From assembly GCF_001194135.2 (NCBI RefSeq), contig NC_068998.1, forward strand, positions 19,752,207 to 19,797,280: a stretch of DNA of 45,074 nucleotides, given 5' to 3'. How positions within the stretch are numbered: position 1 is the stretch's first letter; each line of letters opens with the position of its first letter. The notes below the pieces were generated by a model. It was not told where the DNA came from, did not search any database, and saw nothing but the letters and a program-made list of their open reading frames with translations. The DNA is from Octopus bimaculoides (Eukaryota). The position numbers were made by a program, and so were the translations under genes. Below, piece by piece: positions 1-45,074 of the stretch.

Positions 1-297
1 ATATATATATATATATTTGTATATATATGTGTATATTCGTATCTATATATATATATGTATATATATATGGATATATTTGTATATATATATATAGATATAT
101 GTATATATGTATATATTTGTATATATGTATATATATGTATATTATGTATATGAATATATATATTATGTATATATATATATATATGTTTATATATATTATA
201 TATATATAGTATATATATATGTTTATATATATCTATATATATTATATATGTTTATATATATGTATATATATTATATATATATGTTTATATATATGTA

Positions 298-345
<48 letters not shown>

Positions 346-350
346 TATAT
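1..350. repeat. Degenerate (TA)n microsatellite
   Basis: Almost pure TA/TATG repeats; ORFs 27..209 and 107..454 are translation artefacts. Confidence 0.95.
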
Positions 351-567
351 ACTGGTTTGCAACTGAAACATCTCACACACATTGGCCTAAATATTTAGCT
401 ATAGGTGGCTTTCTTGGCTTTTTAACAAATGTATGTTTGGATGTTATTGTTTAGAAACACTATAGCCTAATTTAATTGAACCAGTCATCTAATATTCATT
501 TAACAAGGACTGACTGTGTTATGTTTCTTTTTCTTTAGATTTTTATTGTGAGTGGTAGAGTTTTGCA

Positions 568-2478
568 ATGGCTACAGAAATTAGTGTAAATGTTGCTGCC
601 GAAAAAGTGATGGAAGATGACTCAAGTGACTCAGATGTTAATAGTTCGGAACATGTGATTAATCATCCTCATGAACCTGACTTCACAAAATCACAAAATT
701 GCTCTGATGATTTAAGCACAAGCAGTGAAAACGACTTACCTCAATTGCTTCATGCCCCATTGAATAAGGAATGTATACCTGTTGATAACTCACAGATTTC
801 AATCAGAGCTAAAAGAGGTCGTAAAAGAAGAAAAGAATTTACAAGATCAGAAAACAAAAAGAGAAGAAACAGTGGATTAAGTTGTATAGGCACGACACAA
901 AAATTCCCAGCCAAAAAGTTGAAAAAAAGCTGTGATTGTAAACGACTAAAATGTAACACAAAAATTTCTGAACAAAGAAGAAATACCTTGTTCAATGTTT
1001 ACTGGGAGTTAGGAGATATAAATAAGCAACGGCAGTTTATTATTAACTGCGTTTCAAAACACAGCAAAGAAAGAAAAAGAACTAAAAGTGATAATTCCAG
1101 AAGAAATTCAAGCTTGAAATATTGTTTTTGCATCGATGATGTTGAAGTGGAAGTCTGCAAAATATTTTTTCTTAACACACTTTCAATTTCAGAAACCACG
1201 GTAACAACTGCTTTAAAAAAAGGTGCAAATGGAGTGGTCGAAGGTGATAATCGTGGAAAAACAAAAAGAAATGATGAGCAGATGAATCATCGCAAAAAAG
1301 AGCTTCGTCAGCATATTTTATCACTTCTACAAGTTCCAAGTCATTATTGTAGGTCTTCAAGCAACTTACTGAGTCTCTCTTCAGAATTAACCTTGTCAAA
1401 AATGTATGACATGTATAAGGAAGTATGTAATGAAAAGGAAACACAACCCTTGAGCTACACAATATACTGGCAAACTTTTCAGTCAATGAACCTAAGTTTT
1501 CATTGTCCCCAAAAAGACCGGTGTGAAACATGTGAAAAGTTTCGAAATCTAAACATTGAAGAACAAGAAAAAGAAGCAGAAAAATTTGAAGTGCATCATC
1601 AAAAGGCAGAAAAAAATTGTGAAATTAAAACCATTTTGAAGCAAAAAGATGACAGAACCAAAGTCACAGCTGTTCTTGACTTGCAAAAAGCTCTTCCTAC
1701 TACGAAATCTGAAGTCTGATTATTTTATGATTCTCAAAACCACTCGACATAATGATATAACTAATGATGAAGTTATTTGTTTTGTCTGGAATGAAACAAA
1801 ATCTGGTCGAGGTAGTAATGAAATTGGCAGTTGCTTGTTCCAAATGCTTAGATAATGGGATGCAAATGGAGCAAAAGGAGTGAACTTCTTTAGTGATGCA
1901 TGCCCAAGACAAAACCGTAACTGAAACATTCTGGCTTTGTTTCATGCTTTCATAAACATAGAAGCAAAGAACATCAAAGTAATTAATCACTACTTCTTTG
2001 AGTCTGGACATAGCTAGAATGAAAACAATTCTGTCCACTCTGTGAATGAATGTGTAACAAAGCACTTCGAAGTGTTTATTTCTGAACAGTGGTACATGCT
2101 CATTAAATCAAAGAAAAAGAGCGACTATGTTACTGGATTGGACCTATCACAAATTTATGATTTTGCAGATGTTGTAGGTTAGACAGTGTCTAGAAAGGGA
2201 ACAGCAAAAGTTTCCAAAAGGCAGATTATGAGTTACAGAAGGGGGAAGTTTTGTACAGTTAATCTGCATTGAACGAGCCTGTGCCACTAAATGCGACATT
2301 TAAAAGAATTAAAAGCATCCAATATAAACTTATAAACAAAGAGGCTTCCAAGCCCATCCAAATAAGCAAAAAGAAAGATTTATTAAACTTGTGTCAAAAA
2401 TTTGCTTTTCCTAAGCCATAAGGTTTCTATCAAAGTTTAAAACAAGTTACCCGTGCGAATGAAGAACAGAATAAGTAA
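568..2478 (+). pseudogene. Decayed DNA transposase, probably CMC/Chapaev-like; first 383 codons open, catalytic domain disrupted
   Basis: ORF 568..1719 has CDCKRLKC, VCKIFFLNTLSISETTVTTALKK, SHYCRSSS, LSFHCPQKDRCETC and VLDLQKALP. After a stop and a frameshift it continues CFVWNETKSGRGSNEIGSCL*, FFSDACPRQNRN*, ESGHS*NENNSVH and KKKDLLNLC...FYQSLK to TAA at 2476-2478. Superfamily call is from recalled motifs. Confidence 0.75.
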
Positions 2479-2705
2479 TGTTATTTTGGCAAATTTTTAG
2501 CATTAAGTTTTGCATGACATCATAAATATCTTAAGGGGTTTGAATCATGATTGTTATTATGATGTTGTTATTAGATTCTTTGTATTTTGAGATGAAAATT
2601 GCGAATTCTTGCAGTGTATGGAGATATTTGCCTTACATGAAGTTTGCTTATTTTGTGCTTTTTTGACTAATGATACTTGTTCACTTCAAATTAAACCTCG
2701 TTATA

Positions 2706-3204
2706 TAGGGTGTCCATAAAGTCTCTTTACCATCTAAAAAAAATATTACAAAGGCAATTGATAAGATATTTTATTCAGATTTATTCTATTATATTCAGTG
2801 TTTACTAAAGTTTTTAATCACATCCCGGTAGATTGGAAGGGATGGGCCAATTCCTTGGCCACCAGATATCACCAGATATCACTCCCCAGGACTTCTTTCT
2901 ATGGGGCTATGTTAAAGATATCGTGTATCAAACAAAGATACGGGACATTACTGACCTAAAGCAAAAGATTACTGATGTCATTGCCACAATTGATGAGGCT
3001 ATGCTACAGCGAACATGGCAAGAAATCGAGTACCGTCTTGTGCTTCGTGCAACTAATGGTGCCCATGTAGAAGTGTATCAAATGAGGTAAAAAAACAAAC
3101 TTTAATAAACACTGAATACAATAGAACAAATCTGAATAAAATATCTTATCAATTGCATTTGTAATAAAGTTTTGAAATGGTAAAGAGACTTTATGGACAC
3201 CCTG
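2706..3204 (+). mobile_element. Non-autonomous Tc1/mariner element with ~115-bp TIRs and an internal transposase C-terminal fragment
   Basis: TA|TAGGGTGTCCATAAAGTCTCTTTACCAT ... ATGGTAAAGAGACTTTATGGACACCCTG|TA. Interior ORF 2833..3090 has SPDITPQDFFLWGYVKDIVY. Confidence 0.85.
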
Positions 3205-3829
3205 TACATTGTATGCTTATCAGCTAATTCAGTTGCAATTGCTCATAATTCATCCATAATGCTTTAATCATGTTATTAAGCAAAAACCTTTTTTCAGTAG
3301 ATCAGTATGTTGCAAGTTTTAAGGTTTTGTTTTTTTTTGCAAAAATTAGTAAGTCCAAGAAACAAAATTAAACTAAAAATTAACGAAGCCGTGGACAAAA
3401 AAGTACTACCAAAATGTTTTCCAATGTTTCTTAAATGACTGCTTTGCATTACATTGTACTTTTTTTTTGTATATATTAAGAATAAAGTGAGCAATGTAAA
3501 ATGAAATGGAATGGTGAAACTTTTTTTTTTCTCAAAAAGCAACATTTTGGGCTTAGGACAGTTTTGCATAATAGCAATGATTTGTGTGTACATATCTGTC
3601 TGTCTGTCTATATATGTATGTATATATGTATGTATATATTTGTGTATATATATATCATCATCATCATCATCGTTTAACGTCCGCTTTCCANNNNNNNNNN
3701 NNNNNNNNNNNNNNNNNNNNNNNNNNNNNNNNNNNNNNNNNNNNNNNNNNNNNNNNNNNNNNNNNNNNNNNNNNNNNNNNNNNNNNNNNNGTATGTGTGT
3801 GTGTATATATGTGTATATATATTTGGCTT

Positions 3830-5325
3830 TCGTTAACATGGAGAAAGCTCTTGACATGGTCCCCTGATCCTTTATCTGGTGGTAAATGCAGAAACTAGGG
3901 ATAGATGAGTGGTTCGTGAGAGCTATGCAAGGGATGCTGTCAATAAGGCGTGGGTTGGCAGTGAGTATACTGAAGAATTCCGGGCAGGGGTAAGGGTCCA
4001 CCAAGGATCAGTCTTCAGCCCCCTCTTATTCATCATAGTCTTTTAGGCAATAACAGAGGAATTCAAGACTGGATACCCCTGGGATCTCCCCTATGATGAT
4101 GACCTTGCTCTAATAGCTGAGTTAGAACTAGAGGAGAAGTTTCAGGTGTTGAAGCAAGGTCTAGAATCGAAGGGCCTTAGAGTGAATCTAGCCAAAACCA
4201 AAGTCTTAGTAAGTAGGAAGGCAGACAAATCACAAATTCCTTCAGGTAGATGTCCCTGCTTGATCTCTAGAAAAGGCATAGATAGAAACTCCATAAAATG
4301 TACCCAGTGTAAGTTATGGACACATAAGAGGTGCAGCAGTATCAAAGGGAGGCTAACTGAGAAGATAGTTTTTTTGTGTGGCAGATGCACAGAGGCAATA
4401 AACACTGAAAATGTGCAGAAAACAGCTTCTGGCACATGCCAGTGGGAAAAACAAGAAGTAGTTGATAGCTTCCACTACGTAGGTGACCAAGTCGGTAGCT
4501 GGGGTGGATGCTCTGAGAACGTAACTGCTAGAATAAGAATAGCCTGAGCAAAGTTAAGAGAGCTCCTACCTCTGCTGGTGACAAAGAGCCTCTCGCTCAG
4601 AGCGAAAGGGAGACTGTGTGGCGCATGTGTGCGAACAGCTATGTTACACAGCAGCGAAACATGGGCTGTGATTGCTGAGGACATGCATAAACTTGCAAGA
4701 AATGAAGCTAGTATGCTCCGCTGGATGTGTAATATCAGTGTGCATACTTATGACAAAAGTTGGACCTAAGAAGCATCAGATGTGGCGTGCAAGAGAGATG
4801 GCTGTACTGGTATGATCATGTGTTGCATATGTATGAGGACAGCTGTGTGAAAAAGTGTCACACCCTAACAGTGGAGGGAACCTGTGGAAGAGGTAGACCC
4901 AGGAAGACCTGGAATGAGGTGCTGAAGCTCGACCTTCAAGCATTAGGCCTCACGGAGGCAATGTCTCAAAATGCTGCTCTCAAAATGCTGAACCTTATGA
5001 AAGAAATGAAAAAGAACTGAGATATGTGGCACATTGCTGTACTCAAGGAAACCTGCCCATCACAATAGAACAGGTCCTAAAACCAAGGTACCATGTAAAA
5101 AGCACTGGTCCTGGTACCACATAAAAAAGCACTGGTGATGGTGCTACATAAAAAGCACCCAGTACACTCTATGAAGTGTTTGGTGCTAAGGGCATCCAGT
5201 CATAGAAATCAAGCCAAAACAGACTATGAAATCTGGTGTGGCTCTTGGTCTTGTCAGCTCCTGTCAAGCTGTCCTACCCATACCAGCATGGATAATCGAT
5301 GTTAAATATTGATGAGGATGATGGT
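3830..5325 (+). mobile_element. 5'-truncated RTE-clade LINE (RT C-terminal part, Cys-rich insert, 3' UTR with GAT tail)
   Basis: YDDDL-like RT motif near 4095, NLAKTKVLV, SFHYVGDQV, CVRTAMLHSSETWAV, GRGRPRKTW; many stops and frameshifts; GAT-rich tail near 5310-5325. Confidence 0.85.
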
Positions 5326-5534
5326 GTACCTGTACTTTAGTATAAGTGATACAGTTTATTAATACTGTACTGTATAAAGTACCAGTAATTTAGTCTGTTG
5401 GCCATGAGAGTTTTAAGTTCCTGCTCATAAATTAGTGCAGATTGTAAGGGATTCTGAACCATCAGTGTCTGGAAAGTTAATGTTATACCTGTAGATCTAA
5501 CTGAACTAATGTAATTTGTTTGTTTTTTTTTTAG

Positions 5535-5611
5535 CTGCCTTTGAAATTACCATCAATGACAAGTTGGTCTTCTCTCGTCTTCAATCTTTTTCATTCCCTA
5601 GCTCTGAACAG
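5535..5611 (+). CDS. SelW2/MIEN1-like Rdx gene, copy 1, penultimate coding exon: (A)AFEITINDKLVFSRLQSFSFPSSEQ
   Basis: Acceptor ttttttttag, donor gtcagt, 77 nt, phase 1 to 0, same size and phase as the copy 2 and 3 exons. Matches the Rdx GAFE[IV]x[IV]NGxL[IV][FH]SK...FP motif. Confidence 0.9.
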
Positions 5612-5669
5612 GTCAGTAATTTCCATTTGACTTTGCTTTTTGTTTCTTGTTTTAATTATCTTCTTTTAT

Positions 5670-6285
5670 TTTGTTTCAGTTATTTGACTGCTGCCATGCT
5701 AGGGCACCACCTTGAAGGGTTTAATTGAACATATTTACCCCACCAGTACTCATTGTTTTTTTAAGTCTGGTACTTATTTTCCTGGTTTCTTTGCTGAACC
5801 ACCAAGTTACAGGGACATAAGCAAACCAACAATGGTTGTCAAGCTGTGATTGTTGGGAGGACAAACACAATACAAAGACGCTCACACACTCACAAACATC
5901 ACCATTGTCATTTAATGTCCATTTTCCTTGTTGGCATCAGTTGGATGGTTTGAAATGATGTAGCAAGCCACCGGGCTGTGCTAAGCTCCATTGTCAGCTT
6001 TGGCATGTTTTCTATGGCTTGATGCTCTTCCTAATGCCAACCACCTTACAGCGTATATTGGGTGCATTTTTTGGACACCAGCACTTGTGAAGTTACCAAG
6101 TAAGTTGCAACACACACACACACACACATGATGAGCTACCACTGAGTTACCATTTACTAAATTCAGTCACAAGGTATTGGTTTGTCTGGGGCTATAATAG
6201 AAAATACTTGCTCAATTTACTGTGCAGTGGGACAGAACCGGAAACCACATGGTTACAAAGTAGGCTTCTTTACCACATACCCTTG
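5670..6285 (-). mobile_element. Cluster of reverse-oriented SINE halves and an RTE 3' tail in the last intron of copy 1
   Basis: Reverse complements of the SINE 3' end (ttgtttcagttatttgactgctgccatgct), the RTE tail (catcatt...gtccatttt) and the SINE head. Confidence 0.65.
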
Positions 6286-6719
6286 CCTTTTATTTTCGTT
6301 TATATAAAGAACGAATAAAATAATTCATGATATTTATCTACAGCAAGGCAGCAAGCTGGCAGAATCATTAACATGCTGGACAAAGTGCTTAGTGGCATTT
6401 CATCTGACTTTATGTTTTGAGTTCAAATTCTGCACTGGGATCAATCTAATTGACTGTTCCCTTCCCCAAAATTGCTGGCCTTGTACCAAAACTTGAAAGT
6501 GATATTTGTCTACAACTACCTTTGAGTATCATTATGGATTCTATAACATACTTCAGTAAATAGAATTTACATACACTTTATCTTGATAACACTGTGATGA
6601 CATTTGAACTGTTAAGAAGTAGGATAGTCTCTTCAAGAACAAAAGAAAAAAAAATGTTTAGCTTAAGAAATAAAATATCCAAATTTGTAGAGCACATGCT
6701 TTTTAAAAATTTTTTTAGC

Positions 6720-7125
6720 CAGGTGCAAGCCTGGCTGTGTGGTAAGAAGCTTGCTTCCCAACCGCATGTTTCTGGGTTCACTCCCACTGCTTGGCACCTT
6801 GGGCTAATGACTTCTACTATAGCCTTAGGTTCACCAAAACCTTGTGAGTGGATTTGGTAGATGGAAACTGAAAGAAGTCTAGTGTGTGTGTGTATTGTGT
6901 GTGCGTGTTTTTGTGCCTCTGTTTGTCCCCCCAGCACTGCTTGACAACTGGTGTTGGTCTGTTTGTGACCCCATCACTCAGCAGATCAGCAAAAGGGACA
7001 ATAAGTATCAGGCTTAAAAAAAAAATAATAATAATTGGGTTGATTTTTTTCAATTAAAACTCTTCAAAGTGGTGCCTCAGCATGGCTACTGTCTAATGAT
7101 TGAAACAAGTAAAAGATAAAAGATA
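6720..7125 (+). mobile_element. tRNA-derived SINE with internal (TG)n
   Basis: A-box-like TGGCTGTGTGG, B-box-like GGGTTCACTCCC, same body and GAAACAAGTAAAAGA end as other copies. Confidence 0.8.
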
Positions 7126-7489
7126 TTAGTAAGATTTGATTAAAAAAAAAAATAAAATAAATATTTCTAATGTTGACTTTACTGAAGACATTGACAATTT
7201 CATTCATGTGTTTCAACGGAGTTTACACTGGTTTGTTAGAAAATTTAGTCTCAGCACTAAAAGCTAATATAACTTGCTTATTATAAAGTACTGATGTTAC
7301 TTTCAGTGGTTAATTGACCTATTAAGTCATAAATATCTGTCATATGTAAAATGAAGTACCAGTGATAATATATGGTTCAGTAAGTTGGTATCTTAGTTAC
7401 TAAGATGTGAATTTATGGATGTATCAACAATAACAAGATATATTCTTATAGTTAGAATTTTTATAATTGTGTTTAAAAATCTCATTTAA

Positions 7490-7698
7490 CTCTTTTGATA
7501 CCAACTCACATGAGGCCACCCCTGGTTCTGTGACTGGAACTTCCTGCTATAAATGAAAATCTTCCATCAAAATTTCATGCTAATTTATGTTCCAAGCACC
7601 AGCTTAAAAACAACAAAGTTATTTTATTAAATTCTTCATTTTCGAAACCAATTGAAACAAAAGCACTGTATTTCAACTGAAATATGGTATTGAAAGGG
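7490..7698. mobile_element. TTAA-flanked MITE (piggyBac-like termini)
   Basis: ttaa|CTCTTTTGATACCA ... TGGTATTGAAAGGG|ttta; a partial copy of the same family lies at ~35905-36050. Confidence 0.6.
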
Positions 7699-8464
7699 TT
7701 TAATATTTTACACTAACATATTCAGACTAGTGTCCTCATATTGATAGTTATAATGTTTCAGCTGTTATGCCCTCTGACATAGTTCAGGTGCCTGTCATAT
7801 TTAGTAAGGTTCTCAAAAATTCATATGGAATCCCCATTTTTGATAACCTCAGTAGGAAGTTATCAGAGTTCAGTGTTTGTACTTATTCTTTCAGTCATCT
7901 TAGCATAGAGATAAACACCATCTGAGGACCTTCAATTAAGGAAAGAAGACTATTAAGCCTATGACCATAAAGAAAATAAGAACTGTTTAAAGCTCTTAAT
8001 TTCCATCACTTAATTGTTTTACAAGACAGTGGGTTAGTAATAAAAGCATTGATTGAGTGTTAATTGTAGTAGTTTAGCCAGTGGGCTTGAGTTCTATTCC
8101 TGAATCAGTCAGACAATAAGTAGACTCTTGTTCAAGCAGAATGAGCAAGTGGCGATGCAAGTAGAAAACTAATGCAACAATGGTTCTGGTGTAGACAATG
8201 GAATGGAAGTAATGTATCTCAAAGGAATTAACAAAGGGTTCAGTTTGAAATTCCAAGAAAATGACAGACATCTGATGAAAGGGAAATGGTATATTAGCAA
8301 TCAAGATGAGGACACTAGTTCAAATACATCAGCAAATAATAATTATAATTTTTCATCTCAGAAACTGAGACAAAATTTGATTAAATATTTTCTGTAAAAT
8401 AGAATTTAAGTTTTTTAAGTCAGTTCTCTAAATGCAAATTGTCTTTTTTTTTTTCTTTTGACAG

Positions 8465-8548
8465 ATTGTGAATTTATTACATGATGTCCAGGCAGGCAAG
8501 ACGATCCCTGTTATTGAGGAATCTAGCTCAGGCTGCATAATTCAATAA
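8465..8548 (+). CDS. Copy 1 last coding exon: IVNLLHDVQAGKTIPVIEESSSGCIIQ* (CaaX)
   Basis: Long polypyrimidine tract plus acag acceptor, phase 0. Collinear codon-for-codon with the copy 3 last exon. Ends C-I-I-Q-stop, like the MIEN1 CVIL terminus. Confidence 0.88.
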   Translation: MVNLLHDVQAGKTIPVIEESSSGCIIQ

Positions 8549-9480
8549 AACTAATTTGTTTTCCAGAAATTTCTGCAATTGTTACACCTTAAACTCTTTG
8601 AGTTTCTTTTTCTTTCTTTTTTAATTTTAAATTAATATATGTTAAAGGTCTTGACTATTGTCTTCTTTTTTAAATCCTCATTGAACTGACATATAGACAT
8701 GGACTGGCTTATATTCCAACATTATGGTATATCATACAACCTGTTTTGTCACAGTAAAGATATTTACCCAGTACCCACTCAGTATTTGCCCAATCAACGA
8801 CAACAGTTCATCTGATTGAATGAGTTAACTTTGTTCATTGGTGGAAGATGCTGAGGTGTTTTCCACACAGTGTATGTGGTAAGCGGCACCTACAAGTACT
8901 AGTTAATACTGAGTAGTCTGTTGTTATGGTAGATGGCCATTCTTAATTCCATGTGGCTACAGGTATGTCTGCAGGAGAGTAGGAGTGTCCATGTATATGG
9001 ATACACAGTGGATCTTGAAAGCTTCCATTTGTTGTATCCACTATGTTGCTCCTTGCTGCCTAGCATCAAAATATGTCACTTCTTCAATTAAGTGATCTAA
9101 TTACTCTTTGCCTTCATGATGAGGTGCTAATTAGCTTTATACATGTATTTTTTTTTTTTTTTTTGCCTTTCATATTCTTTCTTCTTTTTCTTCTCATCTA
9201 TTCTTCTCTTTTCTCTCCCTCTTCACATACTTACCATGATTCTATCTTTAACCTCATTCTCTCTTCTCCTTCTCTCTATTCCAGCTGTCTTTTACGTTAA
9301 GTATTCTATTTCTATAGTTTCTCTTTTTTTTCTTATTTCAAAGTAAATATGCAAAACGTTTCTAGTCAAGGGTGAATTCGAAATTATTCAGTGTCTTTCT
9401 TTTGAAAATTCTGTATGTAACAATTGTAGAACTAAAAATACTTTATATTGACTTATTAAAAAATTTTCATTTTGACTTTC

Positions 9481-9563
9481 TTACTGGTTATTTCTGGTTA
9501 TGAAAATTCTGGTCTAAACATGTATTGACCAGAGTTGGATAAATTGTGAGGAATAACCAGTGA
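9481..9563 (+). promoter_or_regulatory. SECIS element, copy 1
   Basis: ATGA 9500-9503, helix II AATTCTGGTC/GACCAGAGTT, apical loop TAAACATGTATT (AAA 9516-9518), GA 9538-9539, helix I 9481-9495 with 9549-9563. Confidence 0.9.
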
Positions 9564-9593
9564 AAAACTCGACTGAAAATGAATTATTTGGTG

Positions 9594-9604
9594 ATTAAAA
9601 TAAA
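9594..9604 (+). promoter_or_regulatory. Candidate poly(A) signal, copy 1 (overlapping ATTAAA/AATAAA)
   Basis: ~30 nt after the SECIS. ATTAAA sits at equivalent positions in copy 2 (30753-30758) and copy 3 (37628-37623, minus). Confidence 0.55.
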
Positions 9605-9790
9605 AAATGAATATATCATGATTCAGTGTTGTTTCTTAATCATTTTTTCTTCTCTTTCAGTCTTCTTATCAGTTGTTTAATATTAGTGTATGTAGAAAAT
9701 GCGTACAAATTTACATATTTCTCTATGTATACAGGATTGCACTTGACTTCAATAAATCATGTCTGATATGGGGCTCCCAATGTACTGGCA

Positions 9791-11071
9791 CGAGATTCAT
9801 TCCAGAAGTTTTGAGACTTTTTTAGGAGAGGCAATTATAACTGTCCTAGATTATTGTAACTTTAGTATATCATTATTAGACATCTAATAAGCTGACCTGC
9901 CAACGAATTTTTTTTTCTAGAATGAAGGAGACAGCTGTAACAGTTCTTTGAAAAAACCCTACTAAACACTGCTTGTCACAACTGACAAGTTTGCAGAATG
10001 CAGTCGGAACATGAAGACAATTTGGAAGCTTGCTATACAATCAAGTTTTGTATTAAACTGGGCAAAAATGCTACAGAAACCTGCGAAGTGCTTCAGATTG
10101 ATTATGGATTAACTTGTATGAGCTGAGGTTCAAAGATGGTAGAGGGGAGGGGAGAAACAATGAGAGGTGTAAGAGGGAGAGCGATCTCAGAACCTCAGAG
10201 CTAGTTGAGAAACTTCACAGTTTTCTAGATGAAGACCATCATGTACCTATAAAGACAATAAGCGTATAGTTTGGAGTTGATGTGACTCTTGTATGCAAAA
10301 TTATTCATGTGCAAAATTTGGGAAAAGTTTGTTCCCAGGGTGCTCAGTGACAAACAGAAGGAAAGATGTGTTGCTGACAGCAGGGAGATGCTTGAGCTCA
10401 TTACTGCCAATACAAGAGTACTTGAGCCTCTGGCAACCTGTAACAAAAGCTGGATCTACTGTTATAATCTGGAGACTAAGAGACAGAGTACCATATGGAA
10501 GAGTTCTGGCTCTCTTAGACCCAAAAAGACCTGGCAAAGCAAGTCCACCAGGAAATTCACAACAATCCCCTTTTTCGACAGCAAGTGCATCATTTACATC
10601 CACTGAGTTTCCTCTGGTCAGACATTTAATGAAGAGTACTTTGTGGAGGTTCTGAGGGAGATCACAAAAGGCCAGAGCTCTTCCACTTGGGTTGGTGGCA
10701 CCGGCACCAAGATGATGCACTAGTCCACAATTCCACCCTGGTAATGTAATCAACTACTTGACAGAGATGAGAATCAGCACTGTTCCTCACCCTTCCTACA
10801 GTCTAGACTTTGCTCCCTGTAACTTCTGGTTGTTCCCTAAACTGAAGGAGAACCCCAGGGGCAGTGGTCTTGAAGACATTGAGAAGATGGAGGCTGTGAC
10901 ATGGGTCCTGGGCACCTTCACTTTGGAGGACTTTCATGGGGCTTTCACAAAGTGGTTGGAGTGTTACAAATGCAGAAGATCCTACTTTGAAAGTGATTAG
11001 TGTTTTGTATTTCTTTGAATTTAATAAATGTCTTTCTTGTAAAAGCCCCAAAACTTCTCAAATGCACCTTG
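9791..11071 (+). mobile_element. Near full-length decayed mariner element (~1.28 kb)
   Basis: Imperfect ~30-bp TIRs and TA at 11072-11073. Remnants YTIKFCIKLGKNATETCEVLQ, VPRVLSDKQKERCV, CNKSWIYCYNLETKRQS and VPHPSYSLDFAPCNFWLFPKLK. Confidence 0.85.
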
Positions 11072-11181
11072 TACATCTCTGTCTCCGGTCTCTCTGATCT
11101 ACACTTTATCAACTCTTAAGCCCACTCTTTTTTCCTATCTGTTAATGACTTTCTTATTATTATTGCTAACAGCAGGATATA

Positions 11182-11587
11182 GGTGCAGGAGTGGCTGTGT
11201 GGTAAGTAGCTCATTTACCAACCACATGGTTCAGGGTTCAGTCGCACTGCGTGGCACCTTGAGCAAGTGTCTTCTACTATAGCCTCAGGCCGACCAAAAC
11301 CTTGTGAGTGGATTTGATAGATGGAAACTGAAAGAAACCTGTCGTATATATGTATATGTATATCTATGTCTGTGTGTGTGTTTGTGTGTCTGTGTTTGTC
11401 CCCACAACATCGCTTGACAACCAATACCGGTGTATTTAAGTCCCCGTAACTTAGCGGTTCGGCAAAAGAGACCGATAGGATAAGTACTAGGCTTACAAAG
11501 AATAAGTCCTGGTGTCGATTTGCTCAACTAAAAGGCAGTGCTCCAGCATGGCTGCAGTCAAATGACTGAAACAAGTAAAAGAGTAAG
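11182..11587 (+). mobile_element. Full-length tRNA-derived SINE with internal (TA)/(TG) microsatellite
   Basis: GGAGTGGCTGTGTGG...GGGTTCAGTCGC head, family body, AAACAAGTAAAAGAG end. Confidence 0.85.
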
Positions 11588-11904
11588 CAGTCTACCATTC
11601 AGATTATGTCAGCTCTTCACCATCTCCCAATCTTCCATACACCATCCACATACTGTCTAGGTACCTCACATTAAACCTGTTCTGACCCTATCAATAGAGA
11701 CCTCAAAAATATTCTCCAATAGCATATAATTATGACTTGGTCAACAAAGACACAATTACTGTTCATATCAAAGATTGGTTGACATAATTAAAGCCATTGA
11801 AATAACCACAACTAGTAGTTTCCTGATCTCTGCTGATCTTTCCTAGCAATTCCACATTCAAAACGGGGCTGTGCAGCTAAGAAGCTCAGTTTGCAACCCT
11901 GTGG

Positions 11905-12145
11905 TTTTAGGTACAGTCCCAGTACCTTGTGAGTGAATTTGGTAGATGGAAACTGTGAGGGAGCCCATGGCTTGTATGCATGTGTGTATGTGTGTTTTTC
12001 TGTTTTTGCCCCCCTCCCTCATTGCTTAACAACAAGTGGTTTAGTGATTCAGCAAATGAACAAGTACCAGACTCAAGTGCTGGGGTCAATTTCACTAACA
12101 ACCTCCCAAAGCAGTGCTCTAGCTGTGGTTCAATGACTGAAACAA
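11905..12145 (+). mobile_element. Degenerate partial SINE
   Basis: Diverged match to the SINE body (ccttgtgagtgaatttggtagatggaaactg...aatgactgaaacaa). Confidence 0.6.
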
Positions 12146-12586
12146 AGATTAGCTGTGTTATTCATAACACAGCTAATATTGTATTCCAAAGACTAGCCTT
12201 CCTCATCAGGAATTTTGGTAATACACTTTAGTTCTCACCCAGCTGTTGACTCTCCACAAAGTTCAAATAAAACATAGAATGTAATACTGTTGCCACATCT
12301 GGGACAATGCTATTGCTACACACAAACATCCTAAATTACTTTTAAAAGAAGGTCAATCCGTCTGGCTGACAAAGACTCTCTCACCAACACATTACTACTT
12401 CTGACTCATTGACACAAGCAATTTCTTCATTGTATCTCTTCTATCACTACTTCCTCCCTCAAACTTGCTGGCCTTGTGCTAAAATTTGAAACCAGCTTTC
12501 TCATAACATGAAGGGGAATGGGGTAAAGCATGATGTAAGGCTCTGATAGAGGATTTCATTGTTATTGATATAATTTAATCTAACCA

Positions 12587-12752
12587 AGGAGTGGCTGTGT
12601 GGTAAGTAGCTTGCTTACCAACCACACGGTCCTGGGTTCAGTCCCACTGCGTGGCATCTTGGGCAAGTGTCTTCTACTATAGCCTTGGGCCGACCAAAGC
12701 CTTGTGAGTGGATTTGGTAGACAGAAACTGAAAGAAGCCCGTCGTATATATG

Positions 12753-12795
<43 letters not shown>

Positions 12796-13004
12796 TTGCG
12801 TGTCTGTGTTTGTCCCCCTAGCATTGCTTGACAACCGATGCTGGTCTGTTTACGTCCCCGTAACTTAGCGGTTCGGCAAAAGAGACCAATAGAATAAGTA
12901 CTAGGCTTACAAAGAATAAGTCCTGGGGTCGATTTTCTCGACTAAAGGCGGTGCTCCAGCATGGCCGCAGTCAAATGACTGAAACAAGTAAAAGAGTAAA
13001 AGTA
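12587..13004 (+). mobile_element. Full-length, young tRNA-derived SINE
   Basis: A-box-like 12592-12602, B-box-like GGTTCAGTCCC 12635-12645; very similar to 23565-23982. Confidence 0.88.
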
Positions 13005-13089
13005 ATCACTTGACAATATCTCAATGTTGTCTCTTAATTACTCAGCCAACTGTCATATATTTTAGTTAGGTATTTATTGCTTGTTTGTT

Positions 13090-13342
13090 CATGTGATCAT
13101 GTGATCAACCAGGCTATCAGATGTTACACATCACTAGTCACAATGCGCTTTTTACATTGTTTTAGCCTTAAAATGGTACCACCCTGCTGGCTAGGTGAGC
13201 CGGCCAACAATCCCGGCTGATCGAAGGGGGACTGGAGCAATGTGAAATGAAGTACACAATGCGCCACCCAGTCAAGGAATTGAACCCACAATCTAGCGAT
13301 CATGAGTGCAACAGCCTAACCATTGGGCCATACACCTTCACA
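13090..13342 (-). mobile_element. Second SINE family with a tRNA-like head
   Basis: Minus strand reads TGGCCCAATGGTTAGG...GGGTTCAATTCC then cacattgctccagtc; a related copy lies at ~33340-33480. Confidence 0.65.
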
Positions 13343-13869
13343 TGTGTTTATCAGTTACAAAAATTGCATACTTTATGGAATAATTAGGTTATGATTGTGC
13401 ACAAATATACAATAACACCCAATACATTATTCATTAATTTGGGGTGGAAGTTTTTGGTTGAAAGAATCTATAACAAAATGTAAAATCTTAGTTCTGAGGA
13501 GTTCAAGTGAGTACAATATTTTCTTAAGATTGTCCTTCAGCTTTTGTTACATATATTTCGTATGTAATGAAATTTGAATCCAATAAGCACAAATAACAAA
13601 TAATCACTTCTTTGAAAAAACTAGTTTGGTGAAAATGTCTACTGCATTAAATATGTAGGCTGAGCTGGGGGTTTTTTTTTTTAAATTACGCAGTCACGGT
13701 AGTCTAACATGTCTTACTAGTTTGATGAGTATTTATTTTCTTTTTAAGCCTGGTACTTATTCTGTCAGTCTCTTTTGCTGAACTGCCAAGTTAAAAGGAC
13801 ATAAACACACCAACACCAGTTGTCAAAATGTGGTGTGAAACAGACTCAAAGACACACACACACACATAT

Positions 13870-14268
13870 ATTCTTTTATTTGTTTCAGTCATTTGACTGT
13901 GGCCATGTTGGAGCACCACCTTTAGTCAAACTAATCAACCCCAAGACTTATTCTTTGTAAGCCTAGTACTTACTCTATCGATCTCTTTTGCTGAACTGCT
14001 AAGTTACATGGACATAAACACACCAACATTGGTTGTCAAATGATGGCGGGGGGACAAACACAGATGCACAACATATACATACATATCTATCTATATATAT
14101 ATATATATACAATGGGCTTTTATCAGTTTCTGTCTACCAAATCCACTCTCAAGGCTTTGGTTGGCCTGAGGCTATAGTAGAAGACACTTGCTCAAGGTGC
14201 CACACAGTGAGACTGAACTGGGAACCATGTGGTTGGGAAGCAAGCTTCTTACCACACAGCCATGCCTA
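13870..14268 (-). mobile_element. Full-length tRNA-derived SINE, reverse orientation
   Basis: Reverse complement of the 12587-13004 family; additional 3' half at ~13740-13865. Confidence 0.82.
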
Positions 14269-14272
14269 TATA

Positions 14273-14783
14273 TATAATTGTCACTAAACGTGACCAGGGT
14301 GTTAAAAAACACCTACATTGCTAGGAATAAGAGCTAAAATGTTCTAATGCTGTAGTTAATGCACATGAAAGAAAACATATACACTAATAGAGACCATAAT
14401 TGTCTGAAAAATGCCGACTGAGAATTCCTAAGACTGACATCAGTTTCGGTAATTTCCGTTGCCTCTTCAGTTAAGCCAGCTCAGTGTTCGGCTTTTTCTG
14501 GACCTGTTTCTCCATTAGTATATATGTTTTTGTCATCCAAATTAATGGATGATTTAGCAATTTGCTAATATGTATACACAAAATTAATATAAACAGACGG
14601 AAATTGCCAAAACTGATGTCAGTGTTAAGAATTCTCAGTCAGCATTTTTTGGACAATTATGGTCCGTGTTAGTGTATATGTTTTCATTCAAGTGTGTTAA
14701 CTACAATATTAGAGCATTTTAGCTCTTATTTCTAGCAATATAGGTGCTTTTAAACACCCTAATCACATTTAGTGACAATTATA
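14273..14783. mobile_element. Fold-back element/MITE with ~185-bp inverted arms
   Basis: 14273-14459 (tataattgtcactaaacgtga...ggtaatttccgt) is the reverse complement of 14597-14783 (acggaaattgcc...tttagtgacaattata). Confidence 0.85.
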
Positions 14784-15115
14784 ATTCTCCTTTTTGGTGA
14801 AACATTGCAACCTGCTGTTTATATTGATTTTGTGAACTTATGTTCAGAATGTTTCAAATGCTATGACATTAATTAATAATAATAATTAAAAAAAAGAGTG
14901 AAGCATGTATTTGACAAAGTATCTTAAGATTTACTCCTTTTGCCACAAGATGATGTGTAAAAGAAAAATATCAAGGTGTGGTGGTGGTGGTGGTGAAAAG
15001 TTGAGTTGTTGATGTCCTGGTTGAGCAGACAATATGAATAACGACATGCTAGCTGGGACCATCTATTCTCTTTTGTAAGTCAGCGAGTACATCGTCCCAT
15101 GTGCCCTTCTATTAA

Positions 15116-15329
15116 CCCTTTAACATTCAGATTACTCTGTCAAATGTAATACTTATTTATTCACATTGTTTTGAATTAATTGTGCATTATCTCATAGTTT
15201 TGAGATTTCAGTGGTATAATTTTTAGAATGACATTGTTGGGTAGGTGTGAGAGGCTGGATCTGGCTGGTTTGATCACACAATAAAGTAGAATATTTGAGC
15301 TGGATATGGCCAGTTTAAATGCTAATGGG
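15116..15329. mobile_element. TTAA-flanked piggyBac-like MITE
   Basis: TTAA|CCCTTTAACATT ... AATGCTAATGGG|TTAA; same family as 24370-24590 and 41767-42001. Confidence 0.8.
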
Positions 15330-15539
15330 TTAAGATGGTAATCTATGATTTGATGGAAGTTTAGTAGATGTTTCTAGCAGATCAATTAATCATGTAAAAG
15401 GTGTTTTAAGTTATATACCAGAAAACTGATGATGAAGACAACTGTTACTAATGTGATTACACTTTCAAGTAATTTAATTGATATCTGGGATTTCTAGTGA
15501 AATTAGTTTTGGTGACAACATGTGTTCAACTCATTTAGA

Positions 15540-16017
15540 GGCACATTTGTAAACTAGTAACTGAAGCATAGTGATGAGTGAATATTATGCCTATTGAGTC
15601 AAATGACCAGCTTTTGAATTTAGTCTATATTTGGGTGAGTAGTAGTAATTTCATCTGAGACAGGTGAAATTTCATTGAGCTAAATAAAGATCTCCTCTTG
15701 ACTTGATAATAATTCTACTAAAAATCTGAATTGATTACGACACCTGACAGCTTGTTTTTATTAGGTATATATTTCTCCATCAGCCATTTGAATATTTTTT
15801 CCTCTTTCCAGGGTTTCTGTTGAGCCAAATAAACAGGAAAGTTTTTGTCGGCTTTCTATGCAGCCCAAGTAGGACAACATTGAAATGCTGTTCACCTGTC
15901 ACAGATGAAATTACTACTACACACCCAAATATAGACTAGATCCTAAAGTTGGTTATTTGACTCAATAGGCATAATATTCACTCATCACCATGCTTCAGTT
16001 ACTAGTTTACAAATGCC
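15540..16017. mobile_element. Fold-back element/MITE with ~130-bp inverted arms
   Basis: 15543-15670 (catttgtaaactagtaactgaagcat...catctgagacaggtgaa) is the reverse complement of 15885-16014. Confidence 0.85.
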
Positions 16018-16644
16018 ATATTTTTTCTGATTGCTCTTAGCATCTCTAACCAGACCAGTTCAATATACTTACTTTTTTCTTGTTATCTCTACTATAATCT
16101 CTAGTTATCTCTACTGTAACCAACATAACTTCTCACATTTTTTCCCCAGGCTCTGGAATCATATTACCTACTCAAAGGTGAGTGTGAGGAGGCAGTAATC
16201 ACCCCAGATGCAGGTGTTAAAGGGTATAAGAATTTTCTCTGGTTTATCATGCCTGCTATTTAAGGCTGCCAAAAATTCCTTTGTTCAAGGTACAGAGAGC
16301 CCTTGCTGCTGTTCCCACTTATAGTTTTCCTGCAGATGCTGGTATAAAGATGTTCAACTTCAAATGTACCTGTCTAGGAGCAACTAATTAACTGATAAAA
16401 AGAATTAAAATTCAGGTATGAAAAATATAAAACATAAAAAAATATAAAGCCTAATAATTACTGAAGGAAGAACTGGAGGGAGTTAACAGGAATATGTCTC
16501 ATTAACGCTTTTGTCACACACAGTGTTTTGGTATGTGTATCCTAAAAGAGCAAAGTTTTTTCTGTGATTGAAATTGATGCATGTAGAAAACAAAGGATAA
16601 AGTGCATAAAACTACTTTATTAATATGTAAAATTATATATAAAA

Positions 16645-16832
16645 TTATATAAAAGCACCCACTACACTCTCTGAGTGGTTGGCATTAGGAAGGGCATCCA
16701 GCTGTAGAAACTCTGCCAAATTAGATTGGAGCCTGGTGTTGCCATCCGGTTTCACCAGTCCTCAGTCAAATCGTCCAACCCATGCTAGCATGGAAAGCGG
16801 ACGTTAAACGATGATGATGATGATGATGATGA
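16645..16832 (+). mobile_element. RTE-type 3' end terminating in (GAT)n
   Basis: aaaagcacccactacactctctgagtggttggcattagg...gcggacgttaaacgatgatgat. Other copies at ~25390-25620 (+), 25665-25790 (-), 29607-29800 (-), 34940-35103 (+) and 42470-42745 (+). Confidence 0.8.
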
Positions 16833-17589
16833 TATATATTATATAGTTTTATATCATATCTATTGCAAGATGATCTCTGATTGGCTATTACACTTCAAAA
16901 TGTTTGTTTCATCAGGCTAATGGATTGGCTTCAAAGTCCTTTCAGCTTGTATCATTTGGGCCAATCAATCAGCCCGGGTGTTGCAAGAGAATTAATTAGC
17001 ATTAATTAGTTGTTGTTTAACTCCTGATCAAATTGTGACTATCCTGTCTTTTTGTGACTATCAAAGATTTACATAATTAGTCAATCAATTTTTGTTTAAA
17101 ATGATAAGGTGTGACCTGAAAATTCTAGTTCAAGTGAATATAAAAATGCTCTGTCATTGGCTTGCATTCATTACTTCTTTATGACCTTTGTTGCTGGCTA
17201 ATTCAGTATAAAGCAAAACCTGAACAATTCGTTACATGATCAAGAATGTAGTTTGGTGTTAGTTTGGCAAGGGATGGAAGGATCTTTTTAATGTTGTACT
17301 ATGACTGCCAGCCACACAGTACAAAGAAAGACTGAGTTAGGAATTTTAAAAAATTTTAAGTTAAATAAAAGAAATTATCCAATTACTTTTTTTATTGATA
17401 TAAAATTATGCCTACCTACCTACCTACATTATTCATACATACATCTCTCTCTCTCTCTCCCTTTCTCTCCATCCATCCATCAGACCCTCCAACCATCTGT
17501 CTGTCCAGCCATCCATTGTCATTGCTGTTGTCATTGTTGTTGTCATCGTCATCATCATCATCATCATCATCATCTAATATCAAAAAGTC

Positions 17590-18080
17590 AATGCTACTGT
17601 CTGCACAGAGATGTTGGAGAAGTTGTGAGGCCTTGGATAGACAGAATGTGCCAACGGAAGACAGCATATCTTCCAACAAGGTCTCATTAGGCTAGGACAA
17701 TCCAAGCATGGATGTGTGCCAATCTCCATGATCTTGTTCCCTCAGATGCATGGACTCCTAGATCATCCAACTGCAGTCCACTGAATTATTATGTAAGGGA
17801 CATAGTCAAATGAAAGGTCAATCACCACCCCCACTCAATCTCCCAAGTTAGCCACAACTAGAACTATATCAAAAATTGATCTGATTTGGGCATGTCACTG
17901 CTTCTGACCCTGTACTGAAGCAGTCATTGATGCTAACAGTAGATTCATTGAATAGGTGTGATAAAAAGGATTCTCTAGATTATTTGTACTAATTTGTTTT
18001 CAAATACACCTTTTCTTTGATGAGCTATGCATCTTTTTTCTAAATTCATACAAATGACCTCAAAAACTGGATGTACCCTG
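17590..18080 (+). mobile_element. 3' remnant of a Tc1/mariner-superfamily transposon
   Basis: VVRPWIDR, ANGRQHIFQQ, WTPRSSNCSPLNYYVRDIV, ACHCF*PCTEAVIDANSRFIE*; TIR-like end ATGTACCCTG|TA at 18080. Confidence 0.75.
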
Positions 18081-18089
18081 TATGTGTCA

Positions 18090-18124
<35 letters not shown>

Positions 18125-18254
18125 TATGTGTCATATCAACACAAATGTGCTTCTCTGACTTTGTTTCCTTATAACTTTCAGAAAACTTGACCATTGGTAT
18201 TGGTTTGATTACATTCCTGTTACTTAGCGGTTCGGCAAAAGACACAAATACCAG

Positions 18255-18680
18255 ACTTCATCATCATCATCATCATCATCGTTTAACGTCCGCTTTCCAT
18301 GCTAGCATGGGTTGGACGATTTGACTGAGGACTGGTGAACCAGATGGCTACACCAGGCTCCAATCTGATTTGGCAGAGTTTCTACAGCTGGATGCACTTC
18401 CTAACGCCAACCACTCCAAGAGTGTAGTGGGTGCTTTTACGTGCCACCGGCACGAAGGCCAGTCAGGCGGTACTGGCAACGGCCACGCTCGAAATGGTGT
18501 ATTTTACGTGCCACCTGCACAGGAGCCAGTCCAGCGGCACTGGCAACGATCTCGCTCAAATGTCTTTACACGTGCCAGGAAGGCGACGCTGGGCACAGGT
18601 GCCATCACGATTTCGTTTTCGCTTGCCCCAACAGGTCTTCGCAAGCCAGGTTTTGTGTCCAATGAAGGAGACGACGTTGA
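18255..18680 (-). mobile_element. Young RTE-type 3' fragment with (GAT)n tail and internal tandem repeats
   Basis: (CAT)n followed by cgtttaacgtccgctttccat; 18430-18680 nearly matches 26815-27055. Confidence 0.75.
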
Positions 18681-18794
18681 AGGAAGGACTTATTTTGAAA
18701 ATTATGTACTGGGATTGATTTGCTCCATTAAAACTCTTCCCAGCAGTGTTCCAGTATGGTTGCAGTCTGATAACTGAAACCATTTAAATATAGA

Positions 18795-19056
18795 TCTGGC
18801 TGTGTGGTAAGAAGTTTGCTTCCCAACCTCATAACTTTCTCCAACAACTCTGTGCACACAGAGGCATTGATTCTTAAGCCCTATGAAAAAAAGTGACGAG
18901 GCATAACGTCTCCCTCGTTGCTGATGACTCCCATTGCAGTGCATCTTGGGCAAATGTCTTCTACTATAGTCTCGGGCCGACCAAAGTCTTGTGAGTGGAT
19001 TTGGTAGATGGAAACTGAAAGAAGCCCGTGATATATATATATATGTATATATACAT

Positions 19057-19087
<31 letters not shown>

Positions 19088-19590
19088 ATACAAATGATAT
19101 ATGAGCATATGCATGTATACATACATATATGTACATACCTACATCTACATGTATATATATAGATGCATATCAGGGTACAGGACGTCAGAAAAGGAACGGG
19201 AACATAAAGCACAAAAACGGACTTTTTTTTACAGACAACAGAATGAACACATAGGAAAACGGACGAGCCACTTATGGAACTATTCCTTTATCAGCTGCCT
19301 CTATTCTAAACTAGGCGTTTATATGTGTGTGTGTGTGCAGGCGTGTTTGTGTGTATGTATATATGTGTGTGTGTGTGTGCTTTTGCGTCTGTGCTTGTCC
19401 CCCATCACAGCTTGACATCTAGTTTTCGTGTGCTTACGTTCCTGTATCTGAACGGATCGGCAAAAGAGAACGATCGAATAGATACCAGGCTTGAAAAACA
19501 AGTAAGTACTGGGGTCGATTCGTTCGACTAAGATTCTTCGAGGCTGTGCTAGGGCATTGCCACAGTCAAACGACTGAAATAAGTAAAAGG
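18795..19590 (+). mobile_element. SINE 5' half (18795-19035) and 3' half (~19380-19590) separated by microsatellites and extra sequence
   Basis: Family head and body motifs on both sides of (TA)/(CA)/(TG) tracts. Confidence 0.6.
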
Positions 19591-19599
19591 AGAAAACAA

Positions 19600-19780
19600 A
19601 AAAAAAACTCATGTCTCCTCCTCCTACTTCGCCTTTGCAAGCAAATCAAGCGAGACGCTGCACGAAGATAAAAACAAAATTCTGTCTCTGAACGCCCCGA
19701 AGGCTGAAACTAGTTTTTAGTTGTGTAACACCAAATTCAAGTATAACATTTAATCATTAACCAAATATCGTAAGGTAAAC
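19600..19780 (+). promoter_or_regulatory. Candidate promoter and non-coding first exon of copy 2
   Basis: Non-repeat sequence that locally retains CpG, with donor-like AAG|GTAAAC at 19774/19775. The first coding exon begins at an acceptor (21947), so an upstream exon is required. Confidence 0.3.
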
Positions 19781-20526
19781 GCGTCTAATTTTTTATTTTT
19801 TCACATTTCTAAATGTTTACTTTTTACATACCTTTTCATTTATGTATTACGCTTTTTTTGTTTTATCCAAGTTATTTGCGATTTTTCATGTTACACACAC
19901 ACACCCTCGTCTACAGTCATCTGGCTACTTTTATTTCTTTAACGACTCCAAGAAAAACATCGAGCAATGGCAGAGAAAGCTAATATAGTAAACGTTATCC
20001 CAGCTTATACACAAAATACGATGTAGTCTCCGTATATATAGAAAGAGTTGGGTACCCCGAGTGGTATTAAAATTCAAATGCGAGGAGCAAGATTCAATGA
20101 GAGACGGGAAGAACCCGAACTGGCCGAAGTCAATTTTGCCTTACATCTTTTCTTCGGGATATAAAAGTACCAGTCGATTATTGTGGTCGACTGACCACTA
20201 ACCTCAGAATTGTTGGCCTAAATCAGAAATTTATTTAATATCTATTTCAATCCATCAGTATGGCAGTCCAATACGGCAACGCCACCAGTTATTATGATTA
20301 ATGGATTTTCCATCTTAATCATTTGTGTTTTATTTTCTGCTCTACCCCCATCCTCATACACACACACACAATTGCTTGTATGTAATTGTATTTGGGTTCT
20401 GTTGTAGAATAAGCAGCCCAATAACGAAACTTTGGGTTTGCTAGTTTTCATTTATTTGTTTGTTTTGTGGAATCGTAATTTACTTCGTTTAAAATAGAGT
20501 TCAGAAACAATTTGTGTGTGTGTGCG

Positions 20527-20582
<56 letters not shown>

Positions 20583-20944
20583 TTGGCATACCTACACAAA
20601 TGTGTCCCCACCACCGATTTTGTTTCCTCACAACTTTCAGAAAAATTAATATTTTTTAAAATATTTTCTATAAATGCCTTTCAGGTAGTGTAGATTACAA
20701 TNNNNNNNNNNNNNNNNNNNNNNNNNNNNNNNNNNNNNNNNNNNNNNNNNNNNNNNNNNNNNNNNNNNNNNNNNNNNNNNNNNNNNNNNNNNNNNNNNNN
20801 NNNNNNNNNNNNNNNNNNNNNNNTTGAAGTGACATGTGTAGTACACCAGTCCCTGCCAAAAAGCATTGAAGCCTTGAGGCTCCACCATTAGCTACAATGA
20901 TATGCTAAAAATTCATCATAGTGTCCTCTGGGTACAAGTCCATA

Positions 20945-21285
20945 GGCACAGGTGTGGCTGTGTGGTAAGAAGATTGCTTTCCAACCACATGGTCCTGGGT
21001 TCAGTCCCACTGCATGGAACCTTGGCAAGTGTCTTCTACTATAGCCTCAGGACCAAAGCCTTGTGAGTAGATTTGATTGACAGAAACTGAAACAAGTCTG
21101 TCATATGTGTGTGTGTGTGTTTGTGTCCCCATAACTTAGTAGCTTGGCAAAAGAGACCCAATAGAGTAATTATCAGGTTTAAAAATAAGAACTGGGTTGA
21201 GTCAGTTCATTTGATTAAAAATTCTTTGAGGTAGTGCCCCAGTATGGCCACAGTCTAATGACTGAAACAAGTAAAAGATAAAAGA
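20945..21285 (+). mobile_element. tRNA-derived SINE, internally deleted
   Basis: TGGCTGTGTGG...GGGTTCAGTCCC head and GAAACAAGTAAAAGA end. Confidence 0.75.
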
Positions 21286-21419
21286 TTAGTGGATGCATAC
21301 ACATGCCTCTTGATGCACATTACATTTGCATCAACAAAATGAAACTTGAAATTTTGAAAAAATTGTGATGTGTATCAGGTTGTATATGTGCAGATCCACT
21401 TCTTTTTTTTTTTTTACAT

Positions 21420-21670
21420 TAAATTCTGATATAATTATAATCTACACCGTCCATCTAAAATGCATTTGCAGAAAATTTCATTAATAATATCCATTTTTCT
21501 GAAAGTTATAAGGAAATAAAGTTGACTCTTGTGAATTTTCTGAAACTCCACCCACGCTGAAAAATTTTTTGCAACAAATTCTGATATAATCACAATCTAC
21601 ACCATCTGAAGAACATTTGTATAAAATTTTATAAATGAGATATACATTTTCTGGAAAGTTTTGCAGACAC
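21420..21670. repeat. Imperfect ~90-bp direct repeat pair of a dispersed family
   Basis: aaattctgatataat(t/c)a(t/c)aatctacacc occurs at ~21421 and ~21577; related reverse-oriented fragments at ~18140-18185 and ~20595-20650. Confidence 0.55.
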
Positions 21671-21982
21671 AAAGTTGAATGGGTGGCATGCTGAAAAGTT
21701 ATAGCCAATAGTAACAAAAACGAAAAAGTTGAAATTTGAAAGAACGGAATTCTTTTAAAAGAATTATAATCTCTGATGTTTAAAATAAACAAATATGATG
21801 GAATTTTAGAAAAGAAAAAGTTACTGGTTGGGTACTTTTTTGCAAAACATCACCATTAATTTTTTTATTTAATTTTAATATTCAATACTAAAGTTTTTCA
21901 TTTCACAATTCCTCTTTTGTTATTTAATATTACAACATTTCTTTAGATCAGCGAAGTGTCGTTTGATTTACCTCCAGTAAAA

Positions 21983-22074
21983 ATGTCAGAAAATAGAAGC
22001 TCAAGCTCAACAATTGACGACACAGAAAAATCTTCTGTGTCACAGAAACACCTTCGTGTGGAAATTGAATACTG
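21983..22074 (+). CDS. Copy 2 first coding exon: MSENRSSSSTIDDTEKSSVSQKHLRVEIEY(C)
   Basis: Acceptor tttctttag before 21947, ATG at 21983, donor TG|gtgagt. LRVEIEYC matches the Rdx beta-1 strand (MIEN1 VRIVVEYC). Confidence 0.87.
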
Positions 22075-22116
22075 GTGAGTATGGTCATATATTTCTTTAA
22101 AAAATAATACTGACAG

Positions 22117-22290
22117 ATGTGGTTGTGTGGTAAGAAGTTTGCTTCTTACTCACTTGGTCTTGGGTTTAGTCCCACTGTGTGGAACCCAGGGCAAGTGCTT
22201 TCTATAGCTCCAGGTCAGCTGAAATCTTGTGAATGAATTTAATTGACAAAAACTGAAAGAAGCCTATCATATACATATGTTTGTGTGTGT
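22117..22290 (+). mobile_element. Degenerate SINE 5' half
   Basis: tggttgtgtggtaagaag...gggtttagtcccactg. Confidence 0.6.
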
Positions 22291-22329
22291 GTCTTTGTAT
22301 TTATTATCAACATGAAATTGGTGAAGAAA

Positions 22330-22940
22330 TTTCAGGTATGAAAGCAAGGTCTAAATTCAAAAGGTTTTAGAGTTAATTTGGCAAAGACCAAAGTCTTAGT
22401 AAGTAGAAAAACAGACAAATCACAAATCCTTTCAGAGAGAAAAGGTGTGGGTAAAAACTCCATAAGGTGTACCTGGTGTAAGCTATGGACACATAAGAGG
22501 AAAGTTAACAGAGAAAATAGTCTTTGCGTGTGGCAAATGTGCAGGTACAATAACACTTGGAATGTACAGAAAATAGACTTCATCAAATGCTTGGAGAGAT
22601 ACTTAGAAGTAGTAGATAGCTTCTGTTACCTAGGTTACTTAGTCAGCAGTGGAAGAAGATGCTCTAAGAATATAGCTACTAGAATGTGAATGGGCTGGGC
22701 AAAGTTCAGAGAGCTACTTTTCTTGGTAACAAAGAGTTTCTCTCTCCGAGTGAAAAGCAGAATGTATGATACCTGTGTGCAAACAGCCATGTTCCAGAGG
22801 ACCTGCAAAGGCTTGAAATAAATGAAGCTAGCATGCTCTACTGGATGTGCGATGTGTGTATGTATGACAGAGTATAAGTGTTTTAGGAGAAAAATTGGGT
22901 ATCAGAGGCATGAGATGTAGTGTGCAAGAGAGAAGACTGT
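22330..22940 (+). mobile_element. RTE LINE fragment
   Basis: NLAKTKVLVSRK, CTWCKLWTHKR, DSFCYLGYLV; same family as 3830-5325. Confidence 0.8.
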
Positions 22941-23564
22941 GCTGGTATGGTAAATGAGCTACTTACCACACAGCCACTCCTGCGCCCATTTAGTAAATTA
23001 ATTAATATTGGTTTCAAATTTTGGCACAAGGCCTGCAATTTTGGGGGAGAGGGTAAGTCAATTATATCAACCCTAGTGCTCAACTGGTACTTATTTTATT
23101 AACCGTGAAAGGATGAAAGGCTAAGTCAATCCTTGTGGTATTTGAAATGAGAATGTAAAGTAGGAAGAAATGCCGCTAAGCAGTAAGAAGACAGGCTGCT
23201 GGGCATTTTTCTGTGTAGTAACAATTCTGTTAGCTTGCTGCCTTAGAAAATTAATTAATACTAGTGGGACCTGTGAATATTTCACGGAATTAATAGTAAA
23301 TCTATTGGGTTATTTGTGAGAACTTTATCCAAGAAACCTGGAAGTGTAGCTTATGTTGTGACTGTATGGAAAGATAGTCACTCATCCGCTACTCATTGAA
23401 AAGTGGGAGAAATTGGAATACGATGATTACTTAATGTACTTTATATGTACACTTTACATACTTTATGTACAATTTTATAGACTTAATATAAAGCACTCAT
23501 AAAATAGATATTCACTCTTATTTTTCCCTTTTACGCATAAGCAAAAAAAAAAAAAGATTCCCAT

Positions 23565-23732
23565 AGGAGTGGCTGTGTGGTAAGTAGCTGGCTTACCAAC
23601 CACATGGCCCCAGGTTCAATCCCACTGCATGGCATCTTGGGAAAGTGTCTTCTACTATAGCTTCGGGCCGACCAAAGTCTTGTGAGTGGATTTGGTAGAC
23701 GGAAACTGAAAGAAGCCTGTTGTATATATGTG

Positions 23733-23783
<51 letters not shown>

Positions 23784-23982
23784 CTGTGTTTGTCCCCCCC
23801 ACCATCCCTTGACAACCGATGGTGGTGTGTTTACGTCCCCGTAACTTAGCGCTTCGGCAAGAGGGACCAATAGAATAAGTACTAGGCTTCCAAAGAATAA
23901 GTCCTGGGGTCGATTTGCTCAACTAAAGGCGGTGCTCCAGCATGGCTGCAGTCAAATGACTGAAACAAGTAAAAGAGAAAGA
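23565..23982 (+). mobile_element. Full-length, young tRNA-derived SINE with internal (TG)n
   Basis: A- and B-box-like motifs; near-match to 12587-13004. Confidence 0.88.
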
Positions 23983-24120
23983 ATATGCATATGATGCAAC
24001 CTTTAGTTAAATTGCATATAATCTGCCACATGAATATTTTTATTCCTATCTTTTCTAGCTATATTCTTTACTAGCCTGTTACAGTTATTCTAAGACAGTG
24101 TATTTGATTTTGTCTTTTAG

Positions 24121-35103: not shown

Positions 35104-37659
35104 CACACTGAATAATAAAATTCACAATTTCTGGAGAAAAAAGACAAGATAGTCATGCTTTGTATCCCTTTACTCAATCAGGGCTAAACTGGTATTAAAC
35201 AACAATGAGAATTAAATCATGAATGTTTGCTACAAGCTTATCAATAACACTGTGACACTTACTATATTTTCAACCATACAAGTCAAATTTTTCTAGCCAA
35301 AACTTACAACCAAAAAAAGCAAGTTGACTTATGACTTTCAAGGACAAAAATTCCGATGTGAAATGCAGCAGGATTTGGAAAGATGATAATGTTTGACTGT
35401 TTACACTGTATATTATATCAACTTATCTGTTAGAACATATGGTAACTGTTACTAGTCTTCTTCATGTGCCATACTTACAGGTGTTGGTGATCACAGACCT
35501 CTTTTCTCTGTTCAAGGCTTTGTCTTCTAATATCATGTTCAATGAACTTGAACTGATGCATCATGTTAAAAAGATTTTTGTTCATCTATGATCTTCAGTA
35601 TTTGTTAACACTATCTATATAGGATAGCTATGAGAAGCCATAACTCTGTAACATTGCTAAGTTTTTGCACTTGTTTGTTTATATAAGGATGAGTTCTACA
35701 TATGCTCTTAGGACTTTTTTCCTCAGTCTTATTGATAGATATTTATTTGACAATATATGAGATCTCACAAAAAACAACCTTGGCCAGCCCAATCCTTTAC
35801 ACAATTTTTTTGATGTTTTTCCTGTCTGATGTAATGATGATTTCCAAATCTTCAACTCTTTGGTACAGCCTCCTTCTCCAAATTGTTTTAAAATTATCTA
35901 AAAACCTTTCATCAGAATTTCATATCAATTTGTGTCCAAACAAGAGCTTAATAATGACAAAATTGTTTTACTAAATTCTGTATTATTTTCAAATTAATAT
36001 TGAAACAAAAGCAGCATATTTAACAGAGATATGGTAACAGAAAGGTTAAAGCTGTCAACTTGTTTCAAGATTGCTCTACTAAGTTTCATGCTTTAAATTG
36101 GTGATACTTTGACATTTATCATTGTCTTTGTTTTGTTTTCATTAACAGTAGTAACAAATATTTCTAAATATTTCACTGACCTTGCTGTGAGGACTGCATC
36201 ATCTGCATAACAGATATTGCTCTTTTCTTTTCCTATCTGTGTACTTTTTTTAATGGCTTATTGAAGAAGTAGTAGTAAAGCTCATGGCCATACAGATTTG
36301 TGAGATTAGTACACTTGATGTTTGTAATAGGTAAAAAAAAGGACTGCAAATAGTAATGCATGTGTGCATACATGTGGAAGTGACATGCAATGAGCTACCT
36401 CAGATGAGAAGAGATCATTGTAACAGTGGTGGAAGAAGTACAATGATAAGACAGTGTGTCTGAGAGCCAGAGATAATAGTATGTTGAATAGCTTTCTTTT
36501 GGATGAAGTTAGGATATTTGAGCTTATAGCAACTGCTGCAGTGTCTCAGATGTTGGAACAGTATTATATTGTAGGTCATATTTGAATTTTGTAGAGAATA
36601 AATAGGTGCTCAGAGATGGAACTATATTCTATCACTGAAAAGGAAAGCTAGTCTTTAAGACAGAGATTTTGCTGTACTGGGACAACCAAGAAAGATCATC
36701 AGAAGCAGTGAGAGTTAGCCTGATAGCATTTGATTTATTGAATAAGTTACTCCTGATTGTATGTTGTCCAAGTCTAGAAAGGGTGGAGGATAAGATTAAT
36801 CAACATGAGCATCTTTGTACTGTTGAATGAAACAAGATTGCCATAAATTGACTGAAAAATATCTTTGAGATCACTGCTCATGGAAGCAACACAGGCTTGA
36901 TCTCACATATATAGGCTGGATATGGATTACCTGTGTAGAAGGTTAGAAGGGAGTGAAGAGTAAGAAGATTAGCAAAGGAGTGAGTATTATTAAAGGTTAT
37001 AGTAAGCTGTTTATGTAAAACTGGAAGAGTGAAGATGCACCAGAATCGATAGTGTGTGGGTCAGAGAGAGCCCTATTTGTGAATGGTGTATACAGTGATA
37101 ACTGAAGAGGATTTGCTTTCTAAAGTTAACTAGTGAATACAATGAGCATATTTATATGTTATTAAACCTCTTCAGTGAAAAATATTCCAATTAGTTAAAT
37201 CATATTGATTTGGAAAGTATTAACATTACTGTAACATTACTGTACCTAGGAATACACACAAATGTCTCTCATTTCAAACTTTTCAAGTCAGACAAGCAGC
37301 TAAGAAATTTAGAAAAAAAAAAAAAAAATTAGAGTTGTGACAACCAATACTAAAAGGAAAGTACTGGAACCAAAATACTAAAAATGGCTGTAACTGGGAA
37401 TAAAAACTGGGTCATGGACTCTGTGACTCTTTGCAAAGCAAACTTTCCAATTCCATGGCTCTGGTATTCTACAGATAGAAATATCTAAATTTACAAATGT
37501 ATCTTACTCATGTCAACAATGATAAATGAATGTATTTTATGATAATGCAAAGTTTCAAACAAGAAATTGTTTAAAGAAATAAAAGAAATAATGACCAGAC
37601 ACAATATAATGTTTTTTTAAAATTTAATTTTCAAATAAATAATTTTCTGTTGAGTTTTT

Positions 37660-37741
37660 CACTGGTTATTCCACACAATTTATCCAATTCTGGTCGATAC
37701 ATGTTTAAACCAGAATTTTCATAACCAAAAATAACCAGTAA
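37660..37741 (-). promoter_or_regulatory. SECIS element, copy 3
   Basis: Minus strand: ATGA (37722-37719), helix II AATTCTGGTT/GACCAGAATT, loop TAAACATGTATC, GA (37684-37683), helix I present. Confidence 0.9.
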
Positions 37742-38632
37742 GAAAGCCAAAAGGAAAATTTTTTAAAAGTCAATATAAACATTTTCAGTTTCATGATTGT
37801 TACATATAGAATTTTCAAAAGTAAGGCATTGAATGATTTTGAATTCACCCTTGACTATAAAACTTTCTGTGGCTGGTTAAAAAGCTTATTTGTGATGAGT
37901 TAGAAGAATATTAGAGCTGAGTAGTCTAATGAGAGGAAAGAGGAATAAATAGAAAATAGATAACACAGCTGAGAAGAGAGGTGTAGATTTGTGAGGAGGG
38001 GTGGGAATAGGAAATATGGAAGGGAGAATATCATGGATAAAGGGGGGAGGGAGTCGGAAAAGAGTAAGAGGAGGAGGAGGAGTATCAGTGAAAATGGGTA
38101 AGTAAAAAGAAAGAAGCATCGAACAGAGAGTGGGGAAGGAGAAACTTTTAAAAACTGGTGGAGCAAAGAAAAGGGGTGAAGGAAAAAAAAAAGAGGACAA
38201 AGATATAGAAAGAGAGAAAATAGAGAAACTGGATGATTGAAGTGAATAGAGCAAAGTCGGGATAGGACAAAAAGTGAGTGACCGAAGTGTGTAGAAGGAA
38301 GAAGGAAATGGAAAAAAGGGGCAGAAAGTAGGTGAGTGAAAAGAGTAGAGGGGGAACAGGGATAGAAAATAGGAAACAAGAAACTGAGATGAAAAGAAAA
38401 GTTCACAGGTGTAAAGTGAATTAGCACCTCATCATGAAGGCAGACAATAATTGTTATAATCACTCAGTTGTATTACATTTTGCTTCTCAATATAATTGTA
38501 TGCAGAGCAGCCGTAAGGAGCTATATGAACAATGCAGTGAATAGATGCTTCCAGTATCCGATATGTATCTATTTATACAGACACTCCTGTAGATATACTT
38601 GCATTCACATGGAATTAAGAATGGCCATCCAA

Positions 38633-38647
38633 CACACACACACACAT

Positions 38648-38718
<71 letters not shown>

Positions 38719-39358
38719 NNNNNNNNNNNNNNNNNNNNNNNNNNNNNNNNNNNNNNNNNNNNNNNNNNNNNNNNNNNNNNNNNNNNNNNNNNNNNNNNNN
38801 NNNNNNNNNNNNNNNNNNNNNNNNNNNNNNNNNNNNNNNNNNNNNNNNNNNNNNNNNNNNNNNNNNNNNNNNNNNNNNNNNNNNNNNNNNNNNNNNNNNN
38901 NNNNNNNNNNNNNNNNNNNNNNNNNNNNNNNNNNNNNNNNNNNNNNNNNNNNNNNNNNNNNNNNNNNNNNNNNNNNNNNNNNNNNNNNNNNNNNNNNNNN
39001 NNNNNNNNNNNNNNNNNNNNNNNNNNNNNNNNNNNNNNNNNNNNNNNNNNNNNNNNNNNNNNNNNNNNNNNNNNNNNNNNNNNNNNNNNNNNNNNNNNNN
39101 NNNNNNNNNNNNNNNNNNNNNNNNNNNNNNNNNNNNNNNNNNNNNNNNNNNNNNNNNNNNNNNNNNNNNNNNNNNNNNNNNNNNNNNNNNNNNNNNNNNN
39201 NNNNNNNNNNNNNNNNNNNNNNNNNNNNNNNNNNNNNNNNNNNNNNNNNNNNNNNNNNNNNNNNNNNNNNNNNNNNNNNNNNNNNNNNNNNNNNNNNNNN
39301 NNNNNNNNNNNNNNNNNNNNNNNNNNNNNNNNNNNNNNNNNNNNNNNNNNNNNNNNNN

Positions 39359-39389
<31 letters not shown>

Positions 39390-39407
39390 CATATACACAC
39401 ACACACA
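38633..39407. repeat. Microsatellite plus 640-N gap inside the copy 3 3' UTR
   Basis: Flanks align with contiguous copy 1 UTR sequence around 8920-8940. Confidence 0.8.
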
Positions 39408-39834
39408 TCACTGCTACCACAACAGGCTACCCAACATTAACCAGTACATTTAGATGCCACTTACAACATACACTGCAATTCAAACATCACAAGACATCTC
39501 ATCACTAAACAAGGTAAACAATGAAGTGTGTTTTTGTTGTTGACTGGACACATATTGAGAAGGATAACATGTAAGGGTAGCAATACGTACTGGATAAATA
39601 TCTTCACTATAACAAGACAGGTTGTACGATGTAGATCATGATACTGGGATGTAAGCCAGTCCATATCATAGCTATATGTCTGCGTCATGAAGATACAGAA
39701 AAGTATGATAGTCAAGGGCTTTAATATGTATTAAATTATAAAGGAAGCATCAAATGAAATTGCAGGGAGTTTAAGGTGTAACATAACTGCAGCATTTTCT
39801 TGTAGATATATTAGCTTTATAGAGTTCAGCAGAC

Positions 39835-39900
39835 CTATTCATCTTTTGAAATGACAGGGATTGGTTTACCTGCTTTGGCATCACGCAATATACATAAAAT
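39835..39900 (-). CDS. Copy 3 last coding exon: ILCILRDAKAGKPIPVISKDE* (TAG), no CaaX
   Basis: Acceptor ttcttttcag, phase 0, collinear with the copy 1 last exon; 3' UTR homology follows. Confidence 0.85.
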   Translation of the reverse strand: MLCILRDAKAGKPIPVISKDE

Positions 39901-39959
39901 CTGAAAAGAAAAAGTAAATAAATAGATAATACTCTAAAAATTTATAATAAATTAGTATA

Positions 39960-40260
39960 TATGTATGTGTGTGTGTGTGTGTCTTTGTGTCTGTGTTTGT
40001 ATCCCACCATCGTTTGACAACTGATATTAGTGTGTTTCCATCCCTGTAACTTAGCGGTTTGGCAAAAGAAACTGATAGAATAAGTACTAGGCTTACAAAG
40101 AATAAGTCCTTTAAGGTGAATGAATTAACCCCAGTACTTATTTTTAAAGCGTGGTACTTATTCTGTTGATCACTTTTGCCAAACTGCCAAGTTACAGGGA
40201 AATAAACAAACAAACAATGATTGTCAAAAGCTGGTGGGACAAACAAACACACAAAGACAA
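39960..40260. mobile_element. Two opposed SINE 3' halves followed by a (TATG)n/(TATC)n microsatellite to ~40565
   Basis: Family motifs on + (gtaacttagcggtttggcaaaaga) and on - (cttttgccaaactgccaagttacaggg). Confidence 0.6.
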
Positions 40261-40535
40261 ACATATGTATGTATGTACGTTTGTGTGTGTGTGTATGTAT
40301 GTGTGTGTGTATGTATGTATGTATGCGTGCATGTATGCATGCATGCATGTATGTATGTATGTATGTATGTTTGTGTGTATGTATGTGTGTGTATGTATGT
40401 ATGCGTGCATGTATGTATGCATGCATGTATGTATGTTTGTGTGTGTGTGTATGTATGTGTGTGTATGTATGTATGCATGCATGTATGTATGCATGCATGT
40501 ATGTATGTATGTATGTATGTATGTATCTATCTATC

Positions 40536-40566
<31 letters not shown>

Positions 40567-40568
<2 letters not shown>

Positions 40569-40953
40569 TTATTATTCTTATATAAGAATGCTGTTGATAG
40601 TGACTTCAAAGATTTGGTCAGTTAGGCCATAGTTAGACTGCAGTTAGTCTCTGTTGAGTCTATAAACAAACACCAAATGAACTCTACTGTTTACAAAGTT
40701 CTACATGCATGAATACATTCTAAACAATAACATACCCCAAATTTAATCAATCAAAATTTTTCCAAGACACCCCTCCCATAACAACCAATTACAAAAGCCT
40801 AATTACCACCCCACTCAAACCCACATAACCAAAGATGATTTCAACTCAACAGAGACTTCATAAAAGCAAGACTGCACCACAGTCTGACAATGGCTTAGCT
40901 GGCTGAAAGTTTTAAGTCACTGTCAACAACATTTTTGTATAAGAATAATAAAT
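40567..40953. mobile_element. Inverted-repeat element (~90-bp arms) in the last intron of copy 3
   Basis: atttattattcttatataagaatgctgttgatagtgactt... versus ...aagtcactgtcaacaacatttttgtataagaataataaat. Confidence 0.7.
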
Positions 40954-41194
40954 TTGTACTCTACAAAAGTATTGAGTAACCCATCAGATTGATTAAAGAT
41001 AAGTTCACTGCCATCAATTCGTTGCAGGAGAGTTTACTACCATCAATTCACCGTGAATGAAGTTCACTGTGAGGATAGTTCACTACAAGGAAAGTTTACC
41101 AAGAAAAATATATCCATAGCATCTCACCATTAATAGTTAAAAACTATTTTATTGAAAGAAAAAAATGAAAGTAATGGAGATCAATATGGGAAAT

Positions 41195-41285
41195 CAGTGA
41201 ACACTCCTTACAGTGAACATTCCTTATAGTGAACATTCCTTACAGTGAACATTCCTTACAGTGAACATTCCTTACAGTGAACTTT
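41195..41285. repeat. 16-bp minisatellite (CAGTGAACATTCCTTA) x5 plus a partial unit
   Basis: Units start at 41195, 41211, 41227, 41243, 41259 and 41275. Confidence 0.9.
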
Positions 41286-41766
41286 CTCTGTGGTGAATAA
41301 ATGACGGACATGCATCAGATTAATGTAAAATTGTTTTTATTATAACTGAACATAAAAAGAAACATCAATACACACACACACACGATTTTAAACTTGGGTA
41401 TACACCTTGTAGTATACCATTTAAAGCCTGTTCACTGCCTTTGACTACCTGATGAGTTGTTGTACCTGTAATTCAAAGGGCCAGCCTTGTTACATTCTGT
41501 GTCATGTTGAATTTCCCTGAGACCTATGTTAAGGGTAAATATGTTTGTGGAGTGCTCAGCTACTTGCATGCTAATTTCACAAGCAGGCTGTTCCTTTGAT
41601 TGGATCAACTGGCACACTCATTGTAATAACTGACAGAGTGCTGTATAGTAGTACTGGAACAACTATGATATTTAATTTCACAGTGAAAAAGGGTTAAATA
41701 CTGTGACAATGTCTTCAAAATAAAATATCTCTGTTTAGTATCTACATCTAAGTTCTTTTTATTTAA

Positions 41767-42001
41767 TCCTTTAGTGCTCATATTACTCATATTACTTCAT
41801 ATTACTCAAATGTAGTAATTAACTATTCACACTATTTTGAATAAATTATGCACTATCTTGTAGCTTTGAGATTTTGATAATGTAATTGTTTATTCTTGGA
41901 ATGACATTGTAGGGTAGGTGTGACATGGCAGATCTGGCCAGTTTGAATATAAAACAGGTAGAATATTTGGGTTGGATATGGTTGGATTAAATGCTAAAGG
42001 G
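41767..42001. mobile_element. piggyBac-like MITE, degenerate ends
   Basis: ttaa|TCCTTTAGTGCT ... AATGCTAAAGGG|tcaa; body matches 15116-15329. Confidence 0.7.
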
Positions 42002-42149
42002 TCAAATGTGCAAATAAATTTATAGAAACAAATGCAAAGATAAATATCATGAGTTATTTTTTTTCATTTTTTATATATAAAAAATCGAAGGGAAATGCAC
42101 ATTTGAAATAAGGAATAATTAAAGGTTAAATGAAATGGAAAATATTTAC

Positions 42150-42226
42150 CTGTTCATGGACAGCATTAGAACCAGACTCAAGTCGAGAGTGAATAAACTG
42201 ACCATTGACAGAAACTTCAAAGGCAC
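42150..42226 (-). CDS. Copy 3 penultimate coding exon: (G)AFEVSVNGQFIHSRLESGSNAVHEQ
   Basis: Acceptor atatattag, donor gtaaat, 77 nt, same phases as the paralogous exons. Confidence 0.88.
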
Positions 42227-42789
42227 CTAATATATGAGATGGGTTCAATTAGAGATGTTTGCAAGCGTTGAATGCAAAAATATTTCCTACACTATAACAT
42301 TAGGCAACAGAATTTTGAAAAACCTATAAATTATGAAATCTTGCTTCCAGTAAAGTTAAAAATACAACCCCCACCCCCAAAAAAAAAACTTACATTGTAA
42401 AGTCCATGACAATTTTAGTTTAAATATAAAATAATTTTGTTATTTTGGTGACAAAAGAACTTAGTTATGAATAACCGCTGCCTGACTGGTCACGTGCCGG
42501 TGGCATGTGAAAAGCACCATTCGAACATGATTGTTGTCAATGCCACCTGACTGGCTCCCATGCCAGTGGCACGTAAAAAAAGCACCCACTACTCTCTCGG
42601 AGTGGTTGGCATTAGGAAGGTCATCCTGAAACTTTGCCAGATTGGATTGGAGCCTGGTGCAGCCTTCTGACTTGCCATCCCTCAGTCAACTGTCCAACCC
42701 ATGCCAGCATGGAAAGCAGACATTAAACGACGACGACGATGACAATGATATATATATGTATATATACATACATTGATATATGGACAATA

Positions 42790-43520
42790 CGAGAGGGTAC
42801 CCAAAAGTAACTGGAAAGGTTCTCTGTGGGACAAGACCATTGTCATTAAGGCTTCCTTTACTAGAAGCCACTTGATGCGACCCTCAGGCATCAGTCTGCT
42901 GACCAGCAGCATCATGTACAGCCATATAGTGCATCTTTGTTTTGCAGTGCTTCTCCTCTGTTTGTCAATTTTTGTGATGGCTGAAACAAAGGAGCAGTGT
43001 GCTTCCATGAAATTCTGTTTTCTATTGAAGAAAATGGTTGCTGAAACAATTGTCATGCTTCAAACAACTTACAAAGATACTGCCATGAACGAAACACAAG
43101 GTTATGAGTGGTTTTCACACTTTAGGAATGGTCAGTTGTTGCTTGAAGACCGACCTCGTTCAGGGCAACTGTCAACCTCCCGAATGAATGAAAACATCAT
43201 GAAAATTCATGAACTGATCTTGGAGGACCATCACTGAACAATTGACAAACTTGTTGATATGACTTGTGTGTCCTAGAGTGCCTGCCAACGAATTTTGAGT
43301 GAGGAATTGTGAATGAAAAAGAGGTGCAGCAAAATGTGTGCCTCGCTTGCTCACAGAAGATCAAAAGCAGTTATGACTGAATGCATGTTCTGAACTGAAA
43401 GAACAATTGGAGTTGATCAGGACTTTTTTTTCGAAGGCCATCACTGGTAATGCTATGGAATTTTTAGATGTGGAAGAGGTGAAAGAAAAAATAACAGAGG
43501 CGTTAATAGGCATCACTTCT
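42790..43520 (+). mobile_element. Internally deleted mariner remnant
   Basis: EQCASMKFCFLLKKMVAETIVMLQTTY...YEWFSHFRNGQLLLEDRPRSG, ILSEEL; TIR-like start TA|CGAGAGGGTACCCAAAAGTAAC. Confidence 0.78.
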
Positions 43521-43529
43521 GACCCTTTG

Positions 43530-43700
43530 CAGAGGCCTGGCAAGGAGCCTTCTGGCAAGGAGCCTTCTGGCAGCAGTCCTCTCCAACCAGGGATTGACTA
43601 CAATCTCCTGTAGCTTTACATGGCCATCTGAATTAAGTCTAAGGCCCTGTTTAGGGTTGTGGGGTGGCATCCCATCACCATCAAAAGAGACACCCATAGA
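43530..43700 (-). mobile_element. Tc1/mariner-superfamily transposase fragment
   Basis: VSFDGDGMPPH...GLRLNSDGHVKLQEIVVNPWLER; similar family to 17590-18080. Confidence 0.6.
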
Positions 43701-44018
43701 CCATTACAGTTTGGAGGAACTTTGTTTTCATGATACAGGGATCACCTCTTACAACCTCCACAATGTTCACGAAGCATTAAGTAGTAGTCATGATATCAGC
43801 ATTTTGATATCTGGCACAAATCATCATAATACAGGGAACTCTTTTCCAATTTTCAGATGGCTTCCAGTCCTCTATGTCAGGTAACTTTTTCTCAACTACA
43901 ACTTTAATCTTTAAGCTCTCCAATGCCATTGACTGTTCACCAATACATCAAGCTTTTCCTGAAGAAAGGAGGCATAAAAATCATCAAATTTATCCCAAAG
44001 ATCCTATACATATATGCA

Positions 44019-44106
<88 letters not shown>

Positions 44107-44124
44107 CACACACATATATATATG

Positions 44125-44290
44125 TATATGATGGGCTTCTTTAGGTTTTCATGTACAAAATCCGTTCTTAAGGCTTTGGTTGGCCCAGGGCTATAGTTGA
44201 AGACACTTGCTAAGGTACCATGCAGTAGGACTCAACCCAAGTTCACATGATTGGGAAGCAAGTTTCTTAATCACACCGTCATGCCTATGG
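44125..44290 (-). mobile_element. SINE 5' half, reverse, preceded by (TA)n at 44010-44125
   Basis: Reverse complement of the family head. Confidence 0.65.
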
Positions 44291-44548
44291 TACCACAAAA
44301 AGTAGATTTGCTATACCAGTCTTCATTCCTATCAAACCTACTTTTAATCATCATTGCATCTCTTGCTAAATAAACTATCCACCAGGTTTTACATGCAATA
44401 TTTCATCCTAAAGATCGTTGTTCTAAAAAATACTTCTGTTACATTGTTGAAAAAATGAAGTAACCTCCAACTGTGTTATGTGTCTATTTAGCCAACTGAT
44501 CTGAGAGACAAATGTGTAATACTTATATAATAATAAAACAAATCTCAC

Positions 44549-44649
44549 CAAAAGTCTTGCTAATAATGTCTACAACTTTAGCTTCAGGAAACTCATTCTG
44601 GATGTCTTTACGGAGTGAATTCATCTTGTTCCATCCACCTCAGGCATCA
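44549..44649 (-). CDS. Copy 3 Sec-containing exon: (C)DA-U-GGWNKMNSLRKDIQNEFPEAKVVDIISKTF(G); TGA at 44642-44640
   Basis: Acceptor ttgttttatag, donor G|gtgaga, 101 nt as in copy 2. The Cys codon requires a TG-ending upstream exon that is not in the window. Confidence 0.88.
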
Positions 44650-45074
44650 CTATAAAACAAAATCATACACTGTCTGTTAATAATTACATTTTAGTGAGAA
44701 AAATAGCTAGAGATGATAATAAAAAATAAACTGAAATGTCAAGTTAATCAAAATGGGAGTGTTCACTGTTCTTAATTGGTGTTGATTTTTATAAATACCA
44801 ACATCTAAGAAAAAAAAATTCCCAACACCTTAATAACCATTATAAATATAAGGAACTTGGGATCTTTTTTAAAACGGGGGCCACATTTTTCATTAACGAA
44901 ACACTTTGAAACTTGGAACACTGGTAGAATGTGTCACATAAAACATCTTTTTCTCTTAGTCTTCTTAAAAAAAAAAGAAATCCATAAGTTATTCCATGTT
45001 AAAGTTGTCGTATTTCTGTAATTTCAACCAATCACTGACGTCCATTCAGCCGATATACATTAAGTGCCGACTAC

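Follow-up and report, generated by a model that had tools for sequence, protein, structure and literature searches.

A candidate cephalopod cluster of SELENOW2/MIEN1-type selenoprotein genes in octopus

Results and discussion

Organization of the locus

The window analysed here, a stretch of 45,074 nucleotides of Octopus bimaculoides DNA (contig NC_068998.1), contains parts of three neighbouring paralogous genes of the Rdx family, G1, G2 and G3, identified by direct reading and tblastn (Table 1). G1 and G2 follow each other in tandem on the forward strand, with G3 on the reverse strand in convergent orientation, the portion of the cluster covered by the window extending from G1 exon 3 to G3 exon 2. 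Exon sizes of 101 and 77 nt are common to the three genes, their phases are identical where visible and all splice junctions in the window are GT-AG, which confirms the three equivalent exon sets described in an earlier note on this DNA.

Table 1. Coordinates of the Rdx-family gene features and assembly gaps in the window (L001, O. vulgaris sequence).
Gene	Feature	Position	Strand	Description
G1	Exon 3	5535–5611	+	77 nt, AAFEITINDKLVFSRLQSFSFPSSEQ (AAFEITIN...); direct reading, tblastn
G1	Exon 4	8465–8548	+	IVNLLHDVQAGKTIPVIEESSSGCIIQ (...SGCIIQ*), stop TAA 8546–8548; direct reading, tblastn
G1	SECIS	~9477–9567	+	ATGA core 9500–9503, apical-loop AAA, 3'-side GA
G1	ATTAAA signal after SECIS	9594	+	
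Intergenic	Assembly gap	20702–20823		1.2 kb upstream of G2 ATG
G2	Exon 1, coding part	21983–22074	+	MSENRSSSSTIDDTEKSSVSQKHLRVEIEY (M...LRVEIEY) plus TG of Cys codon
G2	Exon 2	24121–24221	+	101 nt, C-QS-U-GGWKRMESLRK...; predicted Sec TGA 24128–24130
G2	Exon 3	24683–24759	+	77 nt, GAFEVSINGNLFFSHLESCCYPDSDK (GAFEVSIN)
G2	Assembly gap	27091–27779		covers predicted site of last coding exon
G2	Assembly gaps	28829–29606 and 29920–29929		in 3' UTR
G2	SECIS	~30636–30725	+	homologous hairpin
G2	ATTAAA signals after SECIS	30753, 30766	+	
G3	ATTAAA signal after SECIS	37628	-	
G3	SECIS	~37655–37745	-	homologous hairpin
G3	Assembly gap	38719–39358		in 3' UTR
G3	Exon 4	39835–39900	-	ILCILRDAKAGKPIPVISKDE (...SKDE*), stop TAG 39837–39835
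G3	Exon 3	42150–42226	-	77 nt, GAFEVSVNGQFIHSRLESGSNAVHEQ (GAFEVSVN)
G3	Exon 2	44549–44649	-	101 nt, (C)-DA-U-GGWNKMNSLRK...; predicted Sec TGA 44642–44640
O. vulgaris G3	Exon 1	L001 2281–2363		

None of the three genes is complete in the window, from which exons 1 and 2 of G1, the last coding exon of G2 and exon 1 of G3 are missing. All of these exons are found in the gap-free O. vulgaris chromosome OX597831.1, which is collinear with the window and in which each gene carries the TGA. G1 exons 1 and 2 lie upstream of base 1, given that window positions 340–3671 correspond to part of intron 2 (16.9 kb) in the O. vulgaris ortholog, while G3 exon 1 falls beyond the window end at 45074, its O. 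vulgaris counterpart being situated 7.6 kb upstream of exon 2. G2 exon 4 is most probably hidden, on the forward strand, in the first of the assembly gaps within this gene. In O. vulgaris, this exon (L001 22626–22546) reads VVALLHDVQDGKKPPVVERSNSRCTIL*, with a CaaX box, CTIL, at its end, and it is located between two blocks that match window positions 26641–26808 (L001 22855–22700) and 27809–28828 (L001 22288–21304). Homology to O. vulgaris ends at 26808, a repeat insertion starts at 26809, and homology returns after the gap. No gap in the window abuts or crosses a visible exon, reading frame or SECIS.

Since intron positions and phases are shared among them, the three genes are genomic duplicates and not retrocopies, as had been claimed from their intron flanks; the intronic match (7171–7427 versus 26314–26592) is 67% identical, with an E-value of 3e-16. 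Exon identity among the window paralogs is 66–73%. The cluster had been described as one of three genes, and all three are borne out, but its membership is larger: a fourth paralog, G4, is found in O. vulgaris just beyond the range of the window, giving at least four members in that species.

Family membership and conservation of the in-frame TGA

The Pfam Rdx profile (PF10262, gathering threshold 22.6 bits) recognized all three window peptides above threshold, at 48.9 bits for G2, 38.9 bits for G3 and 27.5 bits for G1, the last score covering the C-terminal half only. Full-length sequences of G1 (from the RNA contig L003) and of O. vulgaris G4 reached 62.5 and 64.3 bits, respectively. The best match among solved structures was human C17orf37/MIEN1 (2LJK, E 3.5e-9), with SELENOW (2NPB) at E 0.43, and the named relatives retrieved by an exhaustive HMMER search, from an ant, a thrips and a crinoid, are annotated as MIEN1 or MIEN1-like. 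The earlier assignment of these genes to the Rdx family, as MIEN1-like members, is thus upheld, and they are nearer to MIEN1/SELENOW2 than to SELENOW1, SELENOT or SELENOH.

A CxxU motif directly follows the first beta-strand, as VEIEY-C-QS-U-GG in window G2 and (C)-DA-U-GG in window G3. An in-frame TGA at this position is visible in these two of the three window genes, so that the earlier count of three selenocysteine (Sec) genes holds for the Rdx genes themselves, but can be read from the window for the TGA only in G2 and G3. The G1 motif, HIEY-C-NS-U-GY, falls outside the window and was found in L003 and O. vulgaris. Every ortholog examined has retained the TGA (O. vulgaris G1–G4, O. sinensis G2 and RNA contigs L003, L005, L006, L008 and L009), and this codon aligns to the CxxC cysteine of MIEN1 and insect homologs. 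The protein encoded by G2 exon 2 is 100% identical to that of O. vulgaris, including the conserved TGA. At its N-terminus, G2 has a long Ser-rich extension with a variable EKSSVSQ repeat, which is expanded in the exon 1 orthologs of O. vulgaris and O. sinensis.

The family search gave 334 representatives, and nearly all of those inspected have a C-terminal CaaX box. Such a box closes G1 exon 4, as CIIQ in the window, CIIL in L003 and CTIV in O. vulgaris. It is absent from G3 exon 4, where the stop is followed by the codons V-C-stop, and the same early stop is found in O. vulgaris G3 (...SKKE*VC). O. vulgaris G4 ends in KAVH*, followed by a dead CSTL, and is likewise without a working CaaX box.

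Comparison with known relatives

The octopus genes represent additional members of an already known family, SELENOW2/MIEN1, and not a new kind of gene. SELENOW2 (SelW2), an Rdx protein with Sec, occurs in fishes, amphibians and invertebrates. Like it, the cephalopod genes encode small Rdx-fold proteins whose CxxU motif is close to the N-terminus, and they have a 3' UTR SECIS, but they differ in their mixed-orientation cluster (three members in the window, four in O. vulgaris), in the lack of a C-terminal CaaX box in G3 and G4 and in the Ser-rich N-terminal extension of G2. The match to MIEN1 (Rdx12, 2LJK) extends over 85 residues, from the CxxC/CxxU motif across the GAFE...NG...FSKLE core into the C-terminal region, and G1 and G2 also have its CaaX box (CVIL in MIEN1, CIIQ or CIIL in G1 and CTIL in the G2 orthologs), whereas amniote MIEN1 has Cys instead of Sec and no SECIS. 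SELENOW (SelW1, 2NPB) also contains the Pfam Rdx domain and a CxxU at the matching place, but its structure match is far weaker and, to our knowledge, it lacks the C-terminal extension and CaaX box.

In a neighbour-joining tree of 94 columns, cephalopod monophyly was recovered in 78% of 50 bootstraps, deeper nodes, including SELENOW2 versus MIEN1, being unsupported. Placement of the octopus genes in the SELENOW2 branch rests on a published study, in which all invertebrate genes of the SELENOW2/MIEN1 group fall in that branch (PMC13134290). According to the same study, MIEN1 proper originated by duplication in jawed vertebrates, and the octopus genes are therefore co-orthologous to the SELENOW2/MIEN1 ancestor, rather than orthologs of MIEN1. 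Tandem Sec-containing duplicates, SelW2a and SelW2b, have been reported in zebrafish (PMC3316567). Both sources agree with the view of SelW2 as the Sec-containing relative of mammalian Cys-type MIEN1/Rdx12 from which the earlier note had started.

SECIS elements

Three homologous hairpins were detected in the window, one per gene as previously noted, all with the ATGA, AAA and GA elements. We considered as SECIS features an AUGA/GA quartet, a helix II of at least 9 pairs, an unpaired apical AA(A), a helix I and a location in the 3' UTR, and every core feature is present in all three elements. Each lies downstream of the stop codon of its own gene and 30–45 nt upstream of an ATTAAA signal. The consensus fold contains 27 pairs, with 96.3% paired versus 30–56% when the partners were slid, and compensatory changes occur in two of the pairs.

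Rfam SECIS_1 (RF00031) was the highest-scoring family at each of the three sites, although its gathering score of 35 was reached at none of them: it was the top match for G1 (29.1 bits, E 5e-4) and G3 (29.6 bits, E 3.7e-4), and at the G2 site, with two weak Rfam matches, it had the higher score (19.6 bits), mir-3914 having the lower E-value (0.15 versus 0.2). No SECIS_1 match was listed at E<=1 in the Rfam scan of the whole window. The G1, G2 and G3 elements are 95.9%, 96.6% and 95.8% identical to their O. vulgaris orthologs, respectively, the G2 value applying to O. sinensis as well; this between-species identity of approximately 96% compares with 85–94% for the surrounding DNA. Between paralogs, the G1 and G3 elements are 86.5% identical, versus 66% for the UTR and coding sequence next to them.

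Transcripts, annotation and selection

Spliced RNA contigs of G1 type and G2 type were retrieved from related cephalopods (L003, L005, L006 and L008). L003, which comes from a sequencing run labelled mealybug, is a spliced G1 mRNA with junctions as in the window and a UTR that differs by 5%. Its positions 223–300 are 100% identical to G1 exon 3, and its junction 300/301 corresponds to 5611/8465. Thus, of the splice junctions proposed earlier, this one is matched in a related species; among the RNA contigs retrieved, none represented G3 and none came from the same species as the window. L008, a complete G1-type mRNA with poly(A) from a different cephalopod, contains the UGA in frame and, ~140 nt ahead of its poly(A) signal, a hairpin resembling a SECIS (SECIS_1 21.3 bits, fold z-score -4.2).

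The earlier expectation that annotation would fail at the TGA is borne out by truncated and fused models: database models P0001, P0002 and P0025 begin at a Met after the TGA, and P0005 joins the 3' exons of G1 to G2 exon 1 and ends at the TGA. However, O. sinensis G2 already carries the NCBI name 'migration and invasion enhancer 1-like', and this member is therefore mis-modelled rather than wholly hidden.

Over longer distances, selection on G1 and G2 is purifying, with dN/dS of 0.22 for G1 (L003 versus L006) and 0.45 for G2. Between the window and its O. vulgaris orthologs, we counted 29 nonsynonymous and 5 synonymous substitutions, small counts that correspond to a dN/dS of about 1 or higher (about 0.95 for G3), a pattern more consistent with relaxed or diversifying selection than with strong constraint.

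Alternative explanations

The six N-gaps in the region, with microsatellites at their flanks, and their disagreement in length with O. vulgaris (640–780 N versus about 350 bp) could point to uncollapsed haplotypes or mis-joins, that is, to three copies created by the assembly. This is exceedingly improbable, given that order and orientation across the whole window, including all listed gaps, are repeated in the gap-free, chromosome-level O. vulgaris sequence, that G2 and G3 are arranged in the same way in O. sinensis and that the O. vulgaris paralogs share just 37–49% protein identity, with a dS of 0.6–0.85 among G1–G3; the earlier dismissal of redundant haplotypes was correct. Scarcely more credible is that the TGA is an ordinary stop and the hairpins are not SECIS, so that the genes would yield only short peptides from the N-terminal part or, as in the database annotation, C-terminal fragments that start at a Met. 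Public gene models that begin after the TGA or end at it, together with SECIS_1 scores under the Rfam gathering threshold, are in line with this reading, but conservation of frame and residues crosses the TGA (VEIEYC-xx-TGA-GG), which aligns with the CxxC cysteine, the exon phases put both halves in one frame, and hairpins with all SECIS core features occur inside each 3' UTR.

Somewhat more plausible, but still unlikely, is that at least one copy, most plausibly the CaaX-less G3, is decaying or non-functional, its TGA and SECIS being merely inherited and unused. G3 has lost by a premature stop a CaaX box that is near-universal in the family, no transcript of it was retrieved, and its dN/dS against O. 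vulgaris resembles the overall value, a figure based on so few substitutions that neutrality and moderate constraint are inseparable. Against decay, the G3 frame, splice sites, TGA and early stop are position-identical in the window and in both O. vulgaris and O. sinensis, its SECIS is conserved across species above the level of the flanking DNA, and the independent CaaX-less G4 is also intact, with a strong Rdx match.

Conclusions

It is very likely that most of a SELENOW2/MIEN1-type selenoprotein gene cluster of cephalopods lies within the window. Each gene comprises four coding exons and encodes a protein of ~87–157 residues with a thioredoxin-like Rdx fold, a Cys-x-x-Sec redox motif being placed at the exon 1/2 boundary and the SECIS near the 3' end of the mRNA, about 0.9–2.5 kb beyond the stop. 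The UGA of the cluster genes would be decoded as Sec because of the SECIS hairpin in each mRNA, and the encoded proteins would be redox-active. The CaaX boxes of G1 (CIIQ or CIIL) and G2 (CTIL) suggest prenylation, and these two proteins are therefore probably tethered to the membrane, like human MIEN1. The premature stops of G3 and G4 arose just ahead of the CaaX box, and their products are probably soluble. There may be a division of labour between the anchored and the soluble copies.

Gene structure and genomic context

The three Rdx-family genes that lie partly in the window, G1 and G2 on the forward strand and G3 on the reverse, are new and mis-annotated additions to a selenoprotein family already known, and the interpretation in the earlier note was right; they reveal no new mechanism and no new family. 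Direct reading and tblastn bore out every exon listed in that note, with GT-AG boundaries at all introns and identical phases across the genes. The peptide of G2 reads MSENRSSSSTIDDTEKSSVSQKHLRVEIEY-C-QS-TGA-GGWKRMESLRK...GAFEVSING..., that of G3 (C)-DA-TGA-GGWNKMNSLRK...GAFEVSVNG...ILCILRDAKAGKPIPVISKDE and a stop, and the part of G1 in the window AAFEITINDK...IVNLLHDVQAGKTIPVIEESSSGCIIQ and a stop. All three exceed the Pfam Rdx threshold, and the best match among solved structures is human C17orf37/MIEN1 (E 3.5e-9), with SELENOW far behind (E 0.43). An exhaustive HMMER search, whose query was an alignment of database proteins starting after the selenocysteine (Sec) position, returned 334 family representatives; among those inspected, nearly all have a CaaX box, the prenylation signal, at the C-terminus.

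Features of the gene cluster in the window and in L007 (O. vulgaris OX597831.1:56866897-56903986)
Feature	Sequence	Position	Strand	Length	Evidence or placement
G1 exon 3	window	5535-5611	+	77 nt	direct reading, tblastn
G1 exon 4	window	8465-8548	+		direct reading, tblastn
G1 SECIS	window	~9477-9567	+		pattern scan
G2 exon 1, coding part	window	21983-22074	+		direct reading, tblastn
G2 exon 2	window	24121-24221	+	101 nt	direct reading, tblastn
G2 exon 3	window	24683-24759	+	77 nt	direct reading, tblastn
G2 SECIS	window	30636-30725	+		pattern scan
G3 exon 2	window	44649-44549	-	101 nt	direct reading, tblastn
G3 exon 3	window	42226-42150	-	77 nt	direct reading, tblastn
G3 exon 4	window	39900-39835	-		direct reading, tblastn
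G3 post-stop CaaX remnant	window	39834-39826	-		
G3 SECIS	window	37745-37655	-		pattern scan
G4 exons	L007	14165-14193, 21795-21895, 23674-23750, 27034-27090			
G4 post-stop CaaX remnant	L007	27091-27114			
G4 SECIS	L007	28381-28497			
Gap	window	20702-20823			intergenic
Gaps	window	28829-29606, 29920-29929			between G2's hidden stop and G2 SECIS
Gap	window	38719-39358			between G3 stop and G3 SECIS
TA/TG microsatellites	window	17-87, 19028-19164, 28011-28157, 29804-30112, 38638-38722, 40203-40539, 44005-44134			next to most gaps
Transposon debris	window	3791-4550, 22325-22949, 24925-25226, 33588-34626, 42773-43234			in and between genes

The window is AT-rich eukaryotic DNA. The peptide spliced from the exons has one close relative in the databases, an Octopus vulgaris 'hypothetical protein' of 72 residues; the part of chromosome OX597831.1 around its gene runs collinear with the window at 85-94% identity, which indicates that the window comes from another Octopus species. 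This collinearity accounts for the exons that the window lacks. The G1 exon carrying CxxU, the redox motif whose Sec is encoded by an in-frame TGA, was not found in window 1-5534 by tblastn at E 50 or by motif regex; the candidate 'CQ*GVGW' at 3935 was rejected, as it lies inside a reverse-transcriptase fragment. Since window 340-3671 aligns (87-93%) well within O. vulgaris G1 intron 2, which is 16.9 kb long, exons 1 and 2 must lie upstream of base 1, the CxxU exon by about 7.7 kb. Likewise, G3 exon 1 was not found in 44650-45074; in O. vulgaris it lies 7.6 kb upstream of exon 2, so it is expected beyond base 45074.

The last coding exon of G2 (exon 4) was not found by tblastn in the readable window sequence. 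In O. vulgaris this exon reads VVALLHDVQDGKKPPVVERSNSRCTIL, ending in a stop, and lies between two blocks that flank the window gap 27091-27779. Because homology stops at a repeat insertion, at 26808, and restarts in the microsatellite past that gap, the alignment places exon 4 almost certainly within it. Each of the six N-gaps has TA/TG microsatellites on both sides, and none touches a visible exon, frame or SECIS. O. vulgaris is unbroken and collinear across the gap hiding exon 4 and across those between the stops and SECIS elements of G2 and G3, with lengths of about 350 bp against 640-780 N in the window.

The 3' ends of G2 and G3 are about 4.2 kb apart in the window (30973-35193) and about 1.4 kb apart in O. 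vulgaris (59184-60626 of its sequence L002); the longer interval, with its reverse-transcriptase-like sequence, indicates an insertion in the window. Window 35193-38136 is unusually conserved (91-93%), more than the G3 SECIS alone explains. The transposon debris includes reverse-transcriptase fragments (RVT_1, E 1.6e-7; an adjoining PHD-finger match is weak and sub-threshold), with copies of the same element in G2 intron 1 and G1 intron 2, and a mariner/Mos1 HTH_48 fragment in G3 intron 2. An intact 383-codon ORF at window 568-1719 (+), within G1 intron 2, has a 360-codon counterpart in O. vulgaris (L002 21264-22346) in DNA that is 93% identical. It matched no Pfam family over threshold, the only match being a weak one to Cdc6_C (18 bits), and could represent either a gene nested in the intron or a transposon protein that was domesticated. 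The Rdx domain of G2 is preceded by a Ser-rich tail of variable length, 30 residues in the window (21983-22074) and 70 in O. vulgaris and O. sinensis, where tandem expansion of an (E/D)KSSVSQ-like unit has lengthened it (L002 47161-47372; O. sinensis comparison DNA L004 3663-3874).

SECIS elements

A SECIS, the Sec-insertion hairpin of the 3' UTR, had been proposed for each gene, and three homologous hairpins, one downstream of each, confirm this. They were seen only by our own pattern scan and local Rfam scans; a whole-window Rfam scan at E<=1 found no SECIS, only microsatellite-driven miRNA matches (mir-297 and similar). The microsatellites give many such spurious matches (also mir-3149, mir-1277 and others), every one of which scores far short of its gathering cut-off. 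Each hairpin has ATGA, a 10-pair helix II, an apical-loop AAA, a 3'-side GA and a long helix I, and is followed within 30-45 nt by an ATTAAA signal, at 9594, 30753 and 37628 for G1, G2 and G3. In local scans SECIS_1 was the top-scoring family at each site, at 29.1, 19.6 and 29.6 bits, none of which reaches the gathering score of 35. In an alignment that includes the orthologs from O. vulgaris and O. sinensis, pairing is seen in 96.3% of cells and falls to 30-56% with partners slid; in two pairs both partners have changed, and G-U wobbles make up most of the other changes. Identity between orthologous elements is 96% and exceeds that of the DNA around them; between the G1 and G3 elements it is 86.5%, compared with 66% for the neighbouring UTR and coding sequence.

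Recoding of UGA through a 3' SECIS is the standard eukaryotic means of Sec insertion. Each mRNA would most probably be translated into an Rdx-fold redox protein, with its UGA read as Sec.

Orthologs, transcripts and public annotation

In O. vulgaris, G1, G2 and G3 are all complete with the TGA kept in each, and in O. sinensis G2 and G3 are arranged as in the window. O. vulgaris also carries a fourth paralog, G4, which encodes MVVEVSIEY-C-QA-U-GGQNRM...KAVH and a stop, shares the exon sizes of 101 and 77 nt, has a SECIS of its own, and lies, divergently oriented, about 18 kb beyond G3 exon 1. With it, the cluster numbers at least four genes, three of which the window shows; the window's species presumably also has G4, just past base 45074.

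Spliced RNA contigs of G1 and G2 type support the gene models. L003 is a G1 mRNA that matches the window at 100% identity in exon 3 and at 94.9% in exon 4 plus the UTR; it reads MTEHDVCGIASDLNVHIEY-C-NS-U-GYEDRV... and ends in CIIL and a stop. L005, from an 'octopus' metatranscriptome (SRR3401912), is a G2-type mRNA, and L006, L008 and L009 are G1-type mRNAs from a cephalopod that is less closely related. The full-length L008 carries a poly(A) tail and, about 1.45 kb past the stop and about 140 nt before an AATAAA signal, a SECIS-like hairpin. L003 is Logan contig SRR16213284_4277, from a run that PMC13340311 lists under the mealybug Planococcus ficus, collected in Mexico, which suggests cross-sample contamination with octopus RNA.

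The prediction that annotation pipelines would mishandle the in-frame TGA was correct. The public models P0001 (O. vulgaris G3), P0002 (O. sinensis G2, 'MIEN1-like') and P0025 (O. vulgaris G4) start past the Sec codon; P0005 fuses G1 exons 3-4 with G2 exon 1 and terminates at the TGA; and CAI9736225.1, the public model of G4, is truncated and opens on a spurious first exon. In all, the current public O. vulgaris and O. sinensis annotations mis-model four octopus selenoprotein genes, for which corrected exon coordinates are now given, and the cluster is a further concrete case for dedicated tools in selenoproteome surveys.

Origin and divergence of the cluster

The intron match between copies reported in the earlier note is real, and exon identity between paralogs is 66-73%; explanations of the paralogs as retrocopies or as haplotype duplicates were both rejected. 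In a neighbour-joining tree from a short alignment, cephalopod G1-G4 form one clade in 78% of 50 bootstraps, and the G1 and G2 clades take in, at 100% support, the G1-type and G2-type sequences of other cephalopods. The comparison set comprised ant, thrips, scorpion, sand fly, fluke, crinoid and coral homologs and unnamed sequences, some resembling vertebrate MIEN1; most outgroup sequences carried no taxon label, and no other mollusc was identified among them. With a short alignment and mostly unlabelled outgroups, these placements support the lineage-specific expansion that had been proposed.

SelW2 is the Sec-containing relative of the Cys-type Rdx12 (MIEN1), and zebrafish has tandem SelW2a and SelW2b (PMC3316567). 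All invertebrate members have been placed in the SELENOW2 branch, MIEN1 having arisen in jawed vertebrates, and multiple Sec-containing copies are documented in fishes (PMC13134290, 2026). We found no cephalopod description of these genes in the searchable literature. With the octopus cluster a mollusc joins the lineages in which the SELENOW2/MIEN1 group has expanded, documented so far mainly among ray-finned fishes.

The window and O. vulgaris differ by 29 nonsynonymous and 5 synonymous changes, a dN/dS of about 1 or higher that, on only 34 substitutions, we rejected as evidence of constraint. Constraint is visible at longer distances (dN/dS 0.22 for G1 and 0.45 for G2), and the redox-motif exon of G2 encodes an identical protein in the window and O. 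vulgaris. Judged by these comparisons, the cluster genes appear constrained, though fast-evolving.

The split between copies with and without the CaaX box is modestly interesting. G1 (CIIQ, CIIL, CTIV) and G2 (CTIL, CTIV) keep it. Prenylation and membrane tethering are established for MIEN1 (PMC4536591, PMC6738349), and by analogy G1 and G2 are putatively prenylated and tethered to the membrane. G3 and G4 stop just upstream of the CaaX position, with 'VC*' and 'TNLGCSTL', respectively, left past the stop in the former reading frame as remnants of the ancestral C-terminus, and would be soluble. Since their premature stops do not coincide in position, the box may have undergone two losses, or a single loss with later divergence. 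Such CaaX-bearing and CaaX-less Sec paralogs offer a natural comparison that could help on the biochemical role of MIEN1-like proteins.

It is conceivable, though on balance doubtful, that one ancestral SELENOW2/MIEN1-type gene gave rise to the cephalopod four-gene cluster, which then divided into G1 and G2, prenylated and membrane-tethered, and G3 and G4, soluble after losing the CaaX box through separate premature stops, with fast evolution between close Octopus species. If true, the dN/dS of about 1 or higher would be a sign that diversifying selection acts on a lineage-specific, Sec-based redox or signalling module.

What the first reader, a model, noticed from the sequence alone, without database searches (positions are those of the whole stretch)
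39817..39837. Copy 3 lost its CaaX box and hides a cryptic V-C-U-T-L tail behind a TAG
Seen: codons 22-28 of the last exon are TCA GGC TGC ATA ATT CAA TAA in copy 1 and TAG GTC TGC TGA ACT CTA TAA in copy 3, with the same length, Cys and final stop. By default copy 3 ends at ...SKDE and is unprenylated, unlike copy 1. Speculation: TAG in AATAGG is the preferred ADAR triplet, and coleoids recode extensively. Editing to UIG (Trp) in a SECIS-bearing mRNA would give ...DE-W-V-C-U-T-L, an adjacent Cys-Sec pair reminiscent of the thioredoxin reductase GCUG tail. Simple decay after the premature stop explains the sequence equally well.
Basis: partly seen in the sequence, partly recalled or inferred. 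Interest (0 to 1): 0.7.

Follow-up and report, generated by a model that had tools for sequence, protein, structure and literature searches.

The report
Octopus MIEN1-like selenoprotein copy without prenylation box
One of several tandem octopus copies of a small selenium-containing redox protein (SELENOW2/MIEN1 family) lost its lipid-anchor signal through an old premature stop codon; the "hidden tail" behind that stop is the fossil of the old ending, with no sign that it is ever translated.

Summary
The sequence observation is correct. On the minus strand, 39837-39817 reads TAG GTC TGC TGA ACT CTA TAA. It aligns codon for codon with copy 1's TCA GGC TGC ATA ATT CAA TAA (8528-8548).

The genes are tandem paralogues of the SELENOW2/MIEN1 (Rdx12) group. 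[quoted passage not shown] A C-terminal CaaX box is the hallmark of this family: human MIEN1 ends CVIL and is geranylgeranylated, and 114 of 152 closest relatives end C-x-x-x. Copy 1 (CIIQ here, CIIL or CVIL in relatives) and copy 2 (CTIL in O. vulgaris) keep the box.

Copy 3 is spliced and expressed, and it carries the Sec codon and a conserved SECIS. It ends at a TAG six codons early. TAG and TGA are shared with O. vulgaris and a third Octopus species, but only at the neutral 3'UTR rate, and the closing TAA is TTA in O. vulgaris. A fourth paralogue was truncated independently.

Five RNA assemblies and the few raw reads available show unedited TAG. No editing duplex stands out.

Verdict: CaaX loss plus relic sequence. 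The editing/Sec tail is unsupported, though low-level editing is not excluded.

The parts
44549..44649 (-). Copy 3 exon 2 (101 nt). It starts with the third base of the Cys codon, then D-A-U-GGWNKMNSLRKDIQNEFPEAKVVDIISKTF. The Sec codon TGA is at 44642-44640.
   Evidence: Sequence and pattern hit. RNA contigs of X1, X2 and X12 cover 44546-44650 with no mismatch. In X1 and X12 they continue upstream into exon 1 (...EELYVVIEY + C), which lies beyond the window end.
42150..42226 (-). Copy 3 exon 3 (77 nt): (G)AFEVSVNGQFIHSRLESGSNAVHEQ.
   Evidence: Sequence. Contigs of X1 and X2 join 42150 directly to 39900.
39838..39900 (-). Coding part of copy 3's last exon: ILCILRDAKAGKPIPVISKDE.
   Evidence: RNA contigs and reads.
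39835..39837 (-). TAG, the working stop codon of copy 3, six codons before the ancestral stop.
   Evidence: Unchanged in RNA contigs of X1, X2 and X4 (same species) and X8 and X12 (sister species), and in about 3 raw reads of X16. Also TAG in O. vulgaris.
39817..39834 (-). Relic of the ancestral x-C-a-a-L-stop ending, now 3'UTR: GTC TGC TGA ACT CTA TAA.
   Evidence: Codon-for-codon alignment with copy 1, copy 2 (O. vulgaris) and copy 4 (O. vulgaris).
39767..39800 (-). 3'UTR block conserved in copies 1-3 (...TGCTGCAGTTATGTTACACCTTAAACTC).
   Evidence: Alignment; a similar motif follows copy 4's stop in O. vulgaris. The 36 nt after the relic are 35/36 identical to O. vulgaris, against 56/63 for the coding part of the same exon.
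37667..37730 (-). SECIS element of copy 3.
   Evidence: Rfam SECIS_1 scores 29.6 bits, E 0.0037, below the gathering score of 35. It is 94.5% identical to copy 1's SECIS and 83-97% identical among six paralogue and orthologue copies, while the rest of the 3'UTR is about 66-70%. RNA continuity from 39420 to this point was not shown, because an N gap (38719-39358) lies between.
5535..5611 (+). Copy 1 exon 3: (A)AFEITINDKLVFSRLQSFSFPSSEQ.
   Evidence: It is 100% identical to transcript L002 at 223-300.
8465..8548 (+). Copy 1 last exon: IVNLLHDVQAGKTIPVIEESSSGCIIQ plus the TAA stop. The CaaX codons are 8534-8545.
   Evidence: Depth is about 62 reads in X16, and all show A at 8544 (CAA, Gln); the sister species has T (CTA, Leu). 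Full-length transcript L002 ends ...SGCIIL, and the more distant L003 ends ...SSCVIL.
9492..9552 (+). SECIS element of copy 1.
   Evidence: Rfam SECIS_1 scores 29.1 bits, E 0.0033. Alignments.
21983..22074 (+). Copy 2 exon 1: MSENRSSSSTIDDTEKSSVSQKHLRVEIEY plus TG of the Cys codon.
   Evidence: It parallels O. vulgaris copy 3 exon 1, MSTKEESAQKTEVENKNPDELYVVIEY+TG.
24121..24221 (+). Copy 2 exon 2 (101 nt): (C)QSU GGWKRMESLRKAIYREFPEARVMDTVSKKR. The Sec TGA is at 24128-24130.
24683..24759 (+). Copy 2 exon 3: (G)AFEVSINGNLFFSHLESCCYPDSDK.
27091..27779 (.). Assembly gap (N run) that should hold copy 2's last exon.
   Evidence: Synteny with O. vulgaris: window 27809-28828 matches L001 22288-21304, and the exon sits at L001 22626-22546. 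It encodes VVALLHDVQDGKKPPVVERSNSRCTIL and a stop.
30636..30725 (+). SECIS region of copy 2.
   Evidence: It aligns with the other SECIS elements, and the AUGA / AAA / GA core is kept. Rfam did not report it in the larger 8-kb search.

Best explanation
Copy 3 is an expressed paralogue of the SELENOW2/MIEN1 (Rdx12) selenoprotein family, and the window holds parts of three tandem copies. The ancestral last exon had 27 codons and ended in a CaaX prenylation box (C-[I/V/T]-I-L), as in human MIEN1. In the copy 3 lineage, before the split of at least three Octopus species, codon 22 became TAG. Translation therefore stops at ...SKDE, and the protein has no Cys at position -4, so it cannot be prenylated. 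It is predicted to be a soluble thioredoxin-fold CxxU redox protein rather than a membrane-anchored one. The 18 nt after TAG are the untranslated fossil of the old ending. The Cys codon, the final CTA and the TAA survive; the a1 codon has drifted to TGA and the a2 codon to ACT. Shown here: the sequence, the splicing, the expression, family membership, CaaX conservation in the sister copies, and the unedited TAG in RNA. Inferred: the loss of prenylation, the change of localisation, and that Sec is actually inserted at the CxxU codon.
For: Family: Pfam Rdx, E 1e-13 to 4e-17. The best solved relative is human MIEN1/C17orf37 (2LJK): E 1e-12 for copy 1, aligned end to end including CIIL against CVIL, and 8e-9 for copy 3. 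SelW reaches only about 0.003-0.006.
CaaX as family hallmark: 114 of 152 closest relatives among 1.8 billion proteins end C-x-x-x, with X = L in 63, M in 22 and Q in 8. MIEN1's CVIL is described as a CAAX motif for geranylgeranyltransferase-I whose modification promotes membrane association (PMC3527542).
Ancestral state: copy 1 ends CIIQ, CIIL or CVIL, and copy 2 ends CTIL, all at the same codons as copy 3's relic.
Copy 3 is a live gene: spliced contigs run exon 1 to 2 to 3 to 4 in two species. The CxxU TGA is intact. Its SECIS is 94.5% identical to copy 1's, against about 66-70% for the rest of the UTR.
The TAG is old and unedited: it is present in O. vulgaris and in sister-species RNA. RNA contigs of X1, X2, X4, X8 and X12 and the X16 reads show no change.
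Neutral behaviour of the tail: 20/21 identical to O. vulgaris, with P(at most 1 difference) = 0.65 at the UTR rate; 21/21 identical to the sister species, with P = 0.40.
Copy 4 of O. vulgaris carries a different premature stop (TAA at codon 19) in front of the relic TTG GGC TGC TCT ACT CTA TAT.
Against: dN/dS of copy 3 between this species and O. vulgaris is about 0.96 (4 synonymous and 14 non-synonymous changes), so constraint on the protein is weak or the protein is evolving fast. Raw-read depth at the TAG is only about 3, and contigs report only the major allele, so minor editing is not excluded. Continuity of the mRNA from the stop to the SECIS about 2.1 kb downstream, across an N gap, was not shown. 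Prenylation of copies 1 and 2, and its absence in copy 3, are predicted from sequence only.
Confidence: 0.85

Rival explanations
1. Conditional recoding. ADAR edits UAG to UIG (Trp) in some tissue, and the SECIS then allows Sec insertion at the next UGA. The result is ...DE-W-V-C-U-T-L, either a Cys-Sec redox tail or a restored CaaX-like ending.
For: UAG with a 3' G is a favoured ADAR triplet (general knowledge). UAG-to-UGG stop-loss editing is recognised in coleoids (PMC8382921). The mRNA family does carry a SECIS. The A is predicted to pair within a short local hairpin (P paired 0.88). TAG, TGC and TGA are present in all three Octopus species examined.
Against: No A-to-G change appears in five RNA assemblies from two species or in the raw reads available. 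Conservation equals the neutral 3'UTR expectation. The closing stop is not conserved in O. vulgaris (TTA). Copy 4 has TTG and TCT at these codons behind another stop. The local hairpin is only about 16 imperfect base pairs, and no distal complement beats shuffled controls (best -24.0 kcal/mol against shuffle minima of -20.6 to -26.4). The paralogue copy 1, at about 60x depth in the same run, shows no editing at 3% or more over 131 nt. If C-U-T-L were used as a CaaX box, normal -aaX proteolysis would remove the Sec, so the two proposed functions exclude each other (inference from the known CaaX pathway).
Confidence: 0.02
2. Copy 3 is a transcribed but functionless gene on its way to becoming a pseudogene. 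The TAG was the first disabling hit, and the whole coding sequence now drifts.
For: dN/dS is about 0.96 against O. vulgaris, and coding identity (92.5%) is no higher than the 3'UTR (94.1%) or the introns (91-96%). The coding part of the last exon (56/63) is less conserved than the adjacent UTR (35/36). Expression in X16 is about 20-fold lower than copy 1.
Against: The reading frame, all splice sites, the CxxU TGA and the start of exon 2 are intact in three species. The SECIS has been kept at 94.5% identity to copy 1 since the duplication, while the surrounding UTR fell to about 66-70%. Assembler depth is substantial in some RNA runs (114 and 50 in the sister species; the 722 in X1 may be inflated by a chimeric contig). 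The numbers behind dN/dS are small (18 changes).
Confidence: 0.11
3. Translational readthrough of the TAG without editing extends a fraction of the protein into the relic tail.
For: Nothing beyond the open frame up to the TGA, three codons on.
Against: The +4 base is G, and a purine at +4 favours termination (general knowledge). No known readthrough context (such as CARYYA or CUAG) follows the stop. The downstream frame is not conserved beyond neutrality.
Confidence: 0.01

Closest known systems
MIEN1 (C17orf37, Rdx12), human, PDB 2LJK
   Same: Thioredoxin-like Rdx fold. Redox motif at the same place (CxxC in human, CxxU here). The GAFE[IV]xINGxLVFSKLE core. A C-terminal tail of the same length that ends in a CaaX box in copies 1 and 2 (CIIQ/CIIL and CTIL, against CVIL). 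Copy 1 aligns end to end with E 1e-12.
   Different: The octopus genes use Sec (TGA plus SECIS) rather than Cys. Copy 3, and copy 4 in O. vulgaris, stop before the CaaX box and so lack the geranylgeranylation signal on which MIEN1's membrane association depends (PMC3527542, PMC6738349).
SELENOW2, the invertebrate and fish sister clade of MIEN1
   Same: PMC13134290 places all invertebrate members of the SELENOW2/MIEN1 group in the SELENOW2 branch and describes Sec-containing members. The octopus genes are Sec-containing invertebrate members of that group, so this is the name they would receive.
   Different: I built no phylogeny, so the assignment rests on that paper's statement plus the best hit to MIEN1. 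A tandem cluster of three copies (four in O. vulgaris), with two members truncated independently before the CaaX box, did not turn up in the papers I searched.
Selenoprotein W (SELENOW1), mouse, PDB 2NPB
   Same: Same Rdx fold and CxxU motif, and similar size.
   Different: A much weaker match (E 0.003-0.006). SelW has no CaaX tail and a shorter N-terminus.
C-terminal Gly-Cys-Sec-Gly redox centre of thioredoxin reductase
   Same: Only that a Cys codon and a TGA are adjacent near a 3' end in a SECIS-bearing mRNA.
   Different: Here the pair lies behind a stop codon in the 3'UTR. The context is V-C-U-T, not G-C-U-G. The protein is not a flavoenzyme. The TGA is best explained by one or two substitutions in a former aliphatic (a1) codon.
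Coleoid stop-loss (UAG to UGG) A-to-I editing sites
   Same: The triplet and its 3' G fit ADAR preference, and such sites exist in coleoids (PMC8382921).
   Different: No RNA-DNA mismatch was seen here, and no convincing duplex was found.

Membership tests
SELENOW2/MIEN1 (Rdx12) group of the Rdx family | Rdx (SelT/SelW/SelH-type thioredoxin-like) domain | tested here: met
   Pfam PF10262: copy 1 at 62.5 bits, copy 3 at 51.1 bits, copy 2 at 48.9 bits; cut-off 22.6.
SELENOW2/MIEN1 (Rdx12) group of the Rdx family | Closer to MIEN1 than to SelW, SelT or SelH | tested here: met
   Search of PDB sequences: 2LJK (C17orf37/MIEN1) at E 1e-12 (copy 1) and 8e-9 (copy 3), against SelW 2NPB at 0.006 and 0.003. 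The best library relatives include vertebrate MIEN1 (for example P0048 and P0056). No tree was built.
SELENOW2/MIEN1 (Rdx12) group of the Rdx family | CxxU or CxxC redox motif after the first beta strand | tested here: met
   Copy 3 has ...VVIEY-C-D-A-U-GGW, with TGA at 44642-44640 and the Cys codon split by intron 1; this is confirmed in spliced RNA contigs. Copy 2 has C-Q-S-U. Copy 1 has C-N-S-U (L002).
SELENOW2/MIEN1 (Rdx12) group of the Rdx family | [quoted passage not shown] | tested here: met
   SECIS_1 hits of 29.6 and 29.1 bits (E 0.003-0.004), below Rfam's gathering score of 35. The AUGA...AAA...GA core is kept. Identity is 83-97% among six paralogue and orthologue copies within otherwise diverged UTRs. 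Function was not tested.
SELENOW2/MIEN1 (Rdx12) group of the Rdx family | C-terminal CaaX prenylation box | tested here: not met
   Copy 3 ends ...ISKDE at TAG 39837-39835. The feature is met in copy 1 (CIIQ; CIIL and CVIL in relatives) and copy 2 (CTIL in O. vulgaris). Copy 3 is a family member by descent that has lost this feature.
Thioredoxin-reductase-type C-terminal Cys-Sec redox centre | Cys-Sec pair inside the translated reading frame, next to the C-terminus | tested here: not met
   The TGC-TGA pair lies after the TAG stop, and RNA carries TAG.
Thioredoxin-reductase-type C-terminal Cys-Sec redox centre | Conserved Gly-Cys-Sec-Gly context, kept by selection | tested here: not met
   The context is V-C-U-T. 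Conservation equals the neutral 3'UTR rate, the closing stop is lost in O. vulgaris, and copy 4 has TCT in place of TGA.
ADAR stop-loss recoding site | A-to-G difference between RNA and genome at the stop codon's A | tested here: not met
   None is seen in contigs of X1, X2 and X4 (same species) or X8 and X12 (sister species), nor in about 3 raw reads of X16. Power is low: contigs show only the major allele, so minority editing is not excluded.
ADAR stop-loss recoding site | Double-stranded RNA structure that holds the edited A | tested here: inconclusive
   A short imperfect local hairpin is predicted (P paired 0.88). No distal complement in 7 kb of pre-mRNA beats shuffled controls.
ADAR stop-loss recoding site | Favoured sequence context (5' U or A, 3' G) | tested here: met
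   The context is A-A-U-A-G-G at 39839-39834. The preference itself is from general knowledge.

The most novel reading that the evidence does not exclude
In some tissue or condition not sampled here, the UAG of copy 3 is edited to UGG and the SECIS-bearing mRNA then inserts Sec at the next UGA. This would give a minor isoform ending W-V-C-U-T-L: an editing-dependent switch that restores a CaaX-like ending, or creates a Cys-Sec pair, on an otherwise soluble selenoprotein.
Probability: 0.02. Interest if true: 0.8.

Novelty: new member of a known kind. Interest (0 to 1): 0.22.

Why it matters
If the editing/Sec reading were true, it would be the first case of two recoding systems (A-to-I stop-loss and Sec insertion) acting in series to build a protein tail. 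The evidence does not point that way.

What is actually there is more modest but useful. Octopus genomes hold a tandem cluster of Sec-containing SELENOW2/MIEN1 genes that standard annotation truncates at the Sec codon. Two members keep the family's prenylation box. Two have lost it through independent premature stops. That is a natural experiment on whether the lipid anchor is needed for this poorly understood redox protein. In humans, prenylated MIEN1 promotes cell migration. The work also corrects the gene models and shows that copy 2's last exon is hidden in an assembly gap.

Tried and rejected
- A six-frame self-comparison of the window was swamped by SINE, LINE and microsatellite repeats.
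- A regex for C-x-x-U inside single open frames found nothing relevant, because intron 1 splits the Cys codon. The exon was found instead through the O. vulgaris protein P0001.
- Copy 1's exons 1-2 are not in the window. They were read from Logan transcript L002.
- I first took the family for SelT, SelH or SelW from memory. The PDB and literature searches corrected this to MIEN1/SELENOW2.
- Only three raw-read RNA runs exist for the species, and they give about 3 reads over the TAG.
- The Rfam E-value search on the fetched loci was flooded by microsatellite matches to miRNA models and did not list the SECIS elements. I used direct alignment instead.
- A search for the SRA accessions in papers, to name the species, gave nothing.
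- The 2806-nt X1 contig, which seemed to give copy 3 a 2.1-kb 5' region, turned out to carry antisense 3'UTR like that of copy 4. I treat it as chimeric or as overlapping divergent transcripts, not as evidence of a long 5'UTR.

Full report
**1. The observation**

On the minus strand the window reads ...AAA GAT GAA TAG GTC TGC TGA ACT CTA TAA at 39846-39817. This follows an exon that begins after a polypyrimidine tract and AG acceptor at 39900 and encodes ILCILRDAKAGKPIPVISKDE. On the plus strand, 8528-8548 reads TCA GGC TGC ATA ATT CAA TAA, at the end of an exon that begins at 8465 and encodes IVNLLHDVQAGKTIPVIEESSSGCIIQ. The two exons and their proximal 3'UTRs are homologous (blastn 69.6% over 214 nt, E 2e-18). 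They align without gaps over the 84 nt of the ancestral exon. The shared length, Cys codon and final stop reflect descent, not coincidence.

**2. What the genes are**

The penultimate exons, which begin GAFE[VI]..., pointed to the Rdx thioredoxin-like family. A search with copy 3's C-terminus returned one protein, an Octopus vulgaris "SelT/SelW/SelH family protein" (P0001). Its locus (L001) is syntenic with the window. That protein led me to exon 2 in the window.

Exon 2 is 101 nt in both copy 3 (44649-44549) and copy 2 (24121-24221). In each it starts with the last base of a Cys codon and continues x-x-TGA-GGx-GGx-TGG. This gives C-D-A-U in copy 3 and C-Q-S-U in copy 2. Exon 1 encodes a charged N-terminus that ends ...(V/I)xIEY followed by TG. 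It lies at 21983-22074 for copy 2 and beyond the window end for copy 3.

RNA contigs confirm the copy 3 splices in two species. In X1 and X12 they join exon 1 (...EELYVVIEY) to exon 2. Contigs then join exon 2 to exon 3 (42226-42150) and exon 3 to exon 4 (39900 onward).

Each copy has a SECIS-like element in its 3'UTR:
- Copy 1 at 9492-9552: 29.1 bits, E 0.003.
- Copy 3 at 37730-37667: 29.6 bits, E 0.004.
- Copy 2 near 30636-30725, found by alignment only.

These scores are below Rfam's gathering score of 35. However, the elements are 83-97% identical among six paralogue and orthologue copies, while the surrounding UTRs are only about 66-70% identical. That is the signature of a maintained element.

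**3. The family is SELENOW2/MIEN1, and CaaX is its hallmark**

A Logan transcript from a related species (L002, about 95% identical in the UTR) gives full-length copy 1:

MTEHDVCGIASDLNVHIEYCNSUGYEDRVDELHTKIQRDVPEASVTNSISDRTAAFEITINDKLVFSRLQSFSFPSSEQIVNLLHDVQAGKTIPVIEESSSGCIIL

Against all PDB sequences its best match is human C17orf37/MIEN1 (2LJK, E 1e-12). The alignment runs end to end, so that CIIL lies on MIEN1's CVIL. SelW scores only 0.006. Copy 3 behaves the same way (8e-9 against 0.003). Pfam gives Rdx for all copies.

MIEN1's CVIL is described as a CAAX motif for geranylgeranyltransferase-I, and its modification drives membrane association (PMC3527542; PMC6738349 abstract). A 2026 survey places all invertebrate members of this group in the SELENOW2 branch. 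It treats MIEN1 (formerly Rdx12) as a gnathostome duplicate that uses Sec in several ray-finned fish lineages and Cys in amniotes (PMC13134290).

A profile search of 1.84 billion representative proteins returned 237 relatives. Of the 152 sequences on hand, 114 end in C-x-x-x, with X = L in 63, M in 22 and Q in 8. The CaaX box of copy 1 is therefore not an oddity. It is the normal ending of this family.

**4. Copy 3 lost the box; the tail is its fossil**

Codons 19-28 of the last exon, aligned:

| Copy | Codons 19-28 |
|---|---|
| Copy 1 | GAA TCT AGC TCA GGC TGC ATA ATT CAA TAA (CTA in related species) |
| Copy 2, O. vulgaris | CGA TCT AAT TCC AGG TGC ACA ATT CTA TAA |
| Copy 3 | AAA GAT GAA TAG GTC TGC TGA ACT CTA TAA |
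| Copy 4, O. vulgaris | TAA ACC AAT TTG GGC TGC TCT ACT CTA TAT |

Copy 2's last exon lies in the N gap 27091-27779 of this assembly and was read from O. vulgaris. Copy 4 is a fourth paralogue (P0015, locus L004). It lies outside the window, head to head with copy 3, and was found through the representative search.

The ancestral ending was x-x-C-[I/V/T]-I-L-stop. Copy 3 stops at codon 22 and copy 4 at codon 19, so the two truncations are independent. Copies 3 and 4 share ACT at the a2 position. An ancestor with TCG ... TGC TCA ACT CTA TAA would give copy 3's TAG and TGA, and copy 4's TTG and TCT, by single substitutions each. This ancestor is an inference.

**5. Tests of the cryptic-tail idea**

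(a) Editing.
- RNA contigs of X1, X2 and X4 (same species) cover the site with zero mismatches.
- Contigs of X8 and X12 (a sister species, about 4% diverged) are unchanged across 39817-39837.
- The only raw-read runs (X16-X18) give about 3 reads over the site, with no change listed.
- Contigs report only the major allele, so editing as the major RNA form is excluded in these samples, but low-level editing is not.
- In X16 the paralogue copy 1 has about 60x depth and no change at 3% or more over 131 nt.

(b) Conservation.
- O. vulgaris has TAG GTC TGC TGA ACT CTA TTA AGC TAA. TAG and TGA are shared, but the closing stop is not.
- Identity in the 21 nt is 20/21 to O. vulgaris, where the 3'UTR is 94.1% identical, and 21/21 to the sister species, where the transcript overall is about 95.7% identical (20 mismatches over 463 nt).
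- The chance of such conservation under neutrality is 0.65 and 0.40 respectively.
- The next 36 nt of UTR are 35/36 identical and belong to a block conserved in copies 1-3. The coding part of the same exon is only 56/63 identical. The tail's conservation therefore tracks a UTR element, not a reading frame.

(c) Structure.
- The A is predicted to pair in a short imperfect local hairpin.
- No distal complement in 7 kb of pre-mRNA beats shuffled controls.

(d) Logic.
- If C-U-T-L acted as a CaaX box, -aaX proteolysis would remove the Sec.
- The +4 G after UAG favours termination. Both points come from general knowledge.

Stop-loss UAG-to-UGG editing does exist in coleoids (PMC8382921), so the idea is mechanistically possible. 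Nothing here supports it.

**6. Is copy 3 functional?**

For function:
- The frame, the splice sites and the Sec codon are intact in three species.
- The SECIS is maintained.
- Assembler depth is appreciable in some RNA runs. X1's 722 is probably inflated by a chimeric contig.

Against function:
- dN/dS against O. vulgaris is about 0.96, from 4 synonymous and 14 non-synonymous changes.
- Expression in X16 is about 20-fold lower than copy 1.

I favour a live, fast-evolving, non-prenylated paralogue (confidence 0.85 for CaaX loss plus relic; that reading covers both a functional and a weakly constrained protein). I keep "transcribed pseudogene in the making" as a rival at about 0.1.

**7. Comparison with what is known, and novelty**

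The family, its Sec and Cys forms, and its CaaX box are all known. What is new here:
- The octopus tandem cluster of Sec-containing members.
- The two independent losses of the box.
- The species-specific L-to-Q change at copy 1's X position. All 62 reads in X16 show CAA, while the sister species has CTA. This predicts a switch from a GGTase-I substrate to an FTase substrate.

This makes copy 3 a new member of a known kind. The headline speculation is not supported, so interest is low to moderate.

Noticed in passing
window 27091-27779 (N gap); L001 22546-22626 (-): Copy 2's last exon is missing from this assembly and should lie in the N gap. In O. vulgaris the syntenic exon encodes VVALLHDVQDGKKPPVVERSNSRCTIL, with an intact CaaX box.
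   Followed up: partly
window 8543-8545 (+): Copy 1's CaaX X residue is Gln (CAA) in this species; all of about 62 reads in X16 show it. It is Leu (CTA) in the sister species, in transcripts L002 and L003 and in copy 2, and CTA also survives as a relic in copies 3 and 4. This predicts a change from a geranylgeranyl to a farnesyl acceptor.
   Followed up: partly
L004 (O. vulgaris OX597831.1 56870897-56899986), outside the window beyond 45074: A fourth paralogue lies head to head with copy 3. It has C-Q-A-U in exon 2, and its last exon ends ...DGKQLKAVH at a TAA at codon 19, an independent loss of the CaaX box. Its own SECIS copy is at L004 24397-24485.
   Followed up: partly
window 39767-39800 (-) and about 8563-8594 (+); also 39600-39690 (-) and 8690-8770 (+): 3'UTR blocks shared by the paralogues (TGCTGCA[AG]TTATGTTACAC[CT]TTAAACTC, and a GACATATAG...GGACTGGCTTA... 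block). Between species the proximal UTR block of copy 3 is better conserved than the coding part of its last exon. The function is unknown.
   Followed up: no
X1 contig of 2806 nt, laid on window 39420-39903, 42150-42227 and 44546-44650: One RNA contig carries the antisense of a 3'UTR like that of copy 4 (record 1005-1101), followed by copy 3 exons 2-4 in sense. This is either a chimeric assembly or overlapping divergent transcripts of the head-to-head pair. Its depth figure (722) is therefore unreliable for copy 3.
   Followed up: partly
window 44651 (-): The X2 contig joins exon 2 to a different upstream sequence (...GATGGGGAGAGGACTTTCAGAAAATTCACA), one base off the usual acceptor. This may be an alternative non-coding first exon.
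   Followed up: no
window 39499: One low-depth RNA contig (X3, depth 2.4) has T>C on the plus strand, which is A>G on the copy 3 transcript. It could be a SNP or a 3'UTR editing site.
   Followed up: no
window 42773-43237 (+); 568-1719 (+); 4146-5020 (+): The introns hold transposon remains. There is a Mos1-type HTH_48 ORF in copy 3's intron 2 (E 8.6e-07). A 383-aa ORF and a PHD-like ORF lie upstream of copy 1's exon 3, with no clear Pfam identity. SINE-like repeats and TG/TA microsatellites are abundant.
   Followed up: partly
public annotation (P0001, P0015; O. vulgaris): The annotated O. vulgaris proteins of this cluster start at the first Met after the Sec codon, or at a spurious distant exon. 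The selenoprotein nature and true N-termini of these genes are therefore missed in the public gene models.
   Followed up: partly

What the first reader, a model, noticed from the sequence alone, without database searches (positions are those of the whole stretch)
44549..44649. Copy 3 keeps the same TGA while neighbouring codons drift synonymously
Seen by hand alignment of the 101-nt exons of copies 2 and 3: TGA is retained, the next two Gly codons differ only at third positions (GGG/GGT, GGT/GGA), about 8 synonymous-only changes occur in total, and 14 of 33 residues differ, with no indels. Inference: the TGA is a selected sense codon, not a shared pseudogene stop.
Basis: partly seen in the sequence, partly recalled or inferred. 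Interest (0 to 1): 0.7.

Follow-up and report, generated by a model that had tools for sequence, protein, structure and literature searches.

The report
Octopus selenoprotein gene, Sec codon confirmed
The TGA in this 101-base exon is almost certainly a selenocysteine codon in one of four neighbouring octopus genes for small SelW2/MIEN1-like redox proteins, a known kind of gene that public annotations cut short at the TGA.

Summary
Window 44649..44549 (-) is a 101-nt exon with AG/GT borders. It aligns without indels to 24121..24221 (+). TGA is kept, 14 of 33 residues differ, and 8 changes are synonymous-only.

The exon is exon 2 of a four-exon gene ("c3") of the Rdx family (PF10262, TIGR02174). 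The closest solved structure is human MIEN1. The TGA is the U of a CxxU redox motif.

The predicted TG-ending first exon with an ATG exists 4 kb beyond the window. A SECIS stem-loop lies in the 3'UTR at 37742..37659 (-), with AUGA, apical AAA and GA all invariant.

Four paralogues form a 100-kb cluster and all keep the TGA. So do the O. vulgaris orthologues of c1, c2 and c3 and the O. sinensis c2 orthologue, and spliced transcripts of two paralogues carry it in frame. The genome has tRNA-Sec.

Family-wide omega is 0.58 and rejects neutrality (p=0.0014). For c3 alone, neutrality cannot be rejected, and no c3 transcript was found.

This is a known kind of gene and a new, misannotated member. Interest is modest.

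The parts
44549..44649 (-). Exon 2 of gene c3 (the finding). It is 101 nt and encodes (C)DAUGGWNKMNSLRKDIQNEFPEAKVVDIISKTF(G). Phase 2 at the 5' end, phase 1 at the 3' end.
   Evidence: AG acceptor and GTGAGA donor. The exon length is the same in all four paralogues. It is 93% identical in O. vulgaris, with TGA and splice sites kept.
44640..44642 (-). In-frame TGA, the proposed selenocysteine codon: the U of the CxxU motif (C-D-A-U).
   Evidence: It aligns to the second Cys of CEPC in human MIEN1. It is one of only 7 of 82 codon columns that are nucleotide-invariant in all 10 sequences that cover it. The flanking invariant Cys uses 2 codons and the flanking Gly uses 3.
42150..42226 (-). Exon 3 of c3, 77 nt, encoding (G)AFEVSVNGQFIHSRLESGSNAVHEQ.
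   Evidence: Pfam Rdx hit in six-frame search. AG/GTAAAT borders. The junction is confirmed by the O. vulgaris protein model P0002.
39835..39900 (-). Coding part of exon 4 of c3, ILCILRDAKAGKPIPVISKDE followed by a TAG stop. There is no CaaX box.
   Evidence: The e3-e4 junction is confirmed by P0002 and is conserved in O. vulgaris and O. sinensis.
37743..39834 (-). 3'UTR of c3 between the stop codon and the SECIS. It contains an assembly gap of 640 N at 38719-39358.
   Evidence: It is collinear with the 3'UTRs of c1 and c4. In c1 the equivalent stretch is one unspliced piece in transcript L018.
37659..37742 (-). SECIS element of c3. It has a 14-bp lower helix, an internal loop, the AUGA/GA quartet, a 10-bp upper helix and a 12-nt apical loop that starts UAAA.
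   Evidence: MFE fold -25.7 kcal/mol. Rfam SECIS_1 scores 29.6 bits, E=2.4e-4, at 37730..37667; this is below the gathering score of 35. In nine copies, 96% of cells are paired against 30-53% in slid registers, with 2 pairs changed on both sides. It is 81/83 identical in O. vulgaris.
37623..37628 (-). ATTAAA, a likely poly(A) signal 31 nt 3' of the SECIS.
   Evidence: The hexamer is invariant in all four paralogues (alignment; sequence). Its function is inferred.
21983..22074 (+). Exon 1 of paralogue c2, MSENRSSSSTIDDTEKSSVSQKHLRVEIEY + TG.
   Evidence: GTGAGT donor. Orthologous exon in O. vulgaris and O. sinensis.
24121..24221 (+). TGA at 24128-24130.
   Evidence: It is 100% identical over 99 nt in O. 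vulgaris and O. sinensis.
24683..24759 (+). Exon 3 of c2.
30639..30721 (+). SECIS of c2. It converges tail-to-tail with c3.
5535..5611 (+). Exon 3 of paralogue c1. Its exons 1 and 2, the latter carrying the TGA, lie upstream of the window at G000:C18:19735302-19735360 and 19741939-19742039.
   Evidence: The splicing is confirmed by transcript L018.
8465..8548 (+). Coding part of exon 4 of c1. It ends ...SSSGCIIQ*, a CaaX-like end.
   Evidence: It aligns up to the Cys-Val-Ile of the MIEN1 CaaX end in chain 2LJK.
9480..9563 (+). SECIS of c1.
   Evidence: It is 98.8% identical in O. vulgaris.

Best explanation
The 101-nt exon is exon 2 of a four-exon selenoprotein gene, c3. The gene belongs to the SELENOW2/MIEN1 (Rdx12) branch of the Rdx family of thioredoxin-like proteins.

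Gene structure, minus strand:
- Exon 1 lies outside the window at window-equivalent 48781..48699 (G000:C18:19800905-19800987). It encodes MSTNEDFAPNTNVENKNPEELYVVIEY plus TG.
- Exon 2 is 44649..44549.
- Exon 3 is 42226..42150.
- Exon 4 starts at 39900, with a TAG stop at 39837..39835.
- A 3'UTR of about 2.1 kb ends in a SECIS stem-loop at 37742..37659, followed by ATTAAA.

The spliced product is 108 residues. The UGA is the fourth position of a Cys-Asp-Ala-Sec motif. By alignment with the folded paralogue, it sits between strand beta-1 and helix alpha-1, which is the redox centre of the family.

Inferred mechanism: the SECIS kink-turn recruits SBP2 and eEFSec with Sec-tRNA(Sec), so the ribosome reads UGA as selenocysteine. 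The protein then acts as a small Cys-Sec oxidoreductase.

c3 is one of four tandem paralogues, c1 to c4, spread over about 100 kb. All four have the same 101-nt and 77-nt exons, the same TGA and their own SECIS. c1 and c2 end in a CaaX-like box, as prenylated MIEN1 does. c3 and c4 do not.

Shown here: gene structure, homology, TGA and SECIS conservation, transcripts for c1-type and c2-type genes, and tRNA-Sec. Inferred: actual Sec insertion, expression of c3, and its redox activity.
For: 1. The spliced proteins match Rdx PF10262 (E from 2e-17 to 7e-13) and TIGR02174 CXXU_selWTH, above both cut-offs. This holds only when the part upstream of the TGA is included.

2. The best solved relative is human MIEN1, 2LJK (E=5e-9 for c3, 1e-12 for c1). 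The TGA aligns to its second active-site Cys.

3. An AlphaFold model of the c1-type protein (pLDDT 85.7) places CxxU between beta-1 (residues 14-20) and alpha-1 (26-39). It matches 2FA8, 2LJK (TM 0.70) and 2NPB.

4. Exon 1 has an ATG, ends in TG and is followed by GTAAGT.

5. The TGA is kept in four paralogues, in the O. vulgaris c1, c2 and c3 orthologues, in the O. sinensis c2 orthologue, and in two transcripts from other samples. It is one of 7 fully invariant codon columns out of 82. The neighbouring invariant Cys and Gly columns use 2 and 3 different codons.

6. A SECIS lies 3' of each copy in the right orientation. ATGA, AAA and GGAT are invariant, 96% of cells are paired, and there are compensatory changes. 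Rfam SECIS_1 is the top hit.

7. Transcripts L018 and L019 are spliced exactly as modelled and carry the TGA in frame, with no other stop back to the ATG.

8. Family-wide omega is 0.58. The LRT against omega=1 gives 2dlnL=10.2, p=0.0014.

9. tRNA-SeC genes with anticodon TCA are present.

10. Between this genome and O. vulgaris, c3 has no indel, no stop and all splice sites kept in 327 coding nt. The aligned introns show about one gap opening per 100 nt.
Against: - The constraint on c3 itself is weak. Against O. vulgaris, omega is 0.82 (95% interval 0.35-2.6). The c3-clade omega is 0.71, which does not differ from 1 (p=0.48) or from the background (p=0.62).
- c3 coding exons diverge about as much as its introns, 5-13% against 7-12%.
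- c3 has Asn-Ala where at least 90% of family members have an aromatic residue followed by Pro.
- No c3 transcript or full-length protein model was found in the protein collection. The only hit is the truncated O. vulgaris model.
- The SECIS scores below Rfam's gathering score (29.6 against 35). It was not reported at all in the whole-window scans.
- The SECIS shows 2 differences in 83 nt against about 5% in the flanking UTR. That is not significantly lower.
- Sec insertion was not observed directly.
Confidence: 0.85

Rival explanations
1. The family is a genuine set of selenoprotein genes, but copy 3 itself is silent or decaying: a young, unprocessed pseudogene or a gene under relaxed constraint. 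On this reading its TGA is inherited rather than currently selected.
For: - c3 omega is 0.71-0.82 and does not differ from 1.
- Exon divergence is about the same as intron divergence.
- The near-invariant aromatic-Pro motif is lost: N-A here and N-P in O. vulgaris.
- c3 has no CaaX end.
- No transcript or full-length model for c3 was found in the protein collection.
Against: - The 108-codon frame, all six splice sites, the exon lengths and the stop codon are intact in this genome and in O. vulgaris. In O. sinensis only exons 3-4 and the SECIS were recovered; they are intact.
- There are no indels in 327 coding nt, where the intron rate predicts about three.
- The c3 lineage is old (dS to c2 is about 0.5-0.7), yet c3 still scores E=2.6e-13 on Rdx.
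- The core blocks ELYVVIEYCDAUGGW, FPEAKVVDI and SKTFGAFEVSVNGQFIHSR are identical between the species.
- The SECIS is 97.6% identical.
- c1, which does have a transcript, shows the same high omega of 0.82. High omega is therefore a trait of the family, not a sign of c3 decay.
Confidence: 0.12
2. The TGA is a real stop, and the protein starts at the Met just downstream (MNSLRKDIQ...), as in the public O. vulgaris and O. sinensis models. The stretch upstream of the TGA would then be 5'UTR or a short upstream ORF.
For: Public annotation pipelines produced exactly such models: P0002 (72 aa) and P0004 (78 aa). An ATG lies six codons after the TGA in c2, c3 and c4.
Against: - The truncated product lacks strand beta-1 and the whole CxxU centre, which are positions 1-20 of the 74-position Rdx profile.
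- The sequence upstream of the TGA is conserved as coding sequence: V-x-I-E-Y/F-C-x-x-U-G in all copies, with synonymous variation.
- c1 has no ATG at that place (it has GTG), yet it is transcribed.
- A conserved SECIS would have no role.
- Truncation at UGA is the known annotation artefact for selenoproteins (PMC13134290, abstract).
Confidence: 0.02
3. All copies are pseudogenes that share an ancestral nonsense mutation.
For: No positive evidence. The only support is that the TGA is shared by all copies.
Against: - Neutrality is rejected family-wide (p=0.0014).
- There is only one 'stop' in each copy, always at the catalytic position.
- Spliced transcripts exist.
- The SECIS elements are conserved.
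- About 4.8 substitutions per codon are expected over the tree (sum of branch lengths), yet the TGA is unchanged in 10 of 10 sequences.
Confidence: 0.01

Closest known systems
SELENOW2 / MIEN1 (formerly Rdx12, C17orf37) clade of the Rdx family
   Same: - Thioredoxin-like Rdx fold.
- Cys-x-x-Sec/Cys motif after strand beta-1.
- Shared sequence pattern 'GAFE(V/I)x(V/I)N...SK/R(L/I)' and the same protein size.
- The best PDB match is human MIEN1, 2LJK.
- NCBI names the O. sinensis c2 orthologue 'migration and invasion enhancer 1-like'.
- c1 and c2 end in a CaaX-like box, like prenylated MIEN1.
- Fish MIEN1 and SELENOW2 carry Sec, and invertebrate members are placed in the SELENOW2 branch (PMC13134290, section 14).
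   Different: - Amniote MIEN1 has Cys, not Sec.
- c3 and c4 lack the CaaX end.
- c3 lacks the aromatic-Pro motif.
- c2 and c3 have a 20-30-residue, low-complexity N-terminal extension.
- The four-gene tandem cluster is specific to this lineage.
- Orthology to vertebrate SELENOW2 as opposed to MIEN1 was not tested here by a tree.
Selenoprotein W (SELENOW1)
   Same: Rdx family, CxxU motif, one Sec, a small four-to-six-exon gene with the Sec codon in exon 2, and a SECIS in the 3'UTR. The exon layout of SELENOW is from my own knowledge.
   Different: The sequence match is much weaker: 2NPB gives E=0.004-0.009, against 5e-9 to 1e-12 for MIEN1. SELENOW1 has no CaaX end.
Zebrafish SelW2a/SelW2b tandem pair
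   Same: A precedent for tandem duplicates of this family that both keep Sec (PMC3316567, section 8).
   Different: That is two copies in a vertebrate. Here there are four copies, in mixed orientation (+,+,-,+), with loss of the prenylation box in two of them.
Eukaryotic SECIS element (Rfam RF00031 SECIS_1)
   Same: - AUGA on the 5' side and GA on the 3' side of a kink-turn quartet.
- An upper helix of about 10 bp.
- An AAA motif at the 5' edge of the apical loop.
- Location in the 3'UTR.
   Different: It scores 29.6 bits, below the curated 35-bit gathering score. The lower helix is unusually long, at 14 bp. It was missed by whole-window scans.

Membership tests
Rdx family (Pfam PF10262; NCBIfam TIGR02174 CXXU_selWTH) | Profile match above the curated cut-off over the whole domain | tested here: met
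   c3 scores 50.4 bits (cut-off 22.6) over profile positions 2-73 of 74. On TIGR02174 it scores 47.1 bits (cut-off 34.2). All four paralogues pass.
Rdx family (Pfam PF10262; NCBIfam TIGR02174 CXXU_selWTH) | CxxC/CxxU motif in the loop between beta-1 and alpha-1 of a thioredoxin-like fold | tested here: met
   The motif is C-D-A-U in c3. The fold was tested on the c1-type paralogue only: pLDDT 85.7, beta-1 at residues 14-20, CxxU at 20-23, alpha-1 at 26-39, with Foldseek hits 2FA8, 2LJK and 2NPB.
Rdx family (Pfam PF10262; NCBIfam TIGR02174 CXXU_selWTH) | Conserved aromatic-Pro after the G-x motif (F74 and P75 in at least 90% of the aligned members) | tested here: not met
   c3 has N-A here and N-P in O. 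vulgaris. c1 has F-P, c2 has Y-P and c4 has Y-P. This is a conserved feature, not a criterion of the curated models, so membership by profile still stands.
Eukaryotic selenoprotein gene | In-frame UGA aligned to Sec or Cys of homologues, with conserved coding sequence on both sides | tested here: met
Eukaryotic selenoprotein gene | SECIS element in the 3'UTR, on the same strand, with AUGA, an unpaired AA and GA | tested here: met
   The element is at 37742..37659 (-). All core motifs are invariant in 9 copies and 96% of cells are paired. Caveat: Rfam SECIS_1 gives 29.6 bits, below the gathering score of 35.
Eukaryotic selenoprotein gene | The organism has Sec-decoding machinery | tested here: met
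   There are three tRNA-Sec hits above the gathering score. Two of them are called tRNA-SeC (tca) by ARAGORN. SBP2, eEFSec and the other protein factors were not searched for.
Eukaryotic selenoprotein gene | An mRNA that carries the UGA in frame | tested here: inconclusive
   Shown for the c1-type (L018) and c2-type (L019) transcripts. No c3 transcript was found in the collection.
Eukaryotic selenoprotein gene | Selenium actually incorporated at the UGA | not testable with these tools
   This needs 75Se labelling or mass spectrometry.
MIEN1 in the strict (gnathostome) sense | C-terminal CaaX prenylation box | tested here: not met
   c3 ends ...ISKDE and c4 ends ...KAAP. c1 (CIIQ/CIIL/CTIV) and c2 (CTIL/CTIV) do have such an end.
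MIEN1 in the strict (gnathostome) sense | Descent from the gnathostome SELENOW2 duplication | not tested
   According to PMC13134290, all invertebrate genes fall in the SELENOW2 branch. No tree with vertebrate sequences was built here. I therefore file the gene under 'SELENOW2/MIEN1-like', not under MIEN1.

The most novel reading that the evidence does not exclude
The cluster may be an octopod-lineage expansion of Sec-containing SELENOW2/MIEN1-like genes that has split into two kinds. c1 and c2 would be membrane-anchored, CaaX-bearing forms. c3 and c4 would be soluble forms without CaaX. The fast protein evolution (omega 0.6-0.8) would then reflect diversification of substrate or partner specificity rather than relaxed constraint. 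Under this reading c3 has lost the family's aromatic-Pro motif but keeps Sec and its SECIS, which would make it a functionally new small selenoprotein.
Probability: 0.3. Interest if true: 0.4.

Novelty: new member of a known kind. Interest (0 to 1): 0.3.

Why it matters
- It corrects gene models. The public octopus annotations of this cluster are truncated at the UGA or fused across genes (P0002, P0004, P0006), so four selenoproteins are missing from the annotated proteomes.
- It documents a four-gene tandem family of Sec-containing MIEN1/SELENOW2-like genes in a cephalopod. The family has matched SECIS elements and shows gain or loss of a prenylation box between paralogues.
- It gives a small natural series for asking why Sec is kept while the rest of the protein changes quickly.
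- It is a practical warning for scans. Standard Rfam scans of the whole window missed all three SECIS elements.

Tried and rejected
- **Rfam whole-window scans.** At the gathering threshold there were no hits. At E<=10 there were 97 hits, all microsatellite-driven miRNA or snoRNA look-alikes (mir-297 and similar) and no SECIS. I rejected them as artefacts of (TA)n and (TG)n repeats. The SECIS appeared only in a 161-nt scan.
- **Exon 2 of c1 inside the window.** None exists there. It lies 10 kb upstream of the window start, beyond an N run.
- **Exon 4 of c2.** It is not in this assembly. The candidate 'VPVIEFNS' at 27066-27089 is part of a GC-rich repeat, not an exon. The real exon was seen in O. 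vulgaris and O. sinensis.
- **First regex for exon 1.** It missed c2 and c3 because their first exons exceed the 25-codon limit I had set. They were recovered by blastn with the c1 and c4 exon-1 sequences.
- **Pairwise dN/dS as a decisive test.** Every single pair of orthologues is too short and too similar to reject omega=1. A two-ratio branch model for c3 was also uninformative.
- **Single-sequence AlphaFold model.** It reached pLDDT 56 and I did not use it. The model built with an alignment replaced it.
- **A first NG86 script** timed out.
- **SelW proper, SelH or SelT as the closest subfamily.** I considered these and rejected them, because MIEN1 is the far better match.

Full report
**Setting**

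The window is G000:C18:19752207-19797280 of a 2.34-Gb eukaryotic assembly. It is AT-rich and full of microsatellites, SINE-like repeats and assembly gaps. The nearest public sequences are from Octopus vulgaris and O. sinensis, at synonymous divergence of about 0.1. The genome is therefore another Octopus species. Which species it is was not established.

**The observation**

On the minus strand, 44649..44549 reads ag|T GAT GCC TGA GGT GGA TGG ... TTT G|gtgaga, 101 nt. Its only strong match in the window is 24121..24221 on the plus strand. That stretch is also 101 nt, has AG/GT borders, and carries TGA at the same codon.

Codon by codon:
- 31 of 101 nt differ, with no indel.
- 14 of 33 residues differ.
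- 7 codons differ synonymously only, and the split Cys codon TGC/TGT makes 8.
- The two Gly codons after TGA are GGG/GGT and GGT/GGA.

**What the exon belongs to**

A six-frame search of the whole genome with Pfam Rdx found exon-sized hits next to both copies and two more nearby. I fetched 90 kb of flanks and compared the copies. This gave four paralogous genes with the same architecture: exon 1 of variable length, ending TG|gt; exon 2 of 101 nt; exon 3 of 77 nt; and exon 4 carrying the stop.

| Gene | Strand | Exons | SECIS |
|---|---|---|---|
| c1 | + | e1 and e2 upstream of the window; e3 5535-5611; e4 8465-8548 | 9480-9563 |
| c2 | + | e1 21983-22074; e2 24121-24221; e3 24683-24759; e4 lost in an assembly gap | 30639-30721 |
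| c3 | - | e1 at window-equivalent 48781..48699; e2 44649..44549; e3 42226..42150; e4 39900..39835 | 37742..37659 |
| c4 | + | 19-37 kb beyond the window end (window-equivalent 64302-82402) | window-equivalent 83748-83830 |

Exon 1 of c3 corresponds to C18:19800905-19800987 and lies beyond a 2.2-kb N run. It encodes MSTNEDFAPNTNVENKNPEELYVVIEY, ends in TG, and is followed by gtaagt.

**Family assignment**

The spliced proteins, with U read as C for the search, match Rdx (PF10262) at E from 2e-17 to 7e-13. They also match TIGR02174 'CXXU_selWTH'. Both matches are above the curated cut-offs and cover the whole domain.

Among solved structures the best match is human C17orf37/MIEN1 (2LJK), at E=5e-9 for c3 and 1e-12 for c1. 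Mouse SelW (2NPB) reaches only E of about 0.004-0.009. The TGA aligns with the second Cys of MIEN1's CEPC.

An AlphaFold model of the c1-type protein, built with a 48-sequence alignment, has pLDDT 85.7. It puts C-x-x-U between beta-1 and alpha-1. Foldseek returns SelW-related bacterial proteins, MIEN1 (TM 0.70) and SelW.

The literature places invertebrate genes of this kind in the SELENOW2 branch of a SELENOW2/MIEN1 clade. Fish MIEN1 and SELENOW2 keep Sec, while amniote MIEN1 has Cys (PMC13134290, section 14; PMC3316567, section 8). I therefore call the genes SELENOW2/MIEN1-like.

**Evidence that the TGA is read as Sec**

1. *Conservation.* All four paralogues keep the TGA. So do the O. vulgaris orthologues of c1, c2 and c3 and the O. 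sinensis orthologue of c2, where splice sites are also kept. Of 82 aligned codon columns, only 7 are nucleotide-invariant in every sequence, and TGA is one of them. The invariant Cys three codons upstream uses two codons. The invariant Gly just downstream uses three.

2. *SECIS.* A block of about 90 nt is the best-conserved sequence 3' of each gene, in the gene's orientation. It folds into a 14-bp lower helix, an internal loop, AUGA opposite GA, a 10-bp upper helix and a 12-nt loop that begins UAAA.
   - In nine copies from three species, ATGA, AAA and GGAT are invariant.
   - 96% of pair cells are standard pairs, against 30-53% when the partner is slid by 1-3 columns.
   - Two upper-helix pairs change on both sides.
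   - Rfam's SECIS_1 is the top hit in a short-stretch scan (29.6 bits, E=2.4e-4). That is under the 35-bit gathering score, and whole-window scans missed it.
   - An invariant ATTAAA follows 31 nt later.

3. *Transcripts.* Two contigs assembled from sequencing runs are spliced mRNAs. L018 is c1-type and L019 is c2-type from another species. Their junctions are exactly those modelled. Each has a single in-frame TGA at the CxxU position and no other stop back to the ATG. L018 also shows that the 3'UTR of c1 is unspliced for about 800 nt after the stop, almost to the SECIS.

4. *Machinery.* The genome has tRNA-Sec genes. Three hits exceed the gathering score, and two of them are called tRNA-SeC (tca) by ARAGORN.

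5. *Annotation pattern.* The public models show the typical selenoprotein artefact. P0002 and P0004 start at the Met just after the TGA. P0006 fuses c1 and c2 and stops at '...IEYCQS', which is the TGA.

| Comparison | omega | Uncertainty or test |
|---|---|---|
| Exon 2, c2 vs c3 | 0.46 | bootstrap 95% 0.14-1.21; Fisher p=0.10 |
| 64-codon core, c2 vs c3 | 0.71 | bootstrap 95% 0.33-1.46; Fisher p=0.43 |
| c3, this genome vs O. vulgaris | 0.82 | 22 nonsynonymous and 7 synonymous differences in 107 codons |
| c1, this genome vs O. vulgaris | 0.82 | bootstrap 95% 0.27-3.71; Fisher p=0.78 |
| c2, this genome vs O. vulgaris | 2.1 | 9 differences in all |
| GY94+F3x4 M0, 11 sequences, 82 codons, TGA masked | 0.58 | vs omega=1: 2dlnL=10.2, p=0.0014 |
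| Two-ratio model, c3 clade | 0.71 | vs background (0.56) p=0.62; vs 1 p=0.48 |

No single pair of orthologues differs significantly from 1. My own implementation of M0 reproduced the IQ-TREE likelihoods.

The family is under purifying selection, but on average this is weak for so small a protein. dN/dS cannot decide the status of c3 on its own.

Consistent with this, c3 exons differ from O. vulgaris by 5-13% and its introns by 7-12%. What separates the c3 exons from its introns is the absence of indels. There are none in 327 coding nt, where about three would be expected from one gap opening per 100 aligned intron nt. All splice sites, the start and the stop are also kept.

**Points against a fully conventional c3**

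- It lacks the CaaX-like end that c1 (CIIQ, CIIL, CTIV) and c2 (CTIL, CTIV) share with MIEN1.
- It has N-A where at least 90% of relatives have an aromatic residue followed by Pro.
- No transcript of c3 was found.

For these reasons I keep a 12% rival that c3 is silent or decaying while the family is real. Two other rivals fit the data badly. The first is that the TGA is a true stop with initiation at the next Met. The second is that all copies share a pseudogene stop. Against both stand the conserved coding sequence upstream of the TGA, the SECIS elements, the transcripts and the family-wide LRT.

**Mechanism**

Inferred from established knowledge of eukaryotic Sec decoding: the 3'UTR SECIS kink-turn binds SBP2. 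SBP2 brings eEFSec with Sec-tRNA(Sec) to the ribosome paused at UGA codon 31 of the c3 mRNA. Sec is inserted to give a Cys-x-x-Sec redox centre on a thioredoxin-like scaffold. None of these steps was observed here.

**Verdict**

The object is a new and so far misannotated member, in fact a four-gene cluster, of a known kind of selenoprotein gene. A specialist would not be surprised. The value lies in corrected gene models and in a tidy example of Sec retention in fast-evolving tandem paralogues.

Noticed in passing
L017, L020 and L021 (O. vulgaris OX597831.1 at about 56.78-56.86 Mb; O. sinensis CM016873.1 at about 21.67-21.69 Mb): Public protein models of this cluster are wrong in the way typical for selenoproteins. 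P0002 and P0004 start at the Met after the TGA. P0006 fuses c1 exons 3-4 with c2 exon 1 and ends at '...IEYCQS', which is the TGA.
   Followed up: yes
window 21983-22074 compared with L020:47161-47372 and L021:3663-3874: Exon 1 of c2 is 92 nt here but 212 nt in O. vulgaris and O. sinensis. The difference is a tandem repeat of a (T/P/R)E(K/R)SSVSQ-type unit in the N-terminal tail.
   Followed up: partly
window 8534-8548 (the c1 C-terminus), plus L018, L019, L020 and L021: c1 and c2 end in CaaX-like boxes: CIIQ here, CIIL in transcript L018, CTIV in O. vulgaris c1, CTIL in c2, and CTIV in L019. c3 and c4 have no such box. This suggests prenylated and non-prenylated paralogues.
   Followed up: partly
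window 42749-43237 (+), inside intron 2 of c3: A stop-free frame of 162 aa matches HTH_48, the Mos1/mariner transposase N-terminal domain (E=9e-7). It is a transposon relic in the intron.
   Followed up: partly
window 559-1719 (+): A stop-free frame of 386 aa, rich in Ser, Lys and Glu, with no Pfam family above cut-off. There is only a sub-threshold Cdc6_C hit. It may be a transposon ORF or an unannotated exon.
   Followed up: partly
window 4047-4547 (+), 22342-22689 (+) and 34054-34449 (+): Related repeat copies encode '...GLRVNLAKTKVLVSRK...C..C..W.H..C' with a weak PHD-like Cys/His pattern. The same repeat sits near several of the paralogues. It is probably a retroelement fragment.
   Followed up: no
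window 3691-3790, 20702-20823, 27091-27779, 28829-29606, 29920-29929 and 38719-39358, and directly outside both window ends: These are runs of N. Exon 4 of c2 is missing from the assembly, and part of the c3 3'UTR and intron 1 is unread. The window is bounded on both sides by N runs of about 2 kb.
   Followed up: yes
window 23560-23990 and 11180-11590, and many other places: A tRNA-like SINE family of about 400 bp (GGAGTGGCTGTGTGGTAAGTAGC...) followed by (TG)n is scattered through the cluster at 75-90% identity. It dominates blastn comparisons between the paralogues.
   Followed up: no
window 40343-40485, 28011-28157, 44007-44127 and others: All Rfam 'miRNA' matches (mir-297, mir-3149, mir-1277 and the rest) fall on (TA)n, (TG)n and (CATA)n microsatellites and are far below their gathering scores. 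They are artefacts.
   Followed up: yes
L020:1-5727 (-), O. vulgaris: A SNAPC5-domain gene lies just upstream of c1 in O. vulgaris. It could serve as a synteny anchor for the cluster.
   Followed up: no
G000:C24:3338519-3338604 (-) and 3308654-3308739 (+); C132200:3790-3875: There are two tRNA-SeC (tca) genes 30 kb apart in opposite orientation. A third Rfam hit (63.9 bits) is one that ARAGORN does not call.
   Followed up: partly
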